Part shown: one piece after another, positions 1 through 64,000 of the stretch
How the letters are laid out: the number at the start of each line of letters is the position of its first letter
How positions within the stretch are numbered: position 1 is the stretch's first letter
Assembly (NCBI RefSeq): GCF_003991155.1
Contig: NZ_CP031293.1
Strand: one strand, 5' to 3'
Source of the DNA: Escherichia coli
GTDB taxonomy: Bacteria > Pseudomonadota > Gammaproteobacteria > Enterobacterales > Enterobacteriaceae
DNA length: 64,000 nt
Made by a program: the position numbers and the translations under genes
The notes under the pieces: generated by a model
What the model saw: the letters and a program-made list of their open reading frames with translations, nothing else
What the model was told of the DNA's origin: nothing
Database searches by the model: none

Positions 1-1863
1 TATCCGGCTCAACAATCGGGCGCGATTTTCCTCTGCCCTTCGCTTTGGTTTTGGCAATGTTCTGCCCCAGCGCCAGGATATCGACCACTTTCTTGTTCAA
101 GCCTTGCGGCGTAATGCCGTGTTCCTCGTTGTACTTCTGCTGTTTCTCGCGGCGACGTTCGGTTTCGCCAATCGCTTTCGCCATTGATGGGGTGATCTTA
201 TCGCCGTAGAGAATCGCTTTACCGTTAACGTTACGTGCCGCACGACCAATGGTCTGGATCAACGAACGTTCGGAACGCAGGAAGCCTTCTTTGTCAGCGT
301 CGAGGATCGCCACCAGCGACACTTCCGGCATATCCAGACCTTCGCGCAGTAAGTTGATCCCTACCAATACGTCGAACTCACCCAGACGCAAGTCGCGGAT
401 AATCTCCATACGTTCGACGGTGTCGATATCTGAGTGAAGATAACGCACGCGCTCACCGTGTTCTTCGAGATATTCAGTGAGATCTTCCGCCATCCGCTTG
501 GTCAGAGTTGTAACCAGTACGCGTTCGTTAATTGCCGCTCGCTGACGAATCTCCGATAGAAGATCATCCACCTGTGTCGCTACCGGACGCACTTCAATAA
601 TCGGGTCAAGTAAGCCTGTTGGACGCACCACCTGATCCACCACATCGCCGCCGGATTTTTCCAGCTCGTAATTACCCGGCGTCGCCGAAACATAGATGGT
701 TTGCGGCGCTAATGCTTCGAACTCTTCAAACTTAAGCGGACGGTTATCCAGCGCTGATGGCAGGCGGAAGCCATACTCCACCAGTGTCTCTTTACGCGCC
801 CGGTCACCGCGATACATGCCGCCAATTTGTGGAATGGTGACGTGAGATTCATCGACGACCAACAGCCCATCGGCAGGCAGGTAATCAAACAGCGTCGGCG
901 GTGGCTCACCTGGTCCACGGCCGGAGAGGAAGCGTGAGTAGTTTTCAATGCCCGAGCAATACCCCAGTTCGTTCATCATCTCCAGATCAAACTGGGTACG
1001 CTGGGTCAGCCGCTGCTCTTCAAGCAACTTGTTGTTCTCCAACAGCACTTTGCGTCTGGCGGCCAGTTCTTCTTTGATCTCTTCCATCGCCTGTACGATG
1101 CGCTCGCGCGGCGTGACGTAGTGCGTTTTCGGGTAGATGGTAAAACGTGGAATAGTGGAAACAATCTGCCCGGTCAGCGGGTCAAATAACGACAATCGTT
1201 CCACTTCCTCGTCAAACAGTTCCACGCGAAGTGCAATGTCATCCGATTCTGCCGGGAAGATATCTATCACCTCACCACGAACGCGGAAAGTACCGCGCTG
1301 GAATGCCTGATCATTACGAGCGTATTGCAGCTCCGCCAGTCGGCGCAGAATCGCGCGCTGATCGATAATCATACCGACCGTGAGATGGAGCATCATCTTG
1401 AGATATAAATCAGGATCGCCCAGACCATAAATCGCGGAAACCGATGCCACCACAACCACATCACGCCGCTCCAGCATCGCTTTGGTGGCGGACAAACGCA
1501 TCTGCTCGATATGTTCGTTTACCGAGGCATCTTTCTCAATGAAGGTGTCGGAACTCGGTACATAGGCTTCCGGCTGATAGTAGTCGTAGTAGGAGACGAA
1601 ATATTCCACCGCGTTTTCCGGGAAGAATTCTTTCATTTCGCCATACAACTGGGCCGCCAGCGTTTTGTTGGGCGCAAGTACCATGGTAGGGCGCTGAAGG
1701 TCAGCAATGACATTGGCAATGGTGAAGGTTTTCCCGGAGCCAGTCACTCCAAGTAACGTCTGGTGCGCCAGGCCATCTTCCAGCCCCTCTTCGAGACGTC
1801 GAATCGCCTCTGGCTGATCGCCAGAAGGTTTAAAAGCGGAATTCAGTTTGAACGGTTTACTCA
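1..1863 (-). CDS. uvrB: Excinuclease ABC subunit B; N-terminal 621 codons, 3' end lies beyond window start
   Basis: Reverse complement of 1840-1863 encodes MSKPFKLN; frame stays open to position 1; helicase-like motifs recognisable (GKTF..). Confidence 0.95.
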
Positions 1864-1940
1864 TGAGTCGCTACCTGAAGGAGTTGGGCGGGCAGGTATG
1901 TAATTTTACTCGTCGTACTTAATTATGCCAACAAATTACA

Positions 1941-1956
1941 CTGGATAAAAAAACAG
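1941..1956 (-). promoter_or_regulatory. LexA (SOS) box in uvrB promoter
   Basis: ctggataaaaaaacag; reverse complement CTGT-N8-ATCCAG fits CTGT-N8-ACAG consensus with one mismatch, about 80 bp upstream of uvrB start. Confidence 0.7.
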
Positions 1957-2442
1957 TTTCTCACCATAATATTTCTGTTACAGCGTAAACTCAGCTGTCA
2001 ATCATGAGCAAAATTTACTCTGTGGCGAGATAAAACTCCGGCCTTACCGGGTTATCCCCAAAGCAACGGCTTTTTTAACATTTGTCAAGATGAGTGATGA
2101 CAGTTTTATGGCAAGAGATGCCTGTTCAGTGACTGCCATTGCAATTATCTAACCAGTTAAAAAATAAAAGATATTTCTTTGAGCCGTCTTTAACGCCAAT
2201 TCGCGTGCAAGCCGCGTATTCTCTCGCTTGCCTCGTGTTTTCTAACTCTAATACACATGGTTATCCACAGGAATAGTGGATAACTGTCTGCAGCCCCTAT
2301 CCCCCGCCGCCTGGGCAATTCCCACATCCACCGCATGATGCGGAAGTAAAATTTTTTTCGTGATTATTTTAGAATTTAATTGGTTAAATTGCAGTCAATC
2401 GAAGACGCGATCTCGCTCGCAATTTAACCAAGTACAGGATGA

Positions 2443-3120
2443 CTACATTAAGGCAAGATTGATGTACTTTCCGGTTGCCGCATTTTCTGGATTTTCTGCA
2501 AGCCAGGGAATTTCGCCCACCAGCGGAGCGGGAATCATGCGGGTGAGCGTGGTCAAATATTCAGCGTGACGCTTGCCCGGTGGAGTGACATCGTTCGCTA
2601 CCCAACCCACCAGAGTGAGTCCGGCTTGCTGCACAGCCTGTGCAGTCAACATCGCGTGATTAATACAGCCGAGTTTCACACCAACTACCAGTATCACCGG
2701 CAGTTGTTCCTGTGTTACCCAATCCGCAAAAGTGAAAGTGTCAGAAAGCGGCGTAAACCAGCCGCCAGCACCTTCCACTAACACCCAGTCAGCCTGTTGT
2801 TCAAGCGCGCGTAATCCGGCGCTCATTACCAATGATTCTATCGGCCTGCCCTCTTGCGCGCTGATGATGTGCGGCGAAGTGGGTTCTGCGAAGGTGTAAG
2901 GATTTACCGTTGCGTAATCCAGCTGCAGGCTGCTGTTGCGCTGTAACGCCAGCGCGTCGCTATTACGTAAGCCTTCCGGGGTCTTTTCGCTGCCAGAGGC
3001 GACCGGTTTATAACCTGCCGTCCGGTGGCCTACTGCCTTTGCGGCTTGTAAAAGTGCACAACTGGCGACGGTTTTCCCCACTTCGGTATCCGTTCCGGTG
3101 ACAAAATAACGTTTACTCAC
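2443..3120 (-). CDS. bioD: Dethiobiotin synthetase
   Basis: Translation (M)[17 protein letters not shown]-loop; probable GTG start at 3120 (ORF track starts at TTG 3126); overlaps bioC stop. Confidence 0.9.
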
Positions 3121-3868
3121 GAGCAATCACTCCCAAAAAAAGATGATACGTCAGAGGATATCGCCCCTGTTGTTGCGGCCAGGCCAGTTGCAATCGCTGC
3201 AACTGCGAACGCGTTAATATTCGCGGGTCGCGCCCTTCATGAAGATGCGTGGCACCGATGCCTTTCAGCGAACGCATGGCACTGAGCGCATCATCAAACC
3301 ACAGCGTGATGGGCTGAATATGATGTTGATAATGCACGCCGTTCAGTGACTGTTCGATTTCATCTGGCGGTAAAAAGCGATTAGCATGCGGACGCTCGTC
3401 CACCGCCTGCCACGCCTGATGTAATTCAGGGAGCGATCCCTGCACCAGCGTGGTAAACGCGACCACGCCTCCGGGGCGCACCACCCTGTATAGCTCGCGG
3501 AGTGCCGTGGATAAATTACCGCACCACTGTACCGCGAGATTGCTCCATGCAAGATCGAAGGTTGCAGTCGCTAACGGCAGGGATTCGATATCTCCCGCCA
3601 GATAATGGTCTGCGGCATCCTTCTGGCGTGCCTGAACAAGCATTGGCGGAGAGAGATCTAACGCCGTCACCTGCGCGTGACGTTCCCGCCAGTGGCGGCT
3701 CATCCAGCCAGGTCCACAACCCGCATCCAGTACGTGGGTGTATTTACGCTGTGGGAGCATTGCCAGTAAGACGTCAGCACTCTGGCGCTGTAGATCCGCA
3801 TGTTGCTCATAGTGCGCGGCTGCCCGACCAAATGCCGCTGCAATGGCTTGTTTATTAACCGTTGTCAT
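3113..3868 (-). CDS. bioC: Malonyl-ACP O-methyltransferase
   Basis: SAM-methyltransferase motif LDAGCGPG; start taken at MTTVNKQ (ORF track gives a longer N-terminus); overlaps bioF 3' end. Confidence 0.88.
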
Positions 3869-5009
3869 GCAGCACCTCCAGCAGACTATCGATATCCTGC
3901 ATTTCATGCGCTGCGGTTAGCGTTAAGCGCAGTCGCGCAGTACCAGCGGGTACGGTTGGCGGGCGAATCGCCGTGACCCAGCAACCTTGCTGGCGCAGTT
4001 TTTCTGCCAGTTGTAACGCACGGCTGTTATCACCGACGATCAATGGCTGGATGGCGCTCCATGAATCAGCAAGCGTAAACGGCAAATCCTGCACTCCGGC
4101 ACGAAAACGCGTAATGAGTGCCGCCAGTTTTTCGCGCCGTGCATCACCCTCATCACTGCGAATGACCGCCAGCGACGCACGTAATGCCTGCGCCTGAGCG
4201 GGCGGCATACTGGTGCTGTAGATAAGATGGCGGGCGAATTGCAGCAGATAATCCGCCACCGTATTGGAGCAAAGCACCGCTGCTCCGCTGATGCCAAATC
4301 CTTTGCCAAAAGTCACCACCAGCAATTCTGGTTTTACCTTTTGCAGCCAGCAGCTGCCACGCCCCTGCTCCCCGATAACGCCCGTGCCGTGGGCGTCATC
4401 GACCATCAACCAGCCATCGTGCTGTTGCGTTACCTGCTGGATTTCCTCCAGTGGCGCACTATCGCCGTCCATGCTGAACACGCCTTCTGTCACTACCAGT
4501 TGCTGCCCCGGACAGGGGGAAGCAAGCAGTCGCGCCAGATGAGTGACATCGTTATGAGCAAAACGGCGAAGCGGCGACGGGCTTAAACTTGCAGCCTCCA
4601 GCAATGAGGCATGGCTAAGCCGGTCGGCAACAATACGGTCCTCTTTCGCCATCATCGCGGCAATGACGGCCTGATTTGCGGCAAAACCAGAGATAAACAG
4701 CAGTGCCCGCGAATAGCCCAGCCACTCGGCCAGTTCTTCTTCCAGCGCCTGATGCGCCACGCTATAACCGCTGACGTGACCGGAGCCGCCGCTACCGACG
4801 CCAAATTGCTCCGCACTCTGCTTCCAGGCACGGATAATTTGCGGATGATGGCTTAAACCTAAATAATCGTTACTGGAAAAGTTCAGATACTGGCGATCGT
4901 CCGCCACCAGCCAGCGTCCGGCTCCTTGCGCCACTGGATAACGGCGACGCAGGGCATCGGCAGCACGCCGCGCATCGAGCGCCGCGTTGATTTTCTCCTG
5001 CCAGCTCAT
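3855..5009 (-). CDS. bioF: 8-amino-7-oxononanoate synthase
   Basis: 384-aa PLP-dependent acyltransferase translation; operon position between bioB and bioC. Confidence 0.93.
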
Positions 5010-6046
5010 AGTGCTGCCGCGTTGTAATATTCGTCAGTGTCCGGGGTCATCAGCGCCTGCTCCAGACGCTGCTGTTGTTCGTTATCGCCCGCCAGCACGG
5101 CAGTTTGCTGCGGATTTAGCCCCAGTTTGCGGAACAGTTGCAGGTCTTTATCTTCTTCCGGATTCGGCGTGGTCAGCAGTTTGCAACCGTAGAAAATCGA
5201 GTTTGCGCCAGCCATAAAGCACATCGCCTGAGTCTGTTCGTTCATCTGCTCGCGTCCGGCAGAAAGGCGTACGTAAGAGGTCGGCATCATGATCCGCGCA
5301 ACTGCAATGGTGCGAATAAAATCAAAGGCATCGACATCATCGTTATCCGCCAGCGGCGTGCCTTTCACCTTCACCAGCATGTTGATTGGTACGCTTTCCG
5401 GCGGTGTTGGCAGGTTTGCCAGTTGCAGCAATAATCCGGCGCGATCTTTTACTGTTTCGCCTAAGCCCACAATGCCGCCTGAACAGACTTTGATCCCGGC
5501 GTCGCGCACTTTTTCCAGCGTATCGAGGCGTTCCTGATAGGTACGCGTGGTGATGATATTGCCGTAAAACTCCGGCGAGGTGTCGAGGTTGTGGTTGTAG
5601 TAATCCAGCCCGGCATTCGCCAGGCGCTGCGCCTGAGATTCACTCAACGTGCCCAGCGTCATACACGCCTCCAGCCCCATCGCTTTTACCCCCTGCACCA
5701 TTTGTTCCAGGTACGGCATATCGCGTTCGTGGGGATTCTTCCACGCCGCGCCCATGCAGAAGCGCGTCGATCCTGCCGCTTTCGCTTTGCGCGCCGACTC
5801 CAGCACCTGTTCAACTTCCATCAACCGCTCGGCTTCCAGCCCGGTTTTGTAGCGCGAGCTTTGCGGGCAATATTTGCAATCTTCCGGACAAGCTCCGGTC
5901 TTAATCGACAGCAAAGTGCTGACCTGCACCTGACGAGGATCGAAATGCTGACGATGCACCTGCTGCGCTTCAAACAGCAGATCCAGCAACGGTTTTTCAA
6001 ATAATTCTGTGACTTGCGACAATGTCCAGCGTGGGCGGTGAGCCAT
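5006..6046 (-). CDS. bioB: Biotin synthase (radical SAM)
   Basis: 346 aa, CPEDCKYC radical-SAM cysteine motif; divergent from bioA. Confidence 0.95.
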
Positions 6047-6089
6047 GGGGCTTCTCCAAAACGTGTTTTTTGTTGTTAATTCGGTGTAG

Positions 6090-6128
6090 ACTCGTAAACC
6101 TAAATCTTTTCAATTTGGTTTACAAGTC
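6090..6128. promoter_or_regulatory. bio operator (BirA binding site) within divergent bioA/bioBFCD promoters
   Basis: Imperfect palindrome gtaaacctaaatcttttcaatttggtttac between bioB and bioA starts. Confidence 0.75.
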
Positions 6129-6132
6129 GATT

Positions 6133-7422
6133 ATGACAACGGACGATCTTGCCTTTGACCAACGCCATATCTGGCACCCATACACATCCATGACCTCCCC
6201 GCTACCGGTTTATCCGGTGGCGAGCGCCGAAGGTTGCGAGCTAATTTTGTCTGACGGCAGACGCCTGGTTGACGGTATGTCGTCCTGGTGGGCGGCGATC
6301 CACGGCTACAATCACCCGCTGCTTAATGCGGCGATGAAGACGCAAATTGATGCCATGTCGCATGTGATGTTTGGTGGTATCACCCATGCGCCCGCTGTCG
6401 AGCTGTGCCGCAAATTGGTGGCAATGACGCCGCAACCGCTGGAGTGCGTTTTTCTCGCGGACTCCGGCTCCGTAGCGGTAGAAGTGGCGATGAAAATGGC
6501 GTTGCAGTACTGGCAGGCCAAAGGCGAAGCGCGCCAGCGTTTTCTGACCTTCCGCAATGGTTATCATGGCGATACCTTTGGCGCGATGTCGGTGTGCGAT
6601 CCGGACAACTCAATGCACAGCCTGTGGAAAGGCTATCTGCCAGAAAACTTGTTTGCTCCCGCCCCGCAAAGCCGCCTGGATGGTGAATGGGATGAACGCG
6701 ATATGGTGGGCTTTGCCCGCCTGATGGCGGCGCATCGTCATGAAATCGCCGCAGTGATCATTGAACCGATTGTCCAGGGCGCAGGCGGGATGCGCATCTA
6801 CCATCCGGAATGGTTAAAACGAATCCGCAAAATGTGCGATCGCGAAGGTATCTTGCTGATTGCCGACGAGATCGCCACCGGATTTGGTCGTACCGGCAAA
6901 CTGTTTGCCTGTGAACATGCAGAAATTGCGCCGGATATTTTGTGTCTCGGTAAAGCCTTAACCGGCGGCACAATGACCCTTTCCGCCACGCTCACCACGC
7001 GCGAGGTTGCGGAAACCATCAGTAACGGCGAAGCCGGCTGCTTTATGCATGGGCCAACTTTTATGGGCAATCCGCTGGCCTGCGCAGCAGCAAACGCCAG
7101 CCTGGCGATTCTCGAATCTGGCGACTGGCAGCATCAGGTGGCGGCTATTGAAGGGCAGCTACGCGAGCAACTTGCCCCCGCCTGTGACGCCGAAATGGTT
7201 GCCGATGTGCGCGTACTGGGGGCAATCGGCGTGGTCGAAACCACTCGTCCGGTGAATATGGCAGCGCTGCAAAAATTCTTTGTCGAACAGGGTGTCTGGA
7301 TCCGGCCTTTTGGCAAACTGATTTACCTGATGCCGCCCTATATTATTCTCCCGCAACAGTTGCAGCGTCTGACCGCAGCGGTTAATCGTGCGGTGCAGGA
7401 TGAAACATTTTTTTGCCAATAA
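6133..7422 (+). CDS. bioA: Adenosylmethionine-8-amino-7-oxononanoate aminotransferase
   Basis: ATG at 6133 gives [17 protein letters not shown], 429 aa class III aminotransferase; ORF track start 6022 is an upstream in-frame extension. Confidence 0.93.
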
Positions 7423-7480
7423 CGGGAAGTCAGCGTGAGGGTTTCTGGCTACACTTTCTGCAAACAATAAAGGAGGGTTC

Positions 7481-7957
7481 ATGAAACTCATCAGTAACGA
7501 TCTGCGCGATGGCGATAAGTTGCCACATCGTCATGTCTTTAACGGCATGGGTTACGATGGCGATAATATTTCACCGCATCTGGCGTGGGATGATGTTCCT
7601 GCAGGAACGAAAAGTTTTGTCGTCACCTGCTACGACCCGGATGCGCCAACCGGCTCCGGCTGGTGGCACTGGGTAGTTGTTAATTTACCCGCTGATACCC
7701 GCGTATTACCGCAAGGGTTTGGCTCTGGTCTGGTAGCAATGCCAGATGGCGTTTTGCAGACGCGTACCGACTTTGGTAAAACCGGGTACGATGGTGCAGC
7801 GCCGCCGAAAGGCGAAACCCATCGCTACATTTTTACCGTTCACGCGCTGGATGTAGAACGTATTGATGTCGATGAAGGTGCCAGCGGCGCGATGGTCGGG
7901 TTTAACGTTCATTTCCACTCTCTGGCAAGCGCCTCGATTACTGCGATGTTTAGTTAA
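7481..7957 (+). CDS. ybhB: PEBP-family (kinase inhibitor-like) protein
   Basis: 158-aa ORF with aggag-like RBS (aaaggagg) upstream; conserved position after bioA. Confidence 0.85.
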   Translation: MKLISNDLRDGDKLPHRHVFNGMGYDGDNISPHLAWDDVPAGTKSFVVTCYDPDAPTGSGWWHWVVVNLPADTRVLPQGFGSGLVAMPDGVLQTRTDFGKTGYDGAAPPKGETHRYIFTVHALDVERIDVDEGASGAMVGFNVHFHSLASASITAMFS

Positions 7958-8108
7958 TCACTCTGCCAGATGGCGCAATACCATCTGGTATCACTTAAAG
8001 GTATTAAAAACAACTTTTTGTCTTTTTACCTTCCCGTTTCGCTAAAGTTAGTATAAAAAAGCAGGCTTCAACGGATTCATTTTTCTATTTCATAGCCCGG
8101 AGCAACCT

Positions 8109-9392
8109 GTGAACACATTTTCAGTTTCCCGTCTGGCGCTGGCATTGGCTTTTGGCGTGACGCTGACCGCCTGTAGCTCAACACCGCCCGATCAACGTCC
8201 TTCTGATCAAACCGCGCCTGGTACCTCTTCTCGCCCGATTCTGTCGGCAAAAGAAGCGCAGAATTTCGATGCTCAACACTATTTTGCATCCCTGACACCA
8301 GGTGCTGCAGCGTGGAATCCTTCCCCGATTACCCTGCCTGCACAACCTGACTTTGTTGTCGGCCCGGCGGGTACTCAAGGTGTAACGCATACCACGATTC
8401 AGGCGGCGGTAGATGCGGCAATTATCAAGCGTACCAACAAGCGCCAGTATATTGCCGTGATGCCTGGTGAGTATCAGGGAACGGTGTATGTCCCTGCCGC
8501 TCCGGGTGGAATTACTCTGTACGGTACAGGTGAAAAACCGATTGATGTGAAAATTGGGCTTTCCCTTGATGGGGGCATGAGCCCAGCCGACTGGCGTCAC
8601 GACGTCAACCCACGCGGCAAATATATGCCGGGTAAACCAGCGTGGTATATGTACGATAGCTGCCAGAGCAAACGCAGCGACAGCATTGGCGTGCTCTGTT
8701 CTGCGGTCTTCTGGTCACAAAACAATGGCCTGCAACTGCAAAACCTGACCATCGAAAACACACTGGGCGATAGCGTAGATGCGGGTAACCATCCGGCGGT
8801 GGCACTGCGTACTGATGGCGACAAAGTGCAGATCAATAACGTCAATATTCTCGGTCGCCAGAATACCTTCTTTGTCACCAACAGCGGTGTGCAAAACCGT
8901 CTGGAAAGCAACCGTCAGCCGCGTACCCTGGTGACTAACAGCTACATTGAAGGGGATGTGGATATCGTTTCTGGTCGCGGCGCAGTGGTGTTCGATAATA
9001 CCGAATTCCGCGTGGTGAACTCACGTACTCAGCAAGAAGCGTATGTGTTTGCACCGGCTACGCTGTCTAACATCTATTACGGTTTCCTCGCCGTAAACAG
9101 CCGTTTCAATGCTTCCGGTGATGGCGTGGCGCAACTGGGTCGCTCGCTGGATGTTGATGCCAATACCAACGGTCAGGTGGTGATCCGTGATAGCGCCATC
9201 AACGAAGGTTTTAACACGGCGAAACCGTGGGCCGATGCGGTGATTTCCAATCGTCCATTCGCAGGTAACACCGGCAGCGTTGACGATAGCGACGAAATAC
9301 AACGCAATCTGAATGACACTAACTACAACCGCATGTGGGAATACAATAACCGCGGCGTGGGTAGTAAAGTGGTTGCAGAGGCGAAGAAGTAA
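8109..9392 (+). CDS. ybhC: Pectinesterase-family outer-membrane lipoprotein
   Basis: 427 aa, GTG start, lipoprotein signal (LTAC lipobox), pectin methylesterase-like fold. Confidence 0.85.
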   Translation: MNTFSVSRLALALAFGVTLTACSSTPPDQRPSDQTAPGTSSRPILSAKEAQNFDAQHYFASLTPGAAAWNPSPITLPAQPDFVVGPAGTQGVTHTTIQAAVDAAIIKRTNKRQYIAVMPGEYQGTVYVPAAPGGITLYGTGEKPIDVKIGLSLDGGMSPADWRHDVNPRGKYMPGKPAWYMYDSCQSKRSDSIGVLCSAVFWSQNNGLQLQNLTIENTLGDSVDAGNHPAVALRTDGDKVQINNVNILGRQNTFFVTNSGVQNRLESNRQPRTLVTNSYIEGDVDIVSGRGAVVFDNTEFRVVNSRTQQEAYVFAPATLSNIYYGFLAVNSRFNASGDGVAQLGRSLDVDANTNGQVVIRDSAINEGFNTAKPWADAVISNRPFAGNTGSVDDSDEIQRNLNDTNYNRMWEYNNRGVGSKVVAEAKK

Positions 9393-9395
9393 AAA

Positions 9396-9427
9396 AAGAA
9401 AACCCGATAGTCTGAACCATCGGGTTA
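9396..9427 (-). terminator. Candidate rho-independent terminator for ybhJ
   Basis: Hairpin cccgat..atcggg with A-run on plus strand (T-run on minus strand) just downstream of ybhJ stop. Confidence 0.45.
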
Positions 9428-9435
9428 ATGAAACT

Positions 9436-9464
9436 GGGCGCTATATTTCATAGCGCCTTTTTTT
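9436..9464 (+). terminator. Rho-independent terminator after ybhC
   Basis: gggcgctatatttcatagcgcc hairpin followed by ttttttt. Confidence 0.6.
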
Positions 9465-11724
9465 ACATCTGACGGTTTTTATTGAAGTTAATCAAACTAC
9501 CCGCCTTGATAATCTCGCGCTCTTCGGCCGTCAGGCTTTCCATGTAAAGCGTAATTTCCGTTACCGGCGCATCTTCATGGATCACATAACCTTTAAACGT
9601 CGTACCCGGATTATCCAGCGCTGCTTTAATGCCAGGGATGTAAATGTAATCACCTACGTCAAAGTTCGGTGCTTCCGCCATTTGCAGCGGTAACATCCCC
9701 CAGTTGATGACGTTAGAACGGTAGCGTTTAGTCGCGTACTCCTCGGCAATATTCGCCAGACCGCCAATCACACGCTGACAGCTCGCCGCCTGCTCACGCG
9801 CAGAACCATCGCCTGGTTTCACCGCATAGACCATACTGCCAATTTCAGTTTGCAGCGGATCAATATGCTCCTGACCAGCAATCTGCTTAATGCGCGCAAA
9901 CACCTCTGTCAGCTCGCTGACATTTCCCGCCAGACGCTGATTTTCCAGCTCAGCAGTCGCTTTACTTCTACCAACATAACCTGGATCGCGGCGTGACAGG
10001 GTAAACTCCGCCAGACCAATCGGATTTGAACGATAAGAAGAGGTTTCACCGGAAGGAATCAGTTCGTCGGTGGTGGTCACTTCGTCGAGAATCTTCGAGC
10101 ACACTTTGAGGACGATATTGTCAGTCAGCGCACCCAATTCCGGCCAGTCTTTAATGTTCGGTCCGTAAATCAGCGGTTGCTGGGTCGCCCCTTTCACAAA
10201 GCCCTGATAAACACGGTTTTTATACGGCGTTACATCGAAGGCGTACTCCGGCACGTTGTCCCAGCAATCGAGTTCGCTGGCAGAGGTTAAATAGCCACCG
10301 TTTGCCGCAGTCGCAGCGATAGAACGAGCGTCCATCAACGCCACCGCTGACATCTGCCCATTGGCTGGCTTAGAGCCTTCGCGATTCGGGAAGTTTCGCG
10401 TGGTGTGGCGAATACTCAAACCGTTGTTGATTGGCGTATCGCCCGCGCCAAAGCATGGGCCGCAGAACGCGGTTCTGATGATTGCGCCTGCGCCAATCAA
10501 ATCTGCTACCACACCTTTTTTGGCGAGATCCATAAACACCGGCTGTGATGACGGGTAAACCGCTAACGAGAAGGTGTCATTGCCACAGGATTGACCGCGC
10601 AGTGCATTCGCCGCCGCGATGACGTTTTCGTAGTTACCGCCAGAACAGCCCGCGATAATCCCCTGCTGCACTTTCAGGCGACCGTTTTCGACTTTATCCA
10701 GCAGCGAGAGTTTGGCTTTACCGTGTGCCACGCGCTCGGACTCAATTTCAATCTCACGCAGAATGTCGGTCAGGTTCTGGTTCAGCGTGTCGATTTCATA
10801 CACGTTGCTCGGGTGAAACGGCAGCGCAATCATTGGTTTGATGGCGCTTAAATCAACGCTGATGCAGCCATCGTAGTACGCCATCGGTTGAGGGTTAAGC
10901 TGGCAGTAATCCTGGCCGCGACCGTGCAGCGCCAGCCAGTTATGGACTTCTTCATCGGTTTGCCAGACAGAACTTAAACAGGTCGTTTCAGTGGTCATCA
11001 CGTCAACGCTGTTGCGGAAATCGGTAGAGAGCGCTGCAACACCGGGACCTACGAACTCCATCACTTTGTTTTTGACGTAACCGTTTTTGAACACGGCACC
11101 GATGATAGCCAGCGCCACATCCTGCGGCCCCACATACGGCGCAGGTTTTCCGGTCAGATGCACCGCAACCACGCCCGGATAGTCGATATCCCAGGTGTCA
11201 TTAAGCAGTTGTTTTACCAACTCGCCGCCGCCCTCGCCAACCGCCATTGTCCCTAACGCACCGTAACGGGTATGGCTGTCTGACCCGAGGATCATTTTGC
11301 CGCCGCCTGCCATCATCTCACGCATATATTGATGGATGACCGCAATGTGCGGAGGCACAAAAATACCGCCATAACGCTGGGCTGCCGATAAACCAAAAAC
11401 ATGATCATCACCGTTAATAGTGCCGCCGACGGCGCAGAGTGAGTTATGGCAGTTGGTCAGCACATACGGCAGCGGGAAACGTTCCATACCGGACGCTTTA
11501 GCGGTCTGTACAATACCAACAAAGGTAATATCGTGAGAGGCTAATGAATCAAACTTAATTTTAAGCTTATCCATATTTCCGGACGTATTATGAGAAGAGA
11601 GAATAGACCAGGCAATAGTGCCTTTTTTGGCTTCTTCTTTTTTAATTTCGCCGGTGAAATGTTCTTCGGCAATTATTTCGTTATTACTGGCGAGAAACAC
11701 GCCTTTTTCAGATAACTTGATCAT
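9463..11724 (-). CDS. ybhJ: Aconitase-family hydratase (substrate unknown)
   Basis: About 753 aa from ATG at 11724 (MIKLSEKG); aconitase-like Fe-S ligand region; ORF track start 11748 is an extension. Confidence 0.85.
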
Positions 11725-11906
11725 CAAATGCTCCAGATATCTGCGCACCGTGAAGTGCGCAGAAAGATAATAAATGGATATACTCTAAATAATTCGAGTT
11801 GCAGGAAGGCGACAAGCGAGTGAATCCCCAGGCGCTTACATAAGTAAGTGACTGGGGTGAGCGAACGCAGACGCAGCACATGCAACTTGAAGTATGACGA
11901 GTATAT

Positions 11907-13340
11907 TTACAGCATGTTCCAGCCGATCAGCATATTCCACCACCACACGCCGAGGGTGATATGCACCAGGAAGGTTAATATCGTCAGTACCGCACCGACC
12001 AACCACCAGGATTTAATATCGTTGTAACCCACGCCAAAGATGACCGGACCTGCCGCGCCGCCATAGTGAGTAACCATGCCGCCATAGGAGTTAGAGAACA
12101 ACAGTGCCAGCGCGGTTAACATTAACGGTGCGCCGGAGACATTCGCCAGCATGGCAAATACCGGTAACATGGCAACGATATAGGCACTACCGGAAGCGAA
12201 GAAATAACGCACGATGATGCTGAGGAAAATAATAACGAAGAAAGCAACGTTACCGTGACCATCAAATGCCAGGTTATTTTTAAAGACTTCAGCTAACCAT
12301 TCGAAGAATTTAACTTTCGATAATAAGGAGCTTAAGCCGATAATACCGCCGTACCAGATTAAGGTATTCCAGCCGCCTTTATTTTTAACCACGTCTTCCC
12401 AGGTAACGATGCCCAGCAGCAGCATAGTTGCCATAACAACGATTGCCACGGTGGATTCATCAACCCCCAGAGACTTACTGAAAATCCAGCCCAGCAGCGC
12501 CAGCACAAAGACACCGAGCAGCATTTTTTCGCGGATTTTCATCGGTCCCAGTTCGGCAAGGCCCGCTTTAGCGATGGTTTTGTTATCCACCTTCTTAATT
12601 TCTGGTGGATACATGGTGTAAATCACCAGCGGGGTGACCAGCAGCATAATGATGCCAGGCAATCCGGCGGCCAGCGCCCATCCACCCCAGCTAATTTGCA
12701 GGTGCAGAATGTCGTTGATCATTTTCAGCGCCAGAATGTTCCCCGCCATTGCGGTAAAGAACATATAGCTGGTGGTTTTGGTGACCATGTAAATGGACAT
12801 CATCAGGTAATGTCCGACACGACGCGGACTTTTTTCCGGTTCTGACCCCAAAGCCACCGCCACGCTGTTGATGATCGGTAACACAATGCCGCCCGCACGC
12901 GCGGTGTTAGACGGTGTTGCCGGAGCCAGTACCAGATCGAGAAATACCGTAACGTAACCCAGACCCAGGGTAGTGCTACCAATTTTACCAATCAGCAAAT
13001 AGGCAATACGTTTACCTAAGCCGGTGGTCACAAATGCGGCGCTTAAGGTAAACGCCGAGAACACCAGCCAGGTGGTACCGGAAGAGTAACCGCTTAATAC
13101 AGCGGTGGTTTTAAATTCCCCACCTGATAAGTTACCCACCACTACCATCGATGCGGCGACGGCAATTAACAGTACGACAGGTTCCGGGAAAGGCTTGATA
13201 ACCAGCCCCACAATGGCCGCCAGGTAAATACCAAAAAGCACCCACGCCAGTTCGCTTAATCCTGCTGGAGCTGGCATAAAGCCAATAATACATGGGATTG
13301 CTAATATCAGAATTAGCTTCCATAACGATTTCTTATTCAT
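11907..13340 (-). CDS. ybhI: DASS-family (divalent anion:Na+ symporter-like) transporter
   Basis: 477 aa highly hydrophobic polytopic protein, CitT/DASS-like. Confidence 0.85.
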   Translation of the reverse strand: MNKKSLWKLILILAIPCIIGFMPAPAGLSELAWVLFGIYLAAIVGLVIKPFPEPVVLLIAVAASMVVVGNLSGGEFKTTAVLSGYSSGTTWLVFSAFTLSAAFVTTGLGKRIAYLLIGKIGSTTLGLGYVTVFLDLVLAPATPSNTARAGGIVLPIINSVAVALGSEPEKSPRRVGHYLMMSIYMVTKTTSYMFFTAMAGNILALKMINDILHLQISWGGWALAAGLPGIIMLLVTPLVIYTMYPPEIKKVDNKTIAKAGLAELGPMKIREKMLLGVFVLALLGWIFSKSLGVDESTVAIVVMATMLLLGIVTWEDVVKNKGGWNTLIWYGGIIGLSSLLSKVKFFEWLAEVFKNNLAFDGHGNVAFFVIIFLSIIVRYFFASGSAYIVAMLPVFAMLANVSGAPLMLTALALLFSNSYGGMVTHYGGAAGPVIFGVGYNDIKSWWLVGAVLTILTFLVHITLGVWWWNMLIGWNML

Positions 13341-13415
13341 TTAATATCCTGTTCTTTCTGTATGACTCATACAGAATTCCTTTATTGATTGTCATTATCA
13401 CGACAACAAAATTTT

Positions 13416-14468
13416 TCAGGGAAGATAAACTTCACCGGAAAATATTTTTCTGGTCGTCCGAATAACAGATGCGCGTAACGTCGTGGCATCCTGACCTTCA
13501 TTACTTAAATGAACGTCGAGCGCACCACTGGGGTGTTCAATATTGATATTGCCGTATCCTACAGAAGGGACGATTTGTCGGGTGACGGTGCCTTCCAATG
13601 CACAACTACTGGAAATAGCAATAGCACCGGTTATCGCCAAAGCGCGATGGCAAGAATGCGGCATAAAATAACGCACATTAATTGCCCCGCCTTTCTGCGC
13701 TGGAGAAATAAGTACAGGTTTAGGGATAACCATATTACTGACATCGCCTAAGCCCATTGCTTTACCCGCTTGTAGACGGATAGATTCAATGCGGGCTAAT
13801 AATGCTTTGTCGGCATCCAGCTCTGCCGGTAATTCATAGCCTGTTTTTCCCAGATATTCAGCAGGAATAATGACAATTGGCATCGCCATATCGATACAGG
13901 TCACCGGGACATCGTCAAAATAATCAATCTGATTATCTGTCGGGAAGACTTTTCCGGTTTTCGTTCCGGCGGCATTCAGGAAAGTGAGCGCAACCGGTGC
14001 GGCAGTACCCGGTACGCCGTCAATTCTGGCGCTACCCTCGTACTCGACAACACCATTTGGCGTTTGCACATCAGCTTCGATGAACGTACCCGTATTGACG
14101 TTGCGGATACGTACGCGGGTAACTGGCGAAGTCGCTGCAATCAAACCATTTTCAATGGCGAATGCCCCAACGCCAGACAGCATATTGCCGCAGTTAGGCG
14201 TGGTATCGACACGTTGCTCATGGACGATAACTTGAGCAAACAGATAATCGACATCTGCATGCGGATCGCTGGAGCGGCTAATAATGGCGACTTTACTGGT
14301 CAGCGGATTACCGCCGCCAATACCGTCAATTTCCAGATCGTTACCGGAACCCATAATTGCCATCAATATTTTATCGCGCTGCGTTTGATCTTCGGGTAGA
14401 TGTTCCGCTAACAGGAACGCGCCCCTCGAGGTTCCACCTCGCATCATCACGCAGGGTATTTTTTTCAT
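13416..14468 (-). CDS. ybhH: PrpF/AcnD-accessory-like isomerase family protein
   Basis: 350-aa translation; PrpF-like (diaminopimelate epimerase fold) family by sequence recall. Confidence 0.8.
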   Translation of the reverse strand: MKKIPCVMMRGGTSRGAFLLAEHLPEDQTQRDKILMAIMGSGNDLEIDGIGGGNPLTSKVAIISRSSDPHADVDYLFAQVIVHEQRVDTTPNCGNMLSGVGAFAIENGLIAATSPVTRVRIRNVNTGTFIEADVQTPNGVVEYEGSARIDGVPGTAAPVALTFLNAAGTKTGKVFPTDNQIDYFDDVPVTCIDMAMPIVIIPAEYLGKTGYELPAELDADKALLARIESIRLQAGKAMGLGDVSNMVIPKPVLISPAQKGGAINVRYFMPHSCHRALAITGAIAISSSCALEGTVTRQIVPSVGYGNINIEHPSGALDVHLSNEGQDATTLRASVIRTTRKIFSGEVYLP

Positions 14469-14651
14469 AATAATGCCCTCAATTTAAAAACATAACTTAT
14501 TGCGATATGGTTACATTAAGGGCAAAGCATCTCTAATGACTTTAGCTCAACGATTAATAACATTTTTTCATTAATTTAAGTTGGTTAAATGCAGTTAAAA
14601 TTTTTAACGGTCAGCCACCCAAAATCGACGCTTCCATTTTCCGGAGTAATA

Positions 14652-15605
14652 ATGAAGCATGAATTATCAAGTATGAAGGCATTTGTCATACTGGCAGAGT
14701 CCAGTTCATTTAACAATGCTGCTAAATTACTCAATATTACGCAACCTGCATTAACGCGAAGAATAAAAAAGATGGAGGAAGATTTACATATCCAACTATT
14801 TGAGCGTACAACTCGCAAGGTTACGTTAACAAAAGCAGGAAAAAGATTGCTCCCGGAGGCGCGGGAATTAATAAAGAAATTCGATGAAACGATTTTTAAT
14901 ATTCGTGATATGAATGCTTATCATCGTGGTATGGTGACATTAGCGTGTATTCCGACCGCAGTATTTTATTTTTTACCGCTGGCAATCGGTAAATTTAATG
15001 AGCTGTATCCCAATATTAAAGTGCGGATTCTGGAACAAGGCACGAATAATTGCATGGAATCGGTGCTGTGTAACGAATCAGACTTTGGCATAAACATGAA
15101 CAACGTCACAAATTCATCCATCGATTTTACCCCACTGGTCAACGAGCCGTTCGTGCTGGCCTGTCGGCGTGACCATCCATTGGCCAAAAAGCAGCTTGTA
15201 GAATGGCAGGAGTTAGTGGGTTACAAAATGATTGGCGTACGCTCCTCCAGCGGCAACCGACTGTTGATAGAACAACAGCTAGCCGACAAGCCCTGGAAGC
15301 TGGACTGGTTTTACGAAGTGCGTCATCTTTCGACGTCATTAGGACTGGTGGAGGCAGGACTGGGGATTTCGGCGCTTCCAGGCCTGGCAATGCCCCATGC
15401 GCCCTATTCTTCGATTATTGGTATCCCACTGGTGGAACCCGTTATACGTCGGACATTGGGGATTATTCGCCGCAAAGATGCCGTGCTTTCTCCGGCAGCT
15501 GAACGCTTTTTTGCCTTGCTGATTAATTTGTGGACTGACGATAAAGACAATTTGTGGACCAATATCGTCGAACGCCAGAGACATGCGTTACAGGAGATAG
15601 GTTAA
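14652..15605 (+). CDS. ybhD: LysR-family transcriptional regulator
   Basis: N-terminal HTH (AAKLLNITQPALTRRIKKMEEDL); start set at ATG 14652 (MKHELSS); divergent from ybhH. Confidence 0.8.
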   Translation: MKHELSSMKAFVILAESSSFNNAAKLLNITQPALTRRIKKMEEDLHIQLFERTTRKVTLTKAGKRLLPEARELIKKFDETIFNIRDMNAYHRGMVTLACIPTAVFYFLPLAIGKFNELYPNIKVRILEQGTNNCMESVLCNESDFGINMNNVTNSSIDFTPLVNEPFVLACRRDHPLAKKQLVEWQELVGYKMIGVRSSSGNRLLIEQQLADKPWKLDWFYEVRHLSTSLGLVEAGLGISALPGLAMPHAPYSSIIGIPLVEPVIRRTLGIIRRKDAVLSPAAERFFALLINLWTDDKDNLWTNIVERQRHALQEIG

Positions 15606-15645
15606 TACACCGGCGCAGGAGAGACTGCGCCGGGTAAATCAGCGG

Positions 15646-16677
<1,032 letters not shown>

Positions 16678-16795
16678 CTAAAATTAGTCGCTTTTGGCGG
16701 TGAATGCTGAATTAAAACGCAGAATTTTGTCCGATAGTGGTATCGGTGTACCATTCGCGCAGACGAAAATTCTTAACCTTAATCTGGAATACGCC

Positions 16796-17614
16796 ATGAC
16801 CACACGCGTGATTGCTCTCGACTTAGACGGCACCTTATTGACCCCGAAAAAGACCCTGCTTCCTTCATCGATAGAAGCCCTGGCCCGTGCTCGCGAAGCA
16901 GGCTATCGATTAATCATCGTCACAGGTCGCCATCACGTCGCTATTCATCCTTTTTATCAGGCGCTGGCGCTGGATACACCTGCTATTTGCTGTAATGGCA
17001 CCTATTTGTATGATTATCATGCAAAAACCGTGCTGGAAGCGGACCCAATGCCCGTTAATAAAGCCCTGCAACTCATTGAGATGCTGAATGAACACCACAT
17101 TCACGGTCTGATGTATGTCGATGATGCAATGGTCTATGAGCACCCGACCGGGCATGTCATTCGCACGTCTAACTGGGCGCAAACCCTGCCGCCGGAACAG
17201 CGTCCGACTTTCACACAAGTCGCTTCTCTGGCTGAAACGGCGCAACAAGTTAACGCCGTATGGAAGTTCGCCCTGACGCACGATGACCTGCCGCAATTGC
17301 AGCATTTTGGTAAGCATGTCGAACATGAACTGGGACTGGAGTGTGAATGGTCCTGGCACGATCAGGTTGATATTGCACGCGGCGGCAACAGCAAAGGTAA
17401 ACGTTTGACGAAATGGGTTGAGGCACAAGGTTGGTCGATGGAAAACGTCGTGGCATTCGGCGATAACTTTAATGATATCAGTATGCTGGAAGCCGCTGGT
17501 ACAGGCGTGGCGATGGGCAACGCCGATGACGCGGTAAAAGCGCGCGCCAACATTGTGATTGGTGATAACACCACCGACAGCATTGCCCAGTTCATTTATA
17601 GCCACCTGATTTAA
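16796..17614 (+). CDS. ybhA: HAD-superfamily phosphatase (pyridoxal phosphate phosphatase-like)
   Basis: ATG 16796 MTTRVIALDLDGTLL (HAD motif I DxD); 272 aa. Confidence 0.85.
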   Translation: MTTRVIALDLDGTLLTPKKTLLPSSIEALARAREAGYRLIIVTGRHHVAIHPFYQALALDTPAICCNGTYLYDYHAKTVLEADPMPVNKALQLIEMLNEHHIHGLMYVDDAMVYEHPTGHVIRTSNWAQTLPPEQRPTFTQVASLAETAQQVNAVWKFALTHDDLPQLQHFGKHVEHELGLECEWSWHDQVDIARGGNSKGKRLTKWVEAQGWSMENVVAFGDNFNDISMLEAAGTGVAMGNADDAVKARANIVIGDNTTDSIAQFIYSHLI

Positions 17615-18673
17615 TCAGGCGGTTATCGACACACTTTTAATTTGCGCGTACAGCCACAGGCCTGGTTTGATCGCCAGTTCATCCCTGGCCCACGGGCTGA
17701 TACGCGCCCACAGCGTTTTACCGCCGACTTCCAGCTCCACTTCCACCTGGCCGTTGTCGTCATAACTATTAACAACTTTTGCCCGCAATACGTTACGAAT
17801 GCTGGTTTGCTGCGGCGGTTGTAAAACCAGAGAAACATCGGAAGCCTGAATGCGGATACGTAGCGCAGCTTGCAGCGGTTCGTCCAGCTTATTGACCCAC
17901 AAATGCTGATCGCCCAGCGCCAGCGCGGTCATCGCGTAATGCGGATGATGCTCAAGCACCGTCACTTTCAGAATGCTACTTTGTTGCTCTTTCGGCAGCC
18001 ACGGATTCATCACGCTACTGCCCCACACTTCTTCCAGCGCGCCAAAGGCTTTCACCTGACCGTTTTCCAGTACCATCACTCTGTCTGCCAGATGGAGGAT
18101 CTCATCCAGCGAATGGCTGACATACAACATCGGAATGTTGATTTCCCGCGTCAGACGTTGCAGATAAGGCAACAGTTCGCGTTTACGCGGAATATCCAGT
18201 GACGCCAGCGGTTCATCCAGCAACAGCAATTCCGGTGCTGTCAGCAAAGCCCGACCAATCGCCACGCGCTGTTTTTCGCCTCCGGACAGGCTGCCTGGTA
18301 AACGATCAAGCAACGGTTCAATGCCTAAAAGCGCCACCAGCTTATCGAACTGATCGACCATGCTTTTCGCCATGCCGTAGCGCAGATTGCCACGCACTTT
18401 GTAATGCGAGAACAGCCGCGCATCCTGAAACACATAGCCTACGCGACGCTTTTCTGGCGTCAGGCAGATACCTTTATCGGCGTCATTTAGTACCCGACCA
18501 TTGAGGACAATCCGCCCTTTTTGCGGGCGCGTCAGCCCACTGATGGCGTTAATCAGCGAGGTTTTTCCGGCACCAGAGACACCAAAAATAGCGGTGATGC
18601 CATTGGCGGGCAGCGTTTCATTAATCGTCAGGCAATGGTTGCCCAACGTCTGGGAAAAATTCAGTTCCAGCAT
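17615..18673 (-). CDS. modC: Molybdate ABC transporter ATP-binding protein
   Basis: 352 aa; Walker [13 protein letters not shown] signature LSGGEKQR. Confidence 0.93.
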
Positions 18674-18675
18674 GA

Positions 18676-19365
18676 TTAGCGCCCCGCCCGTTCACGGCTG
18701 ATTCTGGCCAGCCATTCTGAAATCAACAGGGAGATCATCGCCAGCGCAATAGAAATAATACACAGTCTCGCCGCGCCACTTTCCCCACCTGGGGTCTGGA
18801 TCAGGGTATACATAGCAGAAGGAATGGTTCGCGTTTCACCAGGAATGTTCGACACAAAGGTGATGGTTGCGCCAAATTCACCGAGCGAACGAGCGAATGC
18901 CAGTACCGTACCAACAATAATTCCCGGCAACGTCAGCGGTAAGGTAATAGTGAAGAAGACACGCCAGCGCCCGGCACCCAACGTTCTTGCGGCCTGCTCC
19001 AGTTTGATATCAACACCTTCCAGCGCCAGACGAATCGCCCGCACCATCAGCGGAAAAGACATGACAGCGGCAGCGAGAACCGCACCACGCCAGCTAAACG
19101 CGAAAGAAAGACCAAACCAGTCATACAGACGTTCACCGATAAATCCGCGCCGTCCCATCGAAACTAATAATAGGTAACCGACGACCACGGGCGGTAACAC
19201 CAGCGGTAGATGCAGTACGCTGTCGAGCAGAGCTTTGCCCGGAAACGTGCAACGCACCAGTAACCAGGCAAAAAAGATCCCAAACGGCAGGCTAAGCAGC
19301 ACAGCCAGGGAAGAAACTTTCAGGCTTAGTAAAACCGCCTGCCATTCTGGATCGGTCAGTATCAT
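18676..19365 (-). CDS. modB: Molybdate ABC transporter permease
   Basis: 229-aa membrane protein with ABC permease EAA-like loop; tight spacing with modA/modC. Confidence 0.93.
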
Positions 19366-20138
19366 TACTTGGTTGTAAATCCGTAACGTTTAAAGATTTC
19401 CGCTGCCTGCGGTCCCTTCAGATAATCATAAAATGCTTTCACTGTCGCATTATTATGCCCTTCCACAACAGCAACCGGATATTCCACTTTTTTATGTGAA
19501 TCTTCCGGGAAGGTGGCAACCACTTTTACCCCTTTGCTGGCAACTGCGTCAGAACCGTAAACAATACCCAGCGGCGCTTCATTGCGTTCGACCAACGCCA
19601 GCGCGCCACGAACATCTTCCGCCGGAGCCAGTTTCGGGGAGAGCGTATCCCATGCGCCCAGTTTTTGCAGTGCTTCTTTCGCATAAATGCCAGCAGGGAC
19701 ATGTTCCGGATCACCAACCGCGAGGCGACCGCCATTCAGCAGCGAAGTCCAGTTGGTTTTGCTGTCGATGGTGAAATCTTTCTGCTCGCTGGCTTTCGGT
19801 GCTACAACGACCAGGCTATTGCCGAGCAGTGTCTGGCGCGAAGCCGTATCGATCGCTTTTTTATCAACCGCATAATCCATCCATTTCTGATCGGCAGAAA
19901 TAAACAGATCCGCAGGCGCACCCGCTTCAATCTGACGGGCCAAAGTAGATGACGAAGCGAAAGAAGAAACCACATCCACGCCTTTCTCTTTTTTATACTG
20001 CGTAGCAATGTCCTGCATTGCGTTAGTCAGTGATGCGGCGGCGAACACCGTGATTTTCCCTTCATCTGCCAGTGCATTGCCAGCAACAGCGAAAGAGAGT
20101 GCCGCCCCGGTAAACAAGTTCAACCATTTACGAGCCAT
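19365..20138 (-). CDS. modA: Molybdate-binding periplasmic protein
   Basis: 257 aa with signal peptide MARKWLNLFTGAALSFAVAGNALA. Confidence 0.93.
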   Translation of the reverse strand: MARKWLNLFTGAALSFAVAGNALADEGKITVFAAASLTNAMQDIATQYKKEKGVDVVSSFASSSTLARQIEAGAPADLFISADQKWMDYAVDKKAIDTASRQTLLGNSLVVVAPKASEQKDFTIDSKTNWTSLLNGGRLAVGDPEHVPAGIYAKEALQKLGAWDTLSPKLAPAEDVRGALALVERNEAPLGIVYGSDAVASKGVKVVATFPEDSHKKVEYPVAVVEGHNNATVKAFYDYLKGPQAAEIFKRYGFTTK

Positions 20139-20149
20139 TGGTAACCCCT

Positions 20150-20182
20150 TAATCTAACGTTATGTAGGCGTCAATATAACGG
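20150..20182 (-). promoter_or_regulatory. modABC operator (ModE-molybdate binding site)
   Basis: Reverse complement reads cgTTATATtgacgccTACATaacg, matching the TATAT-N7-TAYAT ModE consensus immediately upstream of modA. Confidence 0.6.
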
Positions 20183-20304
20183 CAAGTTCGGAATTTTCCC
20201 AGCAGTTATTGCTAACCTTTGTGAGGTAGATGAGAAAAAATATCGGCAGGAAAAGCAGGAAGTTGAGAAAAAGAAAATGCCCGACTAAGCGGGCATTCAG
20301 GGAA

Positions 20305-20472
<168 letters not shown>

Positions 20473-20582
20473 TCATGAGACTATTCTAACCGCTAAGCAC
20501 AGAAAAGCACTCCCCTTTTGTGCGGTCAGCTTTGCGTGGCGTTCGTTTTCCGTCACAATAAGACTTTTGCCAGGACATTGTT

Positions 20583-21371
20583 ATGCAGGCCGAAATCCTT
20601 CTCACCCTTAAGCTCCAACAAAAATTATTCGCCGACCCGCGCCGCATTTCGCTACTAAAACACATTGCGCTTTCCGGTTCCATTAGCCAGGGAGCGAAAG
20701 ATGCCGGTATCAGCTATAAAAGCGCCTGGGATGCCATTAACGAGATGAATCAGTTAAGTGAGCATATTCTGGTTGAGCGCGCAACAGGCGGTAAAGGTGG
20801 CGGCGGCGCAGTACTGACCCGCTATGGTCAGCGACTGATTCAGCTCTATGACTTACTGGCGCAAATCCAGCAAAAAGCCTTTGATGTGTTAAGTGACGAT
20901 GACGCCCTGCCGCTGAACAGCCTGCTGGCCGCGATCTCACGTTTTTCACTGCAAACCAGCGCCCGTAACCAGTGGTTCGGTACCATCACCGCCCGCGATC
21001 ATGATGACGTTCAACAGCATGTTGATGTCTTACTGGCTGATGGAAAAACACGCCTGAAAGTCGCAATTACCGCACAAAGCGGCGCACGTCTGGGGCTGGA
21101 TGAAGGCAAAGAAGTGTTGATATTGCTAAAAGCGCCGTGGGTAGGGATTACTCAGGACGAGGCGGTCGCGCAAAACGCTGACAACCAATTACCGGGTATT
21201 ATTAGTCATATTGAGCGCGGCGCAGAGCAGTGCGAAGTATTAATGGCGCTACCCGACGGGCAAACACTGTGCGCCACAGTGCCGGTAAATGAAGCGACTT
21301 CTCTTCAGCAAGGACAGAATGTCACGGCCTACTTTAATGCCGACAGCGTGATTATCGCCACGCTGTGCTAA
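20583..21371 (+). CDS. modE: Molybdate-responsive transcriptional regulator
   Basis: 262 aa; N-terminal HTH and C-terminal tandem Mop domains; divergent from modABC. Confidence 0.9.
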   Translation: MQAEILLTLKLQQKLFADPRRISLLKHIALSGSISQGAKDAGISYKSAWDAINEMNQLSEHILVERATGGKGGGGAVLTRYGQRLIQLYDLLAQIQQKAFDVLSDDDALPLNSLLAAISRFSLQTSARNQWFGTITARDHDDVQQHVDVLLADGKTRLKVAITAQSGARLGLDEGKEVLILLKAPWVGITQDEAVAQNADNQLPGIISHIERGAEQCEVLMALPDGQTLCATVPVNEATSLQQGQNVTAYFNADSVIIATLC

Positions 21372-21438
21372 GCGTGTTGACAATTTGTTATGAAACACGT
21401 ATCCCTGTCAGTAATCGCTGCACAAAATGGGATATAAA

Positions 21439-22911
21439 ATGTCATCGTTGCAAATTTTGCAAGGCACGTTTCGTCTTGGCGACACAAAAACGCTGCAATT
21501 GCCTCAGCTAACGTTAAACGCGGGTGATAGTTGGGCGTTTGTCGGTTCGAATGGAAGCGGGAAATCGGCGCTGGCCCGCGCGCTGGCAGGTGAACTTCCG
21601 CTTTTGAAAGGTGAACGGCAAAGCCAGTTTTCCCACATCACTCGTCTCTCCTTCGAGCAATTGCAAAAGCTCGTCAGCGACGAATGGCAGCGGAATAACA
21701 CCGATATGCTTAGTCCTGGCGAAGATGACACCGGGCGTACCACGGCTGAGATCATTCAGGATGAAGTAAAGGATACTCCGCGTTGCATGCAACTGGCGCA
21801 GCAGTTCGGTATTACCGCCCTCCTCGACCGACGCTTTAAATACCTTTCCACTGGCGAGACGCGAAAAACCCTGCTGTGTCAGGCGCTGATGTCGGAGCCT
21901 GACTTGTTGATCCTTGATGAACCGTTCGATGGCCTGGATGTTGCCTCACGTCAGCAGCTGGCTGAGCTACTCGCCTCGTTACATCAGTCCGGTATTACTC
22001 TGGTACTGGTGCTCAATCGCTTCGATGAGATCCCGGAATTTGTCCAGTTTGCTGGCGTGCTGGCGGATTGCACGTTAGCGGAAACTGGCGCTAAAGAAGA
22101 ACTGCTCCAACAAGCACTCGTTGCGCAACTGGCGCATAGCGAACTGCTTGAAGGTGTGCAAATGCCGGAGCCGGATGAACCTTCAGCACGTCACGCCTTA
22201 CCCGCCAACGAACCGCGCATTGTGCTGAACAATGGCGTGGTTTCTTATAACGAACGCCCCATTCTTAATAACCTTAGCTGGCAGGTGAATCCAGGCGAAC
22301 ACTGGCAAATTGTCGGGCCAAATGGCGCGGGAAAATCGACGTTATTAAGCCTGATTACTGGCGATCATCCGCAAGGTTACAGCAACGATTTGACGCTTTT
22401 CGGACGACGTCGCGGCAGCGGCGAAACCATCTGGGATATCAAAAAGCATATCGGTTACGTCAGCAGTAGTTTGCATCTGGATTACCGGGTCAGCACTACT
22501 GTGCGTAATGTGATTCTTTCTGGCTATTTTGATTCGATTGGCATTTATCAGGCCGTTTCGGATCGCCAGCAAAAACTGGTGCAGCAGTGGCTGGATATTC
22601 TCGGCATTGATAAACGCACGGCTGACGCTCCGTTCCATAGTCTTTCCTGGGGACAGCAGCGTCTGGCGCTGATCGTCCGCGCGCTGGTGAAACATCCGAC
22701 GTTGCTTATTCTCGATGAACCACTACAGGGGCTGGACCCGCTCAATCGCCAGCTTATCCGCCGTTTTGTTGATGTGCTGATTAGCGAAGGTGAAACGCAA
22801 TTGTTGTTTGTTTCGCACCACGCTGAAGATGCGCCTGCCTGTATTACCCATCGTCTTGAGTTCGTGCCGGACGGTGACTTTTATCGCTATGCGCTGACAA
22901 AAATTAACTGA
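21439..22911 (+). CDS. modF: ABC-type ATPase with two nucleotide-binding domains
   Basis: Two Walker A sites (GSNGSGKS, GPNGAGKS); start at ATG 21439 (MSSLQILQG). Confidence 0.88.
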   Translation: MSSLQILQGTFRLGDTKTLQLPQLTLNAGDSWAFVGSNGSGKSALARALAGELPLLKGERQSQFSHITRLSFEQLQKLVSDEWQRNNTDMLSPGEDDTGRTTAEIIQDEVKDTPRCMQLAQQFGITALLDRRFKYLSTGETRKTLLCQALMSEPDLLILDEPFDGLDVASRQQLAELLASLHQSGITLVLVLNRFDEIPEFVQFAGVLADCTLAETGAKEELLQQALVAQLAHSELLEGVQMPEPDEPSARHALPANEPRIVLNNGVVSYNERPILNNLSWQVNPGEHWQIVGPNGAGKSTLLSLITGDHPQGYSNDLTLFGRRRGSGETIWDIKKHIGYVSSSLHLDYRVSTTVRNVILSGYFDSIGIYQAVSDRQQKLVQQWLDILGIDKRTADAPFHSLSWGQQRLALIVRALVKHPTLLILDEPLQGLDPLNRQLIRRFVDVLISEGETQLLFVSHHAEDAPACITHRLEFVPDGDFYRYALTKIN

Positions 22912-23078
22912 GTCGGTAATGCTGACTGTACCGGAGGCGGCCTAAGCGCCCTCTCCGGCCTACAGTTCGACGCATGCAGGCATGAAACCGCGTCTTTTTT
23001 TCAGATAAAAAGCGCAATCATTCATAAACCCTCTGTTTTATAATCACTTAATCGCGCATAAAAAACGGCTAAATTCTT

Positions 23079-23094
23079 GTGTAAACGATTCCAC
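23079..23094 (+). promoter_or_regulatory. gal operator OE (GalR/GalS site)
   Basis: gtgtaaacgattccac matches known OE sequence upstream of gal P1/P2. Confidence 0.8.
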
Positions 23095-23172
23095 TAATTT
23101 ATTCCATGTCACACTTTTCGCATCTTTGTTATGCTATGGTTATTTCATACCATAAGCCTAATGGAGCGAATT
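23095..23172 (+). promoter_or_regulatory. gal P1/P2 promoter region
   Basis: Contains ttgttatgctatggttatttcataccataagcc core promoter between OE and galE start. Confidence 0.7.
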
Positions 23173-24189
23173 ATGAGAGTTCTGGTTACCGGTGGTAGCG
23201 GTTACATTGGAAGTCATACCTGTGTGCAATTACTGCAAAACGGTCATGATGTCATCATTCTTGATAACCTCTGTAACAGTAAGCGCAGCGTACTGCCTGT
23301 TATCGAGCGTTTAGGCGGCAAACATCCAACGTTTGTTGAAGGCGATATCCGTAACGAAGCGTTGATGACCGAGATCCTGCACGATCACGCTATCGACACC
23401 GTGATCCACTTCGCCGGGCTGAAAGCCGTTGGCGAATCGGTACAAAAACCGCTTGAATATTACGACAACAATGTCAACGGTACTCTGCGCCTGATTAGCG
23501 CCATGCGCGCCGCTAACGTCAAAAACTTTATCTTTAGCTCCTCCGCCACCGTTTATGGCGATCAGCCCAAAATTCCATATGTTGAAAGCTTCCCGACCGG
23601 CACACCGCAAAGCCCTTACGGCAAAAGCAAGCTGATGGTGGAACAGATCCTCACCGATCTGCAAAAAGCCCAGCCGGACTGGAGCATTGCCCTGCTGCGC
23701 TACTTCAACCCAGTTGGCGCGCATCCGTCGGGCGATATGGGCGAAGATCCGCAAGGCATTCCGAATAACCTGATGCCATACATCGCCCAGGTTGCTGTAG
23801 GCCGTCGCGACTCGCTGGCGATTTTTGGTAACGATTATCCGACCGAAGACGGTACTGGCGTGCGCGATTACATCCACGTAATGGATCTGGCGGACGGTCA
23901 CGTCGTAGCGATGGAAAAACTGGCGAACAAGCCAGGCGTACACATCTACAACCTCGGCGCTGGCGTGGGCAGCAGCGTGCTGGACGTGGTTAATGCCTTC
24001 AGCAAAGCCTGCGGCAAACCGGTTAATTATCATTTTGCACCGCGTCGCGAGGGCGACCTTCCGGCCTACTGGGCTGACGCCAGCAAAGCCGACCGTGAAC
24101 TGAACTGGCGCGTAACGCGCACACTCGATGAAATGGCGCAGGACACCTGGCACTGGCAGTCACGCCATCCACAGGGATATCCCGATTAA
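23173..24189 (+). CDS. galE: UDP-glucose 4-epimerase
   Basis: ATG 23173 MRVLVTGGSGYIGSH (Rossmann GxxGxxG), 338 aa. Confidence 0.95.
   Translation: MRVLVTGGSGYIGSHTCVQLLQNGHDVIILDNLCNSKRSVLPVIERLGGKHPTFVEGDIRNEALMTEILHDHAIDTVIHFAGLKAVGESVQKPLEYYDNNVNGTLRLISAMRAANVKNFIFSSSATVYGDQPKIPYVESFPTGTPQSPYGKSKLMVEQILTDLQKAQPDWSIALLRYFNPVGAHPSGDMGEDPQGIPNNLMPYIAQVAVGRRDSLAIFGNDYPTEDGTGVRDYIHVMDLADGHVVAMEKLANKPGVHIYNLGAGVGSSVLDVVNAFSKACGKPVNYHFAPRREGDLPAYWADASKADRELNWRVTRTLDEMAQDTWHWQSRHPQGYPD
23192..23207 (+). promoter_or_regulatory. gal operator OI (intragenic, inside galE)
   Basis: gtggtagcggttacat about 113 bp downstream of OE, the spacing expected for GalR looping. Confidence 0.8.
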
Positions 24190-24198
24190 GGAACGACC

Positions 24199-25245
24199 AT
24201 GACGCAATTTAATCCCGTTGATCATCCACATCGCCGCTACAACCCGCTCACCGGGCAATGGATTCTGGTTTCACCGCACCGCGCTAAGCGCCCCTGGCAG
24301 GGGGCGCAGGAAACGCCAGCCAAACAGGTGTTACCTGCGCACGATCCAGATTGCTTCCTCTGCGCAGGTAATGTGCGGGTGACTGGCGATAAAAACCCCG
24401 ATTACACCGGGACTTACGTTTTCACTAATGACTTTGCGGCCTTGATGTCTGACACGCCAGATGCGCCAGAAAGCAACGATCCGCTAATGCGTTGCCAGAG
24501 CGCGCGCGGTACCAGCCGGGTGATCTGCTTTTCACCGGATCACAGTAAAACGTTGCCAGAACTGAGCGTTGCGGCATTGACGGAAATCGTCAAAACCTGG
24601 CAGGAGCAAACCGCAGAGCTGGGAAAAACGTACCCGTGGGTACAGGTCTTTGAAAACAAAGGCGCGGCGATGGGCTGCTCTAACCCGCATCCGCACGGAC
24701 AGATTTGGGCAAATAGCTTCCTGCCTAACGAAGCTGAGCGCGAAGACCGCCTGCAAAAAGAATATTTTGCCGAACAGAAATCACCAATGCTGGTGGATTA
24801 TGTTCAGCGCGAGCTGGCAGACGGTAGCCGTACCGTTGTCGAAACCGAACACTGGTTAGCCGTTGTACCTTACTGGGCTGCCTGGCCGTTCGAAACGCTA
24901 CTGCTGCCCAAAGCCCACGTTTTGCGGATCACCGATTTGACCGACGCCCAGCGCAGCGATTTGGCACTGACGTTGAAAAAGCTGACCAGTCGTTATGACA
25001 ACCTCTTCCAGTGCTCCTTCCCCTACTCTATGGGCTGGCACGGCGCGCCATTTAATGGCGAAGAGAATCAACACTGGCAGCTGCACGCGCACTTTTATCC
25101 GCCTCTGTTGCGCTCCGCCACCGTACGTAAATTTATGGTTGGTTATGAAATGCTGGCAGAAACCCAGCGAGACCTGACCGCAGAACAGGCAGCAGAGCGT
25201 TTGCGCGCAGTCAGCGATATCCATTTTCGCGAATCCGGAGTGTAA
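24199..25245 (+). CDS. galT: Galactose-1-phosphate uridylyltransferase
   Basis: 348 aa; HIT-like motif region, CFLC zinc site. Confidence 0.95.
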
Positions 25246-25248
25246 GAA

Positions 25249-26397
25249 ATGAGTCTGAAAGAAAAAACACAATCTCTGTTTGCCAACGCATTTGGCTACC
25301 CTGCCACTCACACCATTCAGGCGCCTGGCCGCGTGAATTTGATTGGTGAACACACCGACTACAACGACGGTTTCGTTCTGCCCTGCGCGATTGATTATCA
25401 AACCGTGATCAGTTGTGCACCACGCGATGACCGTAAAGTTCGCGTGATGGCAGCCGATTATGAAAATCAGCTCGACGAGTTTTCCCTTGATGCGCCCATT
25501 ATCGCGCATGAAAACTATCAATGGGCGAACTACGTTCGTGGCGTGGTGAAACATCTGCAACTGCGTAACAACAGCTTCGGCGGTGTGGACATGGTGATCA
25601 GCGGCAATGTGCCGCAGGGAGCCGGGTTAAGTTCTTCCGCTTCACTGGAAGTCGCGGTCGGAACCGTATTGCAGCAGCTTTATCATCTGCCGCTGGACGG
25701 CGCACAAATCGCGCTTAATGGTCAGGAAGCAGAAAACCAGTTTGTAGGCTGTAACTGTGGAATCATGGATCAACTGATTTCCGCGCTCGGCAAGAAAGAT
25801 CATGCCTTGCTGATCGATTGCCGCTCACTGGGGACCAAAGCTGTTTCCATGCCGAAAGGCGTGGCTGTCGTCATCATCAACAGTAACTTCAAACGTACCC
25901 TGGTTGGCAGCGAATACAACACCCGTCGTGAACAGTGCGAAACCGGTGCGCGTTTCTTCCAGCAGCCAGCGCTGCGCGATGTCACCATTGAAGAGTTCAA
26001 CGCTGTTGCGCATGAACTGGACCCAATCGTGGCGAAACGCGTGCGTCATATCCTGACTGAAAACGCCCGCACCGTTGAAGCTGCCAGCGCGCTGGAGCAA
26101 GGCGACCTGAAACGTATGGGCGAGTTGATGGCGGAGTCTCATGCCTCTATGCGCGATGATTTCGAAATCACCGTGCCGCAAATTGACACTCTGGTAGAAA
26201 TCGTCAAAGCTGTGATTGGCGACAAAGGTGGCGTACGCATGACCGGCGGCGGATTTGGCGGCTGCATCGTCGCGCTGATCCCGGAAGAGCTGGTGCCTGC
26301 AGTACAGCAAGCTGTCGCTGAACAATATGAAGCAAAAACAGGTATTAAAGAGACTTTTTACGTTTGTAAACCATCACAAGGAGCAGGACAGTGCTGA
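25249..26397 (+). CDS. galK: Galactokinase
   Basis: 382 aa; GHMP kinase motif [11 protein letters not shown]. Confidence 0.95.
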
Positions 26398-27431
26398 ACG
26401 AAACTCCCGCACTGGCACCCGATGGTCAGCCGTACCGACTGTTAACTTTGCGTAACAACGCAGGGATGGTAGTCACGCTGATGGACTGGGGTGCGACTTT
26501 ACTTTCCGCCCGTATTCCGCTTTCCGATGGCAGCGTCCGCGAGGCGCTGCTTGGCTGCGCCAGCCCGGAATGCTATCAGGATCAGGCCGCATTTCTGGGG
26601 GCCTCTATTGGTCGTTATGCCAACCGCATCGCCAATAGCCGTTATACCTTTGACGGTGAAACCGTGACGCTTTCGCCAAGTCAGGGCGTTAACCAGCTGC
26701 ACGGCGGCCCGGAAGGGTTCGACAAACGTCGCTGGCAGATTGTGAACCAGAATGATCGTCAGGTGCTATTTGCCCTGAGTTCAGATGATGGCGATCAGGG
26801 CTTCCCGGGTAATCTCGGCGCGACGGTGCAATATCGTCTGACCGACGATAACCGTATCTCCATTACTTATCGCGCCACAGTTGATAAACCTTGCCCGGTG
26901 AATATGACTAATCACGTCTATTTCAATCTTGACGGCGAGCAGTCTGACGCGCGCAATCATAAGTTGCAGATTCTGGCGGACGAATATCTGCCGGTTGATG
27001 AAGGCGGCATTCCGCACGACGGTCTGAAATCTGTCGCCGGAACCTCTTTTGATTTCCGCAGCGCCAAAATCATCGCCAGTGAGTTTCTTGCCGACGACGA
27101 TCAGCGCAAAGTGAAAGGTTACGATCACGCGTTCTTGTTACAGGCCAAAGGCAATGGCAAGAAAGTGGCGGCGCATGTCTGGTCAGCAGATGAAAAATTG
27201 CAGCTGAAGGTCTACACCACCGCTCCGGCTCTGCAATTCTACTCCGGCAACTTCCTCGGCGGCACACCGTCGCGGGGAACCGAACCTTACGCCGACTGGC
27301 AAGGGCTGGCTCTGGAAAGCGAGTTTCTGCCGGACAGCCCGAACCACCCTGAATGGCCGCAACCGGACTGCTTCCTGCGTCCTGGCGAAGAGTATTCCAG
27401 CCTGACGGAATATCAGTTTATTGCTCAGTAA
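26391..27431 (+). CDS. galM: Aldose 1-epimerase (galactose mutarotase)
   Basis: 346 aa; GTG start overlapping galK 3' end by 7 nt. Confidence 0.93.
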
Positions 27432-27587
27432 TGTTAAGCCCTCGTCATGAGGGCTTTATCCTCATATTGTTCAAATCACCAGCAAACACCGACATATTTG
27501 CAACTCAATATTCACAACAACCTTACACTGCGACACTATTTTCGCTATGGTTATGCGTAAGCATTGCTGTTGCTTCGTCACGGCAAT

Positions 27588-27606
27588 ATAATGAGAATTA
27601 TTATCA
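27588..27606. promoter_or_regulatory. Fur-box-like site upstream of gpmA
   Basis: ataatgagaattattatca resembles GATAATGATAATCATTATC consensus, about 30 bp upstream of gpmA start. Confidence 0.55.
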
Positions 27607-27633
27607 TTAAAAGATGATTTGAGGAGTAAGTAT

Positions 27634-28386
27634 ATGGCTGTAACTAAGCTGGTTCTGGTTCGTCATGGCGAAAGTCAGTGGAACAAAGAAAACCGTTTCA
27701 CCGGTTGGTACGACGTGGATCTGTCTGAGAAAGGCGTAAGCGAAGCAAAAGCAGCAGGTAAGCTGCTGAAAGAGGAAGGTTACAGCTTTGACTTTGCTTA
27801 CACCTCTGTGCTGAAACGCGCTATTCATACCCTGTGGAATGTGCTGGACGAACTGGATCAGGCATGGCTGCCCGTTGAGAAATCCTGGAAACTGAACGAA
27901 CGTCACTACGGTGCGTTGCAGGGTCTGAACAAAGCGGAAACTGCAGAAAAGTATGGCGACGAGCAGGTTAAACAGTGGCGTCGTGGTTTTGCGGTGACTC
28001 CGCCGGAACTGACTAAAGATGATGAGCGTTATCCGGGTCACGATCCGCGTTACGCGAAACTGAGCGAGAAAGAGCTGCCGCTGACGGAAAGCCTGGCGCT
28101 GACCATTGACCGCGTGATCCCTTACTGGAATGAAACTATTCTGCCACGTATGAAGAGCGGTGAGCGCGTAATCATCGCTGCACACGGTAACTCTCTGCGT
28201 GCGCTGGTGAAATATCTCGATAACATGAGCGAAGAAGAGATTCTTGAGCTGAATATCCCGACCGGCGTGCCGTTGGTTTACGAATTTGACGAGAACTTCA
28301 AACCGCTGAAACGCTATTATCTGGGTAATGCTGACGAGATCGCAGCAAAAGCAGCTGCTGTTGCTAACCAGGGTAAAGCGAAATAA
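27634..28386 (+). CDS. gpmA: 2,3-bisphosphoglycerate-dependent phosphoglycerate mutase
   Basis: ATG 27634 [17 protein letters not shown] (RHGE catalytic His motif), 250 aa. Confidence 0.95.
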
Positions 28387-28410
28387 ACGTCATTCGCTTA
28401 AAAATGAGAA

Positions 28411-28440
28411 AGCCGACTGCAAGTGAGTCGGCTTTTTTGT
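28411..28440 (+). terminator. Rho-independent terminator after gpmA
   Basis: agccgact..agtcggct stem followed by ttttttgt. Confidence 0.7.
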
Positions 28441-28467
28441 TTGTCGTTGCTAACAATGGAGCACATT

Positions 28468-28503
28468 GCCTGATGCGACGCTGCGCGTCTTATCAGGGCT
28501 GCA
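28468..28503. repeat. REP-like extragenic palindrome between gpmA and aroG
   Basis: gcctgatgcgacgctgcgcgtcttatcagggct resembles REP consensus GCCGGATGCGGCG..CTTATCCGGCCT. Confidence 0.5.
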
Positions 28504-28533
28504 AACGTACAGTCATGGCGATTCGACTATAAA

Positions 28534-29586
28534 TTACCCGCGACGCGCTTTTACTGCATTCGCCAGTTGACGTAACAGAGCATCGGTATCATCCCAGCCA
28601 ATGCAGGCATCGGTGATGCTCTTGCCATAGGCCAGCGGTTCCCCACTCTCGAGGCTCTGATTGCCTTCCACCAAATGGCTTTCCACCATCACGCCAATAA
28701 TAGCCTTTTCGCCACCGGCAATCTGCTGGCAAACGTCAGCACAAACATCCATCTGCTTTTTGAATTGTTTGGACGAGTTGGCGTGGCTGAAATCGATCAT
28801 CACCTGCGCTGGCAGACCTGCTTTGTTCAGCCCTTCTTTCACTTCAGCAACGTGCTTCGCGCTGTAGTTAGGCTCTTTACCGCCGCGCAGAATGATATGG
28901 CAATCGCCGTTACCGCTGGTATTCACAATCGCCGAATGCCCCCATTTCGTTACGGACAGGAAGCAGTGCGGCGCACCGGCGGCATTAATAGCATCGATAG
29001 CCACTTTAATCGTACCATCAGTGCCATTTTTGAAGCCTACCGGACAAGAAAGACCAGACGCCAGTTCGCGGTGCACCTGCGATTCCGTAGTACGTGCGCC
29101 AATTGCGCCCCAGCTCATCAGGTCAGCGAGATATTGTGGAGTGATCATATCCAGGAATTCACCCGCCGCTGGCAGACCGCTGTCGTTAATATCGAGCAGC
29201 AATTTGCGGGCAATACGCAGACCGTCGTTGATCTGGAAGCTGTTATCCATATGCGGATCGTTAATCAGCCCTTTCCAGCCCACCGTAGTACGCGGCTTTT
29301 CAAAATAGACGCGCATTACGATTTCCAGCTCATCTTTCAGCTCTTCACGCAGCGCCAGCAAGCGAGTGGCATACTCTTTTGCTGCGACAGGATCATGAAT
29401 TGAGCATGGGCCAATCACCACCAACAGGCGATCATCATTACCTTTTAGGATCTTATGGATCGCTTTTCGGGCATGGGCAACCGTATTCGCGGCATTTTCA
29501 GTAGCGGGGAATTTTTCCAGCAATGCGACAGGAGGAAGTAACTCTTTGATTTCTTTGATGCGTAAATCGTCGTTCTGATAATTCAT
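28534..29586 (-). CDS. aroG: Phe-sensitive DAHP synthase
   Basis: 350-aa translation MNYQNDDLRIKEIKELLPP. Confidence 0.95.
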   Translation of the reverse strand: MNYQNDDLRIKEIKELLPPVALLEKFPATENAANTVAHARKAIHKILKGNDDRLLVVIGPCSIHDPVAAKEYATRLLALREELKDELEIVMRVYFEKPRTTVGWKGLINDPHMDNSFQINDGLRIARKLLLDINDSGLPAAGEFLDMITPQYLADLMSWGAIGARTTESQVHRELASGLSCPVGFKNGTDGTIKVAIDAINAAGAPHCFLSVTKWGHSAIVNTSGNGDCHIILRGGKEPNYSAKHVAEVKEGLNKAGLPAQVMIDFSHANSSKQFKKQMDVCADVCQQIAGGEKAIIGVMVESHLVEGNQSLESGEPLAYGKSITDACIGWDDTDALLRQLANAVKARRG

Positions 29587-29656
29587 GTCTGTTCCAGTGT
29601 TGCCATACTTATCTTAGTGAATGCAATACTTCCAATCTATATCTTCCGTCAGAATG

Positions 29657-29674
29657 TGTAAACGGGGTTTTACA
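29657..29674. promoter_or_regulatory. TyrR box upstream of aroG
   Basis: tgtaaacggggttttaca = TGTAAA-N6-TTTACA perfect consensus, about 70 bp upstream of aroG start. Confidence 0.75.
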
Positions 29675-29901
29675 CTATGAACGGATTAATCCTGGAATTA
29701 GCAAGAAAAACGCCAGATTGTCGCGAAAAACGAGATCTCTCCTACAATTTCTAACTGTAACTCCTTTGTTTGTTAATTATTTCAAGATTCTCTGCTGGGT
29801 ATCTTTGCCTGGCTGAAATCTTAAACCATTGCCTTATATTCACCTGCAAATGCACTGTTGGAAGAGGTTATCCGACATAACGACCATAACAGGAGCATCC
29901 T

Positions 29902-30282
29902 ATGAAAATGACAAAACTGGCCACACTATTTTTGACTGCCACTCTAAGCCTTGCCAGCGGTGCCGCACTGGCTGCCGATAGCGGAGCGCAAAGCAATAAC
30001 GGCCAGGCAAACGCCGCAGCTGATGCGGGCCAGGTAGCCCCTGATGCCCGTGAAAATGTCGCGCCAAATAACGTCGACAATAACGGGGTAAATACCGGTT
30101 CTGGCGGCACAATGCTGCATCCGGATGGTTCTTCAATGAACAATGACGGCATGACCAAAGATGAAGAGCACAAGAACACCATGTGCAAAGATGGTCGCTG
30201 CCCGGATATCAATAAAAAAGTCCAAACCGGTGATGGCATCAACAATGATGTCGATACCAAAACCGACGGTACCACGCAGTAA
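29902..30282 (+). CDS. ybgS: Secreted glycine/asparagine-rich small protein
   Basis: 126 aa with signal peptide [24 protein letters not shown]. Confidence 0.85.
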
Positions 30283-30303
30283 CCCTGCGAAATAGCCAAT
30301 AAT

Positions 30304-30335
30304 GGGAGAGCGGAGTCTCTCCCTTTTAATTTTTC
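30304..30335 (+). terminator. Rho-independent terminator after ybgS
   Basis: gggagagcggagtctctccc hairpin followed by ttttaattttt. Confidence 0.65.
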
Positions 30336-30395
30336 CCTTCTAAAAGCAGTATGATGTCATAAAGTTAAGTGAGAATAATTAAGGGATGACTCGTC

Positions 30396-31337
30396 ATGGC
30401 GCACTCACACTCACACACTTCCTCACACCTGCCAGAAGATAATAATGCTCGTCGCTTGTTGTATGCTTTCGGCGTGACTGCCGGGTTTATGCTCGTAGAA
30501 GTCATTGGTGGTTTTCTTTCCGGTTCTCTGGCATTGCTGGCCGATGCAGGTCATATGTTGACCGATACTGCCGCCCTGCTTTTCGCCCTACTCGCCGTGC
30601 AATTTTCACGTCGTCCTCCCACCATTCGCCACACTTTCGGTTGGCTAAGATTGACCACGCTCGCGGCGTTTGTGAATGCCATCGCCCTGGTGGTAATTAC
30701 CATTTTGATTGTCTGGGAGGCGATAGAACGCTTCCGCGCGCCGCGTCCGGTCGAGGGCGGCATGATGATGGCAATTGCCGTGGCTGGATTGCTGGCAAAT
30801 ATACTTTCTTTCTGGTTACTTCATCACGGCAGCGAAGAGAAAAACCTCAACGTGCGAGCAGCGGCACTGCATGTGCTCGGGGACCTGCTGGGTTCGGTTG
30901 GGGCTATTATTGCCGCGTTGATTATTATCTGGACCGGCTGGACACCTGCTGACCCCATTCTCTCAATACTGGTGTCGCTTCTGGTTCTGCGTAGCGCTTG
31001 GCGACTGTTGAAAGATAGCGTGAATGAATTACTTGAAGGTGCACCGGTATCGCTGGATATCGCTGAACTGAAGCGTCGTATGTGCCGGGAAATCCCGGAA
31101 GTCCGCAATGTGCACCATGTACATGTATGGATGGTAGGCGAGAAACCGGTGATGACGCTGCATGTGCAGGTGATCCCGCCACACGATCACGATGCCTTGT
31201 TGGATCAGATCCAACACTACCTGATGGATCACTATCAGATTGAGCACGCCACCATTCAGATGGAATATCAACCTTGTCATGGGCCAGACTGCCACCTGAA
31301 TGAAGGGGTGTCTGGCCATTCACATCATCACCATTAA
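30396..31337 (+). CDS. zitB: Cation-diffusion-facilitator zinc exporter
   Basis: 313 aa; His-rich N- and C-termini ([16 protein letters not shown]), CDF transmembrane core. Confidence 0.93.
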
Positions 31338-32053
31338 TGGGACAGCGCGCGTGAGCCTCTTTCGCGTGCGCTGTTGATCCACATCCGGCTGCCGTTGAGC
31401 GCAATAAAGGTCAGGATGATGTACTCCAGAGACATGGCGTAAACGCCCTGAAGTGCAAAAATAACGACGCTAATCACGTTAATAATCACCCACAACAGCC
31501 AGTTTTCCACATATTTACGCGTCATCAGAATCATTGCCACGATAGATAACACCATCATGCAGGAATCCCAGAACGGGAAAGCGTCCGGTTGCAGTTCAGG
31601 CATCGCAACCTGTAATCCTAATGCTTGCATGATGATGACTGCCACGCGGGTCAAAAATGCAAACACCGGATTGATAAATACCGTCATCAGACCAATCGAA
31701 ACAACGCAAACCGCCAACCAGCTTAGCGCCTTCGGCAATGGCAACCAGCGAATTTTCAACTCCGCCTCGTTCTGACTGGTTTGTCGCGACCACGCATACC
31801 AACCGTAAATATTCGCGGCAAAGAAAAACACCTGTAATAGCAGGCTGGCATACAGCTGAATCTGAAAGAAAATAATGCCAAACAAGGTGACGTTGATCAG
31901 GCCAAAAAAGTAGTTGCTGATCTTCTCCAGACTGGCAAGGCCAATACACAGCAACCCGGCGATTGTGCCTACCGCTTCGATCCATGAGAGATCATAACCG
32001 CCTGCCCCTATTGGTATATGTACCAGGATATTCTGCACACTAAAAAAATCCAT
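31334..32053 (-). CDS. pnuC: Nicotinamide riboside transporter
   Basis: 239-aa hydrophobic protein; 3' end converges on and overlaps zitB stop by 4 nt. Confidence 0.92.
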
Positions 32054-32090
32054 CTTTCCCCCAAAGCGTAACGTTACGCCTTATTATTCG

Positions 32091-33134
32091 TTATCCACGT
32101 AGTGTAGCCGCAAATTCCAGCATACGATTGAGCGGCACCAGCGCCCTCTCTCGCAGCCTTTCATCAACATGAACCTCGTGATTGCTTCCTTCCTGTTCTA
32201 ATGCCTCTGCGATAGCCCGAAGGCCATTCATGGCCATCCACGGACAATGCGCGCAACTGCGGCAGGTTGCGCCCTCACCCGCGGTTGGTGCTTCCAGTAA
32301 CTCTTTATCTGGCACCGCCTGCTGCATTTTGTAGAAAATGCCCCGATCGGTTGCCACGATAAGCCGCTGATGTGGCAATGTTTTCGCAGCAGCGATCAGT
32401 TGACTGGTGGAACCGACCGCATCCGCCATATCGACAATAGCTTGTGGTGATTCTGGATGCACCAGTATGGCAGCATCCGGGTATTCTTCTTGCAAGCGGG
32501 TTAACGCCTGAGTCTTAAATTCATCATGCACAATGCAGGCACCCTGCCAGCATAAAATGTCTGCGCCCGTCTGTTTTTGCACGTAACGCCCCAGATGTTT
32601 GTCGGGTGCCCAGATGATTTTTTCACCCAAACTATCCAGATGATCAATAAGTTCGACGGCAATGCTTGAAGTTACCACCCAATCTGCCCGCGCTTTTACC
32701 GCAGCAGAAGTGTTGGCGTAGACGACGACAGTATGATCGGGATGGGCATCGCAAAATGCGTTAAATTCTTCAACAGGGCAGCCGAGATCCAGTGAACATT
32801 CAGCCTGAAGTGTCGGCATCAGAATTGTTTTTTCCGGACTGAGAATTTTGGCGGTTTCTCCCATAAATCTCACCCCCGCGACTAACAACGTAGAAGCGGG
32901 ATGCTTTGCACCGAAGCGCGCCATTTCCAGAGAATCAGAAATACAGCCACCGGTTTCTTCTGCCAGTTGTTGAATTTCGGGATCGGTGTAGTAGTGGGCA
33001 ACCATCACCGCATTACGTTCTTTTAGCAGACGTTTTATCTTCTCACGGTAATACGCTTTTTCATCAATACTTAACGGCGTCGGCTTCGGGGGGAAAGGAT
33101 AAATCGCCGCTTCAGGATCAAACATCACGCTCAT
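32091..33134 (-). CDS. nadA: Quinolinate synthase
   Basis: 347-aa translation [18 protein letters not shown]. Confidence 0.95.
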
Positions 33135-33206
33135 CTTACCATCTCGTTTTACAGGCTTAACGTTAAAACCGACATGAGCGTAATATTCGCTGTTATCGGT
33201 GAAATT

Positions 33207-33224
33207 TGTTTTATATGCTAAACA
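33207..33224. promoter_or_regulatory. NadR operator (NAD box) upstream of nadA-pnuC
   Basis: tgttttatatgctaaaca matches TGTTTA-N6-TAAACA palindrome, about 75 bp upstream of nadA start. Confidence 0.65.
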
Positions 33225-33350
33225 AGATAGTCGAATGGTGGGGAAAAGTCACTCGAATTACGCCTGATTCCACCGACGTAGAGTTGCTTGCACAGTAAGC
33301 TCTGACGATGTCATCAGGTTTACAAAGTGAAATTGAGGATACCTGAATAG

Positions 33351-33380
33351 CAAAAAAGCGCCTTTAGGGCGCTTTTTTAC
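33351..33380 (-). terminator. Terminator after the tRNA operon (hairpin could act bidirectionally)
   Basis: aaaaaagcgcctttagggcgctttttt: GC stem flanked by A-run and T-run, directly downstream of last tRNA. Confidence 0.7.
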
Positions 33381-33382
33381 AT

Positions 33383-33458
33383 TGGTGGGTCGTGCAGGAT
33401 TCGAACCTGCGACCAATTGATTAAAAGTCAACTGCTCTACCAACTGAGCTAACGACCC
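33383..33458 (-). tRNA. lysQ: tRNA-Lys (anticodon UUU), 76 nt including CCA
   Basis: Reverse complement equals GGGTCGTTAGCTCAGTTGGTAGAGCAGTTGACTTTTAATCAATTGGTCGCAGGTTCGAATCCTGCACGACCCACCA; gene name by order in K-12 operon. Confidence 0.95.
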
Positions 33459-33491
33459 CTTGCGGGATTATGCTGCTTTAATCATTCAGGA

Positions 33492-33567
33492 TGGTGGGTC
33501 GTGCAGGATTCGAACCTGCGACCAATTGATTAAAAGTCAACTGCTCTACCAACTGAGCTAACGACCC
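33492..33567 (-). tRNA. lysZ: tRNA-Lys (UUU)
   Basis: Identical 76-nt copy. Confidence 0.95.
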
Positions 33568-33615
33568 ATACGGGTGTTACCTGAAAGATTTCTACTCGGA
33601 ACCAATCTTTAAAAT

Positions 33616-33691
33616 TGGTGGGTCGTGCAGGATTCGAACCTGCGACCAATTGATTAAAAGTCAACTGCTCTACCAACTGAGCTAACGACCC
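33616..33691 (-). tRNA. lysY: tRNA-Lys (UUU)
   Basis: Identical 76-nt copy. Confidence 0.95.
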
Positions 33692-33694
33692 GAG

Positions 33695-33770
33695 TGGTGG
33701 GTGATGACGGGATCGAACCGCCGACCCCCTCCTTGTAAGGGAGGTGCTCTCCCAGCTGAGCTAATCACCC
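33695..33770 (-). tRNA. valZ: tRNA-Val (anticodon UAC)
   Basis: Reverse complement GGGTGATTAGCTCAGCTGGGAGAGCACCTCCCTTACAAGGAGGGGGTCGGCGGTTCGATCCCGTCATCACCCACCA. Confidence 0.95.
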
Positions 33771-33821
33771 GATACTGCGCTGGATACTACAAACTACTTC
33801 CACCGAACCCACCGTCATTAG

Positions 33822-33897
33822 TGGTGGGTCGTGCAGGATTCGAACCTGCGACCAATTGATTAAAAGTCAACTGCTCTACCAACTGAGCTAACGACCC
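33822..33897 (-). tRNA. lysW: tRNA-Lys (UUU)
   Basis: Identical 76-nt copy. Confidence 0.95.
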
Positions 33898-33899
33898 GG

Positions 33900-33975
33900 T
33901 GGTGGGTGATGACGGGATCGAACCGCCGACCCCCTCCTTGTAAGGGAGGTGCTCTCCCAGCTGAGCTAATCACCC
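33900..33975 (-). tRNA. valT: tRNA-Val (UAC)
   Basis: Identical to other Val copy. Confidence 0.95.
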
Positions 33976-34010
33976 GATACTACGCTGGATACTACAACTA
34001 ACTACGTTAG

Positions 34011-34086
34011 TGGTGGGTCGTGCAGGATTCGAACCTGCGACCAATTGATTAAAAGTCAACTGCTCTACCAACTGAGCTAACGACCC
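34011..34086 (-). tRNA. lysT: tRNA-Lys (UUU), first gene of operon
   Basis: Identical 76-nt copy. Confidence 0.95.
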
Positions 34087-34250
34087 ACTTTTTCGTTGCT
34101 TTCGGTTTGTTTGATATCCCGTGGCAACGGCGGCATATATTACTGATTTCAGACTTGAGCGCAACAAAAATTTCGATGTAGATCACTCAACTGCTTATGA
34201 TTCGCACGACACGACCAGAAATAATGCGACTTCTGGTCGTGTGTTATGCA

Positions 34251-35042
34251 TTACATCGCGTTCAGACGTTTTTGCGCCTGTTTAGCGCCATCAGTACCAG
34301 GGTATTTACTGATAACCTGCTGGTATACGGCTTTCGCTTTTGCGGTGTCACCTTTGTCCTGCATGATGACGCCGACTTTAAACATCGCATCTGCAGCCTT
34401 CGGTGACTTCGGATAGTTTTTCACTACCGAAGCAAAATAATACGCCGCATCATCTTTTTTACCCTTGTTGTAGTTTAACTGACCCAGCCAATAATTGGCG
34501 TTTGGCAGGTAAGTTGAATCAGGGTAATTCTTGATGAAATTCTGAAATGCCACCATTGCGTCATCCTGGCGGGATTTATCCTGCACCAGCGCAATAGCTG
34601 CATTGTAATCCGTGTTTGCATCACCGCTTTTCACCGGCGCGCCAGCATTCGCAGTACCAGCATCAGCTGTCGGCGTCGTTGATGCCGCCGCACCGCTTTG
34701 ATCGCCGCTGGTTGATTGCGCCGTTGCACCACCGCTGCTGAGGCTATCGATCTGCAACAGGATCTGCTTTTGCCGCTCCACGACCTGATTCAGTTGATAC
34801 TGATTTTCCTGAATCTGACCACGCAGGGAATCAATATCGGATTGATTATCAGAGAGTTGTTGCTGGAGTTGGGTTAAAAGCTGGCTGTGAGCATTAGAAA
34901 TACGCTCAAGTTGAGTGACGCGGTCTTCGACCGAGCCTGAGCCGACACTACTGATTGGTGCCTGAGCAAAAGCGGCCCAGGGGGCCGCTATACCAACCAG
35001 TAACGACAGACTCAATAGTTGATGTCTGAAGTTACTGCTCAT
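34251..35042 (-). CDS. cpoB: Cell-division coordinator with TPR repeats (YbgF)
   Basis: 263 aa; signal peptide, coiled-coil Q-rich N-domain, C-terminal TPR. Confidence 0.92.
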   Translation of the reverse strand: MSSNFRHQLLSLSLLVGIAAPWAAFAQAPISSVGSGSVEDRVTQLERISNAHSQLLTQLQQQLSDNQSDIDSLRGQIQENQYQLNQVVERQKQILLQIDSLSSGGATAQSTSGDQSGAAASTTPTADAGTANAGAPVKSGDANTDYNAAIALVQDKSRQDDAMVAFQNFIKNYPDSTYLPNANYWLGQLNYNKGKKDDAAYYFASVVKNYPKSPKAADAMFKVGVIMQDKGDTAKAKAVYQQVISKYPGTDGAKQAQKRLNAM

Positions 35043-35051
35043 GCAATTCTC

Positions 35052-35597
<546 letters not shown>

Positions 35598-35607
35598 TTA
35601 ATTATTA

Positions 35608-36900
35608 TCACAGATACGGCGACCAGGCAGGGAATTTGACCTGTCCATCAGTTGCCGGAAGACGCGCTTTGAAACGCCCATCTGTAGAAACCAAATTCAG
35701 CACGGATCCCATCCCCTGAGAAGAGCTGTAGATTACCATAGTGCCGTTAGGTGCCAGACTTGGCGTTTCATCCAGGAACGTGGACGACAGAACTTGTACG
35801 CCTCCCGTTGCCAGATCTTGTTTGGCAATGTGCTGCTGTCCACCGTTGGAGCTAACCATTACCATAAATTTACCGTCGCTGCTGACATCCGCATCCTGGT
35901 TCTGCGAACCTTCCCAGGTAATACGTTGTGGCGCACCGCCGTTGATATTCACTTTATAAACCTGTGGACGACCGGCCTGGTCAGAAGTAAATGCCAGGTT
36001 CTGGCTATCCGGGAACCAGGTCGGTTCGGTATTGTTACTGCGACCATCAGTCACCTGGCGGATCTGACCAGAAGCCAAATCCATTACGTACAGGTTCAGA
36101 CTACCGGTTTTCGACAAGGCGAATGCCAGTTTGCTGCCGTCTGGCGAGAATGCAGGTGCACCGTTGTGACGCGGGAATGAAGCCACCTGACGTACAGCGC
36201 CATTTGCCAGCGTCTGAATAACCAGCGCGGAACGACCGCTTTCGAAGGTCACATAAGCCAGTTTAGAACCGTCTGGTGACCACGCCGGAGACATCAGCGG
36301 CTGCGGTGAACGGTGAACGACAAACTGGTTGTAACCGTCATAGTCAGATACGCGCAGTTCATACGGGAACTGACCGCCGTTGGTCTGAACAACGTAGGCA
36401 ATACGGGTACGGAACGCACCTTTAATGCCGGTCAGTTTTTCAAACACTTCATCACTGGCGGTATGACCAGCATAACGCAGCCACTGCTTGTTCACTTTGT
36501 ACGAGTTCTGAGCAAGTACAGTACCCGGTGCGCCGCCAGTGTCAACAAGTTGATAAGCAACATTGTAAGAACCATCCGGATTCGGAGTGACCTGACCGAC
36601 AACTACAGCGTCAATACCCAGCGCGGACCATGCAGCTGGTTGTACTTCCTGCGCACTACCCGGCTGCTGTGGCAGACGAGCGCGATCTAACGGATTAAAT
36701 TTACCGCTGTTACGCAAGTCGGCAGCAACGATGCCGCCAATATCTTCAGGTGCCGCACCAGGGCCCGCCCACTGGAAAGGAACAACTCCAATAGGACGAC
36801 CGGAATCTACACCGCTGTCGATCACAATGCGGACTTCAGCATGCAGAACTGATGCCCACAGTATGAGAAAACCAAATGCTACTCGTAATGCCTGCTTCAT
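35608..36900 (-). CDS. tolB: Tol-Pal system periplasmic beta-propeller protein
   Basis: 430 aa with signal peptide. Confidence 0.93.
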
Positions 36901-37032
36901 CATATCTCCCTTATCTGGACCGATGGCCCACGATAATTTAGCAGAATGTTAACAAACTAAAATACACAAAACTACCAGAACCCCGTGGCAACCGGTGCCT
37001 GATGTTGACCGTCGGAACAGTCAACATCGCGA

Positions 37033-38298
37033 TTACGGTTTGAAGTCCAATGGCGCGTTTTTGAACACTTCATATACTGCCTGGCTTGGTGGTTTCGGGA
37101 TCTTCGCAAGTTTAGCTGCTGCCAACGCAGCCTGACAAAGTGCGGGATCGCCACCTTCAGGTTTGATATCCAGTAACATACCATCGGGTGCCAGTTTTAT
37201 GCGCAGCGTACAGGTTTTGCCTGCATAGGACGATGCGTCATAGAACTTACTTTCGATAGCAGATTTAATCTGCCCGGCATAGTTATTGATATCGGCCCCT
37301 GATGCGCCATTGTTTTTAGTATTACCACTCCCGGCTGGCGAAGCATTGTTCCCTTTCGCCCCTCCCCCCGTTTTCGGTGCATTCTTACCAGAGCTTAGCT
37401 CACCGAAAATATCATCTGCCTCTGCGGCAGCTTTTGCTGCAGCGGCTTTTTCAGCTGCTGCTTTTGCCGCTGCCGCTTTTTTGTCTGCGGCGGCTTTTTC
37501 TGCCGCTGCTTTCTTATCAGCTGCTGCCTTTTCAGCAGCCGCTTTTTCTGCTGCTTTTTTGTCGGCTGCCGCTTTCTCTGCTGCCGCTTTCTTATCAGCT
37601 GCAGCCTTTTCAGCAGCCGCTTTCTTCTCAGCTTCTGCTTTGGCTTTTTCAGCAGCTTCAGTTGCCGCTTTCTTTCTTGCTTCAGCTGCAGCTGCTTCTG
37701 CCGCTTCCGCTTTCTTCTTCAGTGCCGCCGCGGCTGCCTCGGCTTTTTTCTGCGCTTCGGCTGCGGCTTTGGCGGCTTCTGCTTCTGCTTTTTTCTTCGC
37801 GTCTGCAGCCGCTTTCTTCGCTGCTTCTTCCGCAGCTTTTGCATCCGCTTCAGCCTTCGCTTTAGCATCTGCCGCCGCTTTCGCTGCCGCTTCTTCCGCT
37901 TGCTTCTGCTTTAACTCGGCCTGTTTTGCGGCTTCTTCAGCCTGCTTTTTCTGTTCCTGAGCCGCTAACCGCTCTTTCTCAAGTTGCTTCAGGCGTTCCT
38001 GTTCAGCCGCTTGTTTCTCACGCAGTTCTTCAGCAGCCTGCTGTTCCTTCATCTTGCGCTGCTCATCAGAACGCTTCGCGCTTGATTCCTGGCTTTGCAT
38101 GCGTTTGTACTGCTCAACTACCGCACCTGAATCAACCATGACAGCGTCGATGGACGAACCACCGCCGCCTCCGGCTGAAGCTTCTATATTCTCATCGAAC
38201 GAACTCCAGATCAGCGCCGCAAATAAGATGACATGCAGCACTGCTGAAATAATTATCGCCCGTTTGAGCTTGTCGTTTTGTTCGGTTGCCTTTGACAC
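37033..38298 (-). CDS. tolA: Tol-Pal system protein TolA
   Basis: 421 aa; N-terminal TM anchor, long Ala/Lys/Glu-rich helical repeat domain, C-terminal globular domain. Confidence 0.93.
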   Translation of the reverse strand: MSKATEQNDKLKRAIIISAVLHVILFAALIWSSFDENIEASAGGGGGSSIDAVMVDSGAVVEQYKRMQSQESSAKRSDEQRKMKEQQAAEELREKQAAEQERLKQLEKERLAAQEQKKQAEEAAKQAELKQKQAEEAAAKAAADAKAKAEADAKAAEEAAKKAAADAKKKAEAEAAKAAAEAQKKAEAAAAALKKKAEAAEAAAAEARKKAATEAAEKAKAEAEKKAAAEKAAADKKAAAEKAAADKKAAEKAAAEKAAADKKAAAEKAAADKKAAAAKAAAEKAAAAKAAAEADDIFGELSSGKNAPKTGGGAKGNNASPAGSGNTKNNGASGADINNYAGQIKSAIESKFYDASSYAGKTCTLRIKLAPDGMLLDIKPEGGDPALCQAALAAAKLAKIPKPPSQAVYEVFKNAPLDFKP

Positions 38299-38362
38299 TC
38301 TCGGTTTCCAAAAACTGTTCGCCTGTTACCCGCTCTCTTTCAAGCAAGGGAAACGCAGATGT

Positions 38363-38791
38363 TTAGATAGGCTGCGTCATTAAACCAACCGATTTCACAC
38401 CCGCACTATGTAACAAGTTCAGTGCTTTAATTATTTCATCGTAAGGCACATCTTTTGCGCCACCGATCAGAAAGACCGTTTTCGGGTTGGCCTTGAAACG
38501 GCTGGACACTTCCGCCACCACCTGCTCTGGTGGTAAACGCTCCAGGCGATCTTTCTCAACCACCACGGTGTACTGACCAATACCAGACACTTCAACAATC
38601 ACTGGCGGATTATCGTTACTGCTCACCGCCTGTGATTCAGTAGCGTCTGGCAGATCGACCTCCACGCTCTGGGTAATGATGGGCGCTGTCGCCATAAAGA
38701 TCAGCAACAGCACCAGCAGTACGTCCAGCAACGGTACAATGTTGATTTCGGACTTGAGATCGCGACGACCTCGTCCACGCGCTCTGGCCAT
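38363..38791 (-). CDS. tolR: Tol-Pal system protein TolR
   Basis: 142 aa, ExbD/TolR family. Confidence 0.93.
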   Translation of the reverse strand: MARARGRGRRDLKSEINIVPLLDVLLVLLLIFMATAPIITQSVEVDLPDATESQAVSSNDNPPVIVEVSGIGQYTVVVEKDRLERLPPEQVVAEVSSRFKANPKTVFLIGGAKDVPYDEIIKALNLLHSAGVKSVGLMTQPI

Positions 38792-38794
38792 GGC

Positions 38795-39888
<1,094 letters not shown>

Positions 39889-40037
39889 TTTACATCCCGG
39901 TAATGCAACAAAAGTTAGAGCTTTTAAACGCTGCTACTATACGCGCGCGATTGAGGTTTGGGAATGAGGGCAAGTTAAGGGAGCGTAAAAATTTATGGGC
40001 CTGGAGCGGCCCATAATTTTTTAAAGAGAATTCTGAT

Positions 40038-40331
40038 TTAAAAGAAGAAGAAAATCAGCCCGACAATGAGAACAATATCGGCAAGCAATGGGCAAAAAAT
40101 CCCTTGCCAAAGAACCTTCTGCGGACGAAAGCCCACGCCGTGAATAACACCAGCACAGACGGCCCACATCAGCAATAAACCATGCCAGATTTCCAGTTCA
40201 CTGGTCTTCGCGGCGAAACGTGACGGGTCCCAAAACATACATCCTGCTAACAGAAGCGCCATCACGAAGGAAAGCGCCCGCAGGGGGCGCTTGTCCATTA
40301 CCGCATACAAGGTTGCGATAATCTTACTCAT
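40038..40331 (-). CDS. ybgE: Small inner-membrane protein of cyd operon
   Basis: 97-aa hydrophobic ORF downstream of cydX. Confidence 0.8.
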   Translation of the reverse strand: MSKIIATLYAVMDKRPLRALSFVMALLLAGCMFWDPSRFAAKTSELEIWHGLLLMWAVCAGVIHGVGFRPQKVLWQGIFCPLLADIVLIVGLIFFFF

Positions 40332-40444
40332 CAGATGTCTTCTTGACCGGCTTTGCCTGATTCGACGTGCTCAAGCGCCAGCGCGGTGATTACCCCAAAC
40401 GAACAGGCAAGAAGCGTTCCCAGAATCCATGCGAAATACCACAT
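40331..40444 (-). CDS. cydX: Cytochrome bd-I accessory small subunit (37 aa); absent from ORF track
   Basis: Reverse complement translates MWYFAWILGTLLACSFGVITALALEHVESGKAGQEDI; stop overlaps ybgE start. Confidence 0.8.
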   Translation of the reverse strand: MWYFAWILGTLLACSFGVITALALEHVESGKAGQEDI

Positions 40445-40458
40445 TTTTAGCTCCTTAC

Positions 40459-41598
40459 TTAGTACAGAGAGTGGGTGTTACGTTCAATATCTTCTTTGGT
40501 GATACGACCGAACATTTTCCAGTAACACCAGGCGGTGTAGAGCAGAATGATCGGTACCAGAACCACCGCAACCCAGGTCATGACGTTAAGTGTCAGCTGG
40601 CTGGAAGTTGCATCCCACATTGTCAGACTTGCGTTCATCATGGTGCTGGACGGCATCACAAACGGGAACATTGCGATACCGGCAGTCAGGATGATGCAGG
40701 CCAGCGTCAGGGAGGAGAACACAAACGCCCACGCGGCTTTATCCATACGTGCAGTCAGGATGGTCAGCAGCGGCAGAACCACACCCAGTGCCGGAATAGC
40801 CCACAGAATTGGCGTGTTGTTGAAGTTAACCAGCCATGCGCCAGCTTCACGAACCACTTCTTTATTCAGCGGGTTAGAGGCTGCGTAATGGTCCATTGTC
40901 GATTTCACGACATAACCATCGATACCGTACATCACCCATACGCCAGCCAGTGCGAAGCAGACCAGTGTCACCAGTGCCGCCACCTGAGCCGTTGCACGGG
41001 TACGCAGGTGCAGTTCGCCCACGGTACGCATTTGCAGATAGGTTGCGCCCTGAGTAATGATCATCCCTACGCTCACCACGCCTGCCAGCAGGCCGAACGG
41101 GTTAAGCAGCTGGAAAAAGTTACCGGTGTAGTACAGACGCAGATATTCATCAACGTTGAACGGTACGCCCTGCAACAGGTTACCGAACGCTACACCAATC
41201 ACCAGCGGCGGAACGAAGCTACCAATGAAGATGCCCCAGTCCCACATGTTACGCCAGCGGGTTTCTTCAATCTTGGAGCGGTAGTCAAAACCGACCGGAC
41301 GGAAGAACAAAGACGCCAGCACGAGGATCATCGCCACATAGAAGCCGGAGAACGCAGCGGCATAGACCATCGGCCAGGCAGCAAAGAGTGCGCCGCCCGC
41401 GGTGATCAGCCAAACCTGGTTACCGTCCCAGTGTGGTGCAATGGAGTTAATCATAATTCGACGCTCGGTGTCGTTACGACCGAGGAAACGGGTGAGCATG
41501 CCCACCCCCATGTCGAAACCGTCAGTGACTGCAAAACCAATCAGCAGAACGCCAACCAGCAGCCACCAGATAAAACGCAATACTTCATAATCGATCAT
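40459..41598 (-). CDS. cydB: Cytochrome bd-I ubiquinol oxidase subunit II
   Basis: 379-aa polytopic membrane protein. Confidence 0.95.
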   Translation of the reverse strand: MIDYEVLRFIWWLLVGVLLIGFAVTDGFDMGVGMLTRFLGRNDTERRIMINSIAPHWDGNQVWLITAGGALFAAWPMVYAAAFSGFYVAMILVLASLFFRPVGFDYRSKIEETRWRNMWDWGIFIGSFVPPLVIGVAFGNLLQGVPFNVDEYLRLYYTGNFFQLLNPFGLLAGVVSVGMIITQGATYLQMRTVGELHLRTRATAQVAALVTLVCFALAGVWVMYGIDGYVVKSTMDHYAASNPLNKEVVREAGAWLVNFNNTPILWAIPALGVVLPLLTILTARMDKAAWAFVFSSLTLACIILTAGIAMFPFVMPSSTMMNASLTMWDATSSQLTLNVMTWVAVVLVPIILLYTAWCYWKMFGRITKEDIERNTHSLY

Positions 41599-41613
41599 TT
41601 GACGACTCCTGTC

Positions 41614-43182
41614 TTAGCGTGCCGGCTGAGTAGTCGTGGAAGACTGCTCAAAGTGATAGCGACCGGTTTTCAGGCTGCTTGGGCCGAGGCGTGCAAACTT
41701 GAACATTAAGAACAATTCTGCCACCAGGAACAGGGTATACAGGCCGCAAATCAGCACCATTGAGAAGATGAGATCGCCTGCGGTCAGTGACGAGTTCGCC
41801 ACAGCTGTCGGCAGCACTTCACCGATAGCCCACGGTTGGCGGCCATATTCAGCCACAAACCAGCCCGCTTCTACAGCAATCCACGGCAGCGGAATACCGT
41901 ACAGCGCGGCGCGCAGCAGCCATTTTTTCTCGCCAATGCGGTTGCGGATGACACTCCAGAAAGAGAGCGCGATGATTGCCAGCAGCAGGAAGCCACACGC
42001 CACCATGATACGGAACGCGAAGTACAGCGGCGCTACACGCGGAATGGAGTCTTTGGTTGCCTGTTGAATCTGCGCTTCAGTCGCATCAGCCACGTTTGGC
42101 GTATAGCGTTTCAGCAGCAGACCGTAACCGAGGTCTTTCTTCATGCTATTGAACTGGTCACGAACCGCCTGGTCGGTAGAACCAGAACGCAGTTGCTCGA
42201 GCAGAGAGTACGCCTTCATCCCGTTACGAATGCGTTCTTCATGCTGCACCATCAGTTCTTTCAGGCCGATAACTGGAGTATCCACGGAACGCGTTGCAAT
42301 GATGCCCAGCGCGTAAGGGATCTGGATCGCAAATTTGTTCGTCTCCTCTTCCTGATCAGGAATGCCGAACAGAGTAAAGGCAGCAGGCGCAGGTTGCGTT
42401 TCCCACTCGGCTTCAATAGCAGCCAGTTTGGTTTTCTGCACGTCGCCCATTTCGTAACCAGATTCATCACCCAGAACAATAACAGACAGAACGGCAGCCA
42501 TACCGAAGCTGGCAGCGATAGCAAAGGAGCGTTTAGCGAAGGCGAAGTCACGACCTTTCAGCATATACCATGCGCTGATACCGAGGATGAACATCGCGCC
42601 AGTCACATAACCAGACGCTACAGTGTGAACGAATTTCACCTGAGCAACCGGGTTAAGCACCAGCTCGGAGAAGCTCACCATCTCCATACGCATAGTTTCA
42701 AAGTTGAAATCGGACGCGATTGGGTTTTGCATCCAGCCGTTCGCAACCAGAATCCACAGTGCGGACAGGTTTGAACCGAGCGCCACCAGCCAGGTGACAC
42801 ACATATGCTGAACTTTACCCAGACGATCCCAACCGAAGAAGAACAGACCTACAAAGGTGGATTCGAGGAAGAAGGCCATTAGACCTTCGATTGCCAGCGG
42901 CGCACCGAAGATATCCCCTACATAGTGGGAATAGTAAGACCAGTTAGTCCCGAACTGGAACTCCATGGTCAGACCGGTAGCCACACCCAGAGCGAAGTTG
43001 ATACCAAACAACTTGCCCCAGAACTTGGTCATATCTTTATAAATCTGTTTGCCGGAAAGGACGTAGACCGTTTCCATAATGGCCAGCAGGAACGCCATAC
43101 CGAGCGTCAGTGGCACAAAAAGGAAGTGGTACATCGCGGTCAAGGCAAACTGTAAGCGCGACAGTTCGACTATATCTAACAT
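41614..43182 (-). CDS. cydA: Cytochrome bd-I ubiquinol oxidase subunit I
   Basis: 522 aa from [24 protein letters not shown]. Confidence 0.95.
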
Positions 43183-43185
43183 CAT

Positions 43186-43987
43186 GACTCCTTGCTCATC
43201 GCATGAAGACTCCGAGAGTGAACCCCGTTAGAAAGGGTCACACGCATGCCCCAATACAAAATTATTTGCTCGCCTCTATCGTTGCCATTTCATCAAAAGA
43301 GGAAAAGACAATGATAAAAAAGTTACAAATATGTTAATGAATAAACCAAATTGATCCCGTAATTATATTACGCCGCAAAATCCTTACAATAAACAGGTTT
43401 TTATTGAGCAAATTTGCATTTTTCGACAGTGATCAATTTATAGCGAAATTGTCACGATCTCACCAATTTGATCTACGACAATTTATCGTGTTTTGCAGAT
43501 TTTTTTCAAGAATTAAAAATTGATTTATATCAAAACCAACCAAATATGTTAATTATGTATAAACCATAGATCATTGGTGATTTTATTGTTAATTTATTGT
43601 GAAATATTTATGCAACACAATTATTACAATGAAAAGGTATAGATAAAAAACCAGTGTTTTATTTAACAGAACCGCCTTATCCACTTTTTATAATACCAAT
43701 TGATTAGATTAGCCAATTTGTTGCTATTTTACATAACATATTTTTATCAAAGTTAATTGATTGTTGCCTTTATGAGCACCGGCCGTAAGCCCGTTATGTT
43801 ATTGTTTCATTAGTAATAATCACTTAAATGTATCGATGAAACAGGTATGACTTAGCGGGAGTGATTGTTTCTGAGTGAACAGAAACCACTTTCGCCTGAT
43901 AAATGAAAAATGAGCGATTTTTGCAAGTTAGTTTTTCTATAGCCGAGTACGCTCAGCGCCTCGCTTGATTACAATGAGGTTGCTGCT
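43186..43987. promoter_or_regulatory. Long AT-rich cydA upstream region / island junction
   Basis: About 800 bp with no ORF of 60 aa or more, visibly AT-rich; the cydAB promoters (FNR/ArcA-regulated in K-12) are expected here but individual sites were not resolved. Confidence 0.4.
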
Positions 43988-44932
43988 ATGAGTCCTGATA
44001 ATATCGGTTCGGCTGTCAATCGCTTCTCAGGTTGGCCATCTAATGATCCTCTAAAAACAGATAACGAATCAATGACATCACCCGTGACTGTGCAGGTAAT
44101 AAAGATGATTGCCGCCATCCTTGACCCATATCGGATAGTCGTTGGAATCGATACACTTTATACAACGCAGCGCGAAACATTTACCTCAGAGAGTCAACAG
44201 CTCATTGAATCAGCATTGCAAACACTTCATGTGATAAATTTAAATAACCTGGAAACAAATCTCGATGAGGACGGTCACTATCTGGCTTTTGGATATAACG
44301 TTGACACTCCTGACAGAATAACCGTTTCTGCTTATAATGAAAAAAAGCCTGGCTGCTATGGCCAATGTCTTTTAATACAGGATGACGAAACAGACTTATT
44401 TAACCTGATAAAAGTTAAAATTTTTGAAGCCAGGCATAATTATGTCGCTCAATTGATGAGCGATCCGGAATTTATGTTCAAATTTAGTTATAGCGCTCAA
44501 CAAAATAGATTAGAACCTCATCTTCTGGTTCCCACTTATTTCCCTCTAAAAACAAACGAACCGGTTACGCAAGAGGATGTACTGTTACTTTATCGTTTCT
44601 TTAAAATGGATGGTGATTTTAATATATTAACATCAGATGAATACATGAGTATCATGACACCTCTGATGAAGTGTGAGCGCAGCATCCACGACCACAACAG
44701 GTATGTGACGGGCAAAGATACCCTTCTTCTGGACTATCCTCCTTCTGGTAACCAGATATATTTCCATATTTTTCCTGACGAATCAGCAACACTAGTCCTT
44801 TATTTTTCAAACAATGACATTGAATGTTTCGTCTTTGAAAGAGATATTCCGAGCCAGTATCGCTTTTTCAAAATGTTTACCAATCTGGCACTGGTTATTG
44901 ATCAGTTAACCGATGCCAATCAAATACTTTAA
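43988..44932 (+). CDS. Hypothetical protein (314 aa), AT-rich, no recognised family
   Basis: ATG with gagg RBS about 9 nt upstream; contains internal YRFFKM repeat; low-GC codon usage. Confidence 0.6.
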   Translation: MSPDNIGSAVNRFSGWPSNDPLKTDNESMTSPVTVQVIKMIAAILDPYRIVVGIDTLYTTQRETFTSESQQLIESALQTLHVINLNNLETNLDEDGHYLAFGYNVDTPDRITVSAYNEKKPGCYGQCLLIQDDETDLFNLIKVKIFEARHNYVAQLMSDPEFMFKFSYSAQQNRLEPHLLVPTYFPLKTNEPVTQEDVLLLYRFFKMDGDFNILTSDEYMSIMTPLMKCERSIHDHNRYVTGKDTLLLDYPPSGNQIYFHIFPDESATLVLYFSNNDIECFVFERDIPSQYRFFKMFTNLALVIDQLTDANQIL

Positions 44933-45012
44933 TTTTTATATATTCCCTGTGGCAAATATTGCTAAACAATGCCCGGGGATTAATTTTTATTACTCACGGA
45001 AAGATTTAAATA

Positions 45013-45435
45013 ATGATCCCATCTCAAATCTCTTTCAACACCCTTCCTGTCAATGCAACATACGCTTCAGAGACAACAGTTGACACACAAAAATTCTCTG
45101 ACATCCTCTACTCAGCGGGGTGTTCCCTAAAGGATCTGGCTTATCTGAGCAGATGTCTGGCATCAATACATCCGACTATCGCCAAAAACATTTATGAAAC
45201 AGAAAATCTCAGCGATCAAAAATTACTACATATTGATTGCCGTAGTACAAATGAAATCAAGATAAATATCTTTTTTGGTCAACAACGAGAAGGATTAATT
45301 GAAATTAATTCTGACACTGTCATTTTTTCGATATTGTCTTCATTAATTGACTCCGCCATTTCTAAATTTCAACACCAAATCCCCGTTAACGGTTCAGTTA
45401 ATCGTGAACTATTGTATGAGGATTATACTGATTAA
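45013..45435 (+). CDS. Hypothetical protein (140 aa), AT-rich, no recognised family
   Basis: ATG start; Ser/Thr/Asn-rich N-terminus, acidic C-terminus; 80 bp downstream of previous ORF. Confidence 0.55.
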   Translation: MIPSQISFNTLPVNATYASETTVDTQKFSDILYSAGCSLKDLAYLSRCLASIHPTIAKNIYETENLSDQKLLHIDCRSTNEIKINIFFGQQREGLIEINSDTVIFSILSSLIDSAISKFQHQIPVNGSVNRELLYEDYTD

Positions 45436-45981
45436 ATCCACCCAGTCGCGAAAATGGCCTGCGTTATTGCCAGAGGTAATAAAACCTTTGATTAACGTTA
45501 CTCATACTGGTAGCACCTTCATGTACCTCTCTTTTTTACGAAAAATCAAAAGAGCTAACTAAGGTCATAATTCGCATGAATCATTAACCATTTGTTATTT
45601 TCAACATTATTTTTACATTAAGCAGAGATGAATTGCAGTGAAATTCGACTTAAATTTTATGAAATGCATTTACTCATGGCTAAACCCATATCACTAAAAT
45701 GCAAATTAGAAGTAGATCACAAATACCTCAATACACCAAATCAAGTTAATTTTAAAAATTTAACATTCATGACATTAGTTGACATAACACACTGAATTAA
45801 CATGAGAATTTAACAACATACTTTAAACAATCATTTCCCGAAAGACATTTTGAAAATAGATCAATTGCAACATTACGGTCAGATAAAGACACTCCTGTGA
45901 TATTAAACCTGTGCCGTTATGAACGGCCATAAATACGACGTGTGTAACTTATTTTACTCTCTGTCTTACAAAGGATTACCC

Positions 45982-46431
45982 ATGAAGAAAGCAACACTTG
46001 TGATTGGCGTTATTGGCGCGGACTGCCATGCAGTAGGCAATAAAGTTCTGGACCGCGTTTTTAGCAACCATGGCTTCAGAGTCATTAATCTGGGCGTAAT
46101 GGTCAGCCAGGACGAATATATTGATGCGGCCATTGAAACTGGCGCTGACGCGATTGTCGTCTCCTCTATCTATGGGCATGGCGATATCGACTGTCTGGGC
46201 ATGCGCGAACGCTGCATCGAGCGTGGACTGGGGGACATCCTGCTCTATGTGGGCGGTAACCTGGTGGTCGGAAAACATGACTTCGCTGACGTGGAAACCA
46301 AATTCAAAGAGATGGGATTTGATCGCGTCTTTGCCCCAAGTCATGACTTAGAAGATGTTTGTCAGCTGATGGCACACGATATCAACCAACGTCATGACGT
46401 TGATACTCGTATTCTTGAAGAGGCAATCTGA
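45982..46431 (+). CDS. Glutamate mutase sigma (S) subunit, B12-binding
   Basis: [24 protein letters not shown]: DxHxxG cobalamin-binding motif; strong similarity to clostridial GlmS/MutS; aagga RBS; ORF track start 45919 is an extension. Confidence 0.9.
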
Positions 46432-47819
46432 TGCAAATCGTCTCTGTCGATATTGGATCGACGTGGACCAAAGCAGCCCTCTTCGCCCGGGAGGGGGATG
46501 CGTTAACGTTGGTTAACCACGTACTGACCCCAACCACCACCCATCATCTGGCGAAGGGGTTTTTCTCCAGCCTGAACCTGGTGTTAAACGTAGATAATGC
46601 CCTCCCCCTGTTTAACAACGGTGAGGTTGCATTGAAGTATTCCTCCTCTGCCAAAGGTGGGCTGGCGGTTGCCGCAATGGGATTGGTGCCTTCTATCACC
46701 CTGGAAACCGCGAAAGTAACCGCTCACTCTGCGGGGGCTAAAATTGCGCAATATTACGCCTACAAGCTGAACCGCCGTGATATCCAGGCACTGGAAGAAA
46801 CGCAGCCCGATATTCTCTTGTTCACCGGCGGCACCGACGGCGGAGAAGAAAGCTACGGCCTGAATAACGCCCGTGTGCTGGCAGAATCCAAACTCGACTG
46901 CGCCATTATTTATGCCGGAAACCGGGATATTCAGGACGAGGTGCAGGAGATCCTAGGGCATAAAGACCTGACCATCGTCGACAACGTTCTGCCCGATCTT
47001 GACCATCCGAACCCTTTAGCTGCACGCCAGGCTATCTGCGACATATTCCTTAAACGCATCGTTAAAGGGAAAGGGCTGGATGTCGTTGTTGATAAAACAG
47101 GCGAAGAACCAATGCCGACACCGTGGACAGTCTTTGAACTGGTTAAGGCAATCAGTAATGTCGATCACAGCTGGAAAGAGTTCATGCTGATCGACATGGG
47201 TGGCGCAACCACCGATGTCTATTCCGCCTGTGCCAACACGCTCTCGCCCGACACCGTTTTACACGGCGTACCGGAACCCTTCGTGAAACGGACGGTGGAA
47301 GGCGATCTGGGAATGCGCGTCTCGGCAATGGTGGTTGGTGAAAGTGCGAAAGAGTTAGTCAATGTGAATTTTGCTCAGCAACCCGCACAGCTGGACGCTT
47401 TTTATCATTACCTCCGTCATCTAGTCGCTCATCCCGACTACTTACCCGCGAATGCAGAAGAAAAATATTTCGATACCGTCCTGGCCGGACTGTGTGTGGG
47501 TTATGCCACCGAAAGACATGCGGGCACCAAAAAAGAGGTCTGCACCTGCGTCGGCAATGTCGATTTACAGATGGGACGTGACCTGACAACCGTGCGTAAA
47601 GTCGTCGGATCCGGCGGATGGCTCTCGCGTGCCAGTCAGTTCGATATGCATCACTGGTTGAAATACCGCGAGTTAAACGACGACGGTAAACGCATTCTCT
47701 TACCGACCGAATTTGAATATTACCGCGATTCCCGGGGGCTATTACCACTGCTGGCAAACGTCGCCAGAGTCGATCCGCTGGCCGCCGCGCGCACCAGTAT
47801 TCAATGCTTAACCCTATAA
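46431..47819 (+). CDS. Glutamate mutase-associated protein L (MutL/GlmL-like, putative reactivase)
   Basis: 462 aa; start overlaps S-subunit stop (TGATG); position between S and E as in Clostridium. Confidence 0.8.
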   Translation: MQIVSVDIGSTWTKAALFAREGDALTLVNHVLTPTTTHHLAKGFFSSLNLVLNVDNALPLFNNGEVALKYSSSAKGGLAVAAMGLVPSITLETAKVTAHSAGAKIAQYYAYKLNRRDIQALEETQPDILLFTGGTDGGEESYGLNNARVLAESKLDCAIIYAGNRDIQDEVQEILGHKDLTIVDNVLPDLDHPNPLAARQAICDIFLKRIVKGKGLDVVVDKTGEEPMPTPWTVFELVKAISNVDHSWKEFMLIDMGGATTDVYSACANTLSPDTVLHGVPEPFVKRTVEGDLGMRVSAMVVGESAKELVNVNFAQQPAQLDAFYHYLRHLVAHPDYLPANAEEKYFDTVLAGLCVGYATERHAGTKKEVCTCVGNVDLQMGRDLTTVRKVVGSGGWLSRASQFDMHHWLKYRELNDDGKRILLPTEFEYYRDSRGLLPLLANVARVDPLAAARTSIQCLTL

Positions 47820-47837
47820 CAATTAAGGCTGCAATCA

Positions 47838-49283
47838 ATGGAACTTCGAAATAAGAAATTAACCCATGACGAATTCATGACCGAGCGGCAACAGGTACTG
47901 AAAACCTGGGAAACCGGCAAGGATGTTGAAAACTTTGAAGATGGCGTTAAATACCAACAAACCATTCCTGAGCATAAACGCTTCTCTCTTGCCCTGCTGA
48001 AAGCAGACAAGGAAGGTAAAACTCTTAGCCAACCGCGCGCAGGCGTGGCGCTGATGGACGAACACATCGAACTACTGAAAACACTACAAGAAGAGTGCGA
48101 TCTGCTGCCGAGCACCATCGATGCATATACCCGTCTGAATCGGTACGAAGAAGCGGCTGTAGGGATTAAAAAATCCATCGAAGCCGGAACCTCTAAACTG
48201 AACGGTTTACCGGTCGTTAACCACGGCGTCGCAGCTTGCCGTCGCCTCACCGAAACTCTGCAAAAACCGCTACAGATCCGCCACGGCACGCCAGATGCGC
48301 GTCTGCTGGCTGAAATCTCGATGGCCAGCGGCTTTACCAGTTATGAAGGCGGCGGCATTTCCTACAATATTCCGTATGCCAAGCGCGTAACGCTGGAAAA
48401 ATCGATCCGCGACTGGCAGTACTGCGACCGTTTAATGGGGATGTATGAAGAACACGGGATCCGCATCAACCGCGAACCGTTTGGCCCACTAACGGGTACC
48501 CTGATCCCGCCGTTTATCTCGCACTCTATCGCGATAATCGAAGGCTTGCTGGCGCTGGAACAGGGTGTGAAATCTATCACCGTTGGTTATGGACAGGTCG
48601 GCAGCCTGACGCAGGATGTTGCGGCGATCCAGTCTCTGCGTGAACTTGCACACGAATATTTTCAGAGCTATGGCTATACCGACTATGAATTAAGTACCGT
48701 GTTTCACCAGTGGATGGGCGGCTTTCCGGAAGACGAATCGAAAGCGTTCGCTATTATCTCCTGGGGCGCAGCCGTCGCGGGGATGTCTGGTGCCACCAAA
48801 GTCATCACCAAAAGTCCGCACGAAGCCTGGGGCATCCCGACTGCCGCTGCCAACATTCAGGGGCTGAAAGCCTCCCGCCAGATGCTCAACATGGTCAACG
48901 AGCAGAAATTCCCGCCGTGCCCTGCGGTTGAACTGGAAATTGAACTGATTAAGAGCGAGGTTCGCGCGGTACTGAATAAAGTGTTCGAACTGGGTAATGG
49001 TGATATTGCGCGCGGTACGGTGCTGGCATTTGAAGCGGGCGTACTGGATGTGCCGTTTGCGCCAGCCGCCTGCAACGCGGGCAAAATTCTTCCGGTCCGT
49101 GACAACACCGGCGCGATACGCGTACTGGAAGCCGGAGCCGTTCCATTGCCAAAAGATATTCTCGACCTCCACCACGATTACGTTGCGGAACGCGCACGCT
49201 TTGAAGGACGCCAACCGACATTCCAGATGGTTGTAGATGACATCAATGCTGTATCCCACAGTAAATTAATAGGAAGACCATAA
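47838..49283 (+). CDS. Glutamate mutase epsilon (E) catalytic subunit
   Basis: MELRNKKLTHDEFMTERQQVLKTWETGKDV closely matches clostridial GlmE/MutE N-terminus; 481 aa. Confidence 0.9.
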   Translation: MELRNKKLTHDEFMTERQQVLKTWETGKDVENFEDGVKYQQTIPEHKRFSLALLKADKEGKTLSQPRAGVALMDEHIELLKTLQEECDLLPSTIDAYTRLNRYEEAAVGIKKSIEAGTSKLNGLPVVNHGVAACRRLTETLQKPLQIRHGTPDARLLAEISMASGFTSYEGGGISYNIPYAKRVTLEKSIRDWQYCDRLMGMYEEHGIRINREPFGPLTGTLIPPFISHSIAIIEGLLALEQGVKSITVGYGQVGSLTQDVAAIQSLRELAHEYFQSYGYTDYELSTVFHQWMGGFPEDESKAFAIISWGAAVAGMSGATKVITKSPHEAWGIPTAAANIQGLKASRQMLNMVNEQKFPPCPAVELEIELIKSEVRAVLNKVFELGNGDIARGTVLAFEAGVLDVPFAPAACNAGKILPVRDNTGAIRVLEAGAVPLPKDILDLHHDYVAERARFEGRQPTFQMVVDDINAVSHSKLIGRP

Positions 49284-50524
49284 TGAAAATAAAACAGGCT
49301 CTGTTCACCGCTGGCTACTCCTCATTCTATTTCGATGACCAGCAGGCGATAAAAAACGGAGCGGGTCATGACGGCTTTTTTTATACCGGGGAGCCGGTAA
49401 CACAGGGGTTTAACGCCGTTCGTCAGGCCGGGGAGTGCGTATCAGTACAGTTGATTCTGGAAAACGGCTCGGTCGCCGTAGGTGACTGTGCTGCCGTACA
49501 GTATTCCGGGGCAGGTGGTCGCGATCCACTGTTCCTCGCTGAGCACTTTATTCCGTTCCTCAACGACCATATCAAGCCATTACTGGTAGGCCGCGATGTG
49601 GATGCTTTCCTGCCGAATGCCCGTTTCTTCGACAAATTGCGTATTGACGGCAACTTGCTGCATACCGCCGTGCGCTACGGATTATCACAGGCGCTGCTTG
49701 ATGCTACCGCGCTGGCAACCGGCCGTCTGAAAACTGAAGTAGTTTGCGATGAATGGCAGTTGCCACGCGTGGCGGAATCCATTCCATTATTTGGTCAGAG
49801 CGGGGACGATCGATATATCGCCGTCGATAAGATGATCCTTAAGGGCATCGACGTGCTGCCCCATGCACTGATTAATAACGTCGAAGAGAAACTGGGCTTT
49901 AAAGGTGAAAAACTGCGCGAATATGTCCGCTGGCTGTCGGATCGTATTCTGAGCAAGCGCACCAGCGCACGCTACCACCCTACCCTGCACATCGATGTAT
50001 ACGGCACTATCGGTCTGATCTTCGATATGGATCCGCTTCGCTGTGCGCAATACATCGCCAGCCTGGAAAAAGAAGCGCAAGGCCTGCCGCTCTACATTGA
50101 AGGGCCGGTCGATGCCGGTAACAAGCCCGATCAAATTCGCCTGCTGACCGCGATTACCAAAGAGCTGACGCGCCTCGGTTCCGGCGTGAAAATTGTGGCC
50201 GATGAATGGTGTAACACCTACCAGGATATTGTTGATTTCACTGATGCCGCCAGTTGTCACATGGTGCAAATCAAAACCCCGGATCTGGGCAGTATTCACA
50301 ACATCGTCGATGCGGTTCTTTACTGCAACAGCCACAGCATGGAAGCGTACCAGGGCGGCACCTGCAATGAAACTGATGTCAGTGCCCGCACCTGTGTCCA
50401 CGTCGCCCTTGCCGCTCGCCCTATGCGTATGCTGGTAAAGCCAGGGATGGGCTTTGACGAAGGCCTCGATATCGTCTTCAACGAAATGAATCGTACTATC
50501 GCGCTGTTGCAGGCTAAGGATTAA
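49283..50524 (+). CDS. 3-methylaspartate ammonia-lyase (beta-methylaspartase)
   Basis: MKIKQALFTAGYSSFYFDDQQAIKNGAGHDGF..DCAAVQYSGAGGRDPLF matches clostridial methylaspartase; start overlaps E-subunit stop. Confidence 0.92.
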   Translation: MKIKQALFTAGYSSFYFDDQQAIKNGAGHDGFFYTGEPVTQGFNAVRQAGECVSVQLILENGSVAVGDCAAVQYSGAGGRDPLFLAEHFIPFLNDHIKPLLVGRDVDAFLPNARFFDKLRIDGNLLHTAVRYGLSQALLDATALATGRLKTEVVCDEWQLPRVAESIPLFGQSGDDRYIAVDKMILKGIDVLPHALINNVEEKLGFKGEKLREYVRWLSDRILSKRTSARYHPTLHIDVYGTIGLIFDMDPLRCAQYIASLEKEAQGLPLYIEGPVDAGNKPDQIRLLTAITKELTRLGSGVKIVADEWCNTYQDIVDFTDAASCHMVQIKTPDLGSIHNIVDAVLYCNSHSMEAYQGGTCNETDVSARTCVHVALAARPMRMLVKPGMGFDEGLDIVFNEMNRTIALLQAKD

Positions 50525-50527
50525 CAA

Positions 50528-51898
50528 ATGGCTCGTTCTTTTAAAGTCTTATCGCCAACGGCAATCCTCGGGTATGGATTCCCGGAAGAGAGCTTCCGCA
50601 AAGCGATGGCAGAATCGCCCGATCTGATCGCCGTTGATGCAGGCTCTTCCGATCCTGGCCCCCACTACCTCGGAGCGGGCAAACCGTTTACCGATCGCGC
50701 AGGGGTCAAGCGCGATCTGCGCTATATGATCACCGCAGGCGTGCAAAATAATATACCGGTGGTGATCGGAACAGCTGGCGGTTCTGGTGCCGCACCACAC
50801 CTGGAGTGGTGCCGAGAAATAATTCATGAGATTGCCCGGGAAGAGCGACTCGTGTTCTCGATGGCGCTGATCCCGGCAGACGTTGACAAAGCCATCGTCC
50901 ACCAGGCGCTGGATAACGGCAAAATCACGGCGCTGGATTTTGTCCCGCCGTTAACCCACGACGCGATTGACGAAAGTACGTATATCGTTGCGCAAATGGG
51001 CATCGAACCCTTCCAGCGGGCGCTGAAAGAAGGCGCGCAAGTGGTGCTGGGCGGGCGCGCTTACGACCCGGCCTGCTTTGCTGCGCTCCCGATCATGCAA
51101 GGCTTTGATGAAGGTCTGGCGCTGCATTGTGGGAAAATCCTTGAATGCGCGGCAATCGCCGCAACGCCCGGCTCAGGCTCTGACTGTGCGATGGGCATCA
51201 TTGATGACAACGGCTTTACGCTGAAGACATTTAATCCGAAGCGTAAATTTACCGAAACGTCAGCGGCTGCACACACACTGTATGAGAAATCCGATCCCTA
51301 CTTCCTGCCTGGACCTGGCGGCGTGTTGAACCTGAAAGGCTGCACATTTAAAGCGGTCAATGACGGCGAAGTGTACGTCAGCGGTTCTAAGCATGAAGAA
51401 ACGCCGTATGCCCTGAAACTGGAAGGTGCGCGACGGGTGGGCTTCCGCTGTCTGACCATCGCAGGAACGCGCGACCCGATCATGATCGCCGGGATCGATA
51501 AAATCATCGATGAAGTCAAAACCAGCGTTTCACGTAACCTGTCGCTCGACGATGACAGCATTCGCATCAATTTCCACCTGTACGGCAAAAACGGGGTGAT
51601 GGGCGACCATGAACCGATGCAAACTGCCGGGCATGAGCTGGGGATTGTCCTTGATGTAGTTGCACCGACCCAGGAAATTGCCAATAGCGTTTGCTCGCTG
51701 GTGCGCTCTACCATGCTGCACTACGGCTATGAAAACCGCATCGCTACCGCAGGCAATCTGGCGTTCCCGTTCTCCCCTTCTGATATCCAGGGCGGGCCGG
51801 TATACGAATTTTCCATATATCACCTGATTGAAGCCAACGACGCTCTGCGTTTTGATTTCCATATTGAACAGGTGACGCCAGAAGGAGTTCAGGCATGA
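50528..51898 (+). CDS. DUF1446-like (AtuA-like) protein of unknown function
   Basis: 456 aa; N-terminus ...VLSPTAILGYGFPEE resembles the DUF1446 family by recall; 3 nt after methylaspartase stop. Confidence 0.65.
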   Translation: MARSFKVLSPTAILGYGFPEESFRKAMAESPDLIAVDAGSSDPGPHYLGAGKPFTDRAGVKRDLRYMITAGVQNNIPVVIGTAGGSGAAPHLEWCREIIHEIAREERLVFSMALIPADVDKAIVHQALDNGKITALDFVPPLTHDAIDESTYIVAQMGIEPFQRALKEGAQVVLGGRAYDPACFAALPIMQGFDEGLALHCGKILECAAIAATPGSGSDCAMGIIDDNGFTLKTFNPKRKFTETSAAAHTLYEKSDPYFLPGPGGVLNLKGCTFKAVNDGEVYVSGSKHEETPYALKLEGARRVGFRCLTIAGTRDPIMIAGIDKIIDEVKTSVSRNLSLDDDSIRINFHLYGKNGVMGDHEPMQTAGHELGIVLDVVAPTQEIANSVCSLVRSTMLHYGYENRIATAGNLAFPFSPSDIQGGPVYEFSIYHLIEANDALRFDFHIEQVTPEGVQA

Positions 51899-52212
51899 AA
51901 CAGTCAATTGTCTCACTGGCGCAAGTCATTCGTTCGAAAAATGCCGGACCTTACGAACTGGTTTTAGATATTTTATTTAAAACGAAAGAAAACTATGAGC
52001 GAGTTAAATCATCAGGGCAATTAACCCCAGAACTGATTGCGCGCTTATATCATGTTGAACCTGACTTTATTCACCGTATTGTCTGGTTTGATCCTTCTAA
52101 CGCAGTAAAAATCGTCATGCCACGAGATATTATCTCCGGGAATGTAGGTGACAATGATGTCTATGGTGCACAGCAACATGCACCTTTATTAAATATGAGT
52201 TTCGATTTGTAA
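51895..52212 (+). CDS. DUF4387-like small protein (usual partner of DUF1446)
   Basis: 105 aa; ATG overlaps upstream stop (ATGA); family assignment by recall. Confidence 0.6.
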   Translation: MKQSIVSLAQVIRSKNAGPYELVLDILFKTKENYERVKSSGQLTPELIARLYHVEPDFIHRIVWFDPSNAVKIVMPRDIISGNVGDNDVYGAQQHAPLLNMSFDL

Positions 52213-52372
52213 AAATCCGAATACTTTTAGCCAACTGACATCCCGTCACTTATTGCAGTTCAACACTTCAGCTATTTGTAAGGTTGTAATAGCAGGTAGA
52301 TGCCTGAATCTCTATTCAGGCATCTACTTCTCCTGATTCTGATTTATCGCCGTGCACCTGATGGAGGAAAAA

Positions 52373-53653
52373 ATGAAGAAAATAAGTTTAACCACGATGA
52401 TTCTTTTGGCGCTGGTACTTGGAATGATTATCGGCGTAGTGCTCAATAACACTGCTTCACCGGAAACCGCAAAACTCTATGCGCAAGAAATATCGATATT
52501 CACGACGATTTTCTTACGACTGATAAAAATGATTATCGCTCCGTTAGTGGTCTCTACCCTGGTGGTAGGTATAGCTAAAATGGGAGATGCCAAAGCCCTT
52601 GGTCGTATTTTTTCTAAAACACTCTTTTTATTTATTTGCGCCTCATTGCTGTCAATTGCCTTAGGCTTGATAACGGTAAATTTCTTCATGCCAGGCACAG
52701 GAATTAATTTTGTTGCACACGGTGCCGAAACCACCGGAGTGGTCGCGTCAGAACCCTTTACACTAAAAGTATTTATTTCGCATGCTTTCCCCACCAGCAT
52801 TGTCGATGCCATGGCACACAATGAAATTTTGCAAATCGTGGTGTTCTCAATTTTCCTCGGCTGTAGCCTGACGGCGATTGGTGAGAAAGGCAGCGCCATC
52901 GTTCACGCCTTAGATTCGCTGGCACATGCCATGTTAAAGCTCACTGGCTACGTCATGCTCTTCGCTCCCCTGACCGTATTCGCCGCTATTTCAGCATTGA
53001 TTGCTGAACGAGGACTGGCAGTTATGGTGAGCGCCGGGATCTTTATGGGTGAATTTTATTTCACCATGTTGTTACTTTGGGTGCTGCTTATCGGTCTGGC
53101 CATCGTTTATGTCGGCCCCTGCATCAGACGCCTGACCCGTGCCCTTTCGGAACCCGCCCTGCTGGCATTTACCACATCCAGTTCTGAAGCGGCTTTTCCG
53201 GGAACGCTTGAAAAACTGGAGCAATTTGGCGTTTCCCCCAAAATTGCCAGCTTTGTCTTACCCATTGGCTACTCATTTAATCTCGTTGGATCAATGGCCT
53301 ACTGCTCCTTCGCCACAGTTTTCATCGCCCAGGCCTGCAATATCCATTTATCCATCGGTGAGCAAATCACCATGCTGTTGATCCTGATGTTGACCTCGAA
53401 AGGAATGGCTGGCGTACCACGCGCCTCAATGGTGGTTATCGCCGCCACGCTCAACCAGTTCAATATTCCGGAAGCGGGGCTGATCTTGCTGATGGGCGTT
53501 GATCCGTTCCTTGATATGGGGCGTTCCGCGACAAACGTCATGAGCAACGCAATGGGCGCTGCGATGGTGAGTCGGTGGGAAGGCGAACATTTCGGCGAGG
53601 GCTGTCGGGGTAAAGCATTAAAACCCAATGAATCGAACGTTGCTCTGCCCTGA
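52373..53653 (+). CDS. Dicarboxylate/amino acid:cation symporter (DAACS, GltP-like)
   Basis: 426 aa polytopic protein; ggagg RBS before ATG 52373; ORF track start 52352 is an extension. Confidence 0.8.
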   Translation: MKKISLTTMILLALVLGMIIGVVLNNTASPETAKLYAQEISIFTTIFLRLIKMIIAPLVVSTLVVGIAKMGDAKALGRIFSKTLFLFICASLLSIALGLITVNFFMPGTGINFVAHGAETTGVVASEPFTLKVFISHAFPTSIVDAMAHNEILQIVVFSIFLGCSLTAIGEKGSAIVHALDSLAHAMLKLTGYVMLFAPLTVFAAISALIAERGLAVMVSAGIFMGEFYFTMLLLWVLLIGLAIVYVGPCIRRLTRALSEPALLAFTTSSSEAAFPGTLEKLEQFGVSPKIASFVLPIGYSFNLVGSMAYCSFATVFIAQACNIHLSIGEQITMLLILMLTSKGMAGVPRASMVVIAATLNQFNIPEAGLILLMGVDPFLDMGRSATNVMSNAMGAAMVSRWEGEHFGEGCRGKALKPNESNVALP

Positions 53654-53760
53654 GGGGGATCTTAAGCAATCAGAAGCCAATGACTACGCATTTTTATAAG
53701 CCGGATCATGAAGTTAGACGGCAATTAAGTAAAACTAACGTTTAAGGTGAAAAGTGAAAT

Positions 53761-55413
53761 ATGTCCAAACCATTTATCTGGCAAGAACCGTTTCTACAAA
53801 ATAAAGACGGTACAGAATATACATTAATTAGCGATCAACATATTACAGTAACGGAATTAGACGGCGAAGAAGTGATAAAAATCGCTCCTGAAGCATTAAC
53901 GCTGCTTGCCCGGCAGGCATTTTATGAAGCCTCTTTTTTCTTACGTTCCGCTCATTTGCAACAGGTCGCCAGCATTCTTAACGATCCGCACGCCAGTAGT
54001 AATGATAAATACGTTGCGTTGCAGTTATTACGTAATGCTGAAGTCTCAGCAAAAGGGGTATTACCCAACTGTCAGGATACCGGCACCGCAACTATTGTTG
54101 CCAGTAAAGGGCAACAGATATGGACCGGAGGTAACGACGCTGAAGCCTTAAGCAAAGGCATTTACACCACTTTTCAGGAAAATAATCTGCGCTTTTCACA
54201 AAATGCGCCACTGGATATGTATACCGAAGTCAATACGCAAACCAATCTACCGGCGCAGATTGATATCAGCGCCGTCGCTGGTGATGAGTACCATTTTCTC
54301 TGTATTAATAAAGGGGGCGGCTCTGCCAATAAAGCCGCGCTTTATCAGGAAACCAAATCCCTATTGCAACCAGAAAAACTGACCGCATTTTTAATCGAAA
54401 AAATGAAATCGCTGGGCACCGCTGCCTGCCCGCCTTACCACATCGCCTTTGTCGTCGGAGGGCTTTCAGCCGATCAAACCTTAAAAGTTGCCAAGCTGGC
54501 CTCAACGAAATATTACGACAATTTGCCCACCAGCGGAAACGAGCAAGGACAAGCATTCCGTGATATTGAGCTGGAAAAAGTATTGCTCGAGGCCAGTCAG
54601 CAATTTGGTATTGGTGCGCAATTTGGGGGTAAATATTTCGCTCATGATATTCGCGTCATTCGTCTGCCGCGTCACGGTGGCTCTTGCCCGATAGCTATGG
54701 CGCTCTCCTGTTCTGCGGATCGCAATATCAAAGCAAAAATTAACAAGCACGGTATCTGGCTGGAAAAACTCGAACACAATCCGGGGCAATATATTCCAGC
54801 CTCACTGCGGGAAGAAAATCACGCGCAACATGTACAGCTGGATCTAAACCGTCCGTTGCGTGACGTGATGCAGGATCTCGCCAGATTACCGGTAGGCACC
54901 CGCGTGTCGTTAAGTGGTCCCATCGTAGTGGCGCGCGATATCGCCCACGCCAAAATAAAAGCGCGGCTGGATAGCGGCGAACCGATGCCGGATTACCTGA
55001 AGCATCATATTGTCTATTACGCTGGCCCGGCGAAAACACCGGAGAACATGGCCTGCGGTTCACTGGGTCCAACCACGGGCGGTCGAATGGACGGTTATGT
55101 CGATACCTTCCAGGCGGCTGGCGGCAGTCTGGTGATGTTATCGAAAGGTAACCGCAGCCAGCAGGTCACCGATGCCTGTCACAAACATGGCGGCTTCAAT
55201 CTGGGGAGTATTGGCGGTGCAGCTGCGTTACTGGCGCAAGAATATGTCAAAAGTCTGCGTTGCCTGGAATACCCGGAGCTGGGTATGGAAGCGGTGTGGA
55301 TGATGGAAGTGGAAAATTTACCCGCATTCATCCTGGTAGATGATAAAGGCAATAATTTCTTTAGTCAGTTTGAGCAGCAACACCGCTGCGCCAGTTGCCC
55401 TGCGGGACATTAA
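53761..55413 (+). CDS. fumD: Class I (Fe-S) fumarate hydratase-family enzyme, probable mesaconase
   Basis: 550 aa, FumA/FumB-like along full length; context with methylaspartase suggests mesaconate hydration; symbol follows the name used for the E. coli O157:H7 enzyme (recalled, not verified). Confidence 0.8.
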
Positions 55414-55422
55414 GGAAAATGA

Positions 55423-56025
55423 ATGGAAGCGCGAATTTCAACTGAACGGCATGTGCAGCGCCAGCAGAAATTGAAGGAACAGGTCGATACGCGCGTCGCG
55501 GCGGCGATAGAGAAAAAAGGGATTTTGATTGTTTTCACCGGCAACGGCAAAGGGAAATCCACTGCCGCGTTTGGTACTGTGACGCGCGCGGTGGGTCATG
55601 GCAAAACGGTGGGGGTTGCGCAGTACATCAAGGGGCAATGGGACAACGGCGAATACAACCTTCTCCAACCGCTGGGGGTTGAGTTTCATATTATGGGAAC
55701 CGGTTTTACCTGGGAGACACAGAACCGGCAAGCGGATATCGACGCGGCGAAAGAGGTCTGGTCGGAAAGCAAACGGATGCTGGCTGACAAGCGTTACGAC
55801 TTAGTGGTGCTTGATGAGCTGACCTATATGCTGGCTTACCATTATCTGGACACCGAAGAAGTGATCGCTTCTCTGCAAAACCGCCCGGCACAACAAAGTG
55901 TCATTGTCACCGGACGCGGTTGCCACAGTCAGATATTAAAAATGGCGGATACGGTCAGCGAAATCCGCCCCGTCAAACATGCTTTTGATAACGGCATTCA
56001 GGCGCAGCCGGGTATCGACTGGTAA
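55423..56025 (+). CDS. Cob(I)alamin adenosyltransferase (BtuR/CobA/CobO family)
   Basis: 200 aa; P-loop GNGKGKST; 9 nt downstream of the hydratase. Confidence 0.85.
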   Translation: MEARISTERHVQRQQKLKEQVDTRVAAAIEKKGILIVFTGNGKGKSTAAFGTVTRAVGHGKTVGVAQYIKGQWDNGEYNLLQPLGVEFHIMGTGFTWETQNRQADIDAAKEVWSESKRMLADKRYDLVVLDELTYMLAYHYLDTEEVIASLQNRPAQQSVIVTGRGCHSQILKMADTVSEIRPVKHAFDNGIQAQPGIDW

Positions 56026-56058
56026 TAACTGCGCCTGGCATCCCGCCAGGCGCAGGTT

Positions 56059-56964
56059 TTACATCTCCTGCGGTACGACCGATTTCGCCAGCAACCATTC
56101 ACGAAATTGCTGCAAGTGCGGTGAGTCAGACTTCTCTTCCTGCCACGTCATAATAAAACGATTACCGGTACGAATAGGCACATCACAGGGAATCACCATA
56201 TCGCCACTATCCAAATCATGTTGAATAGCGAACCGTGGTAACAGCGCCACGCCGAGATTAGAGCGCACGGCGGCAATCAGCATTGAAAGCAAATCGAAAC
56301 GTGGTCCGTTATTGACCAGCGGACTGCTAACGCCAGATAAAGCAAACCACTCTTCCCAGCCAGTAATACGGGTGCTTTGATGCAGAAGTGGTAACTCAGT
56401 AAGCAGTTCTGCCACTGACAGTTTTTGATCGGACATTGCAAGCAAACTGCCGCTGCATACCGGCAAAATCTCCTCATCAAAGAGATATTCTACTTCCGCC
56501 CAGGGCGCGCAAAAATTTTCGCGCATAATGACAGCATCGTACTCCCGATTAAGAAAATCGCCGTTATTAGCTAAAGAATGAATATTAACAATAATATCGG
56601 GATGTAACTTTGTGAATTCATGTAAATTTGGGATTAACCAGTGGGTACTAAAAGTAGGATTAACGGCAAGTTCAATAACCTGAACCGTAGGCTGCCAGGT
56701 CATAATGGTATTGGTATCGCGTTCCAGCTTATTTAATGTTTCTTTTACTATCCCCAGGTAATACTTCCCTGCATCATTAAGAAAAATGCGTTTTTTAGAG
56801 TGTGAAAATAACGGAGTACGTAAAAATTCCTCCAGCGCACTTACTTGTCTGAATACTGCACTTTGGGTTAACGCTAACTCCTCTGCCGCTCTGGTATAAC
56901 TTTCATGACGTGCGACGACCTCAAAAGTCACCAGCAGTTCCGTTTTAGGTATTTTTCCTCGCAT
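56059..56964 (-). CDS. LysR-family transcriptional regulator
   Basis: 301 aa; N-terminal HTH FEVVARHESYTRAAEELALTQSAVFRQVSALE. Confidence 0.85.
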   Translation of the reverse strand: MRGKIPKTELLVTFEVVARHESYTRAAEELALTQSAVFRQVSALEEFLRTPLFSHSKKRIFLNDAGKYYLGIVKETLNKLERDTNTIMTWQPTVQVIELAVNPTFSTHWLIPNLHEFTKLHPDIIVNIHSLANNGDFLNREYDAVIMRENFCAPWAEVEYLFDEEILPVCSGSLLAMSDQKLSVAELLTELPLLHQSTRITGWEEWFALSGVSSPLVNNGPRFDLLSMLIAAVRSNLGVALLPRFAIQHDLDSGDMVIPCDVPIRTGNRFIMTWQEEKSDSPHLQQFREWLLAKSVVPQEM

Positions 56965-57002
56965 AATGCCTTCCCTTAAAAATAGTTGAAACTATCAAAA
57001 AA

Positions 57003-57026
57003 CCATTACTTATTGCTAAGTAATGG
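57003..57026. promoter_or_regulatory. Perfect inverted repeat, candidate operator upstream of LysR gene
   Basis: ccattacttattgctaagtaatgg (10-bp arms, 4-bp spacer) 40 bp upstream of LysR start; contains T-N11-A type LysR motif. Confidence 0.4.
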
Positions 57027-57234
57027 CAACCAAAGCAGCAATCAATATTTTATAAAAATCATGTTCGATATTTATAACCTGGTAAGCCTGGCGTGACAAT
57101 TGTCTCAATCAGACAATAATAATCCGAAAAGCAAAACGCCCTTCGGATTATTATGATTCAAGTTAAGTGAAGATTATTAAATTGATAGCAATTATCATAT
57201 CTATGGATATTATGACAAACAATCAACAAAAATT

Positions 57235-58905
57235 TTATTTTTGATTTATAGCATATCCTTCTAAGAATTTTTGCGAAGCTGCAATATCTGGGGTAAAGAC
57301 CCGATCCTGGTCGACAAACGGCACGACTTTTCTGTATTCGGTAAACATTGCTTTGGTGGATTTCCCTAATGCCAGTTGTGGATCGGCCTGCAACCGTAAA
57401 TCGAGAGCCTGTGCGGAATGCATCAGTTCAATGCCATAAATCACGTTCAGATTATCGACAACCTGTTTCAATCTTCTGGCCGCGTGGTCATTATTGGCAC
57501 CGGTATCTTCTATACCTCCGGCAACCGGTTGAATATCGAAAGAAACCGGGTTAGCGAGATCGACATTTTCCGCATGCAGCGCAACAAACGGGATATGTAA
57601 TGAACCGAAGCCATGACCTTTATTACCTGCTGCCGACAGGAAGCGTGACAAACCGGTAAAGTGATCATCTTCAAGATGCAGCGAGCGGCGCATACTGTTA
57701 TGTGAAACATGCACTAACGCCACGGTCAGACGCTGGGTGGCAAGCGCAACCGGTAACGATTCGAAATTCGCCGTCGGGAAGATCCCACCGCTGATTGCCC
57801 CATCTTTAACAAAATATTGCGCGACCTGACTGGAGTCCTGATACGCTTTGTCTGCATTCAGCACGGTTGCCGGGTTGTCATCGGAACTGTTGATCTGCAC
57901 GGTAATGGTATCTTCAGCATCGCGCAACGCGCGCATTGCCTCAGAAATGGTATACACCGTCGTTCTGAACGATAACGGATCCTGCAATGCACGTTTGTCA
58001 TGCTTATGCCATAAATAAGAACCACTTAACGCATCGCGAATCTCTTTAGCGGAATCAGCCAACTGCGGGAAAGGACGCACGGCGATCGACTGCGGCAGTA
58101 CCGGCGCGACATTGCCATTCAACGCTTCCAGACTCATAGCGAAAACCACCGGGCTGACATTCAGCAACTGACGTGCCGAACGAACAGCTTCGATAGCGTA
58201 GGCTGTCCCGACGCTGTTGTTCGATAAAATCGCCAGCATATCTTTACCCTGCGGTACCAGTGGCTTAAGTCCCACTTTCGCCAGCGCGTCACCACCGCTC
58301 ATTTGCACGCCATTTACTCGGGCTTTCCATTCCCCCATCATCACCAGACCAACGTGCGAAGCGAGCATAATATCCGCTGCGCCGATACTTCCCCGCACCG
58401 GAATTAACGGTGTAACGCCGCGATTAATAAATTCGGCATACAACTCGGCAATATAAGGCTGTGCGCCGGTTTGCCCATGCAGCATGGTATTTAAACGTAA
58501 TACCATTGAAAGGCGTGCCAGATAATCCGGTAACATCGGACCAACGCCCGCAGAATGGGCGCGCAGCGCGGCAGCATTAAATTTTTTCGACGCGTCAATC
58601 ACCTCAGGCGTTAAATTTCCTTTGGCATCAAATATGGGCTGATCTTTATTTAGCCCCACGCCCACGGTTAAGCCATAAACAGGCGTACCTGAATGCGCGG
58701 CAGTCATCACCAGATCATAACTTTTTTCCATGCGCTCCATGGCGTTCGACGCGATTTTGACGCCGTTATCACCTAATGCAATTGACCAGGCCTGGTCAAT
58801 GGAAAGATGTTCGCCATCCAGCGTAATGGTTGATTTCGCCATCGCAATGGAGCAAACGCTCCAGAGCACAACGGTGACAGTGACTCTTCGTATCAATCCT
58901 TTCAT
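57235..58905 (-). CDS. Histidine/aromatic ammonia-lyase family homolog with predicted signal peptide and disrupted MIO (Ala-Ser-Gly) motif
   Basis: 556 aa; aligns with HAL throughout (e.g. GEWKARVNG.., LSNNSVGTAYA) but has GSIGAADIMLASH where HAL has GSVGASGDLAPLAH; N-terminus MKGLIRRVTVTVVLWSVCSIAMA-KS is Sec-signal-like; aagga RBS 6 nt upstream. Confidence 0.8.
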   Translation of the reverse strand: MKGLIRRVTVTVVLWSVCSIAMAKSTITLDGEHLSIDQAWSIALGDNGVKIASNAMERMEKSYDLVMTAAHSGTPVYGLTVGVGLNKDQPIFDAKGNLTPEVIDASKKFNAAALRAHSAGVGPMLPDYLARLSMVLRLNTMLHGQTGAQPYIAELYAEFINRGVTPLIPVRGSIGAADIMLASHVGLVMMGEWKARVNGVQMSGGDALAKVGLKPLVPQGKDMLAILSNNSVGTAYAIEAVRSARQLLNVSPVVFAMSLEALNGNVAPVLPQSIAVRPFPQLADSAKEIRDALSGSYLWHKHDKRALQDPLSFRTTVYTISEAMRALRDAEDTITVQINSSDDNPATVLNADKAYQDSSQVAQYFVKDGAISGGIFPTANFESLPVALATQRLTVALVHVSHNSMRRSLHLEDDHFTGLSRFLSAAGNKGHGFGSLHIPFVALHAENVDLANPVSFDIQPVAGGIEDTGANNDHAARRLKQVVDNLNVIYGIELMHSAQALDLRLQADPQLALGKSTKAMFTEYRKVVPFVDQDRVFTPDIAASQKFLEGYAINQK

Positions 58906-58955
58906 TGTGTTTCCTTATCATGATGAGTTTAACAACGGGTTACTGCGACAACGTT

Positions 58956-59906
58956 TTAATTTGTTCTATCTGTTTTCCCCCGCCGGACAATACTGGTCAC
59001 CAGGCGAGCGGCAACTTTCGCAGTTAAATTATCGCGGTCCAGGTCCGGGTTAAGTTCGGCAATATCCGCAGCAATCAACTTCTCGCTACCGGCGATTAAA
59101 TTCACAATGGCTTCAGTAATATTTAACGGCACGCCTAACGGTGATGGAGCAGAAACACCGGGCGCCTGATAACCTGGTAAAACATCGAGACAAATCGTTA
59201 AATAAATGGCGTCACAAGCCTGAATATCTGCCGAGAGCGCATTAGCGATCTCATGCAAACCACGTTCAAATTGCAGAGATTCGTCCAGCCAATAACGCAC
59301 ACCGAGACAATCAGCGCGATCAAATAACGCCTGAGTATTGGCAAAACGACTTATTCCCAGCACGCGATAATGAAACGGTTTGCCATGCTGCGCGTTCCAC
59401 TCTTGCATCTGACGAAACGGCGTACCTGAATTGGCTTGTTCCGCCATCCGTAAATCAAAATGCGCGTCAAGGTTCACAATCAGTAACCGCTGAATATCCG
59501 GACGCGACTGCATAATCCCCTGAAATGTTCCCCACGCCACTTCATGACCGCCCCCCAGAACCACCGGTAAACTGCCGCGCGCAATGGCTGTAGATACGTT
59601 AGCCGCCAGACGATTTTGTGCGGATTCCAGCGCGTGGTCCTCGCTTTGTACATCGCCCATATCGAAAATAGCGCCTTCACAGAGCACTGGCATATTTCCC
59701 AACATGCTGCGCAACGCGCCCGGTCCGCCTGCTGCACCCGCTCGCCCATCATTACGTTGCACTCCGTCATCAACGGCAAAACCAATCAGCGTACAACCGC
59801 CGTGGCTTTGTTCACTAAACGGTTGCACATGCTGATGCCAGCGAGTGCTGATGCCGGTTTCCTGCGAGTCAACACGCCCACTCCACGGCAAAAATGTTTG
59901 CTTCAT
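58956..59906 (-). CDS. hutG: Formimidoylglutamase (arginase family)
   Basis: Start at MKQTFLPWSGRVD (ATG overlapping hutI stop); arginase-fold metal-binding motifs (LDAHFD). Confidence 0.8.
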   Translation of the reverse strand: MKQTFLPWSGRVDSQETGISTRWHQHVQPFSEQSHGGCTLIGFAVDDGVQRNDGRAGAAGGPGALRSMLGNMPVLCEGAIFDMGDVQSEDHALESAQNRLAANVSTAIARGSLPVVLGGGHEVAWGTFQGIMQSRPDIQRLLIVNLDAHFDLRMAEQANSGTPFRQMQEWNAQHGKPFHYRVLGISRFANTQALFDRADCLGVRYWLDESLQFERGLHEIANALSADIQACDAIYLTICLDVLPGYQAPGVSAPSPLGVPLNITEAIVNLIAGSEKLIAADIAELNPDLDRDNLTAKVAARLVTSIVRRGKTDRTN

Positions 59907-61117
59907 TACCAACTCCTTTTTCCGCCGACAATAAGCCCCTGGCAAGGCTGATGCCCAAACCAGTAAGCCAGTTCACGTGGATGATTAAGATCCCAGACCG
60001 CCATATCCGCCCGTAATCCCGGTGCAAGTTCACCCCGGTCAATAAGTCCAAGTGCCTTTGCCGCATTACGCGTAACGCCCTGAACGGCTTCCAGCGGCGT
60101 CATGCGAAACAGCGTACAGGCCATATTGATCATCAATGGCAATGACATATTGGGAGACGTTCCGGGATTATGGTCCGTGGAGATAGCAATCGGCACACCT
60201 GCGGCCCGCAGAGCGACAATCGGCGGCAGATGGGTTTCGCGCAGGAAGTAATAAGCACCGGGAAGCAAAACCGCCACTGTTCCAGCCGCTTTCATGGCGG
60301 CGATCCCCGACTCGCTCAGGTACTCCAGATGATCGCAGGAGAGTGCAGAAAACGCCGCTGCCAGCGCCGCGCCTTGCTGGTCAGAAAGCTGTTCGGCATG
60401 CAGTTTTACAGGTAATCCATAGCTTTGCGCTTTACTGAAAACGCGCCGTACCTGCTCTGGAGTAAAGGCGATGTTTTCACAAAAAGCATCAACTGCATCA
60501 ATCAGCCCCTGTTCATGCAACACGCACATCCAGTCGCAAAGCGCCGTAATGTAATCATCACTGCGCCCGGCAAACTCTGGCGGCAGGCTGTGCGCCCCGA
60601 GAAACGTAGACTGAATATGTAACCCGGTAGATTGCTGCAAGCGGCGGATCACGCGTAAACAACGTGCTTCATCTTCCAGCGTTAAGCCATAACCCGATTT
60701 GATTTCAAGCGTACTGACGCCTTCACGTTGCCAGTTTCGCAGTCGCTGCGCCGCCAGTTCAAACAACTGTGTTTCGCTGGCTGCCCGCGTGGCATTAACC
60801 GTAGATAAGATCCCGCCGCCCGCTCTGGCGATATCTTCATAAGCCACGCCTTGCAACCGCATCTCAAACTCGTTCGCCCTCTGGCCGCCATACACCAGAT
60901 GTGTATGACAATCCACCAGACCGGGTGTCAGCAACTTACCCTGTAGATCGTGTTCCTCTGTAATATCAGCCGTCAGTTCACGGGGGATCTGCGTGGCCTT
61001 CCCAAGCCAGACAATCGAGTCACCACGGCTGATTAATGCCCCCTTTTCAATCACTCCCCAATCGTTAGCGGAAAGCGTCGCCAGCGTGGTATTTCGCCAG
61101 AGCGTTAATGCACTCAT
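59906..61117 (-). CDS. hutI: Imidazolonepropionase
   Basis: Amidohydrolase HxH motif (CHTHLVYGG); ATG at 61117 overlaps hutD stop (ATGA); alternative GTG start at 61150. Confidence 0.85.
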   Translation of the reverse strand: MSALTLWRNTTLATLSANDWGVIEKGALISRGDSIVWLGKATQIPRELTADITEEHDLQGKLLTPGLVDCHTHLVYGGQRANEFEMRLQGVAYEDIARAGGGILSTVNATRAASETQLFELAAQRLRNWQREGVSTLEIKSGYGLTLEDEARCLRVIRRLQQSTGLHIQSTFLGAHSLPPEFAGRSDDYITALCDWMCVLHEQGLIDAVDAFCENIAFTPEQVRRVFSKAQSYGLPVKLHAEQLSDQQGAALAAAFSALSCDHLEYLSESGIAAMKAAGTVAVLLPGAYYFLRETHLPPIVALRAAGVPIAISTDHNPGTSPNMSLPLMINMACTLFRMTPLEAVQGVTRNAAKALGLIDRGELAPGLRADMAVWDLNHPRELAYWFGHQPCQGLIVGGKRSW

Positions 61118-61704
61118 AAGGATTTTTCCCCTCGTAGATAATAAAGCCACCAGCCCGCCAGCTCACCGACGGAGACTTTCTTCCGTGGTACGAAACGCCA
61201 GGGCCTGCCATCAGGTGCAACCAGCCATAACAACATATTTGCCGCGACAAACACCCTTTTCTTGCCGCTTATCCACTCCCCTTCACACAGCGTGAACAGG
61301 CCCGCTTGCGCAAGTGACGGAGGACGCCAGTCAACGGCACTTTGCACCCGCAACATCCCCGCATCGCCTTCCCGCGCCATAACATTCAGATCGCGAACCC
61401 CGCCGCCCAGCAGCTGGCAATCAGGCATAGCTTCTCCAGGGAAAATTAAGGCGGGATCGTGACGTTGCAGGTTGATGATCGAATCGGCAAACGTTAGCTT
61501 CACCCCTTCCCCGTCGAGAATCGCGAGGCCACGAACCACGCCAGGCCACGCTGAAAAAGAGCCATCCTGACTGACATTCGCCATACTGATGCGCAACAAC
61601 CAGTTTTCATCATCGGGCCAGGCAAGCAGCTGTCGGGTAAACCCCCCGCCGTTGCGCCACGGTTGCAGCGGCTTATCCATTGCAGAAATCAGCATCGGTT
61701 CCAT
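61114..61704 (-). CDS. hutD: HutD-family protein
   Basis: 196 aa with WRNGGGFTRQL motif typical of HutD/Ves family. Confidence 0.75.
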   Translation of the reverse strand: MEPMLISAMDKPLQPWRNGGGFTRQLLAWPDDENWLLRISMANVSQDGSFSAWPGVVRGLAILDGEGVKLTFADSIINLQRHDPALIFPGEAMPDCQLLGGGVRDLNVMAREGDAGMLRVQSAVDWRPPSLAQAGLFTLCEGEWISGKKRVFVAANMLLWLVAPDGRPWRFVPRKKVSVGELAGWWLYYLRGEKSL

Positions 61705-61705
61705 A

Positions 61706-63115
61706 TTAAGACTCGGGATAAATCGTATAAGCAGGAACGCAGGTGGTGCGTTTGGCCCACGGGTAATAGATAACGGCGGTAATTAACAAGCCGACAATCC
61801 AGGAGATATCCGCCCCATCCATCAGGACAGAAATGGGTCCCTGATACAGTTTTTGATTCAGGAAGGGGATCTGCACCAACACGCCTACGCCATAGCACGT
61901 CAAAGCGGTTTTGTTATACGCGCCATAACGCCCTTCCGGGGTATAAAGTGCCGGAATATCGGTTTTACCTTGTGAGATGAAGTAGTAGTCGATGAGATTA
62001 ATGGCGCTCCACGGCACAAATACCGTCAACAGCAGCAGAACGAAGTTTTTGAAATTATTCAAAAAATCTGCGCTTGCCGCCAGCGCGACGACCATCGACA
62101 ACAGCACGAACCCTACAACGTAGGCAGCACGAACACGCTGTGAAACCTGACTGCGATTATTAAAGGCGCTGACGGTCGCCAGAATCGACATAAAGCCACC
62201 GTAGGCATTCAAACAGTTCACCGTCAGTTTGCCGCAAACAATCACCGTATAAATCAGAATGGCGAAGGTGGGTCCGGCTAACTCACCCATAAAACCAACC
62301 TGATCCTTCAGGAAGTTAGCACCACAGGCCGCAACAAGCACGCCAAACGTCATGGCACATTGCGCGCCAAGCGTGGTTCCCAGAAAGGTGGCAAAGAAGA
62401 TTGATTTTGCTGGCGTATCAGAGGGTAAATAGCGGGAATAATCAGAGGCGTAAGGGGCAAACGTTAATTGCCATCCGGCAGAGAGAGCAATCGTTAATAA
62501 AAAGACCGACAGACTAAATGGCTTTTGACCAAATGCCGCAGCCACATCGTAGTGACCGCTAAGTTGAGTGGCCAGGTAAATAAACCCCAGAATACTTAAT
62601 ATCCCTGCAACACGGCCAACGACGTGAATAAGTTTATAACCGACCAATGCGATCATCGCGGTCAGCATGCCGAAAATAATAATTCCGGTCGATGCCGATT
62701 CGAAACCAAATATCCGGTTAATCGCCTGACCGGATAATACTGTACCCGTCGCGGCAAATCCAAGGTACATAATAATCACCATCAGTAACGGTAGCGCCGC
62801 TCCTTTAACGCCAAAGCGGATACGACTGGAGATCATCTGGGGTAATCCCAGCTTTGCCCCCTGCGACGAGTGCAATGCCATTACTGCACCACCAATAATA
62901 TTACCGATTAATAAACCAATTATTGCTGACATGGCTTCGGAGCCAAAAATAATCGCTAACGCGCCGTCCACCACAGCGGTAATTTGTAAGTTAGCACTTA
63001 GCCATAAAGTAAACTGACTGGATGGCGAGCCGTGGCGAGCAGACTCAGGAACGGCGTTAATCGTATTTGATTCTAATACTGGCTTTTTACTGCGGATAGG
63101 GCTGCTTGATTCCAT
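61706..63115 (-). CDS. NCS1-family (nucleobase/hydantoin-type cation symporter) permease
   Basis: 469 aa from ATG 63115 preceded by aggag RBS; ORF track TTG start at 63160 rejected. Confidence 0.8.
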   Translation of the reverse strand: MESSSPIRSKKPVLESNTINAVPESARHGSPSSQFTLWLSANLQITAVVDGALAIIFGSEAMSAIIGLLIGNIIGGAVMALHSSQGAKLGLPQMISSRIRFGVKGAALPLLMVIIMYLGFAATGTVLSGQAINRIFGFESASTGIIIFGMLTAMIALVGYKLIHVVGRVAGILSILGFIYLATQLSGHYDVAAAFGQKPFSLSVFLLTIALSAGWQLTFAPYASDYSRYLPSDTPAKSIFFATFLGTTLGAQCAMTFGVLVAACGANFLKDQVGFMGELAGPTFAILIYTVIVCGKLTVNCLNAYGGFMSILATVSAFNNRSQVSQRVRAAYVVGFVLLSMVVALAASADFLNNFKNFVLLLLTVFVPWSAINLIDYYFISQGKTDIPALYTPEGRYGAYNKTALTCYGVGVLVQIPFLNQKLYQGPISVLMDGADISWIVGLLITAVIYYPWAKRTTCVPAYTIYPES

Positions 63116-63278
63116 GAAAAAGTCTCCTGCAAAATGAGAGGTCATTTTTTGAAACAGCAATAGAGGGTCGGGAGATATTTCTCTCGACGATGTAAAAATA
63201 TTTTTTGATAATTATTGTTATACAGGCGAATTATTCTCCGCCTGTATTAGCGCAAATATTAAATGACGGCGTTAATAT

Positions 63279-64000
63279 TTAGCGAATCATCGGTAATTTC
63301 AGACCATAGTTTTTGGCACATTCAATTGCCGCTTCATAACCCGCATCCGCATGACGCATAACCCCGGACGCACAGTCATTCACCAGCACACGCGCCAGAC
63401 GTTTTTCGGCTTCTTCGCTACCATCGGCAACAATAACCATCCCGGCGTGTTGTGAATACCCCATCCCGACGCCGCCGCCATGATGCAGGGATACCCACGT
63501 TGCTCCCCCTGCAGTGTTGAGCAAACCGTTGAGCAACGGCCAGTCAGAAACCGCATCACTGCCATCAAGCATGCTTTCGGTTTCGCGGTTCGGGCTGGCG
63601 ACAGAACCGGTATCAAGATGATCGCGCCCAATCACAATCGGTGCTTTTAGTTCACCGTTGCGCACCATTTCGTTGAATGCCAGCCCCGCCAGGTGACGCT
63701 CACCAAGCCCCAGCCAGCAAATACGTGAAGGAAGTCCCTGGAAGGCAATGCGCTCGCGCGCCATATCCAGCCAGCGATGCGTCAGTACGTTATTGGGGAA
63801 CAACTCTTTAATTTTGGCATCAGTTTTATAGATATCTTCCGGGTCGCCAGACAGCGCCACCCAACGGAATGGACCTTTGCCTTCACAAAACATTGGACGA
63901 ATATAAGCCGGAACAAAGCCCGGGAAATCAAAGGCATTTTGCAGACCTTCGTTGAAGGCCACCTGGCGGATGTTGTTGCCATAATCGACAACCGGGATCC
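63279..64000 (-). CDS. hutU: Urocanate hydratase (urocanase), C-terminal part; 5' end beyond window
   Basis: Translation ..[26 protein letters not shown].. matches urocanase C-terminal region; reading frame continues to window end. Confidence 0.85.

Follow-up and report, generated by a model that had tools for sequence, protein, structure and literature searches.

Escherichia coli ferments citrate and tartrate by means of the DASS antiporters CitT (citrate/succinate) and TtdT (tartrate/succinate), each encoded with enzymes by which the hydroxy- or tricarboxylate taken up is turned into succinate by way of oxaloacetate. Growth of E. coli on trans-aconitate, which is plentiful in plants, is not known.

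In Bacillus velezensis FZB42, the TarR/TarA/TarB system for assimilation of trans-aconitate, which has been defined genetically, comprises a LysR-type gene divergent from an operon for a PrpF-superfamily isomerase (TarA) and then an MFS carboxylate importer (TarB), with TTATAA repeats as operator and with TarR described as a trans-aconitate-dependent activator (PMC11495376). Acidaminococcus fermentans ferments trans-aconitate via citrate, and its pathway runs through citrate lyase (Härtel and Buckel 1996, summarised in PMC3035267). In the 2-methylcitrate cycle of Shewanella oneidensis, the aconitase-family dehydratase AcnD is paired with PrpF, which re-sets the geometry of a tricarboxylate alkene (PMC5690661), while LigU and GalD are the related (4E)-oxalomesaconate delta-isomerases of protocatechuate and gallate metabolism (PDB 6P3H, 6P3J, 6P3K).

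Here, we analyse a 64,000-nucleotide stretch of an E. coli chromosome (the window), in which ybhD, ybhH, ybhI and ybhJ form a module that resembles the Tar system in its divergent LysR gene, isomerase gene and carboxylate importer gene. The E. coli module differs in that its carrier, YbhI, is a DASS family member, its regulator acts as a repressor of ybhH, its candidate operator is ATTAAT-N11-ATTAAT, and it adds a dedicated putative aconitase, YbhJ. We propose, at about even odds, that these genes serve the use of trans-aconitate and are ordinarily kept repressed.

Organization and conservation of the locus

The module spans 9463-15605, with its outer stop codons at exactly these two positions in the list of open reading frames, and all four genes are intact. 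On the minus strand lie ybhJ (9463..11724, 753 aa, an aconitase-family [4Fe-4S] hydro-lyase), ybhI (11907..13340, 477 aa, a DASS-family anion carrier) and ybhH (13416..14468, 350 aa, a PrpF-superfamily isomerase), while the LysR-type gene ybhD (317 aa) runs divergently on the plus strand from its annotated start at 14652 to 15605; its longest open reading frame begins at 14589. The longest frame of ybhJ, 9463-11748, would encode 761 aa from a GTG, but the ATG at 11724 (753 aa, MIKL...) is backed by RefSeq and by orthologue alignment. Several E. coli chromosomes match the region at 100% identity, and RefSeq names the products there 'hydratase' (ybhJ), 'anion permease' (ybhI), '4-oxalomesaconate tautomerase' (ybhH) and 'LysR family' (ybhD). 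The arrangement described in the sequence-only reading, ybhD divergent from ybhH, ybhI and ybhJ at 9463-15605, is borne out by both the open reading frames and the annotation of these identical chromosomes.

A palindromic G+C-rich hairpin with T-runs on either side (9436..9458, both strands), called by the terminator scan as 9436-9458 (+) and 9457-9437 (-), is likely to close both ybhJ on the minus strand and ybhC on the plus strand as a putative bidirectional terminator. The spacer between ybhI and ybhJ is filled by an ERIC/IRU-like repeated element (11778..11906, minus strand), which is probably ERIC, judging by the ERIC1R and ERIC2 primer sequences. Once transcribed, it would fold into a long, imperfectly paired hairpin (-46.3 kcal/mol, z = -5.1), and E. 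coli genomes have a median of 6 copies of it; the corresponding spacers in Citrobacter and Edwardsiella measure 72-77 nt and lack the repeat.

Of 5426 complete E. coli genomes, 5315 contain 80% or more of the module, and the order ybhD/ybhH/ybhI/ybhJ is also that of E. albertii, Citrobacter, Edwardsiella and Klebsiella. In Klebsiella and Edwardsiella the module occupies different chromosomal sites with its order kept, and it therefore behaves as one unit. The K. aerogenes copy lies ~2 kb from the citrate fermentation locus citAB / oadGAB-citS / citC.

YbhH and the aconitate isomerases

YbhH matches PrpF (E 8e-168) and has a crystal structure of its own (PDB 6OTV, 'putative isomerase YbhH'). 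It is 62-69% identical to a clade of Pseudomonas, Dickeya and Klebsiella proteins (62-64% for Pseudomonas and Dickeya), against 45-46% to structurally characterised LigU, from which 48 clade-specific positions separate this clade. The fold, the Lys/Cys pair (K59 and C93 of YbhH, aligned with the catalytic K66 and C100 of LigU) and the NCBIfam model are common to YbhH and LigU/GalD. YbhH scores 515 bits on that model, the 4-oxalomesaconate tautomerase model (cut-off 440), but the model gives near-equal scores to Pseudomonas aconitate-isomerase-type proteins (527.7) and LigU (539.7), and so does not discriminate between them. By these comparisons, YbhH is placed in the LigU/aconitate-isomerase branch of the PrpF superfamily. 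PrpF proper was ruled out, as YbhH scores 187 bits on TIGR02334 against a cut-off of 440.55; an earlier description of YbhH as PrpF-like thus holds at the level of the superfamily only. The family assignments of all four proteins lie far above chance level.

Four Pseudomonas YbhH orthologues (P0208, P0210, P0191 and P0213) have the same termini as the assayed aconitate isomerases AI-7-1, AI-16-1, AI-32-1 and AI-41-1, to which we matched them by the primer sequences in the supplement of PMC11495376 (start (M)QRIPCV(L), end (F/A/L)(R/Q)RLAG). These four enzymes are highly active, reaching 88-101% of the activity of TarA in the forward direction, while true PrpF-type paralogues (AHVPQV...VPGDSF) are poor aconitate isomerases with weak activity (PMC11495376). 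TarA itself is ~38-40% identical to the YbhH clade, as judged from the identities that PMC11495376 gives for those Pseudomonas enzymes whose ends match. The one Enterobacterales homologue tested there, AI-79 from Providencia rettgeri, possibly a YbhH orthologue, had 0.67% and 0.35% of TarA activity (PMC11495376), which counts against the trans-aconitate model. Its C-terminus (GDVYVP) resembles that of YbhH (GEVYLP); its primer, however, begins at RGGTSK, so the construct is without the first ~8 residues. From the Pseudomonas relatives, we infer that YbhH would be an aconitate isomerase, converting trans-aconitate to cis-aconitate.

In both relatives the YbhH-type gene lies in a module with a divergent LysR gene and a carboxylate transporter gene, LysR / PrpF-MFS-FAA_hydrolase-citCDEF in Dickeya and LysR / PrpF-SDF-CitMHS-OprD in Pseudomonas, and neither module contains gallate or protocatechuate genes.

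YbhJ and its genomic contexts

YbhJ matches Pfam Aconitase (E 5e-88) and scores 1540 bits on NCBIfam NF008503, while it falls below the cut-offs of all named aconitase, IPMI, HACN and AcnD models (64 bits against 1420 for AcnD); it is accordingly assigned by profile score to a clade of its own, NF008503, within the aconitase family. The module also differs from AcnD-PrpF in having no prpB, prpC or prpE neighbours. The Fe-S ligands, on which the sequence-only reading had staked hydratase activity beforehand, are all present in YbhJ: C360 (AGCSGG), C421 and C424 (CGPC). Equivalents of aconitase H101, H147, D165, H167, E262, R447, R452, S642 and R644 are found as well, the domain-4 motif TTD...R lines up with its counterpart in a classical aconitase, and 20/20 key positions are identical across 64/64 YbhJ orthologues.

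Orthologues in gut anaerobes are 66-73% identical to YbhJ, with NF008503 scores of 1325-1378 bits. Of 41 loci outside Enterobacterales and Collinsella, ten have citrate synthase within 400 bp of the YbhJ orthologue, eight of them together with an isocitrate dehydrogenase-type gene; at 3 further loci the orthologue adjoins an isocitrate dehydrogenase-type gene without citrate synthase, and at 3-4 it adjoins citrate lyase citDEF(GC). These neighbours argue that the YbhJ family is one of genuine aconitases and that YbhJ itself would convert cis-aconitate to citrate or isocitrate.

In A. fermentans, a tight operon (gaps of 19 and 13 nt) encodes a PrpF-family isomerase, a carrier of the MatC/CitMHS type and an aconitase of the YbhJ type (67% identity to YbhJ), bringing together the same three functions as in E. 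coli. Its carrier, however, is unrelated to YbhI, its isomerase is just 41% identical to YbhH, and no adjacent LysR gene was found; the operon supports an independent convergence on the three module functions. Acfer_0630 and Acfer_0631 are its probable counterparts, and the assignment of these genes to the pathway is itself a genome-based suggestion. In most anaerobes no PrpF gene is linked to the YbhJ orthologue, a point against the model; YbhJ and YbhH are tied together by the enterobacterial modules, by A. fermentans and by a single metagenomic contig (L012).

Blank and colleagues reportedly saw no change in the aconitase activity left in an acnAB mutant when ybhJ was inactivated, which is also expected of a repressed gene. 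YbhJ is termed a 'catalytically inactive paralog' in PMC4054840, which cites Blank et al. 2002; PMC4054840 itself reports that ybhJ deletion lowers NADPH, as does icd deletion, and causes H2O2 sensitivity. In co-culture with an alga, ybhJ is induced 18-fold (PMC10972114). The lowered NADPH and the induction with the alga are weak in vivo hints in favour of the aconitate model, against which count the lack of known growth of E. coli on trans-aconitate and the unexplained need for a third aconitase in this species.

YbhI, YbhD and the control region

YbhI is a DASS-family carrier (Na_sulph_symp, E 1e-194; TIGR00785 dass, 553 bits), 78-98% conserved within the enterobacterial modules, and is predicted to import a di- or tricarboxylate substrate. 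Among proteins of solved structure, its nearest relatives are the exchangers DiT1, DiT2 and LaINDY, suggesting that YbhI probably works as an exchanger; this position in the exchanger branch of the family would be in line with the CitT and TtdT antiporters.

YbhD has HTH_1 and LysR_substrate domains and is 54% (Pseudomonas), 60% (Dickeya), 65% (K. aerogenes) and 87% (E. tarda) identical to LysR proteins divergently paired with a YbhH-type gene, identities that mark YbhD and YbhH as a conserved regulator-enzyme pair. The two genes are separated by an A+T-rich, 183-bp control region (14469..14651), in which conserved blocks align across E. coli, E. albertii, Citrobacter, Edwardsiella and Dickeya. 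Within it, the inverted repeat ATTAAT-N11-ATTAAT (14553..14575), a LysR-type T-N11-A box, is a candidate YbhD binding site; it is identical in E. albertii, kept as ATTAAT-N11-ATTAAT in Dickeya, and carries one mismatch in Citrobacter and in two Edwardsiella species.

YbhD represses ybhH: ybhH is de-repressed in a ybhD deletion mutant, and ChIP-exo detects YbhD at the control region (PMC9068703). The same study, the sole direct work on these genes that we found, labels the module loosely 'L-malate utilization related' and reports a growth phenotype of the ybhD deletion strain in glycerol M9 only with L-malate added. No ybhD phenotype other than this L-malate one is reported, and this counts against the trans-aconitate model. 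In a review of LysR-type regulators from 2024, YbhD is still among those whose ligand is given as unknown; we suggest that YbhD senses the pathway substrate. No unrelated function has been assigned to the four genes as far as we found, in keeping with the view taken from the sequence that they have no assigned substrate.

Discussion

Taken as a pathway for trans-aconitate, the module would operate as follows, with the substrates, the exchange mode of YbhI and the YbhD ligand all deduced. YbhI would import trans-aconitate, probably against a di- or tricarboxylate from inside the cell, for instance succinate; YbhH, through its Lys/Cys pair, would turn it into cis-aconitate by an allylic proton shift; and YbhJ, whose kind of [4Fe-4S] aconitase is elsewhere that of strict gut anaerobes, would hydrate cis-aconitate to citrate or isocitrate, which could pass to citrate lyase anaerobically or to isocitrate dehydrogenase. 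YbhD would hold the operon off and respond to trans-aconitate or cis-aconitate. The uptake and isomerisation/hydration of an aconitate-like acid proposed from the sequence thus gains support from the YbhJ contexts, the YbhH/YbhD modules and the A. fermentans operon, still as a deduction; of the two acids then named, aconitate is favoured and methylaconitate is the less likely.

The same architecture could serve another unsaturated or hydroxy tricarboxylate, such as 4-oxalomesaconate or 2-keto-4-carboxy-3-hexenedioate from gut gallate/polyphenol breakdown, methyl- or homo-aconitate, or hydroxycitrate, which we consider unlikely. The tautomerase score of YbhH and its likeness to LigU with both catalytic residues aligned would fit a substrate of this kind, but that model scores the Pseudomonas and LigU proteins alike, the two clades are separate, and no galA/B/C- or ligJ/K-type genes, nor ring-cleavage, hydratase or aldolase genes, lie beside YbhH-type genes at the E. 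coli, Klebsiella, Edwardsiella, Dickeya and Pseudomonas loci examined, while citrate lyase genes lie nearby in Dickeya, Klebsiella and several Firmicutes. Compared with classical aconitases, YbhJ has several second-shell changes (D100C, N258V, N446T, S643A, Q72H) and two insertions, and YbhJ-like genes co-occur with classical aconitase in some organisms (L012, L026), suggesting differing specificities; yet the same second-shell substitutions are found in orthologues from citrate synthase-isocitrate dehydrogenase operons.

A C4/C5-dicarboxylate module for L-malate or 2-oxoglutarate, as suggested in PMC9068703, in which YbhI would exchange malate and 2-oxoglutarate and the two enzymes would act on malate-derived intermediates, appears very unlikely. 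It would account for the malate-dependent phenotype and for the nearest solved relatives of YbhI, which are chloroplast 2-oxoglutarate/malate and glutamate/malate exchangers and the dicarboxylate exchanger LaINDY, but it leaves a PrpF-type allylic isomerase and an aconitase-type enzyme without a role in malate use. Malate use in E. coli is already served by fumarases and Dcu carriers. The phenotype could moreover be indirect, for instance through a de-repressed exchanger leaking dicarboxylates, and the YbhJ and YbhH orthologue contexts point to C6 tricarboxylates. It is likewise improbable that the cluster does not work, YbhJ being a non-catalytic or regulatory paralogue (oxidative-stress or iron-sensing) and its neighbours remnants of a horizontally acquired island. 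The 'inactive' designation, the H2O2 sensitivity and low NADPH, repression under laboratory conditions, the repeat between ybhI and ybhJ, a frameshifted DASS gene in one Edwardsiella tarda lineage and degenerate YbhJ-like proteins without Cys ligands in some MAGs (P0268, P0274) would all be compatible with this, but the catalytic and cluster residues of E. coli YbhJ are intact and the same as in the TCA-branch operon orthologues, the four genes are intact in the window, most of the module is present in nearly all complete E. coli genomes, and its order is conserved across genera at different chromosomal sites.

The literature searched holds no paper linking ybhD, ybhH, ybhI and ybhJ to trans-aconitate. 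If the trans-aconitate model is correct, the module would be a variant of a known trans-aconitate-type system, and its four genes would let E. coli take up trans-aconitate and make citrate from it.

Organization and distribution of the ybhD-ybhHIJ module

The ORF list and Pfam matches bear out a four-gene module at 9463–15605, as proposed from sequence alone, with ybhD on the plus strand diverging from ybhH, ybhI and ybhJ on the minus strand. Specifically, the longest ybhJ ORF spans 9463–11748 with a supported ATG at 11724 (753 aa, MIKL..., GGAG just 5′ of the ATG), ybhI spans 11907–13340 (477 aa), ybhH spans 13416–14468 (350 aa, MKKIPCV...), and ybhD runs from its annotated start at 14652 to 15605 (317 aa). 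An upstream GTG at 11748 would add eight codons to ybhJ, and orthologue alignments favour the shorter form; an upstream ATG at 14589 would add 21 codons to ybhD, an extension that would run into the conserved operator region. Pfam assigns YbhJ to Aconitase (E = 5e-88), YbhI to Na_sulph_symp/DASS (1e-194), YbhH to PrpF (8e-168), and YbhD to HTH_1 plus LysR_substrate.

The region is 100% identical to several complete E. coli genomes, and at least 80% of the module is found in 5315 of 5426 such genomes. Its neighbours on the E. coli chromosome are bioABFC-ybhB-ybhC at one end and pgl-ybhA-modCBA at the other end. The Klebsiella aerogenes module occupies a different site, some 2 kb away from the citrate fermentation locus citAB / oadGAB-citS / citC, and has an additional CitMHS gene between the DASS and aconitase genes, while the Edwardsiella module occupies yet another site. 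YbhJ of Edwardsiella tarda is closer to the E. coli protein (86% identity) than that of Klebsiella (76%), which hints at horizontal transfer. The base composition of ybhD and ybhH is only mildly low in G+C. In one E. tarda locus (L004, 8483–9915), the ybhI orthologue is broken into ORFs of 230 and 260 aa and is apparently a frameshifted pseudogene in that lineage; the orthologue in E. hoshinae (L017) is intact and 84% identical.

In Escherichia, the ybhI-ybhJ spacer is enlarged by a repeated hairpin element (11778–11906), which occurs at a median of 6 copies per E. coli genome and whose fold is an extended, imperfect hairpin (−46.3 kcal/mol, z = −5.1). The repeat looks like an ERIC/IRU element, with a core that matches the ERIC1R and ERIC2 primer sequences. 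The spacers of Citrobacter and Edwardsiella are 72–77 nt long and lack the repeat; K. aerogenes has its CitMHS transporter gene in this place. A terminator scan predicted none in the ybhI-ybhJ spacer and a bidirectional terminator 3′ of ybhJ; ybhJ and ybhHI probably share a transcript. Between ybhH and ybhI, a gap of 75 nt contains the palindrome TTCTGTATGACTCATACAGAA (13356–13376), which has a perfect 9-bp stem and is scored as terminator-like on the plus strand only.

YbhJ retains the Fe–S ligands and most of the catalytic residues of aconitase

The alignment of YbhJ with a classical 650-aa aconitase covers the whole protein and shows two insertions in YbhJ (~311–344 and 596–632); YbhJ matches both PF00330 (296.5 bits, residues 41–470) and PF00694 (28.4 bits, cut-off 22.8). 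The Fe–S ligands, on which the sequence-only reading had made the hydratase assignment hinge, are all present: C360 (in AGCSGG), C421 and C424 (in CGPC) align with C358, C421 and C424 of pig mitochondrial aconitase and are invariant in 64 of 64 orthologues. In addition, residues H93, H131, D149, H151, E246, R443, R448, S641 and R643 of YbhJ correspond to aconitase H101, H147, D165, H167, E262, R447, R452, S642 and R644. Relative to the pig enzyme, YbhJ has substitutions at four further catalytic or substrate-binding positions (D100 to C, N258 to V, N446 to T, and S643 to A), and the same replacements are found in orthologues located inside citrate synthase–isocitrate dehydrogenase (IDH) operons. 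All 20 key aconitase positions, the unusual substitutions included, are identical in the 64 sequences.

The C-terminal third was compared in two ways. An HMMER comparison with the PDB aligned the GDGSARE region alone, and a BLASTP comparison with the classical aconitase aligned YbhJ R565 with the domain-4 arginine. R565 is probably the equivalent of R580 of mitochondrial aconitase. A motif of YbhJ also matches ISTDDITPASAELSSMRSN of the classical 650-aa aconitase.

YbhJ belongs to none of the named aconitase classes: every NCBIfam model for AcnA, AcnB, mitochondrial aconitase, IPMI, homoaconitase and AcnD scores far under its cut-off, and YbhJ passes only the NF008503 'hydratase' equivalog (1540 bits).

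Some YbhJ orthologues reside in citrate synthase and citrate lyase operons of gut anaerobes

A scan with the YbhJ alignment, using one genome per species, recovered at least 598 relatives. Among the best 80, E. albertii, Citrobacter and Edwardsiella come first; the rest are strict gut anaerobes belonging to three phyla (Enterocloster, Hungatella, Blautia, Butyrivibrio, many Collinsella, Megasphaera, Acidaminococcus, Ellagibacter, Erysipelotrichaceae, Gemmiger and Epulopiscium). The anaerobe orthologues are 66–73% identical over the full length, and two examples checked pass NF008503 (1325–1378 bits). The scan overturned the impression of a narrow family given by the few full-length matches among 50%-identity cluster representatives; such matches are few because the anaerobe orthologues, at 66–73% identity, share the query's own cluster.

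Outside Enterobacterales, YbhJ genes generally do not adjoin PrpF or DASS genes. We called ORFs around 41 YbhJ loci outside Enterobacterales and Collinsella, then clustered and annotated the neighbours. Citrate synthase (NF010635, 575–587 bits) lies within 400 bp of the YbhJ gene in 10 of these loci, 8 of which also have an isocitrate dehydrogenase-type gene; a further 3 loci have the isocitrate dehydrogenase-type gene alone. Hungatella hathewayi DSM 13479, Megasphaera and Clostridium sp. AT4 are examples of anaerobes with both neighbours. In another arrangement, seen in 3–4 of the 41 loci, the YbhJ gene stands beside the citrate lyase genes citD-citE-citF, together with citG and citC and often a divergent LysR gene. 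Read most simply, this operon context makes the YbhJ family a genuine aconitase that anaerobes use both in the oxidative branch of the TCA cycle and to ferment citrate; the interconversion of citrate, cis-aconitate and isocitrate by the family is inferred solely from that context. In many gut Firmicutes and Negativicutes, the gene covered by NF008503 adjoins either citrate synthase and IDH or citrate lyase, and the family probably deserves the name aconitate hydratase.

Several family members have other surroundings. Enterocloster lavalensis has two YbhJ paralogues (L019 and L079): one adjoins two LysR genes and an IDH-type gene, and the other lies 3′ of two tandem NMT1_3 binding-protein / DctM-type transporter pairs, which suggests that the second copy is linked to uptake. 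Two YbhJ-like proteins from metagenome-assembled genomes, P0268 (L013, 9001–11115) and P0274 (L014, 1175–3436), no longer have the DSH motif or the cysteines of CGPC; a Macro-domain gene and an FGGY kinase gene always follow their genes, and both proteins are probably pseudo-enzymes that play another role. The genomic contexts of P0268, P0274 and two further proteins, P0241 and P0246, were otherwise little informative.

YbhD and YbhH form a conserved regulator–enzyme pair

The closest relatives of YbhH outside Enterobacteriaceae and Edwardsiella are proteins of Pseudomonas, Dickeya and Azotobacter (62–64% identity). The label 'PrpF-like isomerase' stands at the level of the Pfam family, and its narrower sense does not: YbhH scores 187.3 bits against PrpF proper (TIGR02334, cut-off 440.55), and the neighbourhood contains no prp genes. 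The crystal structure of YbhH has been deposited by structural genomics as 'putative isomerase YbhH' (PDB 6OTV), and we found no paper describing it. The window protein has H69 and I196 where the E. coli protein of 6OTV has R and V, indicating that the crystallised protein came from another strain.

YbhD comprises an N-terminal HTH_1 domain and a LysR substrate-binding domain. The YbhH relatives elsewhere are likewise accompanied by a divergent LysR gene: the Dickeya dadantii locus reads LysR / PrpF - MFS - FAA_hydrolase - citC citD citE citF, and the Pseudomonas locus reads LysR / PrpF - SDF - CitMHS - OprD porin. Over their full length, these LysR proteins share 60% (Dickeya) and 54% (Pseudomonas) of their residues with YbhD. 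These identities, together with the shared loci, indicate at the sequence level that YbhD and YbhH are a conserved regulator–enzyme pair, to which different carboxylate carriers are attached.

The shared ybhH/ybhD promoter region contains a candidate T-N11-A box, ATTAAT-N11-ATTAAT (14553–14575). E. albertii and Dickeya keep the palindrome, whereas Citrobacter and two Edwardsiella species each show a single mismatch. ChIP-exo has located one site for YbhD, and RNA-seq found ybhH strongly up-regulated in a ybhD deletion mutant, indicating that YbhD is a repressor (PMC9068703).

YbhI scores 553.5 bits against the DASS model TIGR00785 (cut-off 198.6). Its best solved relatives are the known exchangers DiT1, DiT2 and LaINDY (E = 1e-83 to 3e-69).

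Pseudomonas YbhH orthologues share their termini with assayed aconitate isomerases

In Bacillus velezensis, the LysR regulator TarR together with tarA (encoding a PrpF-family aconitate isomerase) and tarB (encoding an importer) supports growth on trans-aconitate, and 16 TarA homologues from environmental isolates growing on trans-aconitate have been assayed (PMC11495376). Like the Tar system, the E. coli module combines a divergent LysR gene with genes for a PrpF-superfamily isomerase and, next to it, a carboxylate importer; unlike a Tar-type system, it has a different carrier and an added aconitase.

We obtained the termini of the assayed proteins by translating the cloning primers in the PMC11495376 supplement. 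Four Pseudomonas enzymes (AI-7-1, AI-16-1, AI-32-1 and AI-41-1), which have 88–101% of TarA activity in the forward reaction (PMC11495376), start with (M)QRIPCV(L) and end with FRRLAG, AQRLAG or LRRLAG. The Pseudomonas YbhH orthologues P0208, P0210, P0191 and P0213 read MQRIPCVLMRGG...SQRLAG, and thus match the active enzymes in a comparison that covers the termini only. The weakly active paralogues of the same study start with AHVPQV and end with VPGDSF, the termini of PrpF proper, and their weak activity is consistent with the finding that Pseudomonas putida PrpF gave no trans-aconitate production in E. coli. On terminal sequence, the clade holding YbhH probably includes proven aconitate isomerases.

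One assayed protein, AI-79 of Providencia rettgeri, ends in GDVYVP, compared with GEVYLP in YbhH. Its reported activity is below 1%, measured on an N-truncated construct (PMC11495376); the primer starts at RGGTSK, so that the first ~8 residues are omitted. Among metagenome contigs, the AI-79 reverse primer had no match, and the 36 PrpF-family genes matched by the forward primer were unrelated, with no YbhH-like gene next to a YbhJ gene among them.

The three functions recur in a trans-aconitate fermenter

Acidaminococcus fermentans draws energy from trans-aconitate, which it ferments by way of citrate, oxaloacetate and pyruvate; candidate genes include Acfer_0630 and Acfer_0631, a 'MatC carrier / aconitate hydratase domain protein' pair (PMC3035267). 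The same three functions as in the E. coli module recur in the A. fermentans locus L073, where a PrpF-family gene (7547–8689), a MatC/CitMHS carrier gene (8708–9979) and a YbhJ-type aconitase gene (9992–12295) are separated by gaps of only 19 and 13 nt.

A metagenomic contig (L012, 1199–11202) carries the arrangement LysR / Iso_dh - PrpF - YbhJ-like, adjoining a second YbhJ-like gene and a classical 650-aa aconitase gene. Three aconitase-family genes are thus found in one LysR-controlled cluster, which suggests a more elaborate tricarboxylate pathway. The score of its isomerase is intermediate between those of the OMA-tautomerase and PrpF models.

Alternative substrates and roles

YbhH might act on another unsaturated tricarboxylate, such as 4-oxalomesaconate, and several observations point that way: it passes the '4-oxalomesaconate tautomerase' model NF033377 (cut-off 440), is 45–46% identical to the 4-oxalomesaconate isomerase LigU, and has K59 and C93 aligned with LigU K66 and C100. 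That model, though, gives near-equal scores to LigU (539.7), the Dickeya protein P0206 (528), the Pseudomonas protein P0208 (527.7) and YbhH (515), so the RefSeq name of YbhH carries no functional discrimination, and many proteobacterial aconitate isomerases are probably misnamed in RefSeq. At 48 positions invariant in its clade, YbhH differs from LigU. Furthermore, genes of gallate/protocatechuate 4,5-cleavage (dioxygenase, hydratase, aldolase) were absent from the E. coli window and from the Klebsiella, Edwardsiella, Dickeya and Pseudomonas loci. With no pathway genes nearby and a non-discriminating HMM, we reject YbhH as a gallate-pathway enzyme. We consider a different unsaturated tricarboxylate an unlikely substrate of the module. 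A published role in L-malate use has a growth phenotype of a ybhD deletion strain with added L-malate in its favour, and the regulon is labelled 'L-malate utilization related' (PMC9068703); a 2024 review of LysR regulators enters the YbhD ligand as unknown. The literature searched by gene name agrees with the sequence-only reading that no substrate is assigned to the module, holding no functional assignment beyond PMC9068703; it likewise yielded no assay of YbhH isomerase activity or trans-aconitate induction, and no paper linking ybhD, ybhH, ybhI or ybhJ to trans-aconitate. We regard the L-malate role as improbable.

The module might instead be decaying, or regulatory and non-catalytic, which we judge to be quite doubtful given key aconitase positions that are identical across orthologues. 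In the hands of Blank and colleagues, the aconitase activity remaining in an acnAB mutant reportedly did not change when ybhJ was inactivated; a repressed ybhJ would give the same result. With reference to Blank et al. 2002, YbhJ has been termed a 'catalytically inactive paralog' in a study in which a ybhJ deletion mutant showed H2O2 sensitivity and low NADPH (PMC4054840).

A model for aconitate use

The module looks like a chimera of a gammaproteobacterial YbhD-YbhH pair, a DASS exchanger-type YbhI and an anaerobe-type aconitase, YbhJ. It is likely that its substrate is an aconitate-type tricarboxylate and that YbhJ acts as an aconitase; that the substrate is trans-aconitate in particular is, in our estimate, an even bet. 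According to this model, YbhD would keep the operon repressed until substrate is present, YbhI would take up trans-aconitate, YbhH would convert it to cis-aconitate, and YbhJ would hydrate cis-aconitate to citrate or isocitrate.

We also put forward, tentatively, a broader scenario. YbhJ may represent a distinct, unnamed class of aconitase on which many strict gut anaerobes (among them Lachnospiraceae, Hungatella, Megasphaera, Acidaminococcus, and possibly Collinsella) chiefly rely in the TCA branch and in citrate fermentation, and that was captured horizontally by enterobacteria and joined to a gammaproteobacterial trans-aconitate sensor–isomerase pair and a DASS exchanger. E. coli might thereby have gained an anaerobic fermentation route of the type 'trans-aconitate in, succinate out', with a dedicated aconitase needed because trans-aconitate inhibits AcnA/AcnB. 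Such inhibition of housekeeping aconitases is cited in PMC11495376; it is speculation whether this inhibition, anaerobic expression, or channelling to citrate lyase accounts for the dedicated enzyme.

The genes and their family memberships were already known, and the tricarboxylate guess follows from the annotations. New here are the evidence for YbhJ-type proteins as a working aconitase of many anaerobes, the conservation of YbhD with YbhH as a pair, in which the Pseudomonas isomerases match assayed aconitate isomerases at their termini, the reappearance of all three functions in an organism known to ferment trans-aconitate, and the finding that the RefSeq product names of both YbhJ and YbhH are uninformative or misleading. 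Because an aconitate isomerase followed by an aconitase is known biochemistry, the advance would be incremental rather than conceptual.

Trans-aconitate is plentiful in grasses and bears on ruminant health. If the model is true, four long-standing E. coli genes of unknown function would gain functions, and YbhD would gain a ligand and become a potential biosensor part. Annotation would be corrected as well, with the NF008503 'hydratase' becoming an aconitase and NF033377 recognized as also capturing aconitate isomerases. E. coli itself would have a third true aconitase, and a plant-derived gut nutrient that it can use would be identified.

Follow-up and report, generated by a model that had tools for sequence, protein, structure and literature searches.

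How do the transcripts of two convergent genes come to an end when no DNA separates their stop codons? This question is raised by zitB and pnuC of Escherichia coli, which run tail to tail in the window (the whole 64,000-nt stretch of DNA analysed here). The features that make up their junction are the following.

30396..31337, plus strand: zitB coding sequence, 313 aa, a CDF-family zinc exporter (open reading frame, Pfam, RefSeq)
31334..32053, minus strand: pnuC coding sequence, 239 aa, a nicotinamide riboside transporter (open reading frame, Pfam, RefSeq)
31334..31337, no strand assigned: TTAA, the 4-nt overlap of the two coding sequences (sequence read directly, open reading frame list, RefSeq)
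31332..31339, no strand assigned: 8-nt perfect palindrome CATTAATG (sequence read directly; not kept in all species)

The zitB stop, TAA, occupies 31335-31337, and that of pnuC, also TAA, is read on the opposite strand from 31334-31336, with bases 31335-31336 common to both stop codons. The plus strand at 31330-31339 reads a-c-c-a-T-T-A-A-t-g. Both ZitB and PnuC have a C-terminal histidine (CAT) and a T follows each TAA, giving a UAAU context, and the junction reads cat-TAA-tg on the plus and minus strands alike. The original prediction that the stop codons of zitB (plus strand) and pnuC (minus strand) share TTAA at 31334-31337 is thereby confirmed, as sequence, open reading frames and RefSeq agree on it. 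The gene names that it gave also hold: the Pfam domains agree with the RefSeq annotation, the zitB product matching Cation_efflux and ZT_dimer (E 1e-50) and the pnuC product matching NMN_transporter (E 6e-50). Given these matches and the presence of same-ended orthologues in 80 species, both open reading frames are genuine genes and not over-extended predictions.

The overlap is no new find, being present in existing annotation, and its class is an ordinary one. RefSeq gives the identical 4-nt overlap in strain 2016C-3878, which matches positions 30300-32100 at 100% identity, as well as in a K-12 derivative and further strains, and the zitB-pnuC region is found in 5425 of 5426 complete E. coli genomes. 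The pair belongs to the YTAR class, defined by convergent stops that share CTAA, TTAA, CTAG or TTAG, and these four tetramers are the modal form of convergent overlap (PMC2174442, Lillo and Krakauer 2007). Between 58 (PMC2174442) and 75 (PMC4161906) convergent overlaps have been counted in E. coli. Within 50 kb of the window there are six convergent pairs, with gaps of 33, 10, -4, 147, 0 and 40 nt.

The persistence of the junction was followed in 80 other species of Enterobacteriaceae, which with E. coli make 81 sequences from genera that include Escherichia, Citrobacter, Salmonella, Klebsiella, Enterobacter, Kosakonia, Kluyvera, Raoultella and Buttiauxella; these sequences are kin, and the species fractions given here are therefore not independent counts. 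A search for PnuC homologues aimed at outgroups returned only relatives of at least 86% identity, none of them from beyond the Enterobacteriaceae. zitB lies tail to tail with pnuC in all 80 of the other species. More specifically, 69 of the 80 have a 4-nt YTAR overlap (TTAA in 42, CTAA in 10, CTAG in 9 and TTAG in 8), nine have abutting stops with a 0-nt gap, and two have a 7-nt overlap. A spacer between the two genes is found in none of the 80, despite the variation of the ZitB C-terminal tail, which is His-rich and differs among these species in both length and sequence. Judged from this comparison, the junction is old and stably inherited and not a coincidence of one genome. In configuration it is the same as the 4-nt stop/stop overlaps described previously (PMC2174442), E. 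coli having TTAA and the orthologues between them all four tetramers, and the overlap itself is no different from them; what is added here is its conservation over 80 species and the presence of flanking hairpins. These two hairpins, H1 and H2, lie on either side of the stop codons.

31275..31324, minus strand: hairpin H1 (folds, MFE profile of 81 sequences, covariation, recoding test)
31338..31381, plus strand: hairpin H2 (folds, MFE profile, recoding test, G.U bias)

H1 falls within the final ~20 codons of zitB, has a core inverted repeat (GGCCAGAC at 31281-31288 and GTCTGGCC at 31310-31317) and begins 10-17 nt past the pnuC stop on the pnuC-sense RNA. H2 falls within the final ~14 codons of pnuC and begins 1-4 nt past the zitB stop on the zitB-sense RNA; its 15-bp core has arms at 31341-31355 and 31361-31375 around a loop at 31356-31360. 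The Pfam domain of PnuC stops at residue 226, and it is the final 13 aa that are encoded over H2. In E. coli the dG is -21.8 for H1 and -25.8 for H2. Both hairpins are found in all 81 sequences, H1 with a dG of -15.5 to -37.6 (mean -25.0) at a median of 11 nt past the pnuC stop, and H2 with a dG of -9.7 to -30.3 (mean -20.2) at a median of 3 nt past the zitB stop; each begins 1-24 nt beyond the stop of its gene. An MFE profile, in which 45 nt were slid over 1401 nt centred on the junction for both strands of the 81 sequences, has its two deepest minima on both strands at -60..-16 and 0..+44, counted from the zitB stop, where the MFE averages -19 to -21 kcal/mol, the background being -9.2 (sd 3.0). 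Among the 45-nt folds of the 64-kb E. coli window H2 ranks second and H1 third. The most stable 45-nt fold of the window (-28.1 kcal/mol) is at ~56021, near a convergent LysR-like/cobO region. The sole difference from K-12 in the junction region is at window position 31364 (G here, A in K-12); the change is synonymous in pnuC and turns a U.G pair of H2 into U-A. A search of 30200-32200 gave no Rfam matches at E<=1.

Stable folds in coding sequence need not have been selected as folds. The overlap could have arisen by stop-codon drift or deletion bias, with the hairpins a neutral by-product of the encoded peptides and of GC-rich Ala, Arg, Gly and Pro codons, and 4-nt convergent overlaps are indeed the modal neutral outcome (PMC2174442). 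A synonymous recoding test that holds the protein sequence and the local codon usage fixed bears on this directly. The recoded sequences are themselves more foldable than those of control windows (-20.3 vs -17.0 and -14.4 vs -8.5); thus the amino-acid sequences also contribute to H1 and H2, which speaks for a neutral origin. The native sequences, however, are more stable than their own recodings, with a mean z of -1.9 for H1 and -1.8 for H2 and p<=0.05 in ~50% of species, whereas control windows in the same genes give z values of +0.16 and -0.33 and reach p<=0.05 in only 4-10% of species.

The pairing pattern of H1 is also difficult to reconcile with a neutral origin. Its outer helix is 89% paired, and its covariation score of 0.204 exceeds that of shuffled alignments (0.130 +/- 0.008, with 0 of 500 shuffles reaching the observed value) and that of slid controls (0.07-0.12). 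One pair joins the third positions of two zitB glycine codons, is paired in 69 of the 81 sequences against 37 expected, and makes use of GC, CG, UG, GU and AU; a second pair is paired in 60 against 44 expected. Parsimony on the pnuC tree requires no fewer than 21 independent changes in one column of the Gly-Gly pair and no fewer than 24 in the other, and the covariation of H1 is therefore not a single inherited event. Divergent lineages, namely the Buttiauxella group and one further sequence (L057), have a different H1 sequence that forms an equally strong hairpin at the same place, and a spacer has never been gained in the 80 species; both observations count against a neutral by-product.

For H2 the neutral explanation retains more of its force. 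Pairing is ~85%, barely above that of the shuffles in the two registers tested, third-position pairs are mostly or often unpaired, and most pairs are fixed by conserved amino acids. H2 was considered as a covarying RNA structure and dropped for its weak covariation, and only a bias at synonymous sites is claimed for it. H2 would thus be largely explained by the conserved PnuC peptide plus some synonymous bias. Taken over both hairpins, a wholly neutral by-product is decidedly improbable, and on the recoding and covariation evidence the synonymous sites of the zitB and pnuC tails are under selection.

The strand on which each hairpin acts may be read from its wobble pairs, because a G.U pair works on one strand and an A.C cell corresponds to a G.U pair on the other. 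On the pnuC-sense strand G.U exceeds A.C by 51:11 in the outer helix of H1, and on the zitB-sense strand by 168:49 in H2. This asymmetry fits a role for each hairpin in the transcript in which it would form part of the 3'-UTR. In E. coli taken alone, H1 folds more stably as zitB-sense RNA (-24.9 vs -20.2) and has a recoding z of only -1.1 on the pnuC-sense strand; it is therefore the multi-species data that assign H1 to its strand. Raw MFE asymmetry was discarded as strand evidence for H1 and the G.U and A.C counts were used instead, since the asymmetry is mostly compositional and the recoded sequences share it.

Two GC-rich stem-loops downstream of open reading frames are reminiscent of intrinsic terminators, which have the same element. 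Predicted rho-independent terminators lie inside the partner in ~20% of genes in E. coli convergent overlaps (PMC2174442), so that strong GC-rich stems placed right after both stops might be read as weak intrinsic, Rho-independent terminators embedded in coding sequence. A U-tract, however, follows neither H1 nor H2 in any of the 81 sequences (the tails include, for example, AGGTTGATAT and CATCCGGCTG), and H1 and H2 are for this reason not classical intrinsic terminators. A consensus scan for terminators with a stem plus a U-tract finds no site at the zitB-pnuC junction, and yet it calls the terminator of ybgS only 1 kb away.

30304..30333, plus strand: canonical intrinsic terminator of ybgS, a stem plus TTTTAATTTT (consensus scan), in contrast to H1 and H2

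That H1 and H2 act as weak intrinsic terminators is consequently scarcely credible. The earlier statement that there is no intergenic terminator is literally true, given that there is no intergenic DNA and that the scan finds no canonical site, but it overlooked two strong stem-loops in the coding tails. The ybgS terminator is matched by a Term-seq 3' end at K-12 784890/1, which corresponds to window ~30329 (PMC7815308 supplement), and it isolates zitB from upstream transcription. zitB begins 62 nt past the terminator feature and about 66-68 nt past the mapped ybgS 3' end; with so short a spacer, the zitB promoter must lie in or overlap it.

Beyond each hairpin the read-through RNA is richer in C than in G, although the two sides differ in degree.

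31416..31571, plus strand: C-rich, G-poor tract, a candidate rut region in the zitB read-through RNA, antisense to pnuC (C/G ratio, GC skew)
30970..31203, minus strand: tract with more C than G, a weaker candidate rut region in the pnuC read-through RNA, antisense to zitB (C/G ratio)

Measured in 78-nt windows, the C/G ratio of the zitB read-through tract (+79..+234) is 1.4-2.9 in E. coli and averages 1.5-1.8 over the 81 sequences, and that of the pnuC read-through tract (+131 to +364) is 1.15-1.9 in E. coli with a mean of ~0.95-1.5 over the 81 sequences, composition alone being no proof of a rut site. The tract on the pnuC side is modest and begins ~130 nt downstream. A similar arrangement has been described for Rho-dependent transcripts, which carry a stem-loop without a U-tract and a C-rich region directly downstream, and whose mature 3' end is delimited and shielded by that hairpin (PMC6061677, Dar and Sorek). 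H1 and H2 are likewise stable stem-loops placed after an open reading frame, with no U-rich tail; a C-rich tract is clear beyond H2, and beyond H1 it is weaker and more distant. They differ from those cases in that they sit within the coding sequence of the convergent neighbour, and in that the Rho dependence and the transcript ends of zitB and pnuC are predicted ones.

The locus has the order aroG (minus), ybgS (plus), zitB (plus), pnuC (minus) and nadA (minus), followed by a tRNA-Lys/Val cluster.

32091..33134, minus strand: nadA, 37 nt upstream of pnuC on the same strand (open reading frame, Pfam, RefSeq)

We take nadA and pnuC to form a NadR-regulated operon, and the transcript that enters the junction from the pnuC side is probably nadA-pnuC.

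The reading preferred here is that the 3'-end signals normally found in a spacer have been absorbed into the C-terminal coding sequence of the partner gene, with termination by Rho and trimming bounded by the hairpins; we would put its probability at roughly one half. A polymerase on zitB would pass the stop codon and at once transcribe H2, while a polymerase on nadA-pnuC would pass the pnuC stop and transcribe H1. The ribosome would leave at the stop, the untranslated read-through RNA would expose its C-rich tract, and Rho would terminate the antisense read-through further downstream. Exonucleases working 3'-5' would then trim the RNA back to the base of a hairpin (H2 for zitB and H1 for nadA-pnuC), and the hairpins may double as pause sites. 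The mature zitB and nadA-pnuC mRNAs would in this way overlap in antisense by ~100 nt (about 31275-31381), with ends predicted, on K-12 coordinates obtained by subtracting the window coordinate from 815219, at ~783834-783843 (minus strand, beyond H2) for zitB and ~783939-783949 (plus strand, beyond H1) for pnuC. Termination by Rho, the location of the 3' ends and any effect on regulation we infer from sequence features.

Published maps of 3' ends were consulted at these coordinates. The Term-seq supplement of PMC7815308 contains the ybgS end alone and none at the predicted coordinates of zitB and pnuC. As far as their data were accessible, Adams 2021, TERMITe 2025, Dar and Sorek 2018, SMRT-Cappable-seq 2018, Nanopore 2022, 3'-UTR valves 2022 and ExcludonFinder 2025 gave no zitB or pnuC 3' ends either. 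A literature search on zitB antisense transcripts and pnuC terminators returned nothing specific.

The main rival to the Rho-plus-hairpin explanation is bidirectional termination driven by collision, in which H1 and H2 pause the polymerases, a head-on encounter stops them and trailing polymerases dislodge them, with neither Rho nor a U-tract being needed. A model of this kind has been proposed for hairpin elements between convergent E. coli pairs, which are unlike intrinsic terminators, are Rho-independent and gain in efficiency as expression rises (Wang et al., bioRxiv 10.1101/2022.10.23.513370). The zitB-pnuC pair resembles these cases in being convergent and in having at its boundary a non-intrinsic element that encodes hairpins, here palindromic, devoid of a U-tract and able to fold on both strands. 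The resemblance is incomplete, however, in that zitB and pnuC have two separate hairpins flanking the stops and not one shared spacer element; for an incoming polymerase each hairpin lies beyond the other, and therefore both polymerases cannot pause at their own hairpins together. The two genes also differ from the pairs of that model in being, as we assume, weakly expressed, which would fit the undetected Term-seq ends; simultaneous occupancy should therefore be rare. Ju et al. in 2019 reportedly found by SEnd-seq overlapping bidirectional terminators between convergent gene pairs. On these considerations collision-driven termination at zitB-pnuC is possible, if on balance unlikely.

A second question is whether the predicted antisense overlap has regulatory consequences. 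The pair is among 165 convergent excludons present in at least 50% of 58 MG1655 RNA-seq samples (PMC12288877, ExcludonFinder), where it is explicitly listed for E. coli MG1655 as a transcript overlap. The original prediction that convergent transcription of the two genes runs into each other is borne out as far as this reported overlap goes (PMC12288877), but the unchecked run-in that it implied is unsupported, since a conserved hairpin and then a tract with more C than G follow each stop. The pair modC/ybhA, convergent with a 0-nt gap at window ~17614-17615, is likewise given as a convergent excludon (PMC12288877); its strongest local folds lie ~80-120 nt to each side, with none right at the junction.

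The membership of pnuC-zitB in this convergent excludome, together with the ~100-nt overlap of the predicted mature 3' ends and the conservation of that geometry in the 81 sequences, may suggest a regulatory excludon, in which transcriptional interference or RNase III cleavage of a ~100-bp duplex would make zinc export and NAD-precursor uptake mutually repressive. The listing follows almost automatically, however, because the coding sequences overlap, the genes are expressed and a 50%-coverage rule is applied. In physiology, zinc export and nicotinamide riboside uptake have moreover no evident connection, and the conserved hairpins argue for limiting read-through and against exploiting it. The literature yielded no pair-specific reciprocal expression, dsRNA or RNase III data for zitB/pnuC. 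Mutual repression is thus quite unlikely, and it is very improbable that H1 and H2 form a conserved reciprocal module that fixes the ~100-nt antisense overlap for cross-regulation of zinc efflux and NAD-precursor uptake, by RNase III or interference, across the Enterobacteriaceae.

With its hairpins read as protected or embedded 3' ends, the locus is a new case of known kinds, either Rho-dependent ends protected by a hairpin or terminators lying within a convergent neighbour. Paired coding-embedded hairpins without a U-tract, and with synonymous covariation in zitB, appear to be undescribed for the zitB-pnuC locus. zitB-pnuC would represent a clean and deeply conserved instance of dual coding, in which the final ~15-20 codons of either gene answer to two constraints, the protein that they encode and an RNA hairpin of use to the convergent neighbour. 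The locus may be a convenient natural test case for the formation of 3' ends without a spacer, whether by Rho and a protective hairpin or by polymerase collision. As zitB-pnuC illustrates, synonymous positions close to the ends of convergent genes are not neutral, and spacerless junctions of this kind should not be taken by annotators as lacking terminators. Synonymous recoding of the zitB or pnuC tail could alter expression of the neighbouring gene, although the practical value of this is modest.

Several variants were observed around the junction and elsewhere in the window. In E. coli 2015C-4498 (L085, 1133-2780) an insertion of the IS91 family truncates zitB and leaves its last 285 nt; the TTAA junction, H1, H2 and pnuC are intact in this strain despite the truncated zitB. 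pnuC contains a short direct repeat encoding LPLPKALSW at window ~31720-31760 (codons ~100-112), whose copy number differs among the E. coli proteins in the database (248-, 234- and 232-aa variants). These length variants of PnuC are internal repeat indels that leave the junction unchanged. Further along, at window ~43800-64000, there are genes absent from K-12 (a hut operon, methylaspartate mutase/ammonia-lyase genes and an IS1 copy), and the window thus spans a strain-variable island beside the cyd-tol-pal region.

Follow-up and report, generated by a model that had tools for sequence, protein, structure and literature searches.

TolA is the force transducer of the Tol-Pal system, anchored in the inner membrane and coupled to the TolQR motor; the helical spacer of its domain II carries domain III across the periplasm to TolB-Pal, colicins and filamentous-phage g3p. 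In the 64,000-nucleotide stretch of DNA analysed here (the window), the part of tolA that encodes this spacer appears highly repetitive, which raises the question of whether it is a true repeat array, whether it changes the length of the protein from strain to strain, and what such changes might mean for the cell. Almost certainly, the region is the known variable Ala/Lys-rich repeat tract of TolA domain II, which is subject to in-frame length variation. The locus was already described in 2012. In itself the window, whose allele is the most frequent, K-12-type one, offers nothing new. Natural perfect expansions, a clonal stepwise series of alleles and indels in upstream degenerate units are mildly new, and a full census would be needed for them to merit reporting.

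Identity of the gene and structure of the repeat tract

The open reading frame is tolA, and nothing contradicts this identification. It matches the NCBIfam TolA equivalog NF007065 with 554 bits (cut-off 213) and TIGR02794 with 308 bits (cut-off 59.45), and the encoded protein is identical to TolA of E. coli K-12 MG1655 (WP_000030637.1). The operon has the order ybgC-tolQRA-tolB-pal-cpoB; Pfam matches and a collinear RefSeq record place tolQ and tolR upstream of tolA and tolB, pal and cpoB downstream, all on the same strand. When the translation is read, the N-terminal helix contains S18-x3-H22-x6-L29-x3-S33, the Ser-x3-His-x6-Leu-x3-Ser motor-binding motif of TolA defined in PMC10666116. The span 37430..37960, which a sequence-only reading had singled out as a tandem Ala/Lys/Glu-rich coding repeat, corresponds to aa 113-290 and lies within domain II. 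The gene and its parts are as follows.

37033..38298, minus strand: tolA coding sequence, GTG start, 421 aa plus stop (ORF list, NCBIfam equivalog, RefSeq annotation)
38197..38298, minus strand: domain I, the N-terminal membrane anchor (predicted helix, aa 3-34)
37042..37326, minus strand: domain III, the C-terminal globular domain (Pfam PF06519, aa 325-419, E=2e-38, full model length)
37420..37626, minus strand: the canonical tandem repeat tract of tolA; it has 13 imperfect units, each 15 or 18 bp long and in frame, aa 225-293
37470..37628, minus strand: higher-order 78-bp (5-unit) repeat inside the tract (Tandem Repeats Finder, exact-repeat scan)
37627..37960, minus strand: helical part of domain II (aa 113-224), Ala/Lys/Glu-rich and degenerate, weakly periodic at 12/24 bp

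The tract was defined as 13 imperfect 15/18-bp units by Zhou, Michiels and Aertsen (2012, PLoS One; PMC3477136); the locus is the same one and the window allele is no different. A unit-by-unit parse of the translation identifies 37420..37626 (207 bp) as the modal '13TR' allele, with the unit pattern K1-2 A2-4 E/D/A and units of 5 or 6 residues. Across aa 225-293, where the type of peptide quoted by the sequence-only reading is indeed present, these read KKAAAE KAAAD KKAAAE KAAAD KKAAE KAAAE KAAAD KKAAAE KAAAD KKAAAA KAAAE KAAAA KAAAE. Tandem Repeats Finder (TRF) reports arrays of period 15, 30, 33, 45 and 78 over 37421..37641, the top-scoring of which has period 78, 2.0 copies, 88% matches and a score of 255, and weaker arrays of period 12 and 24 at 37740..37911. 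An exact-repeat scan found the longest exact homologies of the gene to be 20 bp (37604..37623 versus 37526..37545) and 17 bp (37586..37602 versus 37508..37524), both at an offset of 78 bp, or five units.

Ala/Lys/Glu-rich sequence can look repetitive through composition alone, with neither a true array nor any repeat-driven change in length. The composition of aa 113-290 is indeed extreme (52% Ala, 24% Lys, 15% Glu), and for this reason the control chosen was a codon shuffle that keeps both amino-acid and codon composition. Over the flagged region, 10 repeated k-mers were observed at k=15 against 0.9 +/- 1.6 in the shuffles, and 3 at k=18 against 0.1 +/- 0.5. This excess stems from 37421..37645, where at k=12 there were 17 against 2.6 +/- 2.6, far above the shuffled sequences, and the 78-bp repeat with its 88% matches likewise tells against a compositional origin there. 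On the other side, 37646..37960 is not above the codon shuffles at k>=12 (1 versus 1.9; for 15-mers, 0 versus 0.2), and this stretch is better described as a degenerate low-complexity helix than as a repeat array. Thus, the tandem repeats reported from sequence alone are borne out by the TRF arrays, the shuffles and the 13-unit parse, and the span proposed for them covers most of the tract, but it stops 10 bp short of the tract's end and takes in about 330 bp of degenerate sequence upstream.

The motif quoted for the repeats, GCTGCCGCTTT, is present in excess: with <=1 mismatch allowed there are 15 occurrences in the window, of which 12 lie on the + strand within 37454..37893, against an expectation for the whole window of 2.16 +/- 1.51, and 0 of 100 shuffles reached 15. 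It had been quoted from the + strand, while the gene lies on the minus strand.

No two units are identical in DNA, a point that also sits well with a compositional reading: among units of the window allele that encode the same peptide, 0 of 12 pairs are identical, with a mean identity of 78%. Since there are no identical units and no exact homology exceeds 20 bp, the tract is less unstable than a perfect array.

The same features bear on a concern raised earlier, that the array might have been collapsed or expanded during assembly of the window. Repeat arrays can collapse in short-read assemblies, but no result of the analysis supports such an artefact here. The 1266-bp gene is 100% identical to that of the complete genomes FDAARGOS_497 and 21AR0303, it encodes exactly the K-12 protein, and its length is the modal one. 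Moreover, a tract of only 207 bp, with unique units and a longest exact repeat of 20 bp, allows reads to be placed unambiguously. An assembly error is therefore extremely improbable, and the concern can be set aside.

On the opposite strand, two long open reading frames cover the region.

37286..37960, plus strand: antisense shadow ORF 1, spurious, 224 aa with 100 Ala (44%), 40 Ser and 40 Phe
37377..37865, plus strand: antisense shadow ORF 2, spurious, 162 aa, Leu/Gln/Pro-rich

Apart from their lengths, there is little to suggest that these are real overlapping antisense genes, and it is hardly conceivable that they are. Neither has a Pfam match at E<=0.1, and no RefSeq annotation exists for them under the match in the listed genomes or in the collinear record; their composition is extreme, and their lengths would shift with each indel in the tolA repeats. 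The + strand of 37420..37960 contains only 29 A in 541 bases and a single stop in each + frame. As all stop codons need an A, its scarcity makes stops rare and shadow reading frames long, and the low A content is itself the expected shadow of GCN and AAR codons on the coding strand. The earlier view that the opposite-strand poly-Ala frames are spurious is upheld, and they should not be annotated as genes.

Length variation among E. coli strains and its origin

In a megablast search of 5,426 complete E. coli genomes with the window tolA, the gene was found in 5,425. An evenly spaced, rank-ordered systematic sample of the megablast ranking gave 59 full-length hits, 40 of them 1266 bp long. The remaining 19 have 12 other lengths (1185, 1215, 1221, 1233, 1251, 1275, 1278, 1281, 1290, 1299, 1311 and 1347 bp), and every difference from 1266 bp is a multiple of 3. 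A second survey used a 391-bp query across the tract, which covered 4,070 of 5,424 genomes to at least 80% in one piece; in a systematic sample, 41 of 60 genomes were at the reference length, partial alignments occurred in 16 of the 60, and only the same-length fraction was used. Both samples thus have about 68% of genomes at the reference length, set against a published 66% with 13 copies among 234 isolates, in which copy number ranged from 8 to 16 (Zhou, Vanoirbeek, Aertsen and Michiels 2012, Res Microbiol 163:316, as cited in PMC3477136). These frequencies derive from two systematic samples of about 60 genomes each, drawn from RefSeq complete genomes that over-represent clinical isolates, and the same length need not mean the same unit order.

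Fourteen alleles were fetched and aligned with that of the window. All fetched alleles, including the 12 variant lengths, are annotated as intact TolA, and lengths in the sample range from 394 to 448 aa. In the protein alignment every indel falls between aa 143 and 280, and in all 15 alleles domain I and domain III each have one and the same sequence. The length differences between strains are real, in frame and limited to domain II. The suggestion that TolA length may vary in frame between strains is confirmed by this comparison of repeat number with other alleles: a single count shared by all strains was not seen, and 13 gene lengths occur among the 59 sampled genomes. For genome annotation, strain differences in tolA length are genuine and not errors, and in allele-based typing many tolA alleles will differ by repeat indels only.

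How these variants arose can be read from their junctions. A single event, with 8-39 bp of exact junction homology, separates 10 of the 12 variant alleles from a 1266-bp allele, and the insertions of 12, 15, 24 and 33 bp are perfect tandem duplications. Two strains, 147 and 116, were rejected as single events against the 1266-bp references, leaving 45 and 27 residual mismatches, respectively. The misfit is due to the wrong reference: compared with the O157:H7-type allele, both are perfect duplications with 0 mismatches. O157:H7 RIMD 0509939, strain 116 and strain 147 share an identical tolA backbone, on which alone, and not on serotype, they were grouped; they have 11, 13 and 17 units, a series whose steps are perfect duplications of 30 bp and 60 bp, the sequences being otherwise free of mismatches. 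Across all variants, junction homology spans 8-66 bp, and perfect tandem duplications of 12, 15, 24, 30, 33 and 60 bp occur. The natural indels are repeat-mediated, by tandem duplication or by deletion between homologous units.

In several pairs the indel is the sole difference between alleles, as for MB50 and YZ_2_1 compared with K-12 tolA, and for clone D i14 compared with that of ATCC 25922. Alleles that share a backbone and differ by an indel alone mark recent events, and indels therefore accumulate faster than point substitutions in tolA. Two of these events lie outside the canonical tract.

37849..37872, minus strand: site of a 24-bp duplication in strain MB50, aa 143-150
37752..37796, minus strand: site of a 45-bp deletion in clone D i14, aa 168-182

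Both upstream indels fit an observation by Zhou et al. (PMC3477136), who noted that the sequence upstream of the tract also qualifies as less conserved repeats. They bear, too, on the idea that composition alone explains the repetitive appearance of domain II. For the canonical tract that idea is already refuted by the shuffles, by TRF and by the natural indels; the natural perfect duplications of 12-60 bp and the deletions bounded by 8-39 bp of homology speak against it in general, and even the degenerate half of the region has undergone a perfect 24-bp duplication in MB50. As an account of the flagged region it is very improbable.

With the region taken as a variable repeat tract, the best-supported route to new lengths is as follows. 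Imperfect in-frame units would misalign during recombination or replication slippage, and, the unit being made up of whole codons, helical segments would be gained or lost with the frame intact. In the laboratory, contraction occurred at 6.9e-5, was reduced to 15% of that value in recA, increased 3.3-fold in uvrD and was not affected by mutS (PMC3477136). A 5-unit deletion accounted for 193 of 199 laboratory revertants (PMC3477136), and the exact homologies at the 78-bp offset match, and would explain, this dominant class. Units 12 and 13 were never lost, for which the authors suggested a role in YbgF/CpoB binding (PMC3477136). In nature either slippage or recombination may dominate, sequence alone being compatible with both.

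The laboratory screen yielded contractions only, with expansions absent among 150 screened colonies (PMC3477136). To that work the genome sample adds natural perfect duplications of 12-60 bp, the upstream indels at aa 143-150 and 168-182, and the 448-aa allele. A wider reading, which we consider rather unlikely, is that in nature tolA length evolves more broadly, and is more prone to expansion, than the laboratory results would indicate. If events were frequent, independent and tied to host or niche (for example, to bile exposure that differs between cattle and humans), the length of tolA would be an envelope trait under natural tuning; if the wider reading were true, it would also be a fine-scale clonal marker and not a mostly fixed 13-unit spacer.

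Spacer length, envelope function and selection

The length of TolA determines how the Tol-Pal motor reaches the outer membrane. Reviews model domain II as a helical hairpin of about 220 Å that extends when energised, and cite experimental evidence for helicity (PMC8928145). Deletion of domain II abolishes TolA function; replacement by a disordered linker leaves some colicin import but loses outer-membrane stabilisation, which is complete only if domain II is helical (PMC10666116). In an AF2 single-sequence model of the 421-aa protein, residues 60-200 and 204-302 are helical, pLDDT being mostly 78-89, and the predicted helix is continuous over the repeat tract (pLDDT about 78-88). Domain II is therefore predicted to be a long alpha-helix over the tract. 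The helix break at aa 201-203 moves to aa 152-154 in the model of a 394-aa allele, the two alleles differing by a loss of 27 residues. A hairpin-turn register taken from these models was rejected, as the break shifts between alleles, confidence is low there and pTM is only 0.25-0.29.

Gain or loss of helical segments shifts the length of the spacer but leaves the anchor and the ligand-binding domain as they are, giving rise to a population of functional TolA lengths. The locus acts as an in-frame length 'rheostat' and not as an on/off phase switch. An on/off phase-variable locus is ruled out by the alleles themselves, 12 of 12 variant lengths being in frame and annotated as intact TolA.

The consequences of unit number have been studied with isogenic synthetic tolA alleles of 2 to 39 units (PMC3477136). 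The strongest copy-number-dependent phenotype is deoxycholate tolerance, which spans four orders of magnitude and increases as units are added. Plating of phage fd is 28-43% of wild type in all non-13 alleles, and survival on 0.6 M NaCl at pH 5 is highest for 6 to 13 units (PMC3477136). These phenotypes were obtained with synthetic alleles, most of which lie outside the natural range, and a single laboratory study underlies the adaptive interpretation. The relevance of TolA length to colicin and phage import, as put forward from sequence alone, holds for phage in so far as fd plating is reduced; the emphasis was misplaced, deoxycholate being the stronger effect, and colicin sensitivity of the repeat variants is absent from PMC3477136. 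As unit number has been linked in print to bile-salt tolerance and filamentous-phage susceptibility, tolA is a legitimate example of in-frame repeat 'tuning'.

It is possible, if somewhat doubtful, that the polymorphism is neutral, domain II being tolerant of many different lengths and allele frequencies being set by mutation and drift or by clonal hitch-hiking and not by tuning to bile, phages or colicins. Every synthetic allele, from 2 to 39 units, restores at least some function to a tolA deletion strain, and tolerance of SDS and osmolarity is wild type throughout (PMC3477136); a disordered or TonB-derived domain II still supports colicin import (PMC10666116); and length classes partly track lineages, as with the O157-type backbone. 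Neutrality sits less easily with the dependence of deoxycholate tolerance, fd plating and survival on NaCl at pH 5 on unit number. In addition, although the mutation rate is measurable, two independent data sets agree that about two thirds of strains have one and the same length, and this suggests that selection is stabilising. The window and K-12 genes differ by 14 synonymous and 0 non-synonymous substitutions, three of the synonymous ones inside the tract, a pattern that points to purifying selection on the repeat peptide. Together, the persistence of a single length and the purifying selection argue for stabilising selection on tolA length. As for the natural length variants, we infer that it is opposing selection, and not drift, that keeps them in the population.

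Related loci and the surrounding region

Domain II of tolA is variable in other enterobacteria, where it serves as a VNTR locus for MLVA typing: SENTR1/SE-10 in Salmonella Enteritidis, with a 45-bp unit (PMC2430564), and locus 53 in Klebsiella pneumoniae (PMC3948817). As judged from their descriptions, these resemble the E. coli tract in being in-frame domain II arrays with copy numbers that vary between isolates, but they differ in species, unit definition and sequence. TonB is a paralogous periplasm-spanning force transducer, whose own domain II, built of Glu-Pro/Lys-Pro repeats, varies widely in length between species and is partly interchangeable with that of TolA (PMC10666116, PMC12204202). 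Unlike TolA domain II, however, it forms polyproline-II and not alpha-helix, and has no sequence similarity to it.

The term 'contingency locus' has been used for tolA by Zhou et al. (PMC3477136). Phase-variable contingency loci, such as those of Neisseria and Haemophilus surface genes, are alike in that hypermutable repeats generate heritable, reversible variation in envelope proteins. Those loci, however, switch on and off by frameshift, whereas the tolA units are 15 or 18 bp and their variants stay in frame and alter spacer length only. The mechanism also differs, being mainly RecA-dependent recombination with no effect of mutS in tolA, and mismatch-repair-sensitive slippage in phase-variable loci.

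Several observations concern the rest of the window. Within the same operon, Rfam RF02782, the 'CpoB/ybgF ICR thermometer', matches 35013..35151 (-) over the full model with 142 bits against a gathering score of 51. This known cis-regulatory RNA thermometer spans the 3' end of pal and the start of cpoB. Immediately downstream of cpoB, at 33383..34086 (-), lie seven tRNA genes, five for tRNA-Lys(UUU) and two for tRNA-Val(UAC), in an order that matches the annotation of the collinear reference record.

The surrounding 64 kb is 98.3-99.5% identical to FDAARGOS_497, with small indels near the tRNA cluster, while tolA is 100% identical; this tolA allele is thus common to backgrounds that differ elsewhere. 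The LysR-family regulator gene ybhD, at 14652..15605 (+), is intact in the window, with 317 codons and no internal stop, but in FDAARGOS_497, the closest complete genome, it has an internal stop and is marked as a pseudogene. The strain that gave the window is therefore related, but not identical, to FDAARGOS_497.

Beyond cydA, at approximately 43990..64000, collinearity with FDAARGOS_497 (98.4-99.5% identity) reveals a metabolic block. It comprises genes for glutamate mutase (glmS, glmL, subunit E), methylaspartate ammonia-lyase and a class I fumarate hydratase, and cobO, which together correspond to glutamate fermentation by the mesaconate route. Next come a gene for a HAL/PAL-family ammonia-lyase and the histidine-utilisation genes hutG, hutI, a hutD-like gene and hutU. 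To our knowledge the glutamate fermentation/hut block is absent from K-12, and it is probably an accessory island.

Follow-up and report, generated by a model that had tools for sequence, protein, structure and literature searches.

What occupies the interval between cydA and sucD in an E. coli genome without mngRAB at this locus, and was it gained by this lineage or inherited? The question was raised by a 64,000-nucleotide stretch of DNA (the window), which the original prediction described as carrying a three-module accessory region in place of mngRAB. Positions 1-43558, from within uvrB to 373 bp upstream of cydA, are collinear with K-12, as that prediction held. Beyond cydA, the predicted gene content and coordinates were confirmed and mngRAB is absent from the window: a hypothetical gene pair in AT-rich DNA (+) is followed by a methylaspartate cluster (+), a LysR gene (-) and, from 57235 to the window end, a cluster in the order lyase-hutG-hutI-hutD-NCS1-hutU (-) (Table 1). 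The far boundary does lie outside the window: in the 100%-identical genome of strain 2016C-3878 it is formed by hutU-rtcB-sucD about 3 kb further on, with hutU ending at window-equivalent position 64976, rtcB at 65734-67131 and the rtcB stop codon abutting sdhX/sucD. The phylogroup F reference strain IAI39 has the full arrangement as in the window, and CE10 also has the hut module.

Table 1. Features of the cydA-sucD interval in the window (strand: +, - or unassigned [.]).
Feature	Coordinates	Strand	Basis or remark
cydA	41614-43182	-	left anchor of variable interval; annotated in 100%-identical genome
cydA upstream region	43183-43823	.	conserved; common to K-12 up to 43558
AT-rich putative replacement segment with ORFan pair	43824-45575	+	1.75 kb; GC; alignments to outgroup spacers
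hyp314	43988-44932	+	Escherichia-restricted ORFan, 314 aa
hyp140	45013-45435	+	ORFan, 140 aa; E. coli/Shigella only
glmS upstream region	45576-45981	.	conserved among Escherichia species
glmS	45982-46431	+	B12-dependent glutamate (methylaspartate) mutase with glmE; RefSeq annotation
glmL	46431-47819	+	mutase reactivase; RefSeq annotation
glmE	47838-49283	+	B12-dependent glutamate (methylaspartate) mutase with glmS; RefSeq annotation
methylaspartate ammonia-lyase (MAL)	49283-50524	+	annotation, orthologs
cmlA (AtuA family)	50528-51898	+	citramalate lyase; PDB 9erq/9evf match
cmlB (DUF4387)	51895-52212	+	citramalate lyase; PDB 9erq/9evf match
dicarboxylate/amino acid:cation symporter (GltP/DctA-like)	52373-53653	+	annotation; NCBIfam matches under equivalog cut-offs
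fumD, class I fumarase/mesaconase	53761-55413	+	NCBIfam NF011921, 1286 bits vs 1060 cut-off
cobO, corrinoid adenosyltransferase	55423-56025	+	glmS-to-cobO cluster, 45982-56025
strong terminator-like hairpin	56029-56055	+	3' of cobO
GcvA-like LysR regulator	56059-56964	-	
terminator-like hairpin	57002-57027	-	11 pairs and T run; downstream of lyase gene
MIO-less lyase	57235-58905	-	probable ergothionase/histidine-betaine trimethylammonia-lyase family, 556 aa
hutG formimidoylglutamase	58956-59906	-	NCBIfam equivalog, 293 bits vs 229 cut-off
hutI imidazolonepropionase	59906-61117	-	NCBIfam equivalog, 451 bits vs 298 cut-off
HutD/Ves family protein	61114-61695	-	
NCS1-family permease	61706-63115	-	annotated 'cytosine permease'; predicted urocanate importer
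hutU urocanate hydratase, 3' part	63279-64000	-	TIGR01228; gene runs off window

CydA is 99-100% identical at the amino acid level across all Escherichia loci, and the region upstream of its gene is also common to B2 E. coli, E. whittamii and Escherichia sp. E1V33 until about 43823-43828, where all three share the breakpoint ...GTAATAATCAC. Positions 43186-64000 contain zero tRNA or Rfam matches and no annotated integrase or IS, and repeats at the cydA-proximal boundary amount to short imperfect matches of a type flagged by the tool as often due to chance, in agreement with what was first noted there. Strain 2016C-3878 carries one additional IS1 that is absent from the window. The GC content of the methylaspartate and hut modules is mostly near that of flanking core genes, with local lows of 0.38-0.49 near the symporter gene and in the LysR-lyase spacer, while the hypothetical pair stands out in the profile at 0.34-0.38 versus about 0.51-0.55 in its neighbours.

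The 1.75-kb segment that holds this pair has a GC content of 0.35. Its place is taken by about 320 bp of unrelated spacer in E. whittamii and E1V33 and by mngBAR in Citrobacter sedlakii, and its flanks showed nothing beyond short imperfect repeat matches, often chance according to the tool. Searches of NCBIfam, Pfam, PADLOC and PHROG gave no match to hyp314, its matches among 1.84 billion representative proteins are fragments of hyp314 only, and its AlphaFold2 single-sequence model (pLDDT 35) is unusable; its dN/dS is 0.4-0.6. For hyp140, a dN/dS of about 0.1 indicates purifying selection. Judged by composition and alignment, the ORFan pair alone looks like an Escherichia-specific replacement of later date; the other modules look older, and the three blocks, although all are present, have differing histories.

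Of 5,426 complete E. coli genomes, 3,864 carry mngRAB, 1,117 (21%) the methylaspartate block and 143-144 (2.6%) the hut block. This patchiness, together with the AT-rich pair next to cydA, the IS1 of the sister genome and the complete lack of relics of either module in K-12-type genomes, is what one would expect of an island gained horizontally by this lineage at the expense of mngRAB. We consider such a gain quite improbable, since the same genes occupy the same locus elsewhere. The synteny cydA-[glmS...LysR]-sucD recurs, at 80-94% amino acid identity, in E. whittamii, the Escherichia spp. E1V33 and MOD1-EC7003, Salmonella arizonae/diarizonae, many Citrobacter, the Klebsiella oxytoca group and Pseudescherichia, and E. 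albertii has the order sucD-hutU-NCS1-hutD-hutI-hutG-lyase-LysR-fumD...glmL. Further evidence against acquisition comes from deletion relics in five other lineages. E. marmotae retains an rtcB relic and a deletion fusion of hutU (aa 1-203) to the lyase (aa 62-556), and fragments of lyase, hutU and rtcB persist in E. whittamii and E1V33. O157-type genomes keep the last 137 nt of the lyase gene (to window position 57372), a 62-nt internal piece of it and 57 nt of rtcB, the two-piece lyase relic being found in about 838 genomes, and in B2 E. coli a 72-nt glmS relic abuts a 66-nt hutU relic. Divergence is deep and graded with phylogeny (nucleotide identity of 98-99% with O157, 84-92% with other species of Escherichia and 75-84% with other genera; E. 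coli versus E. albertii dS of 0.5-1.0 in both modules, with dN/dS of 0.01-0.13); the outgroup copies are not near-identical and hence are not recent transfers from E. coli. The core-like GC of both modules and the lack of an integrase, tRNA or meaningful repeat also argue against an acquired island.

It is therefore very probable that the block is ancestral and was differentially lost, although ancient transfer among Escherichia species may have contributed. The cydA-sucD interval would be an old mosaic that eroded differently in each lineage, with the methylaspartate cluster as a long-standing resident in the Escherichia/Salmonella/Citrobacter/Klebsiella group and the hutU-NCS1-hutD-hutI-hutG-lyase module, with rtcB beside sucD, already joined to this cluster in the ancestor of all Escherichia. 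Both modules would have been retained intact in the window and IAI39, O157-type genomes would have lost hut and rtcB by deletion, B2 genomes would have deleted from within glmS to within hutU, and K-12-type genomes carry only mngRAB. Residence of both modules, as opposed to acquisition by this lineage, would account for the lack of visible mobility machinery. Of the originally predicted accessory region, the three blocks, their variability within E. coli and the missing mngRAB thus stand, whereas acquisition does not apply to the methylaspartate and hut modules; apart from the ORFan pair, the arrangement is very probably in essence the ancestral state in Escherichia. Simple deletion is demonstrated for O157 and B2 but, strictly speaking, not for K-12, because K-12 has no relics and its mngBAR position is not derivable by deletions alone: in Citrobacter mngBAR sits closer to cydA than the glm cluster does, but in E. 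coli A34 and B2 it sits closer to sucD than rtcB/TPR does, so that deletion by itself does not account for all forms. With classical genomic islands, which are tRNA-linked and carry an integrase and direct repeats, the locus shares variable presence in the species and one AT-rich segment; unlike them, it has none of those three hallmarks, outgroups have the same genes at the same site, and variation here arises mainly from deletions.

Judged by its sequence, the methylaspartate module is the known O157:H7 methylaspartate (mesaconate) cluster with FumD, with no functional difference: gene order is identical, amino acid identity is 98-100%, and GlmS/L/E, MAL, FumD, the CmlA/CmlB orthologs, CobO and LysR are all present. 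The O157 FumD enzyme has been characterised (Kronen & Berg 2015, PMC4682846). CmlA and CmlB match PDB 9erq/9evf 'Citramalate lyase subunit A/B' (E 2.8e-292 and 5e-57), and the Raoultella planticola Cml converts citramalate to pyruvate and acetate (bioRxiv 10.64898/2026.01.16.699985). The symporter is a probable glutamate or C4/C5-dicarboxylate carrier, going by its family matches. A core of 30-80 bp in the glmS upstream region (45825-45906) is kept out to Salmonella, Klebsiella and Citrobacter, glmS, glmL and glmE have orthologs across genera (dN/dS 0.01-0.14), and the LysR gene accompanies the cluster in every genus examined.

Canonical enterobacterial and pseudomonad hut operons comprise hutUH, hutIG and hutC, with HutD and a urocanate permease in Pseudomonas; in Salmonella and Klebsiella the operon lies near bio/gal. 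Like these, the module in the window has HutD and bona fide HutU, HutI and HutG, i.e. the four-step formimidoylglutamase route. Unlike these, it is positioned beside sucD, lacks MIO-dependent HutH and any dedicated regulator (HutC), and begins with a MIO-less enzyme that is predicted to be exported. The earlier label 'hut-like' thus fits HutU, HutI and HutG but not the lyase, which is no histidase. RefSeq names its gene hutH in some genomes, and with canonical HutU, HutI and HutG at hand and the imidazole- and carboxylate-binding residues kept, one could posit an ordinary histidine-utilisation operon in which a merely divergent HutH deaminates L-histidine to urocanate. This is highly unlikely: against the hutH model the lyase reaches 281 bits, half the cut-off of 539; its 'GSIGAADIM' aligns to HAL 'GSVGASGDL', without the Ala-Ser-Gly (MIO) triad and in a loop one residue shorter, like that of ergothionase; the triad is missing in all 120 closest homologs; and MIO is needed for ammonia elimination in every characterised family member.

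The lyase is instead very probably, by sequence and fold, a member of the MIO-less trimethylammonia-lyase family. Its closest solved relative is the ergothionase of Treponema denticola (TdETL, PDB 6s7j), which is also MIO-triad-free, both by sequence (E 5.5e-85 versus 1e-49 for HAL) and by fold (Foldseek E 1e-33, target TM 0.91). Ergothionase also belongs to the Burkholderia ergothioneine pathway, and its activity has reportedly been seen in E. coli (Wolff, 1962). According to a 2026 paper no ergothionase homolog is known in this species, which makes the lyase gene, full-length in 144 of the 5,426 genomes and with no second paralog in any of the 5,426, the only candidate for a true ergothionase converting ergothioneine to thiourocanate and trimethylamine. 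The ergothionase Lys is, moreover, carried by most family members. In the lyase, however, the site of TdETL Lys384, reported as essential for thiolate binding, is occupied by Ile438 (Ile/Val forms make up a single clade); HutU fits urocanase models (TIGR01228, 934 bits versus a cut-off of 375) and falls under the cut-offs of thiourocanate hydratase models; and neither desulfhydrase nor hydantoinase genes are present. A true ergothionase is thus unlikely.

Another parallel is offered by Shewanella woodyi Swoo_3913, a histidine betaine trimethylammonia-lyase, and by S. oneidensis SO_3299/SO_3057 (Bertsova et al., bioRxiv 2025/2026). These belong, as the lyase does, to the MIO-less branch of the aromatic amino acid lyase fold, and they share with it an export signal at the N-terminus, the catalytic Tyr, the His/Glu/Gln/Arg/Asn ligands in almost identical numbering (Tyr77, His117, Gln308, Arg314, Asn339 and Glu466 being the counterparts of residues listed for the Shewanella enzyme) and a neutral residue in place of the ergothionase Lys. 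That residue is Ile here (Val in relatives), in a separate clade, versus Asn or Gln in Shewanella. The signal-peptide-like N-terminus, judged by eye, has a predicted cleavage site after AMA23 and its own Shine-Dalgarno, and is kept in E. albertii as well as an 85%-identical ortholog; NCBI also annotates a 535-aa form starting at Met22. In an unrelated contig the NCS1 permease gene also adjoins the 85%-identical lyase, while the closest Val-type relatives (Enterococcus; a Pseudomonas-like contig) do not adjoin hut genes. Since SO_3299, with Gln at the site, cleaves the N-pi-methyl derivative of histidine betaine and not histidine betaine itself, the missing Lys does not fix the substrate, and we predict histidine betaine only tentatively, at somewhat less than even odds. 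Because the partner genes encode a permease and assimilatory HutU/I/G, unlike the periplasmic urocanate reductase or flavocytochrome c of Shewanella, the product would be assimilated and not respired.

In the route that we propose, the Sec-exported lyase would act in the periplasm on histidine betaine (hercynine), splitting it into trimethylamine and urocanate; the NCS1 permease would import the urocanate, and HutU, HutI and HutG would convert it to L-glutamate and formamide. Glutamate would then yield pyruvate, acetate and ammonia through glutamate mutase (GlmSE with GlmL, CobO providing adenosylcobalamin), methylaspartate ammonia-lyase, FumD mesaconase and CmlAB citramalate lyase. Repeated loss across lineages, the stop codon and frameshifts in lyase, hutI, NCS1, cobO and symporter of E. 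albertii, and the finding that the complete pathway was not demonstrable in vivo in O157 (Kronen & Berg 2015, PMC4682846) could be taken to mean that the block is a decaying remnant without present function in E. coli. We give this little credence, as both the window and IAI39 carry every gene at full length and dN/dS is 0.01-0.13, within E. coli and between species. An ancestral, eroded block encoding a predicted histidine-betaine-to-pyruvate/acetate route is the reading that we favour, with a probability of roughly two in three.

For the methylaspartate cluster, our analysis adds its evolutionary placement as a cydA-sucD resident in several genera and the observation that, in Escherichia, it is physically joined to a module expected to make its substrate, glutamate. 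What is new is the 'HAL-like' gene, whose product is predicted to liberate trimethylamine from histidine betaine and not ammonia from histidine.

The window and K-12 are collinear from within uvrB as far as 373 bp upstream of cydA, and the three blocks of gene content that the original prediction placed beyond cydA are borne out by their genes and coordinates: an AT-rich pair of hypothetical genes (hyp314 and hyp140), a methylaspartate (glm) block and a hut-like cluster whose first enzyme is a HAL-like protein of 556 residues, hereafter the lyase. The far boundary, correctly placed outside the window, could be located in strain 2016C-3878 (locus L001), which is 100% identical to the window except for one IS1 present in the strain only. 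The block ends there in an RtcB-family gene that abuts sdhX/sucD, its stop codon falling where the sdhX sRNA region, which follows sucD, has its 3' end; sdhX itself was not detected as a family in the Rfam scan. In the encoded protein the RtcB domain is confined to residues 214-464 and scores under all curated cut-offs, and there is no prfH or rtcA partner near the gene.

Features of the interval between cydA and sucD and of its surroundings (window coordinates unless stated otherwise)
Feature	Position	Strand	Remark
lysT-valT tRNA cluster	33386-34086		seven genes
CpoB/ybgF RNA thermometer	35013-35151		between pal and cpoB; Rfam match, 142 bits
Hypothetical gene hyp314	43988-44932
Hypothetical gene hyp140	45013-45435
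Site of the IS1 of 2016C-3878	45395-45404		inside hyp140
Conserved core upstream of glmS	45825-45906
glmS, glmL, glmE, methylaspartate ammonia-lyase, AtuA-family, DUF4387, DAACS symporter, class I fumarase and cobO genes	45982-56025
LysR gene	56059-56964		convergent
Lyase gene	57235-58905	minus	encodes the first enzyme of the hut module
hutG, hutI, hutD, NCS1 permease gene, hutU		minus	hutU runs off the window
RtcB-family gene (465 aa)	65734-67131 (window-equivalent); L001 37512-38909		just beyond the window

Some smaller features of these sequences can be recorded here. The IS1 of 2016C-3878 (L001 16406-17172) is an insert of ~768 bp which, with a 9-10 bp target duplication, makes 777 bp of extra sequence and cuts off the last codons of hyp140 in that strain; the window therefore stems from a sister genome free of this IS1. 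The lysT-valT cluster has seven genes, as many as in K-12 though with different spacers, and the O157 locus has six; copy number and spacing differ among strains. The core upstream of glmS is kept across E. coli, Salmonella, Klebsiella, Citrobacter and Pseudescherichia, and may be where the LysR regulator binds. Rfam gave no matches in the region, either in the window or in the sister locus, and no riboswitch upstream of glmS; a promoter and terminator scan returned counts not above those of shuffled sequence, two strong hairpins alone being noteworthy.

The original prediction read the block as an accessory region replacing the mngRAB neighbourhood of K-12. We scanned one genome per species with the methylaspartate ammonia-lyase and mapped all module proteins onto the resulting 80 loci. 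The arrangement cydA-[glmS...LysR]-sucD is found in E. whittamii, in Escherichia spp. E1V33 and MOD1-EC7003, in Salmonella enterica subsp. arizonae and diarizonae, in many Citrobacter, in the Klebsiella oxytoca group and in Pseudescherichia vulneris, with 80-97% amino acid identity at these loci outside E. coli. The hut module is shared within the genus: E. marmotae and E. albertii have lyase orthologs (94-96% amino acid identity), and E. albertii contigs read sucD-hutU-NCS1-hutD-hutI-hutG-lyase-LysR-fumD...glmL. E. marmotae carries an rtcB relic and a fusion of hutU (residues 1-203) to the lyase (62-556), the product of a 5-kb deletion, while E. whittamii and E1V33 retain fragments of the lyase gene, hutU and rtcB; of rtcB, a relic remains in O157 too. 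Identity to the window at the nucleotide level tracks phylogeny, declining stepwise from 98-99% in O157 to 84-92% in other Escherichia species and 75-84% in other genera. In the comparison of E. coli with E. albertii, both modules give dS values of 0.5-1.0, and dN/dS is 0.01-0.13. Given these same-locus outgroups, the graded identity and the substitution rates, the methylaspartate module is most probably an old resident of the cydA-sucD interval, which the hut module and rtcB appear to have joined by the time of the Escherichia ancestor.

Decay is visible in E. albertii (L092, L093), where one strain has TGA as codon 3 of its lyase gene; hutI or the NCS1 permease gene is frameshifted, cobO is fragmented and the symporter gene has a frameshift. 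The last two genes are likewise missing or in pieces in E. whittamii, E1V33 and E. marmotae.

An island acquired by E. coli fits these data poorly. Modules 2 and 3, i.e. the methylaspartate and hut blocks, occupy this locus, whole or as relics, in other Escherichia species and in other genera. Their GC content, mostly 0.48-0.57, resembles that of the flanking core genes, with dips to 0.43-0.49 near the symporter gene and 0.38-0.45 in the LysR-lyase spacer; the expected AT richness holds for the hypothetical pair (0.34-0.38) and its Escherichia-restricted 1.75-kb ORFan segment (0.35), the one part of atypical composition. As the original prediction had noted for the cydA-proximal boundary, no integrase or transposase gene and no tRNA or other attachment site lies in 43186-64000 or onward to sucD, judging from annotation and the Rfam scan, and the repeat scan found no direct or inverted repeats flanking the ORFan segment beyond short imperfect matches of a kind the tool flags as often due to chance. 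The missing mobility genes are what one would expect, since the interval varies mostly through gene loss and less through gain. The accessory reading is supported only in part: the interval varies within E. coli, but its second and third modules are shared with outgroups, and an ancestral state across Escherichia, with K-12 as the deletion variant, is what the prediction had named as its own refutation. The direction of inference is reversed, and K-12 is the depleted form at this locus.

Across 5,426 complete E. coli genomes the interval occurs in at least five layouts, with mngRAB in 3,864, the methylaspartate block in 1,117 and the hut block in 143-144. K-12 reads sucD-mngR-mngA-mngB-cydA; the O157 type contains nothing beyond the hypothetical pair, the methylaspartate block and LysR; B2 strains have a TPR gene alone or mngRAB plus the TPR gene; and strain A34 combines the hypothetical pair, a truncated methylaspartate block, rtcB and mngBAR in a single interval. 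The full layout is that of the window and IAI39, and CE10 has at least the hut module; IAI39 and CE10 are phylogroup F reference strains. In the O157 type, homology extends over the last 137 nt of the lyase gene; next come an internal piece of that gene (62 nt) and, before sucD, 57 nt of rtcB. This two-piece lyase relic occurs in ~838 genomes. In B2, remnants of glmS (72 nt) and hutU (66 nt) stand directly side by side, and after them comes a diverged copy of the hutU-rtcB spacer. The shorter O157-type and B2 forms are, to judge by these remnants, deletion derivatives.

Deletion does not account for everything. The K-12 mngB-cydA spacer (L002 9613-10090) contains no glm, hut or rtcB relics; 471 bp of it occur in no other layout and consist of a REP/BIME element inserted after the mngB stop codon, ahead of an mngB terminator that has its ortholog in Citrobacter. 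Citrobacter has mngBAR in the space from cydA to glmS, and in E. coli A34 and B2 it lies on the sucD side of rtcB or the TPR gene with a different 3' flank; mng alleles diverge by up to 8%. The slot adjoining sucD also varies by lineage. It holds rtcB in most E. coli that retain rtcB, the TPR gene in B2, an ORF of 258 aa with a signal-peptide-like start in E. albertii (L092 2184-2960), and, between LysR and sucD, an AraC-type regulator gene in Salmonella and Citrobacter (S. arizonae L041 18090-18992; C. werkmanii L024 17277-18949). On these comparisons, recombination between haplotypes must have contributed as well. With respect to the slot genes themselves, the B2 TPR-repeat gene (L085 11657-12850; L004 17513-18628) is a pseudogene in HM670, and the E. 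albertii ORF was considered as a homolog of RtcB or of the TPR protein and is unrelated to both. The N-terminal half of the AraC-type regulator reads, by eye, as PocR-like, and C. werkmanii has an extra 262-aa ORF in the slot that resembles uroporphyrinogen methyltransferase; the two may provide extra regulation or B12-related functions for the methylaspartate cluster.

Within E. coli, the lyase-hutG segment falls into two deep allele classes (window 57235-59906 versus the comparison allele L098). The lyase gene of most hut-carrying genomes is just 94.6% identical to that of the window, and dS in the segment is 0.23-0.43 versus 0.04-0.13 in neighbouring genes, which suggests old recombination or balanced alleles.

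The hypothetical pair has a history of its own. E. whittamii and E1V33 match the window up to ~43823-43828 and again from 45576, with ~320 unrelated bases in between, and B2 homology stops at the same point. Given these shared flanks and the common breakpoint, the 1.75-kb AT-rich segment probably arose by replacement in E. coli and its nearest relatives alone; in MOD1-EC7003 the copy is degraded. The two genes have no matches in NCBIfam, Pfam, PADLOC or PHROGs, and exhaustive phmmer and word-indexed searches returned Escherichia/Shigella copies only; both proteins are ORFans. Their dS equals that of their neighbours; dN/dS is ~0.1 for hyp140, indicating purifying selection, and 0.4-0.6 for hyp314, indicating relaxed constraint. 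A single-sequence AlphaFold2 model of hyp314 reached a pLDDT of 35, too low to be used.

The function of the methylaspartate module is already known. By annotation and orthology, glutamate mutase S and E, its reactivase, methylaspartate ammonia-lyase, mesaconase and citramalate lyase are encoded together. FumD scores 1286 bits against NF011921 (cut-off 1060), and the O157 enzyme has been characterised as a mesaconase/fumarase (PMC4682846); for the AtuA/DUF4387 pair the match is PDB 9erq/9evf, 'citramalate lyase subunits A and B' (CmlA/CmlB). GlmS/E/L, methylaspartate ammonia-lyase, FumD, CmlAB and CobO together provide every step between glutamate and pyruvate, acetate and ammonia.

The hut module differs from a conventional one in its first enzyme. 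A MIO-dependent histidase was considered and rejected: the lyase scores 281 bits against the HutH model TIGR01225 (cut-off 539), and it lacks the Ala-Ser-Gly triad, reading GSIGAA-DIM versus GSVGASGDL in P. putida HAL, with a MIO-region loop one residue shorter; the triad is also missing in all 120 closest homologs. Among solved structures the lyase is closest to the ergothionase of Treponema denticola (6s7j; phmmer E 5.5e-85, versus 1e-49 for HAL), and its AlphaFold2 model (pLDDT 86) has 6s7j as the top Foldseek match (E 1e-33, target TM 0.91). We therefore place it, from sequence and model, as a predicted member of the MIO-less trimethylammonia-lyase family. The lyase has Tyr77, His117, Gln308, Arg314, Asn339 and Glu466, none of which varies across an alignment of 30 sequences; in these enzymes Tyr is the catalytic base, His and Glu bind imidazole, and Gln, Arg and Asn bind the carboxylate. 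All listed ligands of the Shewanella woodyi histidine betaine trimethylammonia-lyase are kept in the lyase with nearly the same numbering.

As to the substrate, Ile438 of the lyase aligns with the thiolate-binding Lys384 of TdETL, which argues against ergothioneine and sets the lyase apart from strict ergothionases. Lys occupies this position in 103 of 122 aligned family sequences, and the Ile/Val forms, to which the E. coli clade belongs, are a single clade inside an otherwise Lys-carrying family. The S. woodyi enzyme (Swoo_3913) has Asn439 there; both residues are neutral, but they differ, and specificity is not fixed by this position. Among related enzymes without the Lys, SO_3299 favours a substrate that is N-pi-methylated (Bertsova et al., bioRxiv 2025/2026), and Val-type relatives in Enterococcus do not adjoin hut genes; this preference and these contexts weigh against certainty in histidine betaine, which we infer as the substrate.

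The partners of the lyase point the same way as Ile438. HutU (934 versus 375 bits), HutI (451 versus 298) and HutG (293 versus 229) pass the equivalog cut-offs of the hut pathway, which leads from urocanate to glutamate by the formimidoylglutamase route, whereas on the models for thiourocanate hydratase (cut-off 930) and S-methyl-thiourocanate hydratase (880) HutU reaches only 670-672 bits. Of a strict ergothionase one would expect coupling to thiourocanate-processing enzymes, but the hydratase adjacent to the lyase is of urocanase type. S. woodyi-type lyases are partnered by a periplasmic urocanate reductase or flavocytochrome c; here the partners are an NCS1 permease, HutD, HutI, HutG and HutU. 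By inspection, the lyase N-terminus (MKGLIRRVTVTVVLWSVCSIAMA, followed by K) has the n-, h- and c-regions of a Sec signal and its own Shine-Dalgarno sequence; it is conserved in E. albertii and in an 85%-identical ortholog and is a low-confidence helix in the AlphaFold2 model. The contig with this ortholog (L088 1886-5377) has it directly beside the gene of an NCS1 permease of 85% identity and away from any hut genes, and permease and lyase may form a mobile functional unit. A second lyase, exported and of the Lys (ergothionase-like) type, occurs in E. albertii and a few drafts labelled E. coli/Shigella (L096 8001-13312), next to genes for a FAD-binding reductase and multihaem cytochromes c and beside CDI toxin/immunity genes; none of the 5,426 complete E. 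coli genomes has this lyase and flavocytochrome cluster.

Histidine betaine, or hercynine, is a dietary or fungal compound and also a product of ergothioneine oxidation. The lyase, presumably exported, would cleave it in the periplasm to urocanate and trimethylamine, the NCS1 permease would take up the urocanate, and HutU/I/G would convert it to glutamate, the substrate of the adjacent methylaspartate module; these three steps are the most economical reading of the gene content. Taken as a whole, the proposal is tentative, and we put its probability at about 0.4: that 144 of 5,426 complete E. coli genomes (IAI39, CE10 and the window's lineage) together with E. albertii carry a contiguous 21-kb route from histidine betaine to pyruvate and acetate, with periplasmic trimethylamine release by a new Ile/Val subclass of lyase, NCS1 uptake, HutU/I/G and a B12-dependent methylaspartate pathway with CmlAB, and hence are gut trimethylamine producers not recognised before and hold the only candidate for the ergothionase-type activity reported for E. 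coli in 1962.

Most of the block is already known (the methylaspartate cluster) or ordinary (differential gene loss), and the enzyme kind itself is recently recognised; what is new here is the lyase-hut combination, of which no earlier description in E. coli was found in the literature searched. E. coli genes annotated as a 'hut operon' have as their first enzyme not a histidase but, by sequence and fold, a member of the recently recognised family that cleaves trimethylamine from histidine betaines. A 2026 paper considers the 1962 report of ergothionase in E. coli questionable, with 'no ergothionase homologs' in the species (PMC13405746). The lyase, the sole ergothionase homolog found in the 5,426 complete genomes, is a concrete candidate gene for that activity. 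The arrangement suggests that in Escherichia a glutamate-fermentation cluster was ancestrally coupled to a glutamate-making module. Trimethylamine from gut bacteria is the precursor of TMAO, and phylogroup F includes extraintestinal pathogenic E. coli. If true, the proposed route would represent a lineage-restricted source of trimethylamine in E. coli, relevant to work on the microbiome and cardiometabolic disease.

Follow-up and report, generated by a model that had tools for sequence, protein, structure and literature searches.

Gene content and organization

Nine co-directional ORFs on the plus strand fill positions 45982-56025 exactly in the ORF listing of the window, which is the whole 64,000-nucleotide stretch of Escherichia coli DNA analysed here (table 1). 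Family assignment relied on the curated equivalog and subfamily score cut-offs of NCBIfam. All six canonical enzymes and accessory proteins (GlmS, GlmL, GlmE, methylaspartate ammonia-lyase (Mal), FumD and CobA) score far above these cut-offs, and the methylaspartate cluster that the initial annotation had placed here is therefore present.

Table 1. Coordinates of the cluster genes and of the flanking features.
Feature	Position	Strand	Product or role	Basis
upstream region	45436..45981	+	A+T-rich, presumed operon promoter/operator	base composition
glmS	45982..46431	+	glutamate (methylaspartate) mutase small subunit, cobalamin-binding sigma subunit, 149 aa	NCBIfam, structure match, DxHxxG
glmL (mutL)	46431..47819	+	glutamate mutase accessory protein, presumed reactivating chaperone, 462 aa	NCBIfam
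glmE	47838..49283	+	glutamate mutase large (epsilon) catalytic subunit, 481 aa	NCBIfam, structure match
mal	49283..50524	+	3-methylaspartate ammonia-lyase (enolase superfamily), 413 aa	NCBIfam, structure match
cmlA	50528..51898	+	predicted large subunit, AtuA/DUF1446-type citramalate lyase, 456 aa	PDB match, Pfam PF07287
cmlB	51895..52212	+	predicted small subunit (DUF4387), citramalate lyase, 105 aa	PDB match, Pfam PF14330
symporter gene	52373..53653	+	dicarboxylate/amino acid:cation symporter (DAACS family), presumed glutamate importer	RefSeq start; longer ORF from 52352
fumD	53761..55413	+	class I [4Fe-4S] fumarase family, mesaconase/fumarase, single chain, 550 aa	NCBIfam
cobA/cobO	55423..56025	+	ATP:cob(I)alamin (cob(I)yrinic acid a,c-diamide) adenosyltransferase, 200 aa	NCBIfam
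hairpin	56029..56055	.	G+C-rich, between convergent cobA and LysR genes, likely bidirectional terminator	consensus match
LysR-type gene	56059..56964	-	transcriptional regulator (GcvA-like), convergent with the operon, presumed regulator	NCBIfam, position

The overlapping stop and start codons described earlier hold for glmS/glmL (TGATG) and glmE/mal (TAATG), but not for glmL and glmE, which lie 18 nt apart, or for mal and the following ORF, which are separated by 3 nt. That ORF is the first of a pair, joined by a 4-nt ATGA overlap, that the initial annotation did not mention. The symporter gene had been placed directly after the lyase gene, but these two ORFs, 1.69 kb in total, intervene. Gaps of 160 nt and 107 nt flank the symporter gene, and the G+C content is 52.6% in glmS-cmlB versus 49% in the symporter gene and fumD. 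Considering these gaps and the lower G+C content, the cluster may comprise more than one transcription unit.

The hairpin beyond cobA has an 11-pair stem, nine of whose pairs are G-C, with a T-rich tail behind it. No other site within 45300-57400 looks as strongly like a terminator, and the hairpin is likely to be a bidirectional terminator marking the operon end. The convergent LysR-type regulator has GcvA as its top NCBIfam match (221 bits against a cut-off of 288). It adjoins the cluster in E. coli O157:H7 too, with two amino acid differences, and is labelled LTTR in Fig. 5 of Kronen & Berg (PMC4682846). Its position suggests that it probably controls the expression of the cluster. The upstream region gave no Rfam match of any kind, and hence no cobalamin riboswitch.

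Enzymes from glutamate to citramalate

GlmS (254 bits on NF002612, cut-off 110; 246.6 bits on TIGR01501, cut-off 135.8) matches Clostridium cochlearium GlmS (1I9C_A) over its full length with 62% identity (E=1.4e-50), and a ribosome-binding site, AAGGA, lies 8 nt 5' of its start. Loss of the DxHxxG cobalamin ligand had been named as evidence that would speak against a glutamate mutase; this base-off/His-on motif is intact as DCHAVG (residues 14-19), and GG is found at positions 91-92. GlmE has TIGR01503 as its sole NCBIfam match (865 bits, cut-off 390; Met_asp_mut_E type) and is 58.8% identical to 6H9E_B/1CCW from end to end (E=2e-190). It keeps the residues aligned with C. cochlearium R66, R100, R149, E171, Y177 and Y181, of which the three arginines, judging from the C. 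cochlearium structure, are presumably the substrate-binding triad, together with Glu171. The accessory protein GlmL scores 885.8 bits on TIGR01319 (cut-off 204) and 508.5 bits on NF040745 (cut-off 475). On these alignments GlmS and GlmE are assigned as a coenzyme-B12-dependent glutamate (methylaspartate) mutase, orthologous to the solved Clostridium enzymes.

A methylmalonyl-CoA mutase-like system, the alternative named in the initial annotation, is rejected. On TIGR00640 GlmS obtains 52.8, which does not reach the cut-off of 57.45 and is much lower than its own GlmS scores, and the NCBIfam search gave no methylmalonyl-CoA mutase match for the large subunit GlmE.

Mal reaches 544 bits on TIGR01502 (cut-off 286), with 93.5% identity to the Mal protein of Citrobacter amalonaticus (1KKO) and 56% to the C. 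tetanomorphum enzyme (1KCZ). Q172, H194, D238, E273, D307, Q329 and K331 are conserved, and hence all of the Mg2+ ligands (D238, E273 and D307) and the catalytic residues (K331, H194 and Q329) are there. The comparison with clostridial enzymes that had been proposed as a check bears out the similarity of the mutase and the methylaspartase (GlmS 62%, GlmE 59%, Mal 56% identity), with catalytic residues kept.

FumD scores 1285.9 bits on NF011921 (cut-off 1060) and stays below the cut-offs of the FumA model (928; cut-off 1105) and the FumB-type model (924; cut-off 1094). These scores, together with the clustering of fumD with glm and mal genes, support the earlier reading of this class I fumarase-family hydratase as a probable mesaconase. 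FumD of O157:H7 has been characterised biochemically as a mesaconase (Kronen & Berg 2015, PMC4682846); the protein described here differs in 7 of the 550 residues from the orthologue of O157:H7 strain SS52, which is not the assayed ATCC 700728 protein. CobA is of the CobA/BtuR type (246.6 bits on TIGR00708, cut-off 167.75; 295.6 bits on NF004637, cut-off 185) and is identical to the SS52 copy. With its own adenosyltransferase the cluster is, as previously noted, self-contained for B12 activation and not for B12 synthesis; corrin synthesis genes are absent from the cluster, and therefore B12 must be imported.

The cmlAB genes and the fate of citramalate

The cluster itself, which is vitamin-B12-dependent, is already known, having been described in 2015 as a glutamate fermentation cluster of O157:H7 and further Enterobacteriaceae. 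In O157:H7 (Kronen & Berg 2015, PLoS One, PMC4682846) it occupies the same chromosomal site beside cydA in the identical order glmS-glmL-glmE-mal-DUF1446-DUF4387-symporter-fumD-cobA, with the convergent LTTR gene, and each protein differs from that of the present strain by 0-7 amino acids. The 2015 description assigned DUF1446 'unknown function' and did not settle what becomes of citramalate; O157:H7 cells grown on citrate, acetate or propionate showed no citramalate lyase activity. The authors raised the possibility that the cluster ends at (S)-citramalate, which would be excreted or handled by enzymes encoded elsewhere, and the initial annotation likewise stated that citramalate lyase is lacking. 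On the one hand, no ORF in 45982-56964 matches the classical CitD/E/F citramalate lyase (EC 4.1.3.22) in the ORF list and NCBIfam, and neither NCBIfam nor RefSeq gives a functional name to the two ORFs that follow mal. On the other hand, these two ORFs are precisely the ones that had been omitted. CmlA is 92% identical to chain A of PDB 9ERQ/9EVF, deposited as "Citramalate lyase subunit A (cmlA)", and CmlB is 84.6% identical to chain B, 'Citramalate lyase, subunit B (cmlB)'. The 9ERQ entry is titled 'Citramalate lyase - AMPPNP - citramalate complex' and was solved with citramalate bound.

[quoted passage not shown] The R. planticola cmlAB product is probably the same protein as that in 9ERQ/9EVF. 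Moreover, cmlAB is located directly 3' of mal not only here and in O157:H7 but also in distant phyla, namely in Rifleibacterium and another distant genome, where the order glmS-mutL-glmE-mal-AtuA-DUF4387-...-fumarase recurs and CmlA is 62-66% identical. The association is not universal, as cmlAB occurs by itself in an Accumulibacter genome. Considering also that the cluster was not expressed in the cells of the 2015 assays, an end-point at citramalate is very improbable.

The family names of the pair are less informative. CmlB matches Pfam DUF4387 (PF14330; E=2.9e-39), and CmlA matches PF07287 weakly (66.6 bits, residues 63-394), the family that it shares with AtuA of the Pseudomonas acyclic terpene utilisation cluster. 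RefSeq names CmlA after the AtuA family; however, the genomic context of the AtuA system is wholly different and there are no atu genes here, and the name says nothing of the function of CmlA in this cluster. The PDB molecule names, the entry title and the preprint point instead to a citramalate lyase CmlAB, and citramalate cleavage, the last missing step of the 2015 cluster, is thereby since assigned. Because the pair are close orthologues of the solved CmlAB, in sequence as well as in fold, the pathway would reach pyruvate and acetate. It is very probable that 45982-56025 represents the cluster by which enterobacteria catabolize glutamate through the methylaspartate pathway, identical in kind to that of O157:H7, and that it encodes the complete route from L-glutamate to pyruvate, acetate and NH3.

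In this route glutamate would be taken up by the GltP-related symporter, and CobA, by its family assignment, would adenosylate salvaged cob(I)alamin to coenzyme B12. By orthology to the Clostridium enzymes, GlmS/GlmE would convert L-glutamate to (2S,3S)-3-methylaspartate in a radical rearrangement, with B12 bound base-off/His-on through GlmS His16 of DCHAVG and with GlmL presumably keeping the mutase active. Mal, given its 94% identity to the solved Citrobacter enzyme, would eliminate NH3 to yield mesaconate, and FumD would hydrate mesaconate to (S)-citramalate, as the biochemistry of the O157:H7 orthologue suggests. The heterocomplex of AtuA/DUF1446 and DUF4387 proteins, CmlAB, would then cleave citramalate to pyruvate and acetate without CoA, which is consistent with the PDB identity and the use of R. 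planticola cmlAB.

The same chemistry, from glutamate via methylaspartate, mesaconate and citramalate to pyruvate and acetate, characterizes the clostridial methylaspartate pathway (C. tetanomorphum, C. cochlearium and C. tetani), with the gene set mutS/glmS, mutL, mutE/glmE, mal, mesAB and a citDEF-like citramalate lyase. The mesaconase here is a single-chain FumA-like class I fumarase, whereas the clostridial one is the two-subunit MesAB; the predicted citramalate lyase is the non-homologous CmlAB in place of a CitDEF-type acyl-carrier complex; and the regulator is of the LysR type and not of the clostridial GntR type. The E. coli cluster also adds the symporter and the adenosyltransferase. 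The haloarchaeal methylaspartate cycle assimilates acetate and to this end activates mesaconate as mesaconyl-CoA, whereas the E. coli cluster has no CoA-transferase or mesaconyl-CoA hydratase genes and has a mesaconase and a lyase.

Distribution, selection and the adjacent hut module

The cluster is present in about a fifth of the complete E. coli genomes (1138 of 5426), O157:H7 included, and at least 80% of the query region is found in 1117 of the 5426. The DNA of the locus is 98.5% identical to O157:H7 genomes which, together with the published FumD mesaconase (PMC4682846), confirms the occurrence in O157:H7 that had been stated earlier. The absence from K-12 was also stated correctly, as MG1655 has mngR-mngA-mngB at the site, between sucD and cydA.

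In O157:H7 ATCC 700728 neither methylaspartase activity nor glutamate-dependent anaerobic growth was found, and expression was undetected in any condition tried (Kronen & Berg, PMC4682846). Between the start of cydA and glmS (43186-45981) the G+C content is 35%, which would be typical of silenced horizontally acquired DNA, and a simple consensus scan gave no plus-strand match to a sigma-70 promoter. Such observations could suggest that the E. coli cluster is a silent relic, unused and preserved by chance. This is highly improbable, considering the distribution given above and the fact that none of the nine ORFs is disrupted. The nine genes of this strain and those of O157:H7 are separated by 119.5 synonymous and 24.5 non-synonymous differences (dS 0.054), and because dN/dS is 0.061 they are under purifying selection. 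What disuse looks like at this locus is illustrated by the adjacent lyase-hut-rtcB module, which has decayed to fragments in O157:H7: there a 667-nt spacer, in which fragments of the lyase gene and of an RtcB-family gene remain, separates the LTTR gene from sucD. In the present strain, unlike O157:H7, a full lyase-hutG-hutI-hutD-permease-hutU module is located between the LTTR gene and sucD, and in a 100%-identical genome (NZ_CP029747) an RtcB-family gene is also found between them.

The symporter is under the cut-offs of both DctA (314 bits; cut-off 513) and GltP (304 bits; cut-off 638) with about equal scores, and is 40% identical to K-12 GltP and 34% identical to K-12 DctA. These scores are compatible with a cluster that mainly uses exogenous C5 compounds (3-methylaspartate, mesaconate or citramalate, entering via the symporter and joining the pathway after the mutase step) or runs partly in reverse, and engineered E. 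coli grows on mesaconate with FumA and Cml alone (bioRxiv 10.64898/2026.01.16.699985). However, none of the genes for the mutase, its chaperone and the dedicated adenosyltransferase is disrupted and all are under purifying selection, which is sensible only if the flux includes the step from glutamate to methylaspartate. In addition, the TM8 motif LDMGRSATN resembles that of GltP (LDMARTALN) and not the SEAR-containing motif of DctA (MSEARALTN). In GltPh structures the Asp of this LDMxR motif contacts the substrate amino group. The earlier 'GltP-like' label is therefore retained for the DAACS family level and the LDMxR motif, but not in the sense of a GltP equivalog. A cluster that serves mainly for exogenous C5 compounds or runs partly in reverse is very unlikely, and the presumed substrate of the symporter is glutamate.

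The adjacent 'hut' module is without a true histidase. Its first gene (57235-58905) encodes a lyase of the HAL family that bears a signal peptide and is MIO-less. The protein resembles histidine-betaine and ergothioneine trimethylammonia-lyases and is without the Lys that defines ergothionases; this observation may be new. Periplasmic trimethylammonia-lyases, to which it is similar, have been described recently, and in Shewanella lyases of this type feed periplasmic urocanate reductases, for respiration. It is conceivable, if rather doubtful, that the glutamate cluster makes up the lower half of a more extended catabolic island in the present strain and in some 3% of complete E. coli genomes. 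In the periplasm the lyase would act on histidine betaine (hercynine), or on a betaine related to it, and release trimethylamine and urocanate. After import of the urocanate by the NCS1 permease, glutamate would be formed from it by HutU, HutI and HutG and then degraded to pyruvate and acetate by GlmSE, Mal, FumD and CmlAB. If this were true, the arrangement, in which a periplasmic lyase is linked to Hut enzymes of the cytoplasm and to the methylaspartate pathway, would be new, as would the gut route to trimethylamine that it provides.

Gene content and layout of the cluster

The most likely interpretation of the cluster at 45982-56025 is a gene set for a B12-dependent route that leads from gut glutamate to pyruvate and acetate. 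The ORF listing of 43000-59000 resolves this interval into nine co-directional + strand open reading frames, in exact agreement with the limits proposed by the initial annotation, whose main interpretation was right and whose observation was largely correct, except that two genes bearing on citramalate lyase were missed.

Coordinates of the cluster genes and neighbouring features, with NCBIfam bit scores judged against curated cut-offs
Feature	Coordinates	Strand	NCBIfam model: bits (cut-off)	Remark
Upstream ORF, 314 aa	43988-44932			low G+C
Upstream ORF, 140 aa	45013-45435			low G+C
glmS	45982-46431	+	NF002612: 254 (110)	ORF listing
glmL	46431-47819	+	TIGR01319: 886 (204); NF040745: 508 (475)	ORF listing
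glmE	47838-49283	+	TIGR01503: 865 (390)	ORF listing
mal	49283-50524	+	TIGR01502: 544 (286)	ORF listing
456-aa ORF (cmlA)	50528-51898	+		ORF listing
105-aa ORF (cmlB)	51895-52212	+		ORF listing
Symporter	52373-53653	+		start per RefSeq
550-aa hydratase (fumD)	53761-55413	+	FumD-type, NF011921: 1286 (1060)	ORF listing
200-aa adenosyltransferase (cobA)	55423-56025	+	TIGR00708: 247 (168)	ORF listing
LysR-type gene	56059-56964	-		convergent with cluster
HAL/PAL/TAL-family lyase, 556 aa	57235-58905	-		hutH in one genome's annotation
hutG, hutI, hutD, NCS1 permease, hutU	beyond lyase, rising coordinates	-		hutU crosses window end

Overlapping stop and start codons had been described throughout the first genes, which the junctions bear out only in part: glmS/glmL (TGATG) and glmE/mal (TAATG) overlap by 1 nt, but glmL and glmE are spaced by 18 nt, and mal and the 456-aa ORF by 3 nt. 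Further downstream, the 105-aa ORF starts within the last 4 nt of the 456-aa ORF (ATGA), fumD and cobA are 9 nt apart, and the symporter gene has a 160-nt gap before it and a 107-nt gap after it. Nor does the symporter gene come next after mal, as had been stated, since 1.69 kb and two unlisted genes intervene. The G+C content is 52.6% from glmS to cmlB, drops to 41% in the 160-nt spacer, is 49% in the symporter gene and fumD (52213-55413, spacer included) and 53% in cobA; taken together with the two gaps, this drop points to a mosaic origin or to more than one transcription unit. Between cobA and the LysR-type gene lies the top terminator-like site of the region, a hairpin at 56029-56055 with 11 pairs, 9 of them G-C.

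The canonical enzymes exceed the cut-offs of their families, and the 550-aa hydratase does not reach those of the FumA and FumB models in NCBIfam. The identification of glutamate mutase and methylaspartase is upheld by alignment with solved structures: GlmS has 62% identity to Clostridium cochlearium 1I9C_A, GlmE has 58.8% over its full length to 6H9E_B, and Mal shares 93.5% of its residues with Citrobacter amalonaticus 1KKO and 56% with C. tetanomorphum 1KCZ. The cobalamin ligand motif DxHxxG is intact in GlmS as DCHAVG (residues 14-19). GlmE retains the counterparts of C. cochlearium R66, R100, R149, E171, Y177 and Y181, and Mal keeps Q172, H194, D238, E273, D307, Q329 and K331, presumably with the functional roles described in the structure papers. 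A methylmalonyl-CoA mutase-like system, the alternative named in the initial annotation, fails on NCBIfam scores, as the C-terminal-domain model gives 52.8 against a cut-off of 57.45 and the large subunit has no MCM-type match.

The symporter is 40% identical to GltP and 34% identical to DctA of K-12, and its motif LDMGRSATN is of the GltP type as opposed to the DctA-type MSEARALTN; its scores lie below both the GltP and the DctA cut-offs of NCBIfam.

The probable citramalate lyase subunits CmlA and CmlB

The cluster is already known: it was published in 2015, and the step then missing has since been assigned. Kronen & Berg (PLoS One 2015, PMC4682846) reported it in 26.5% of E. coli and in 90.6% of O157:H7 strains, gave the extra class I fumarase the name FumD, and depicted GltP, FumD, CobA and an LTTR in their Fig. 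5. Recombinant FumD preferred mesaconate, with a kcat/Km of 2e6 versus 7.5e5 M-1 s-1 for fumarate (PMC4682846). The same authors detected no citramalate lyase activity in cells grown on citrate, acetate or propionate, found no conditions expressing the cluster, and did not settle what becomes of (S)-citramalate (PMC4682846). What the initial annotation says of O157:H7 and FumD is accurate but goes no further than what was known in 2015.

For the 456-aa ORF, NCBIfam gives no match and Pfam only a weak one to AtuA (PF07287, E=2e-18), and the 105-aa ORF is assigned to DUF4387 (Pfam, E=2.9e-39). In a search of PDB sequences, the larger ORF matches chain A of 9ERQ/9EVF, 'Citramalate lyase, subunit A (cmlA)', with E=2.8e-292 (92.1% identity over 456 residues), and the smaller one matches chain B, 'subunit B (cmlB)', with E=5e-57 (84.6% over 104 residues). 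Independent support comes from gene order. Candidatus Rifleibacterium, whose CmlA is 66% identical, has the arrangement GntR-B12_binding-MutL-Met_asp_mut_E-MAAL-AtuA-DUF4387-(unknown)-fumarase, and the same order from GntR to fumarase, including MAAL-AtuA-DUF4387, is found in another genome of 5.4 Mb (CmlA 62% identical). The claim that the cluster lacks citramalate lyase is therefore wrong; judged from these matches, a predicted citramalate lyase is present, and it shares no homology with the classical lyase of the CitDEF type. 9ERQ contains a nucleotide, which suggests ATP binding by CmlAB. A primary description of CmlAB was not found in the literature; one preprint using the enzyme, from Raoultella planticola, was located, in which cmlAB is expressed within a route that its authors term CoA-independent, growth on mesaconate is Cml-dependent and label reaches acetyl-CoA (bioRxiv 10.64898/2026.01.16.699985).

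Directly after cmlB, the Rifleibacterium locus (L005 10712-11665) and that of a second distant genome (L006 10677-11618) encode a protein of 313-317 aa, for which no family and only sub-threshold Walker-A/P-loop matches were found. The window encodes no counterpart of it, and in E. coli the symporter gene occupies this place. In an Accumulibacter genome (L007 9001-10679) a cmlA-cmlB pair of 67-68% identity occurs without glutamate mutase, methylaspartase or fumarase nearby, so the link between the pair and the methylaspartate pathway is not universal.

In practical terms, what matters is a gap in the annotation of the lyase subunits. CmlA is listed as 'acyclic terpene utilization AtuA family protein' in RefSeq and CmlB as 'DUF4387 domain-containing protein', neither is covered by an NCBIfam model, and several public records name the large subunit '3-methylaspartate ammonia-lyase' (window 50528-52212; proteins P0002, P0060 and P0072). 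With such misleading names, automated metabolic reconstructions and careful human readers alike will wrongly infer a dead end at citramalate.

Occurrence in E. coli and the adjoining lyase-hut module

When 45500-56500 was compared by megablast with 5426 complete E. coli genomes, the cluster region was found in 1138 (21%), at least 80% of the query being covered in 1117 genomes at 95-100% identity. It is nearly always single-copy and chromosomal; two of the 1142 places matching the region are on plasmids. Over 45500-64000 the window and strain 2016C-3878 are 100% identical; that strain carries an extra IS1 at about 45395-45404, which interrupts ORF 45013-45435. O157:H7 genomes match the cluster region at 98.5%, and each of the nine proteins has 0-7 residue differences from its O157:H7 SS52 counterpart. 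With 119.5 synonymous and 24.5 non-synonymous differences from O157:H7, the nine genes have a dN/dS of 0.061, which indicates purifying selection. The cluster is absent from K-12, as had been expected, and MG1655 carries mngR-mngA-mngB between sucD and cydA instead. Homology with K-12 upstream of cydA stops at about 43559, and the accessory stretch 43559-45981 is missing in K-12 and present in O157:H7. From the cydA start to glmS (43186-45981) the G+C content is 35%, and ORFs 43988-44932 and 45013-45435 within it match no NCBIfam or Pfam family.

The module lyase-hutG-hutI-hutD-NCS1 permease-hutU (57235-64000, - strand), which continues past the window end, contains neither a true histidase nor the hutC repressor; in 2016C-3878 an RtcB-family gene follows hutU. 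It is present in 143-169 of the 5426 genomes, versus the 1138 with the glutamate cluster. When the LysR-sucD spacer of O157:H7 SS52 (L003 28300-29300) is compared with 56799-57776, decayed fragments of the lyase gene are seen, along with some of the RtcB-family gene known from 2016C-3878, the lyase fragments corresponding to 57235-57363 at about 90% and to 57715-57776 at about 87% identity. Owing to these fragments, the O157:H7 layout looks derived from a larger ancestral island by loss of the lyase-hut-rtcB module.

Several properties argue that the lyase is not a histidase: its HutH scores are 281-298 bits against cut-offs of 524-539, its best solved relative is the Treponema denticola ergothionase 6S7J (E=5.5e-85, versus 7e-50 for P. 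putida HAL), the MIO-forming Ala-Ser-Gly triad is missing (the lyase reads GSIGAADIML; GSIGAADIMLASH versus GSVGASGDLAPLAH), and the N-terminus is signal-peptide-like (MKGLIRRVTVTVVLWSVCSIAMA). Such a start is kept in Gram-negative homologues and missing from those of Enterococcus. Homologues of 54-58% identity occur in Shewanella, Ferrimonas, Sutterella, Hafnia and Citrobacter, and it is from these genera that Bertsova et al. described periplasmic trimethylammonia-lyases, namely histidine betaine lyase, ergothionase and N(pi)-methyl histidine betaine lyase. The lyase probably acts in the periplasm as a trimethylammonia-lyase on histidine betaine or a related betaine. The essential Lys of ergothionase (Td_ETL K384, motif AIQK) is replaced by Ile438 (SLHI), and HutU scores as a canonical urocanate hydratase (934 bits) and does not reach the cut-offs of the thiourocanate and S-methyl-thiourocanate hydratase models; these two features make a histidine-betaine-type substrate yielding urocanate plausible. 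No hut linkage was found around the closest non-Escherichia homologues (P0127, P0128 and P0138), so that genomic context neither supports nor sharpens the substrate assignment. The module would yield glutamate, which serves the adjacent cluster as substrate.

Proposed glutamate route

Glutamate would be taken up by the symporter and imported cobalamin adenosylated by CobA. The conversion of glutamate through methylaspartate to mesaconate is expected from the solved clostridial and Citrobacter orthologues, for which it has been shown, and GlmL may reactivate the mutase. FumD would then hydrate mesaconate to (S)-citramalate, as its orthologue does, and CmlAB, on the strength of its orthologue in the preprint and of the PDB names, would cleave citramalate to pyruvate and acetate, the net conversion being glutamate + H2O -> NH3 + acetate + pyruvate. 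Control is probably exerted by the convergent LysR-type regulator. An Rfam scan of 43000-57500 (E<=1) gave a chance miRNA match only, and neither a cobalamin riboswitch nor any other known RNA element lies upstream of glmS. No + strand sigma-70 consensus match was found there either, the scan returning 8 matches versus 16.3 in shuffled sequence.

Interest remains in the conditions that induce the cluster in E. coli, in the CmlAB annotation, which lags behind, and in the adjacent module with its MIO-less, probably periplasmic lyase. About one fifth of E. coli strains, O157:H7 among them, carry the genes for this proposed glutamate route.
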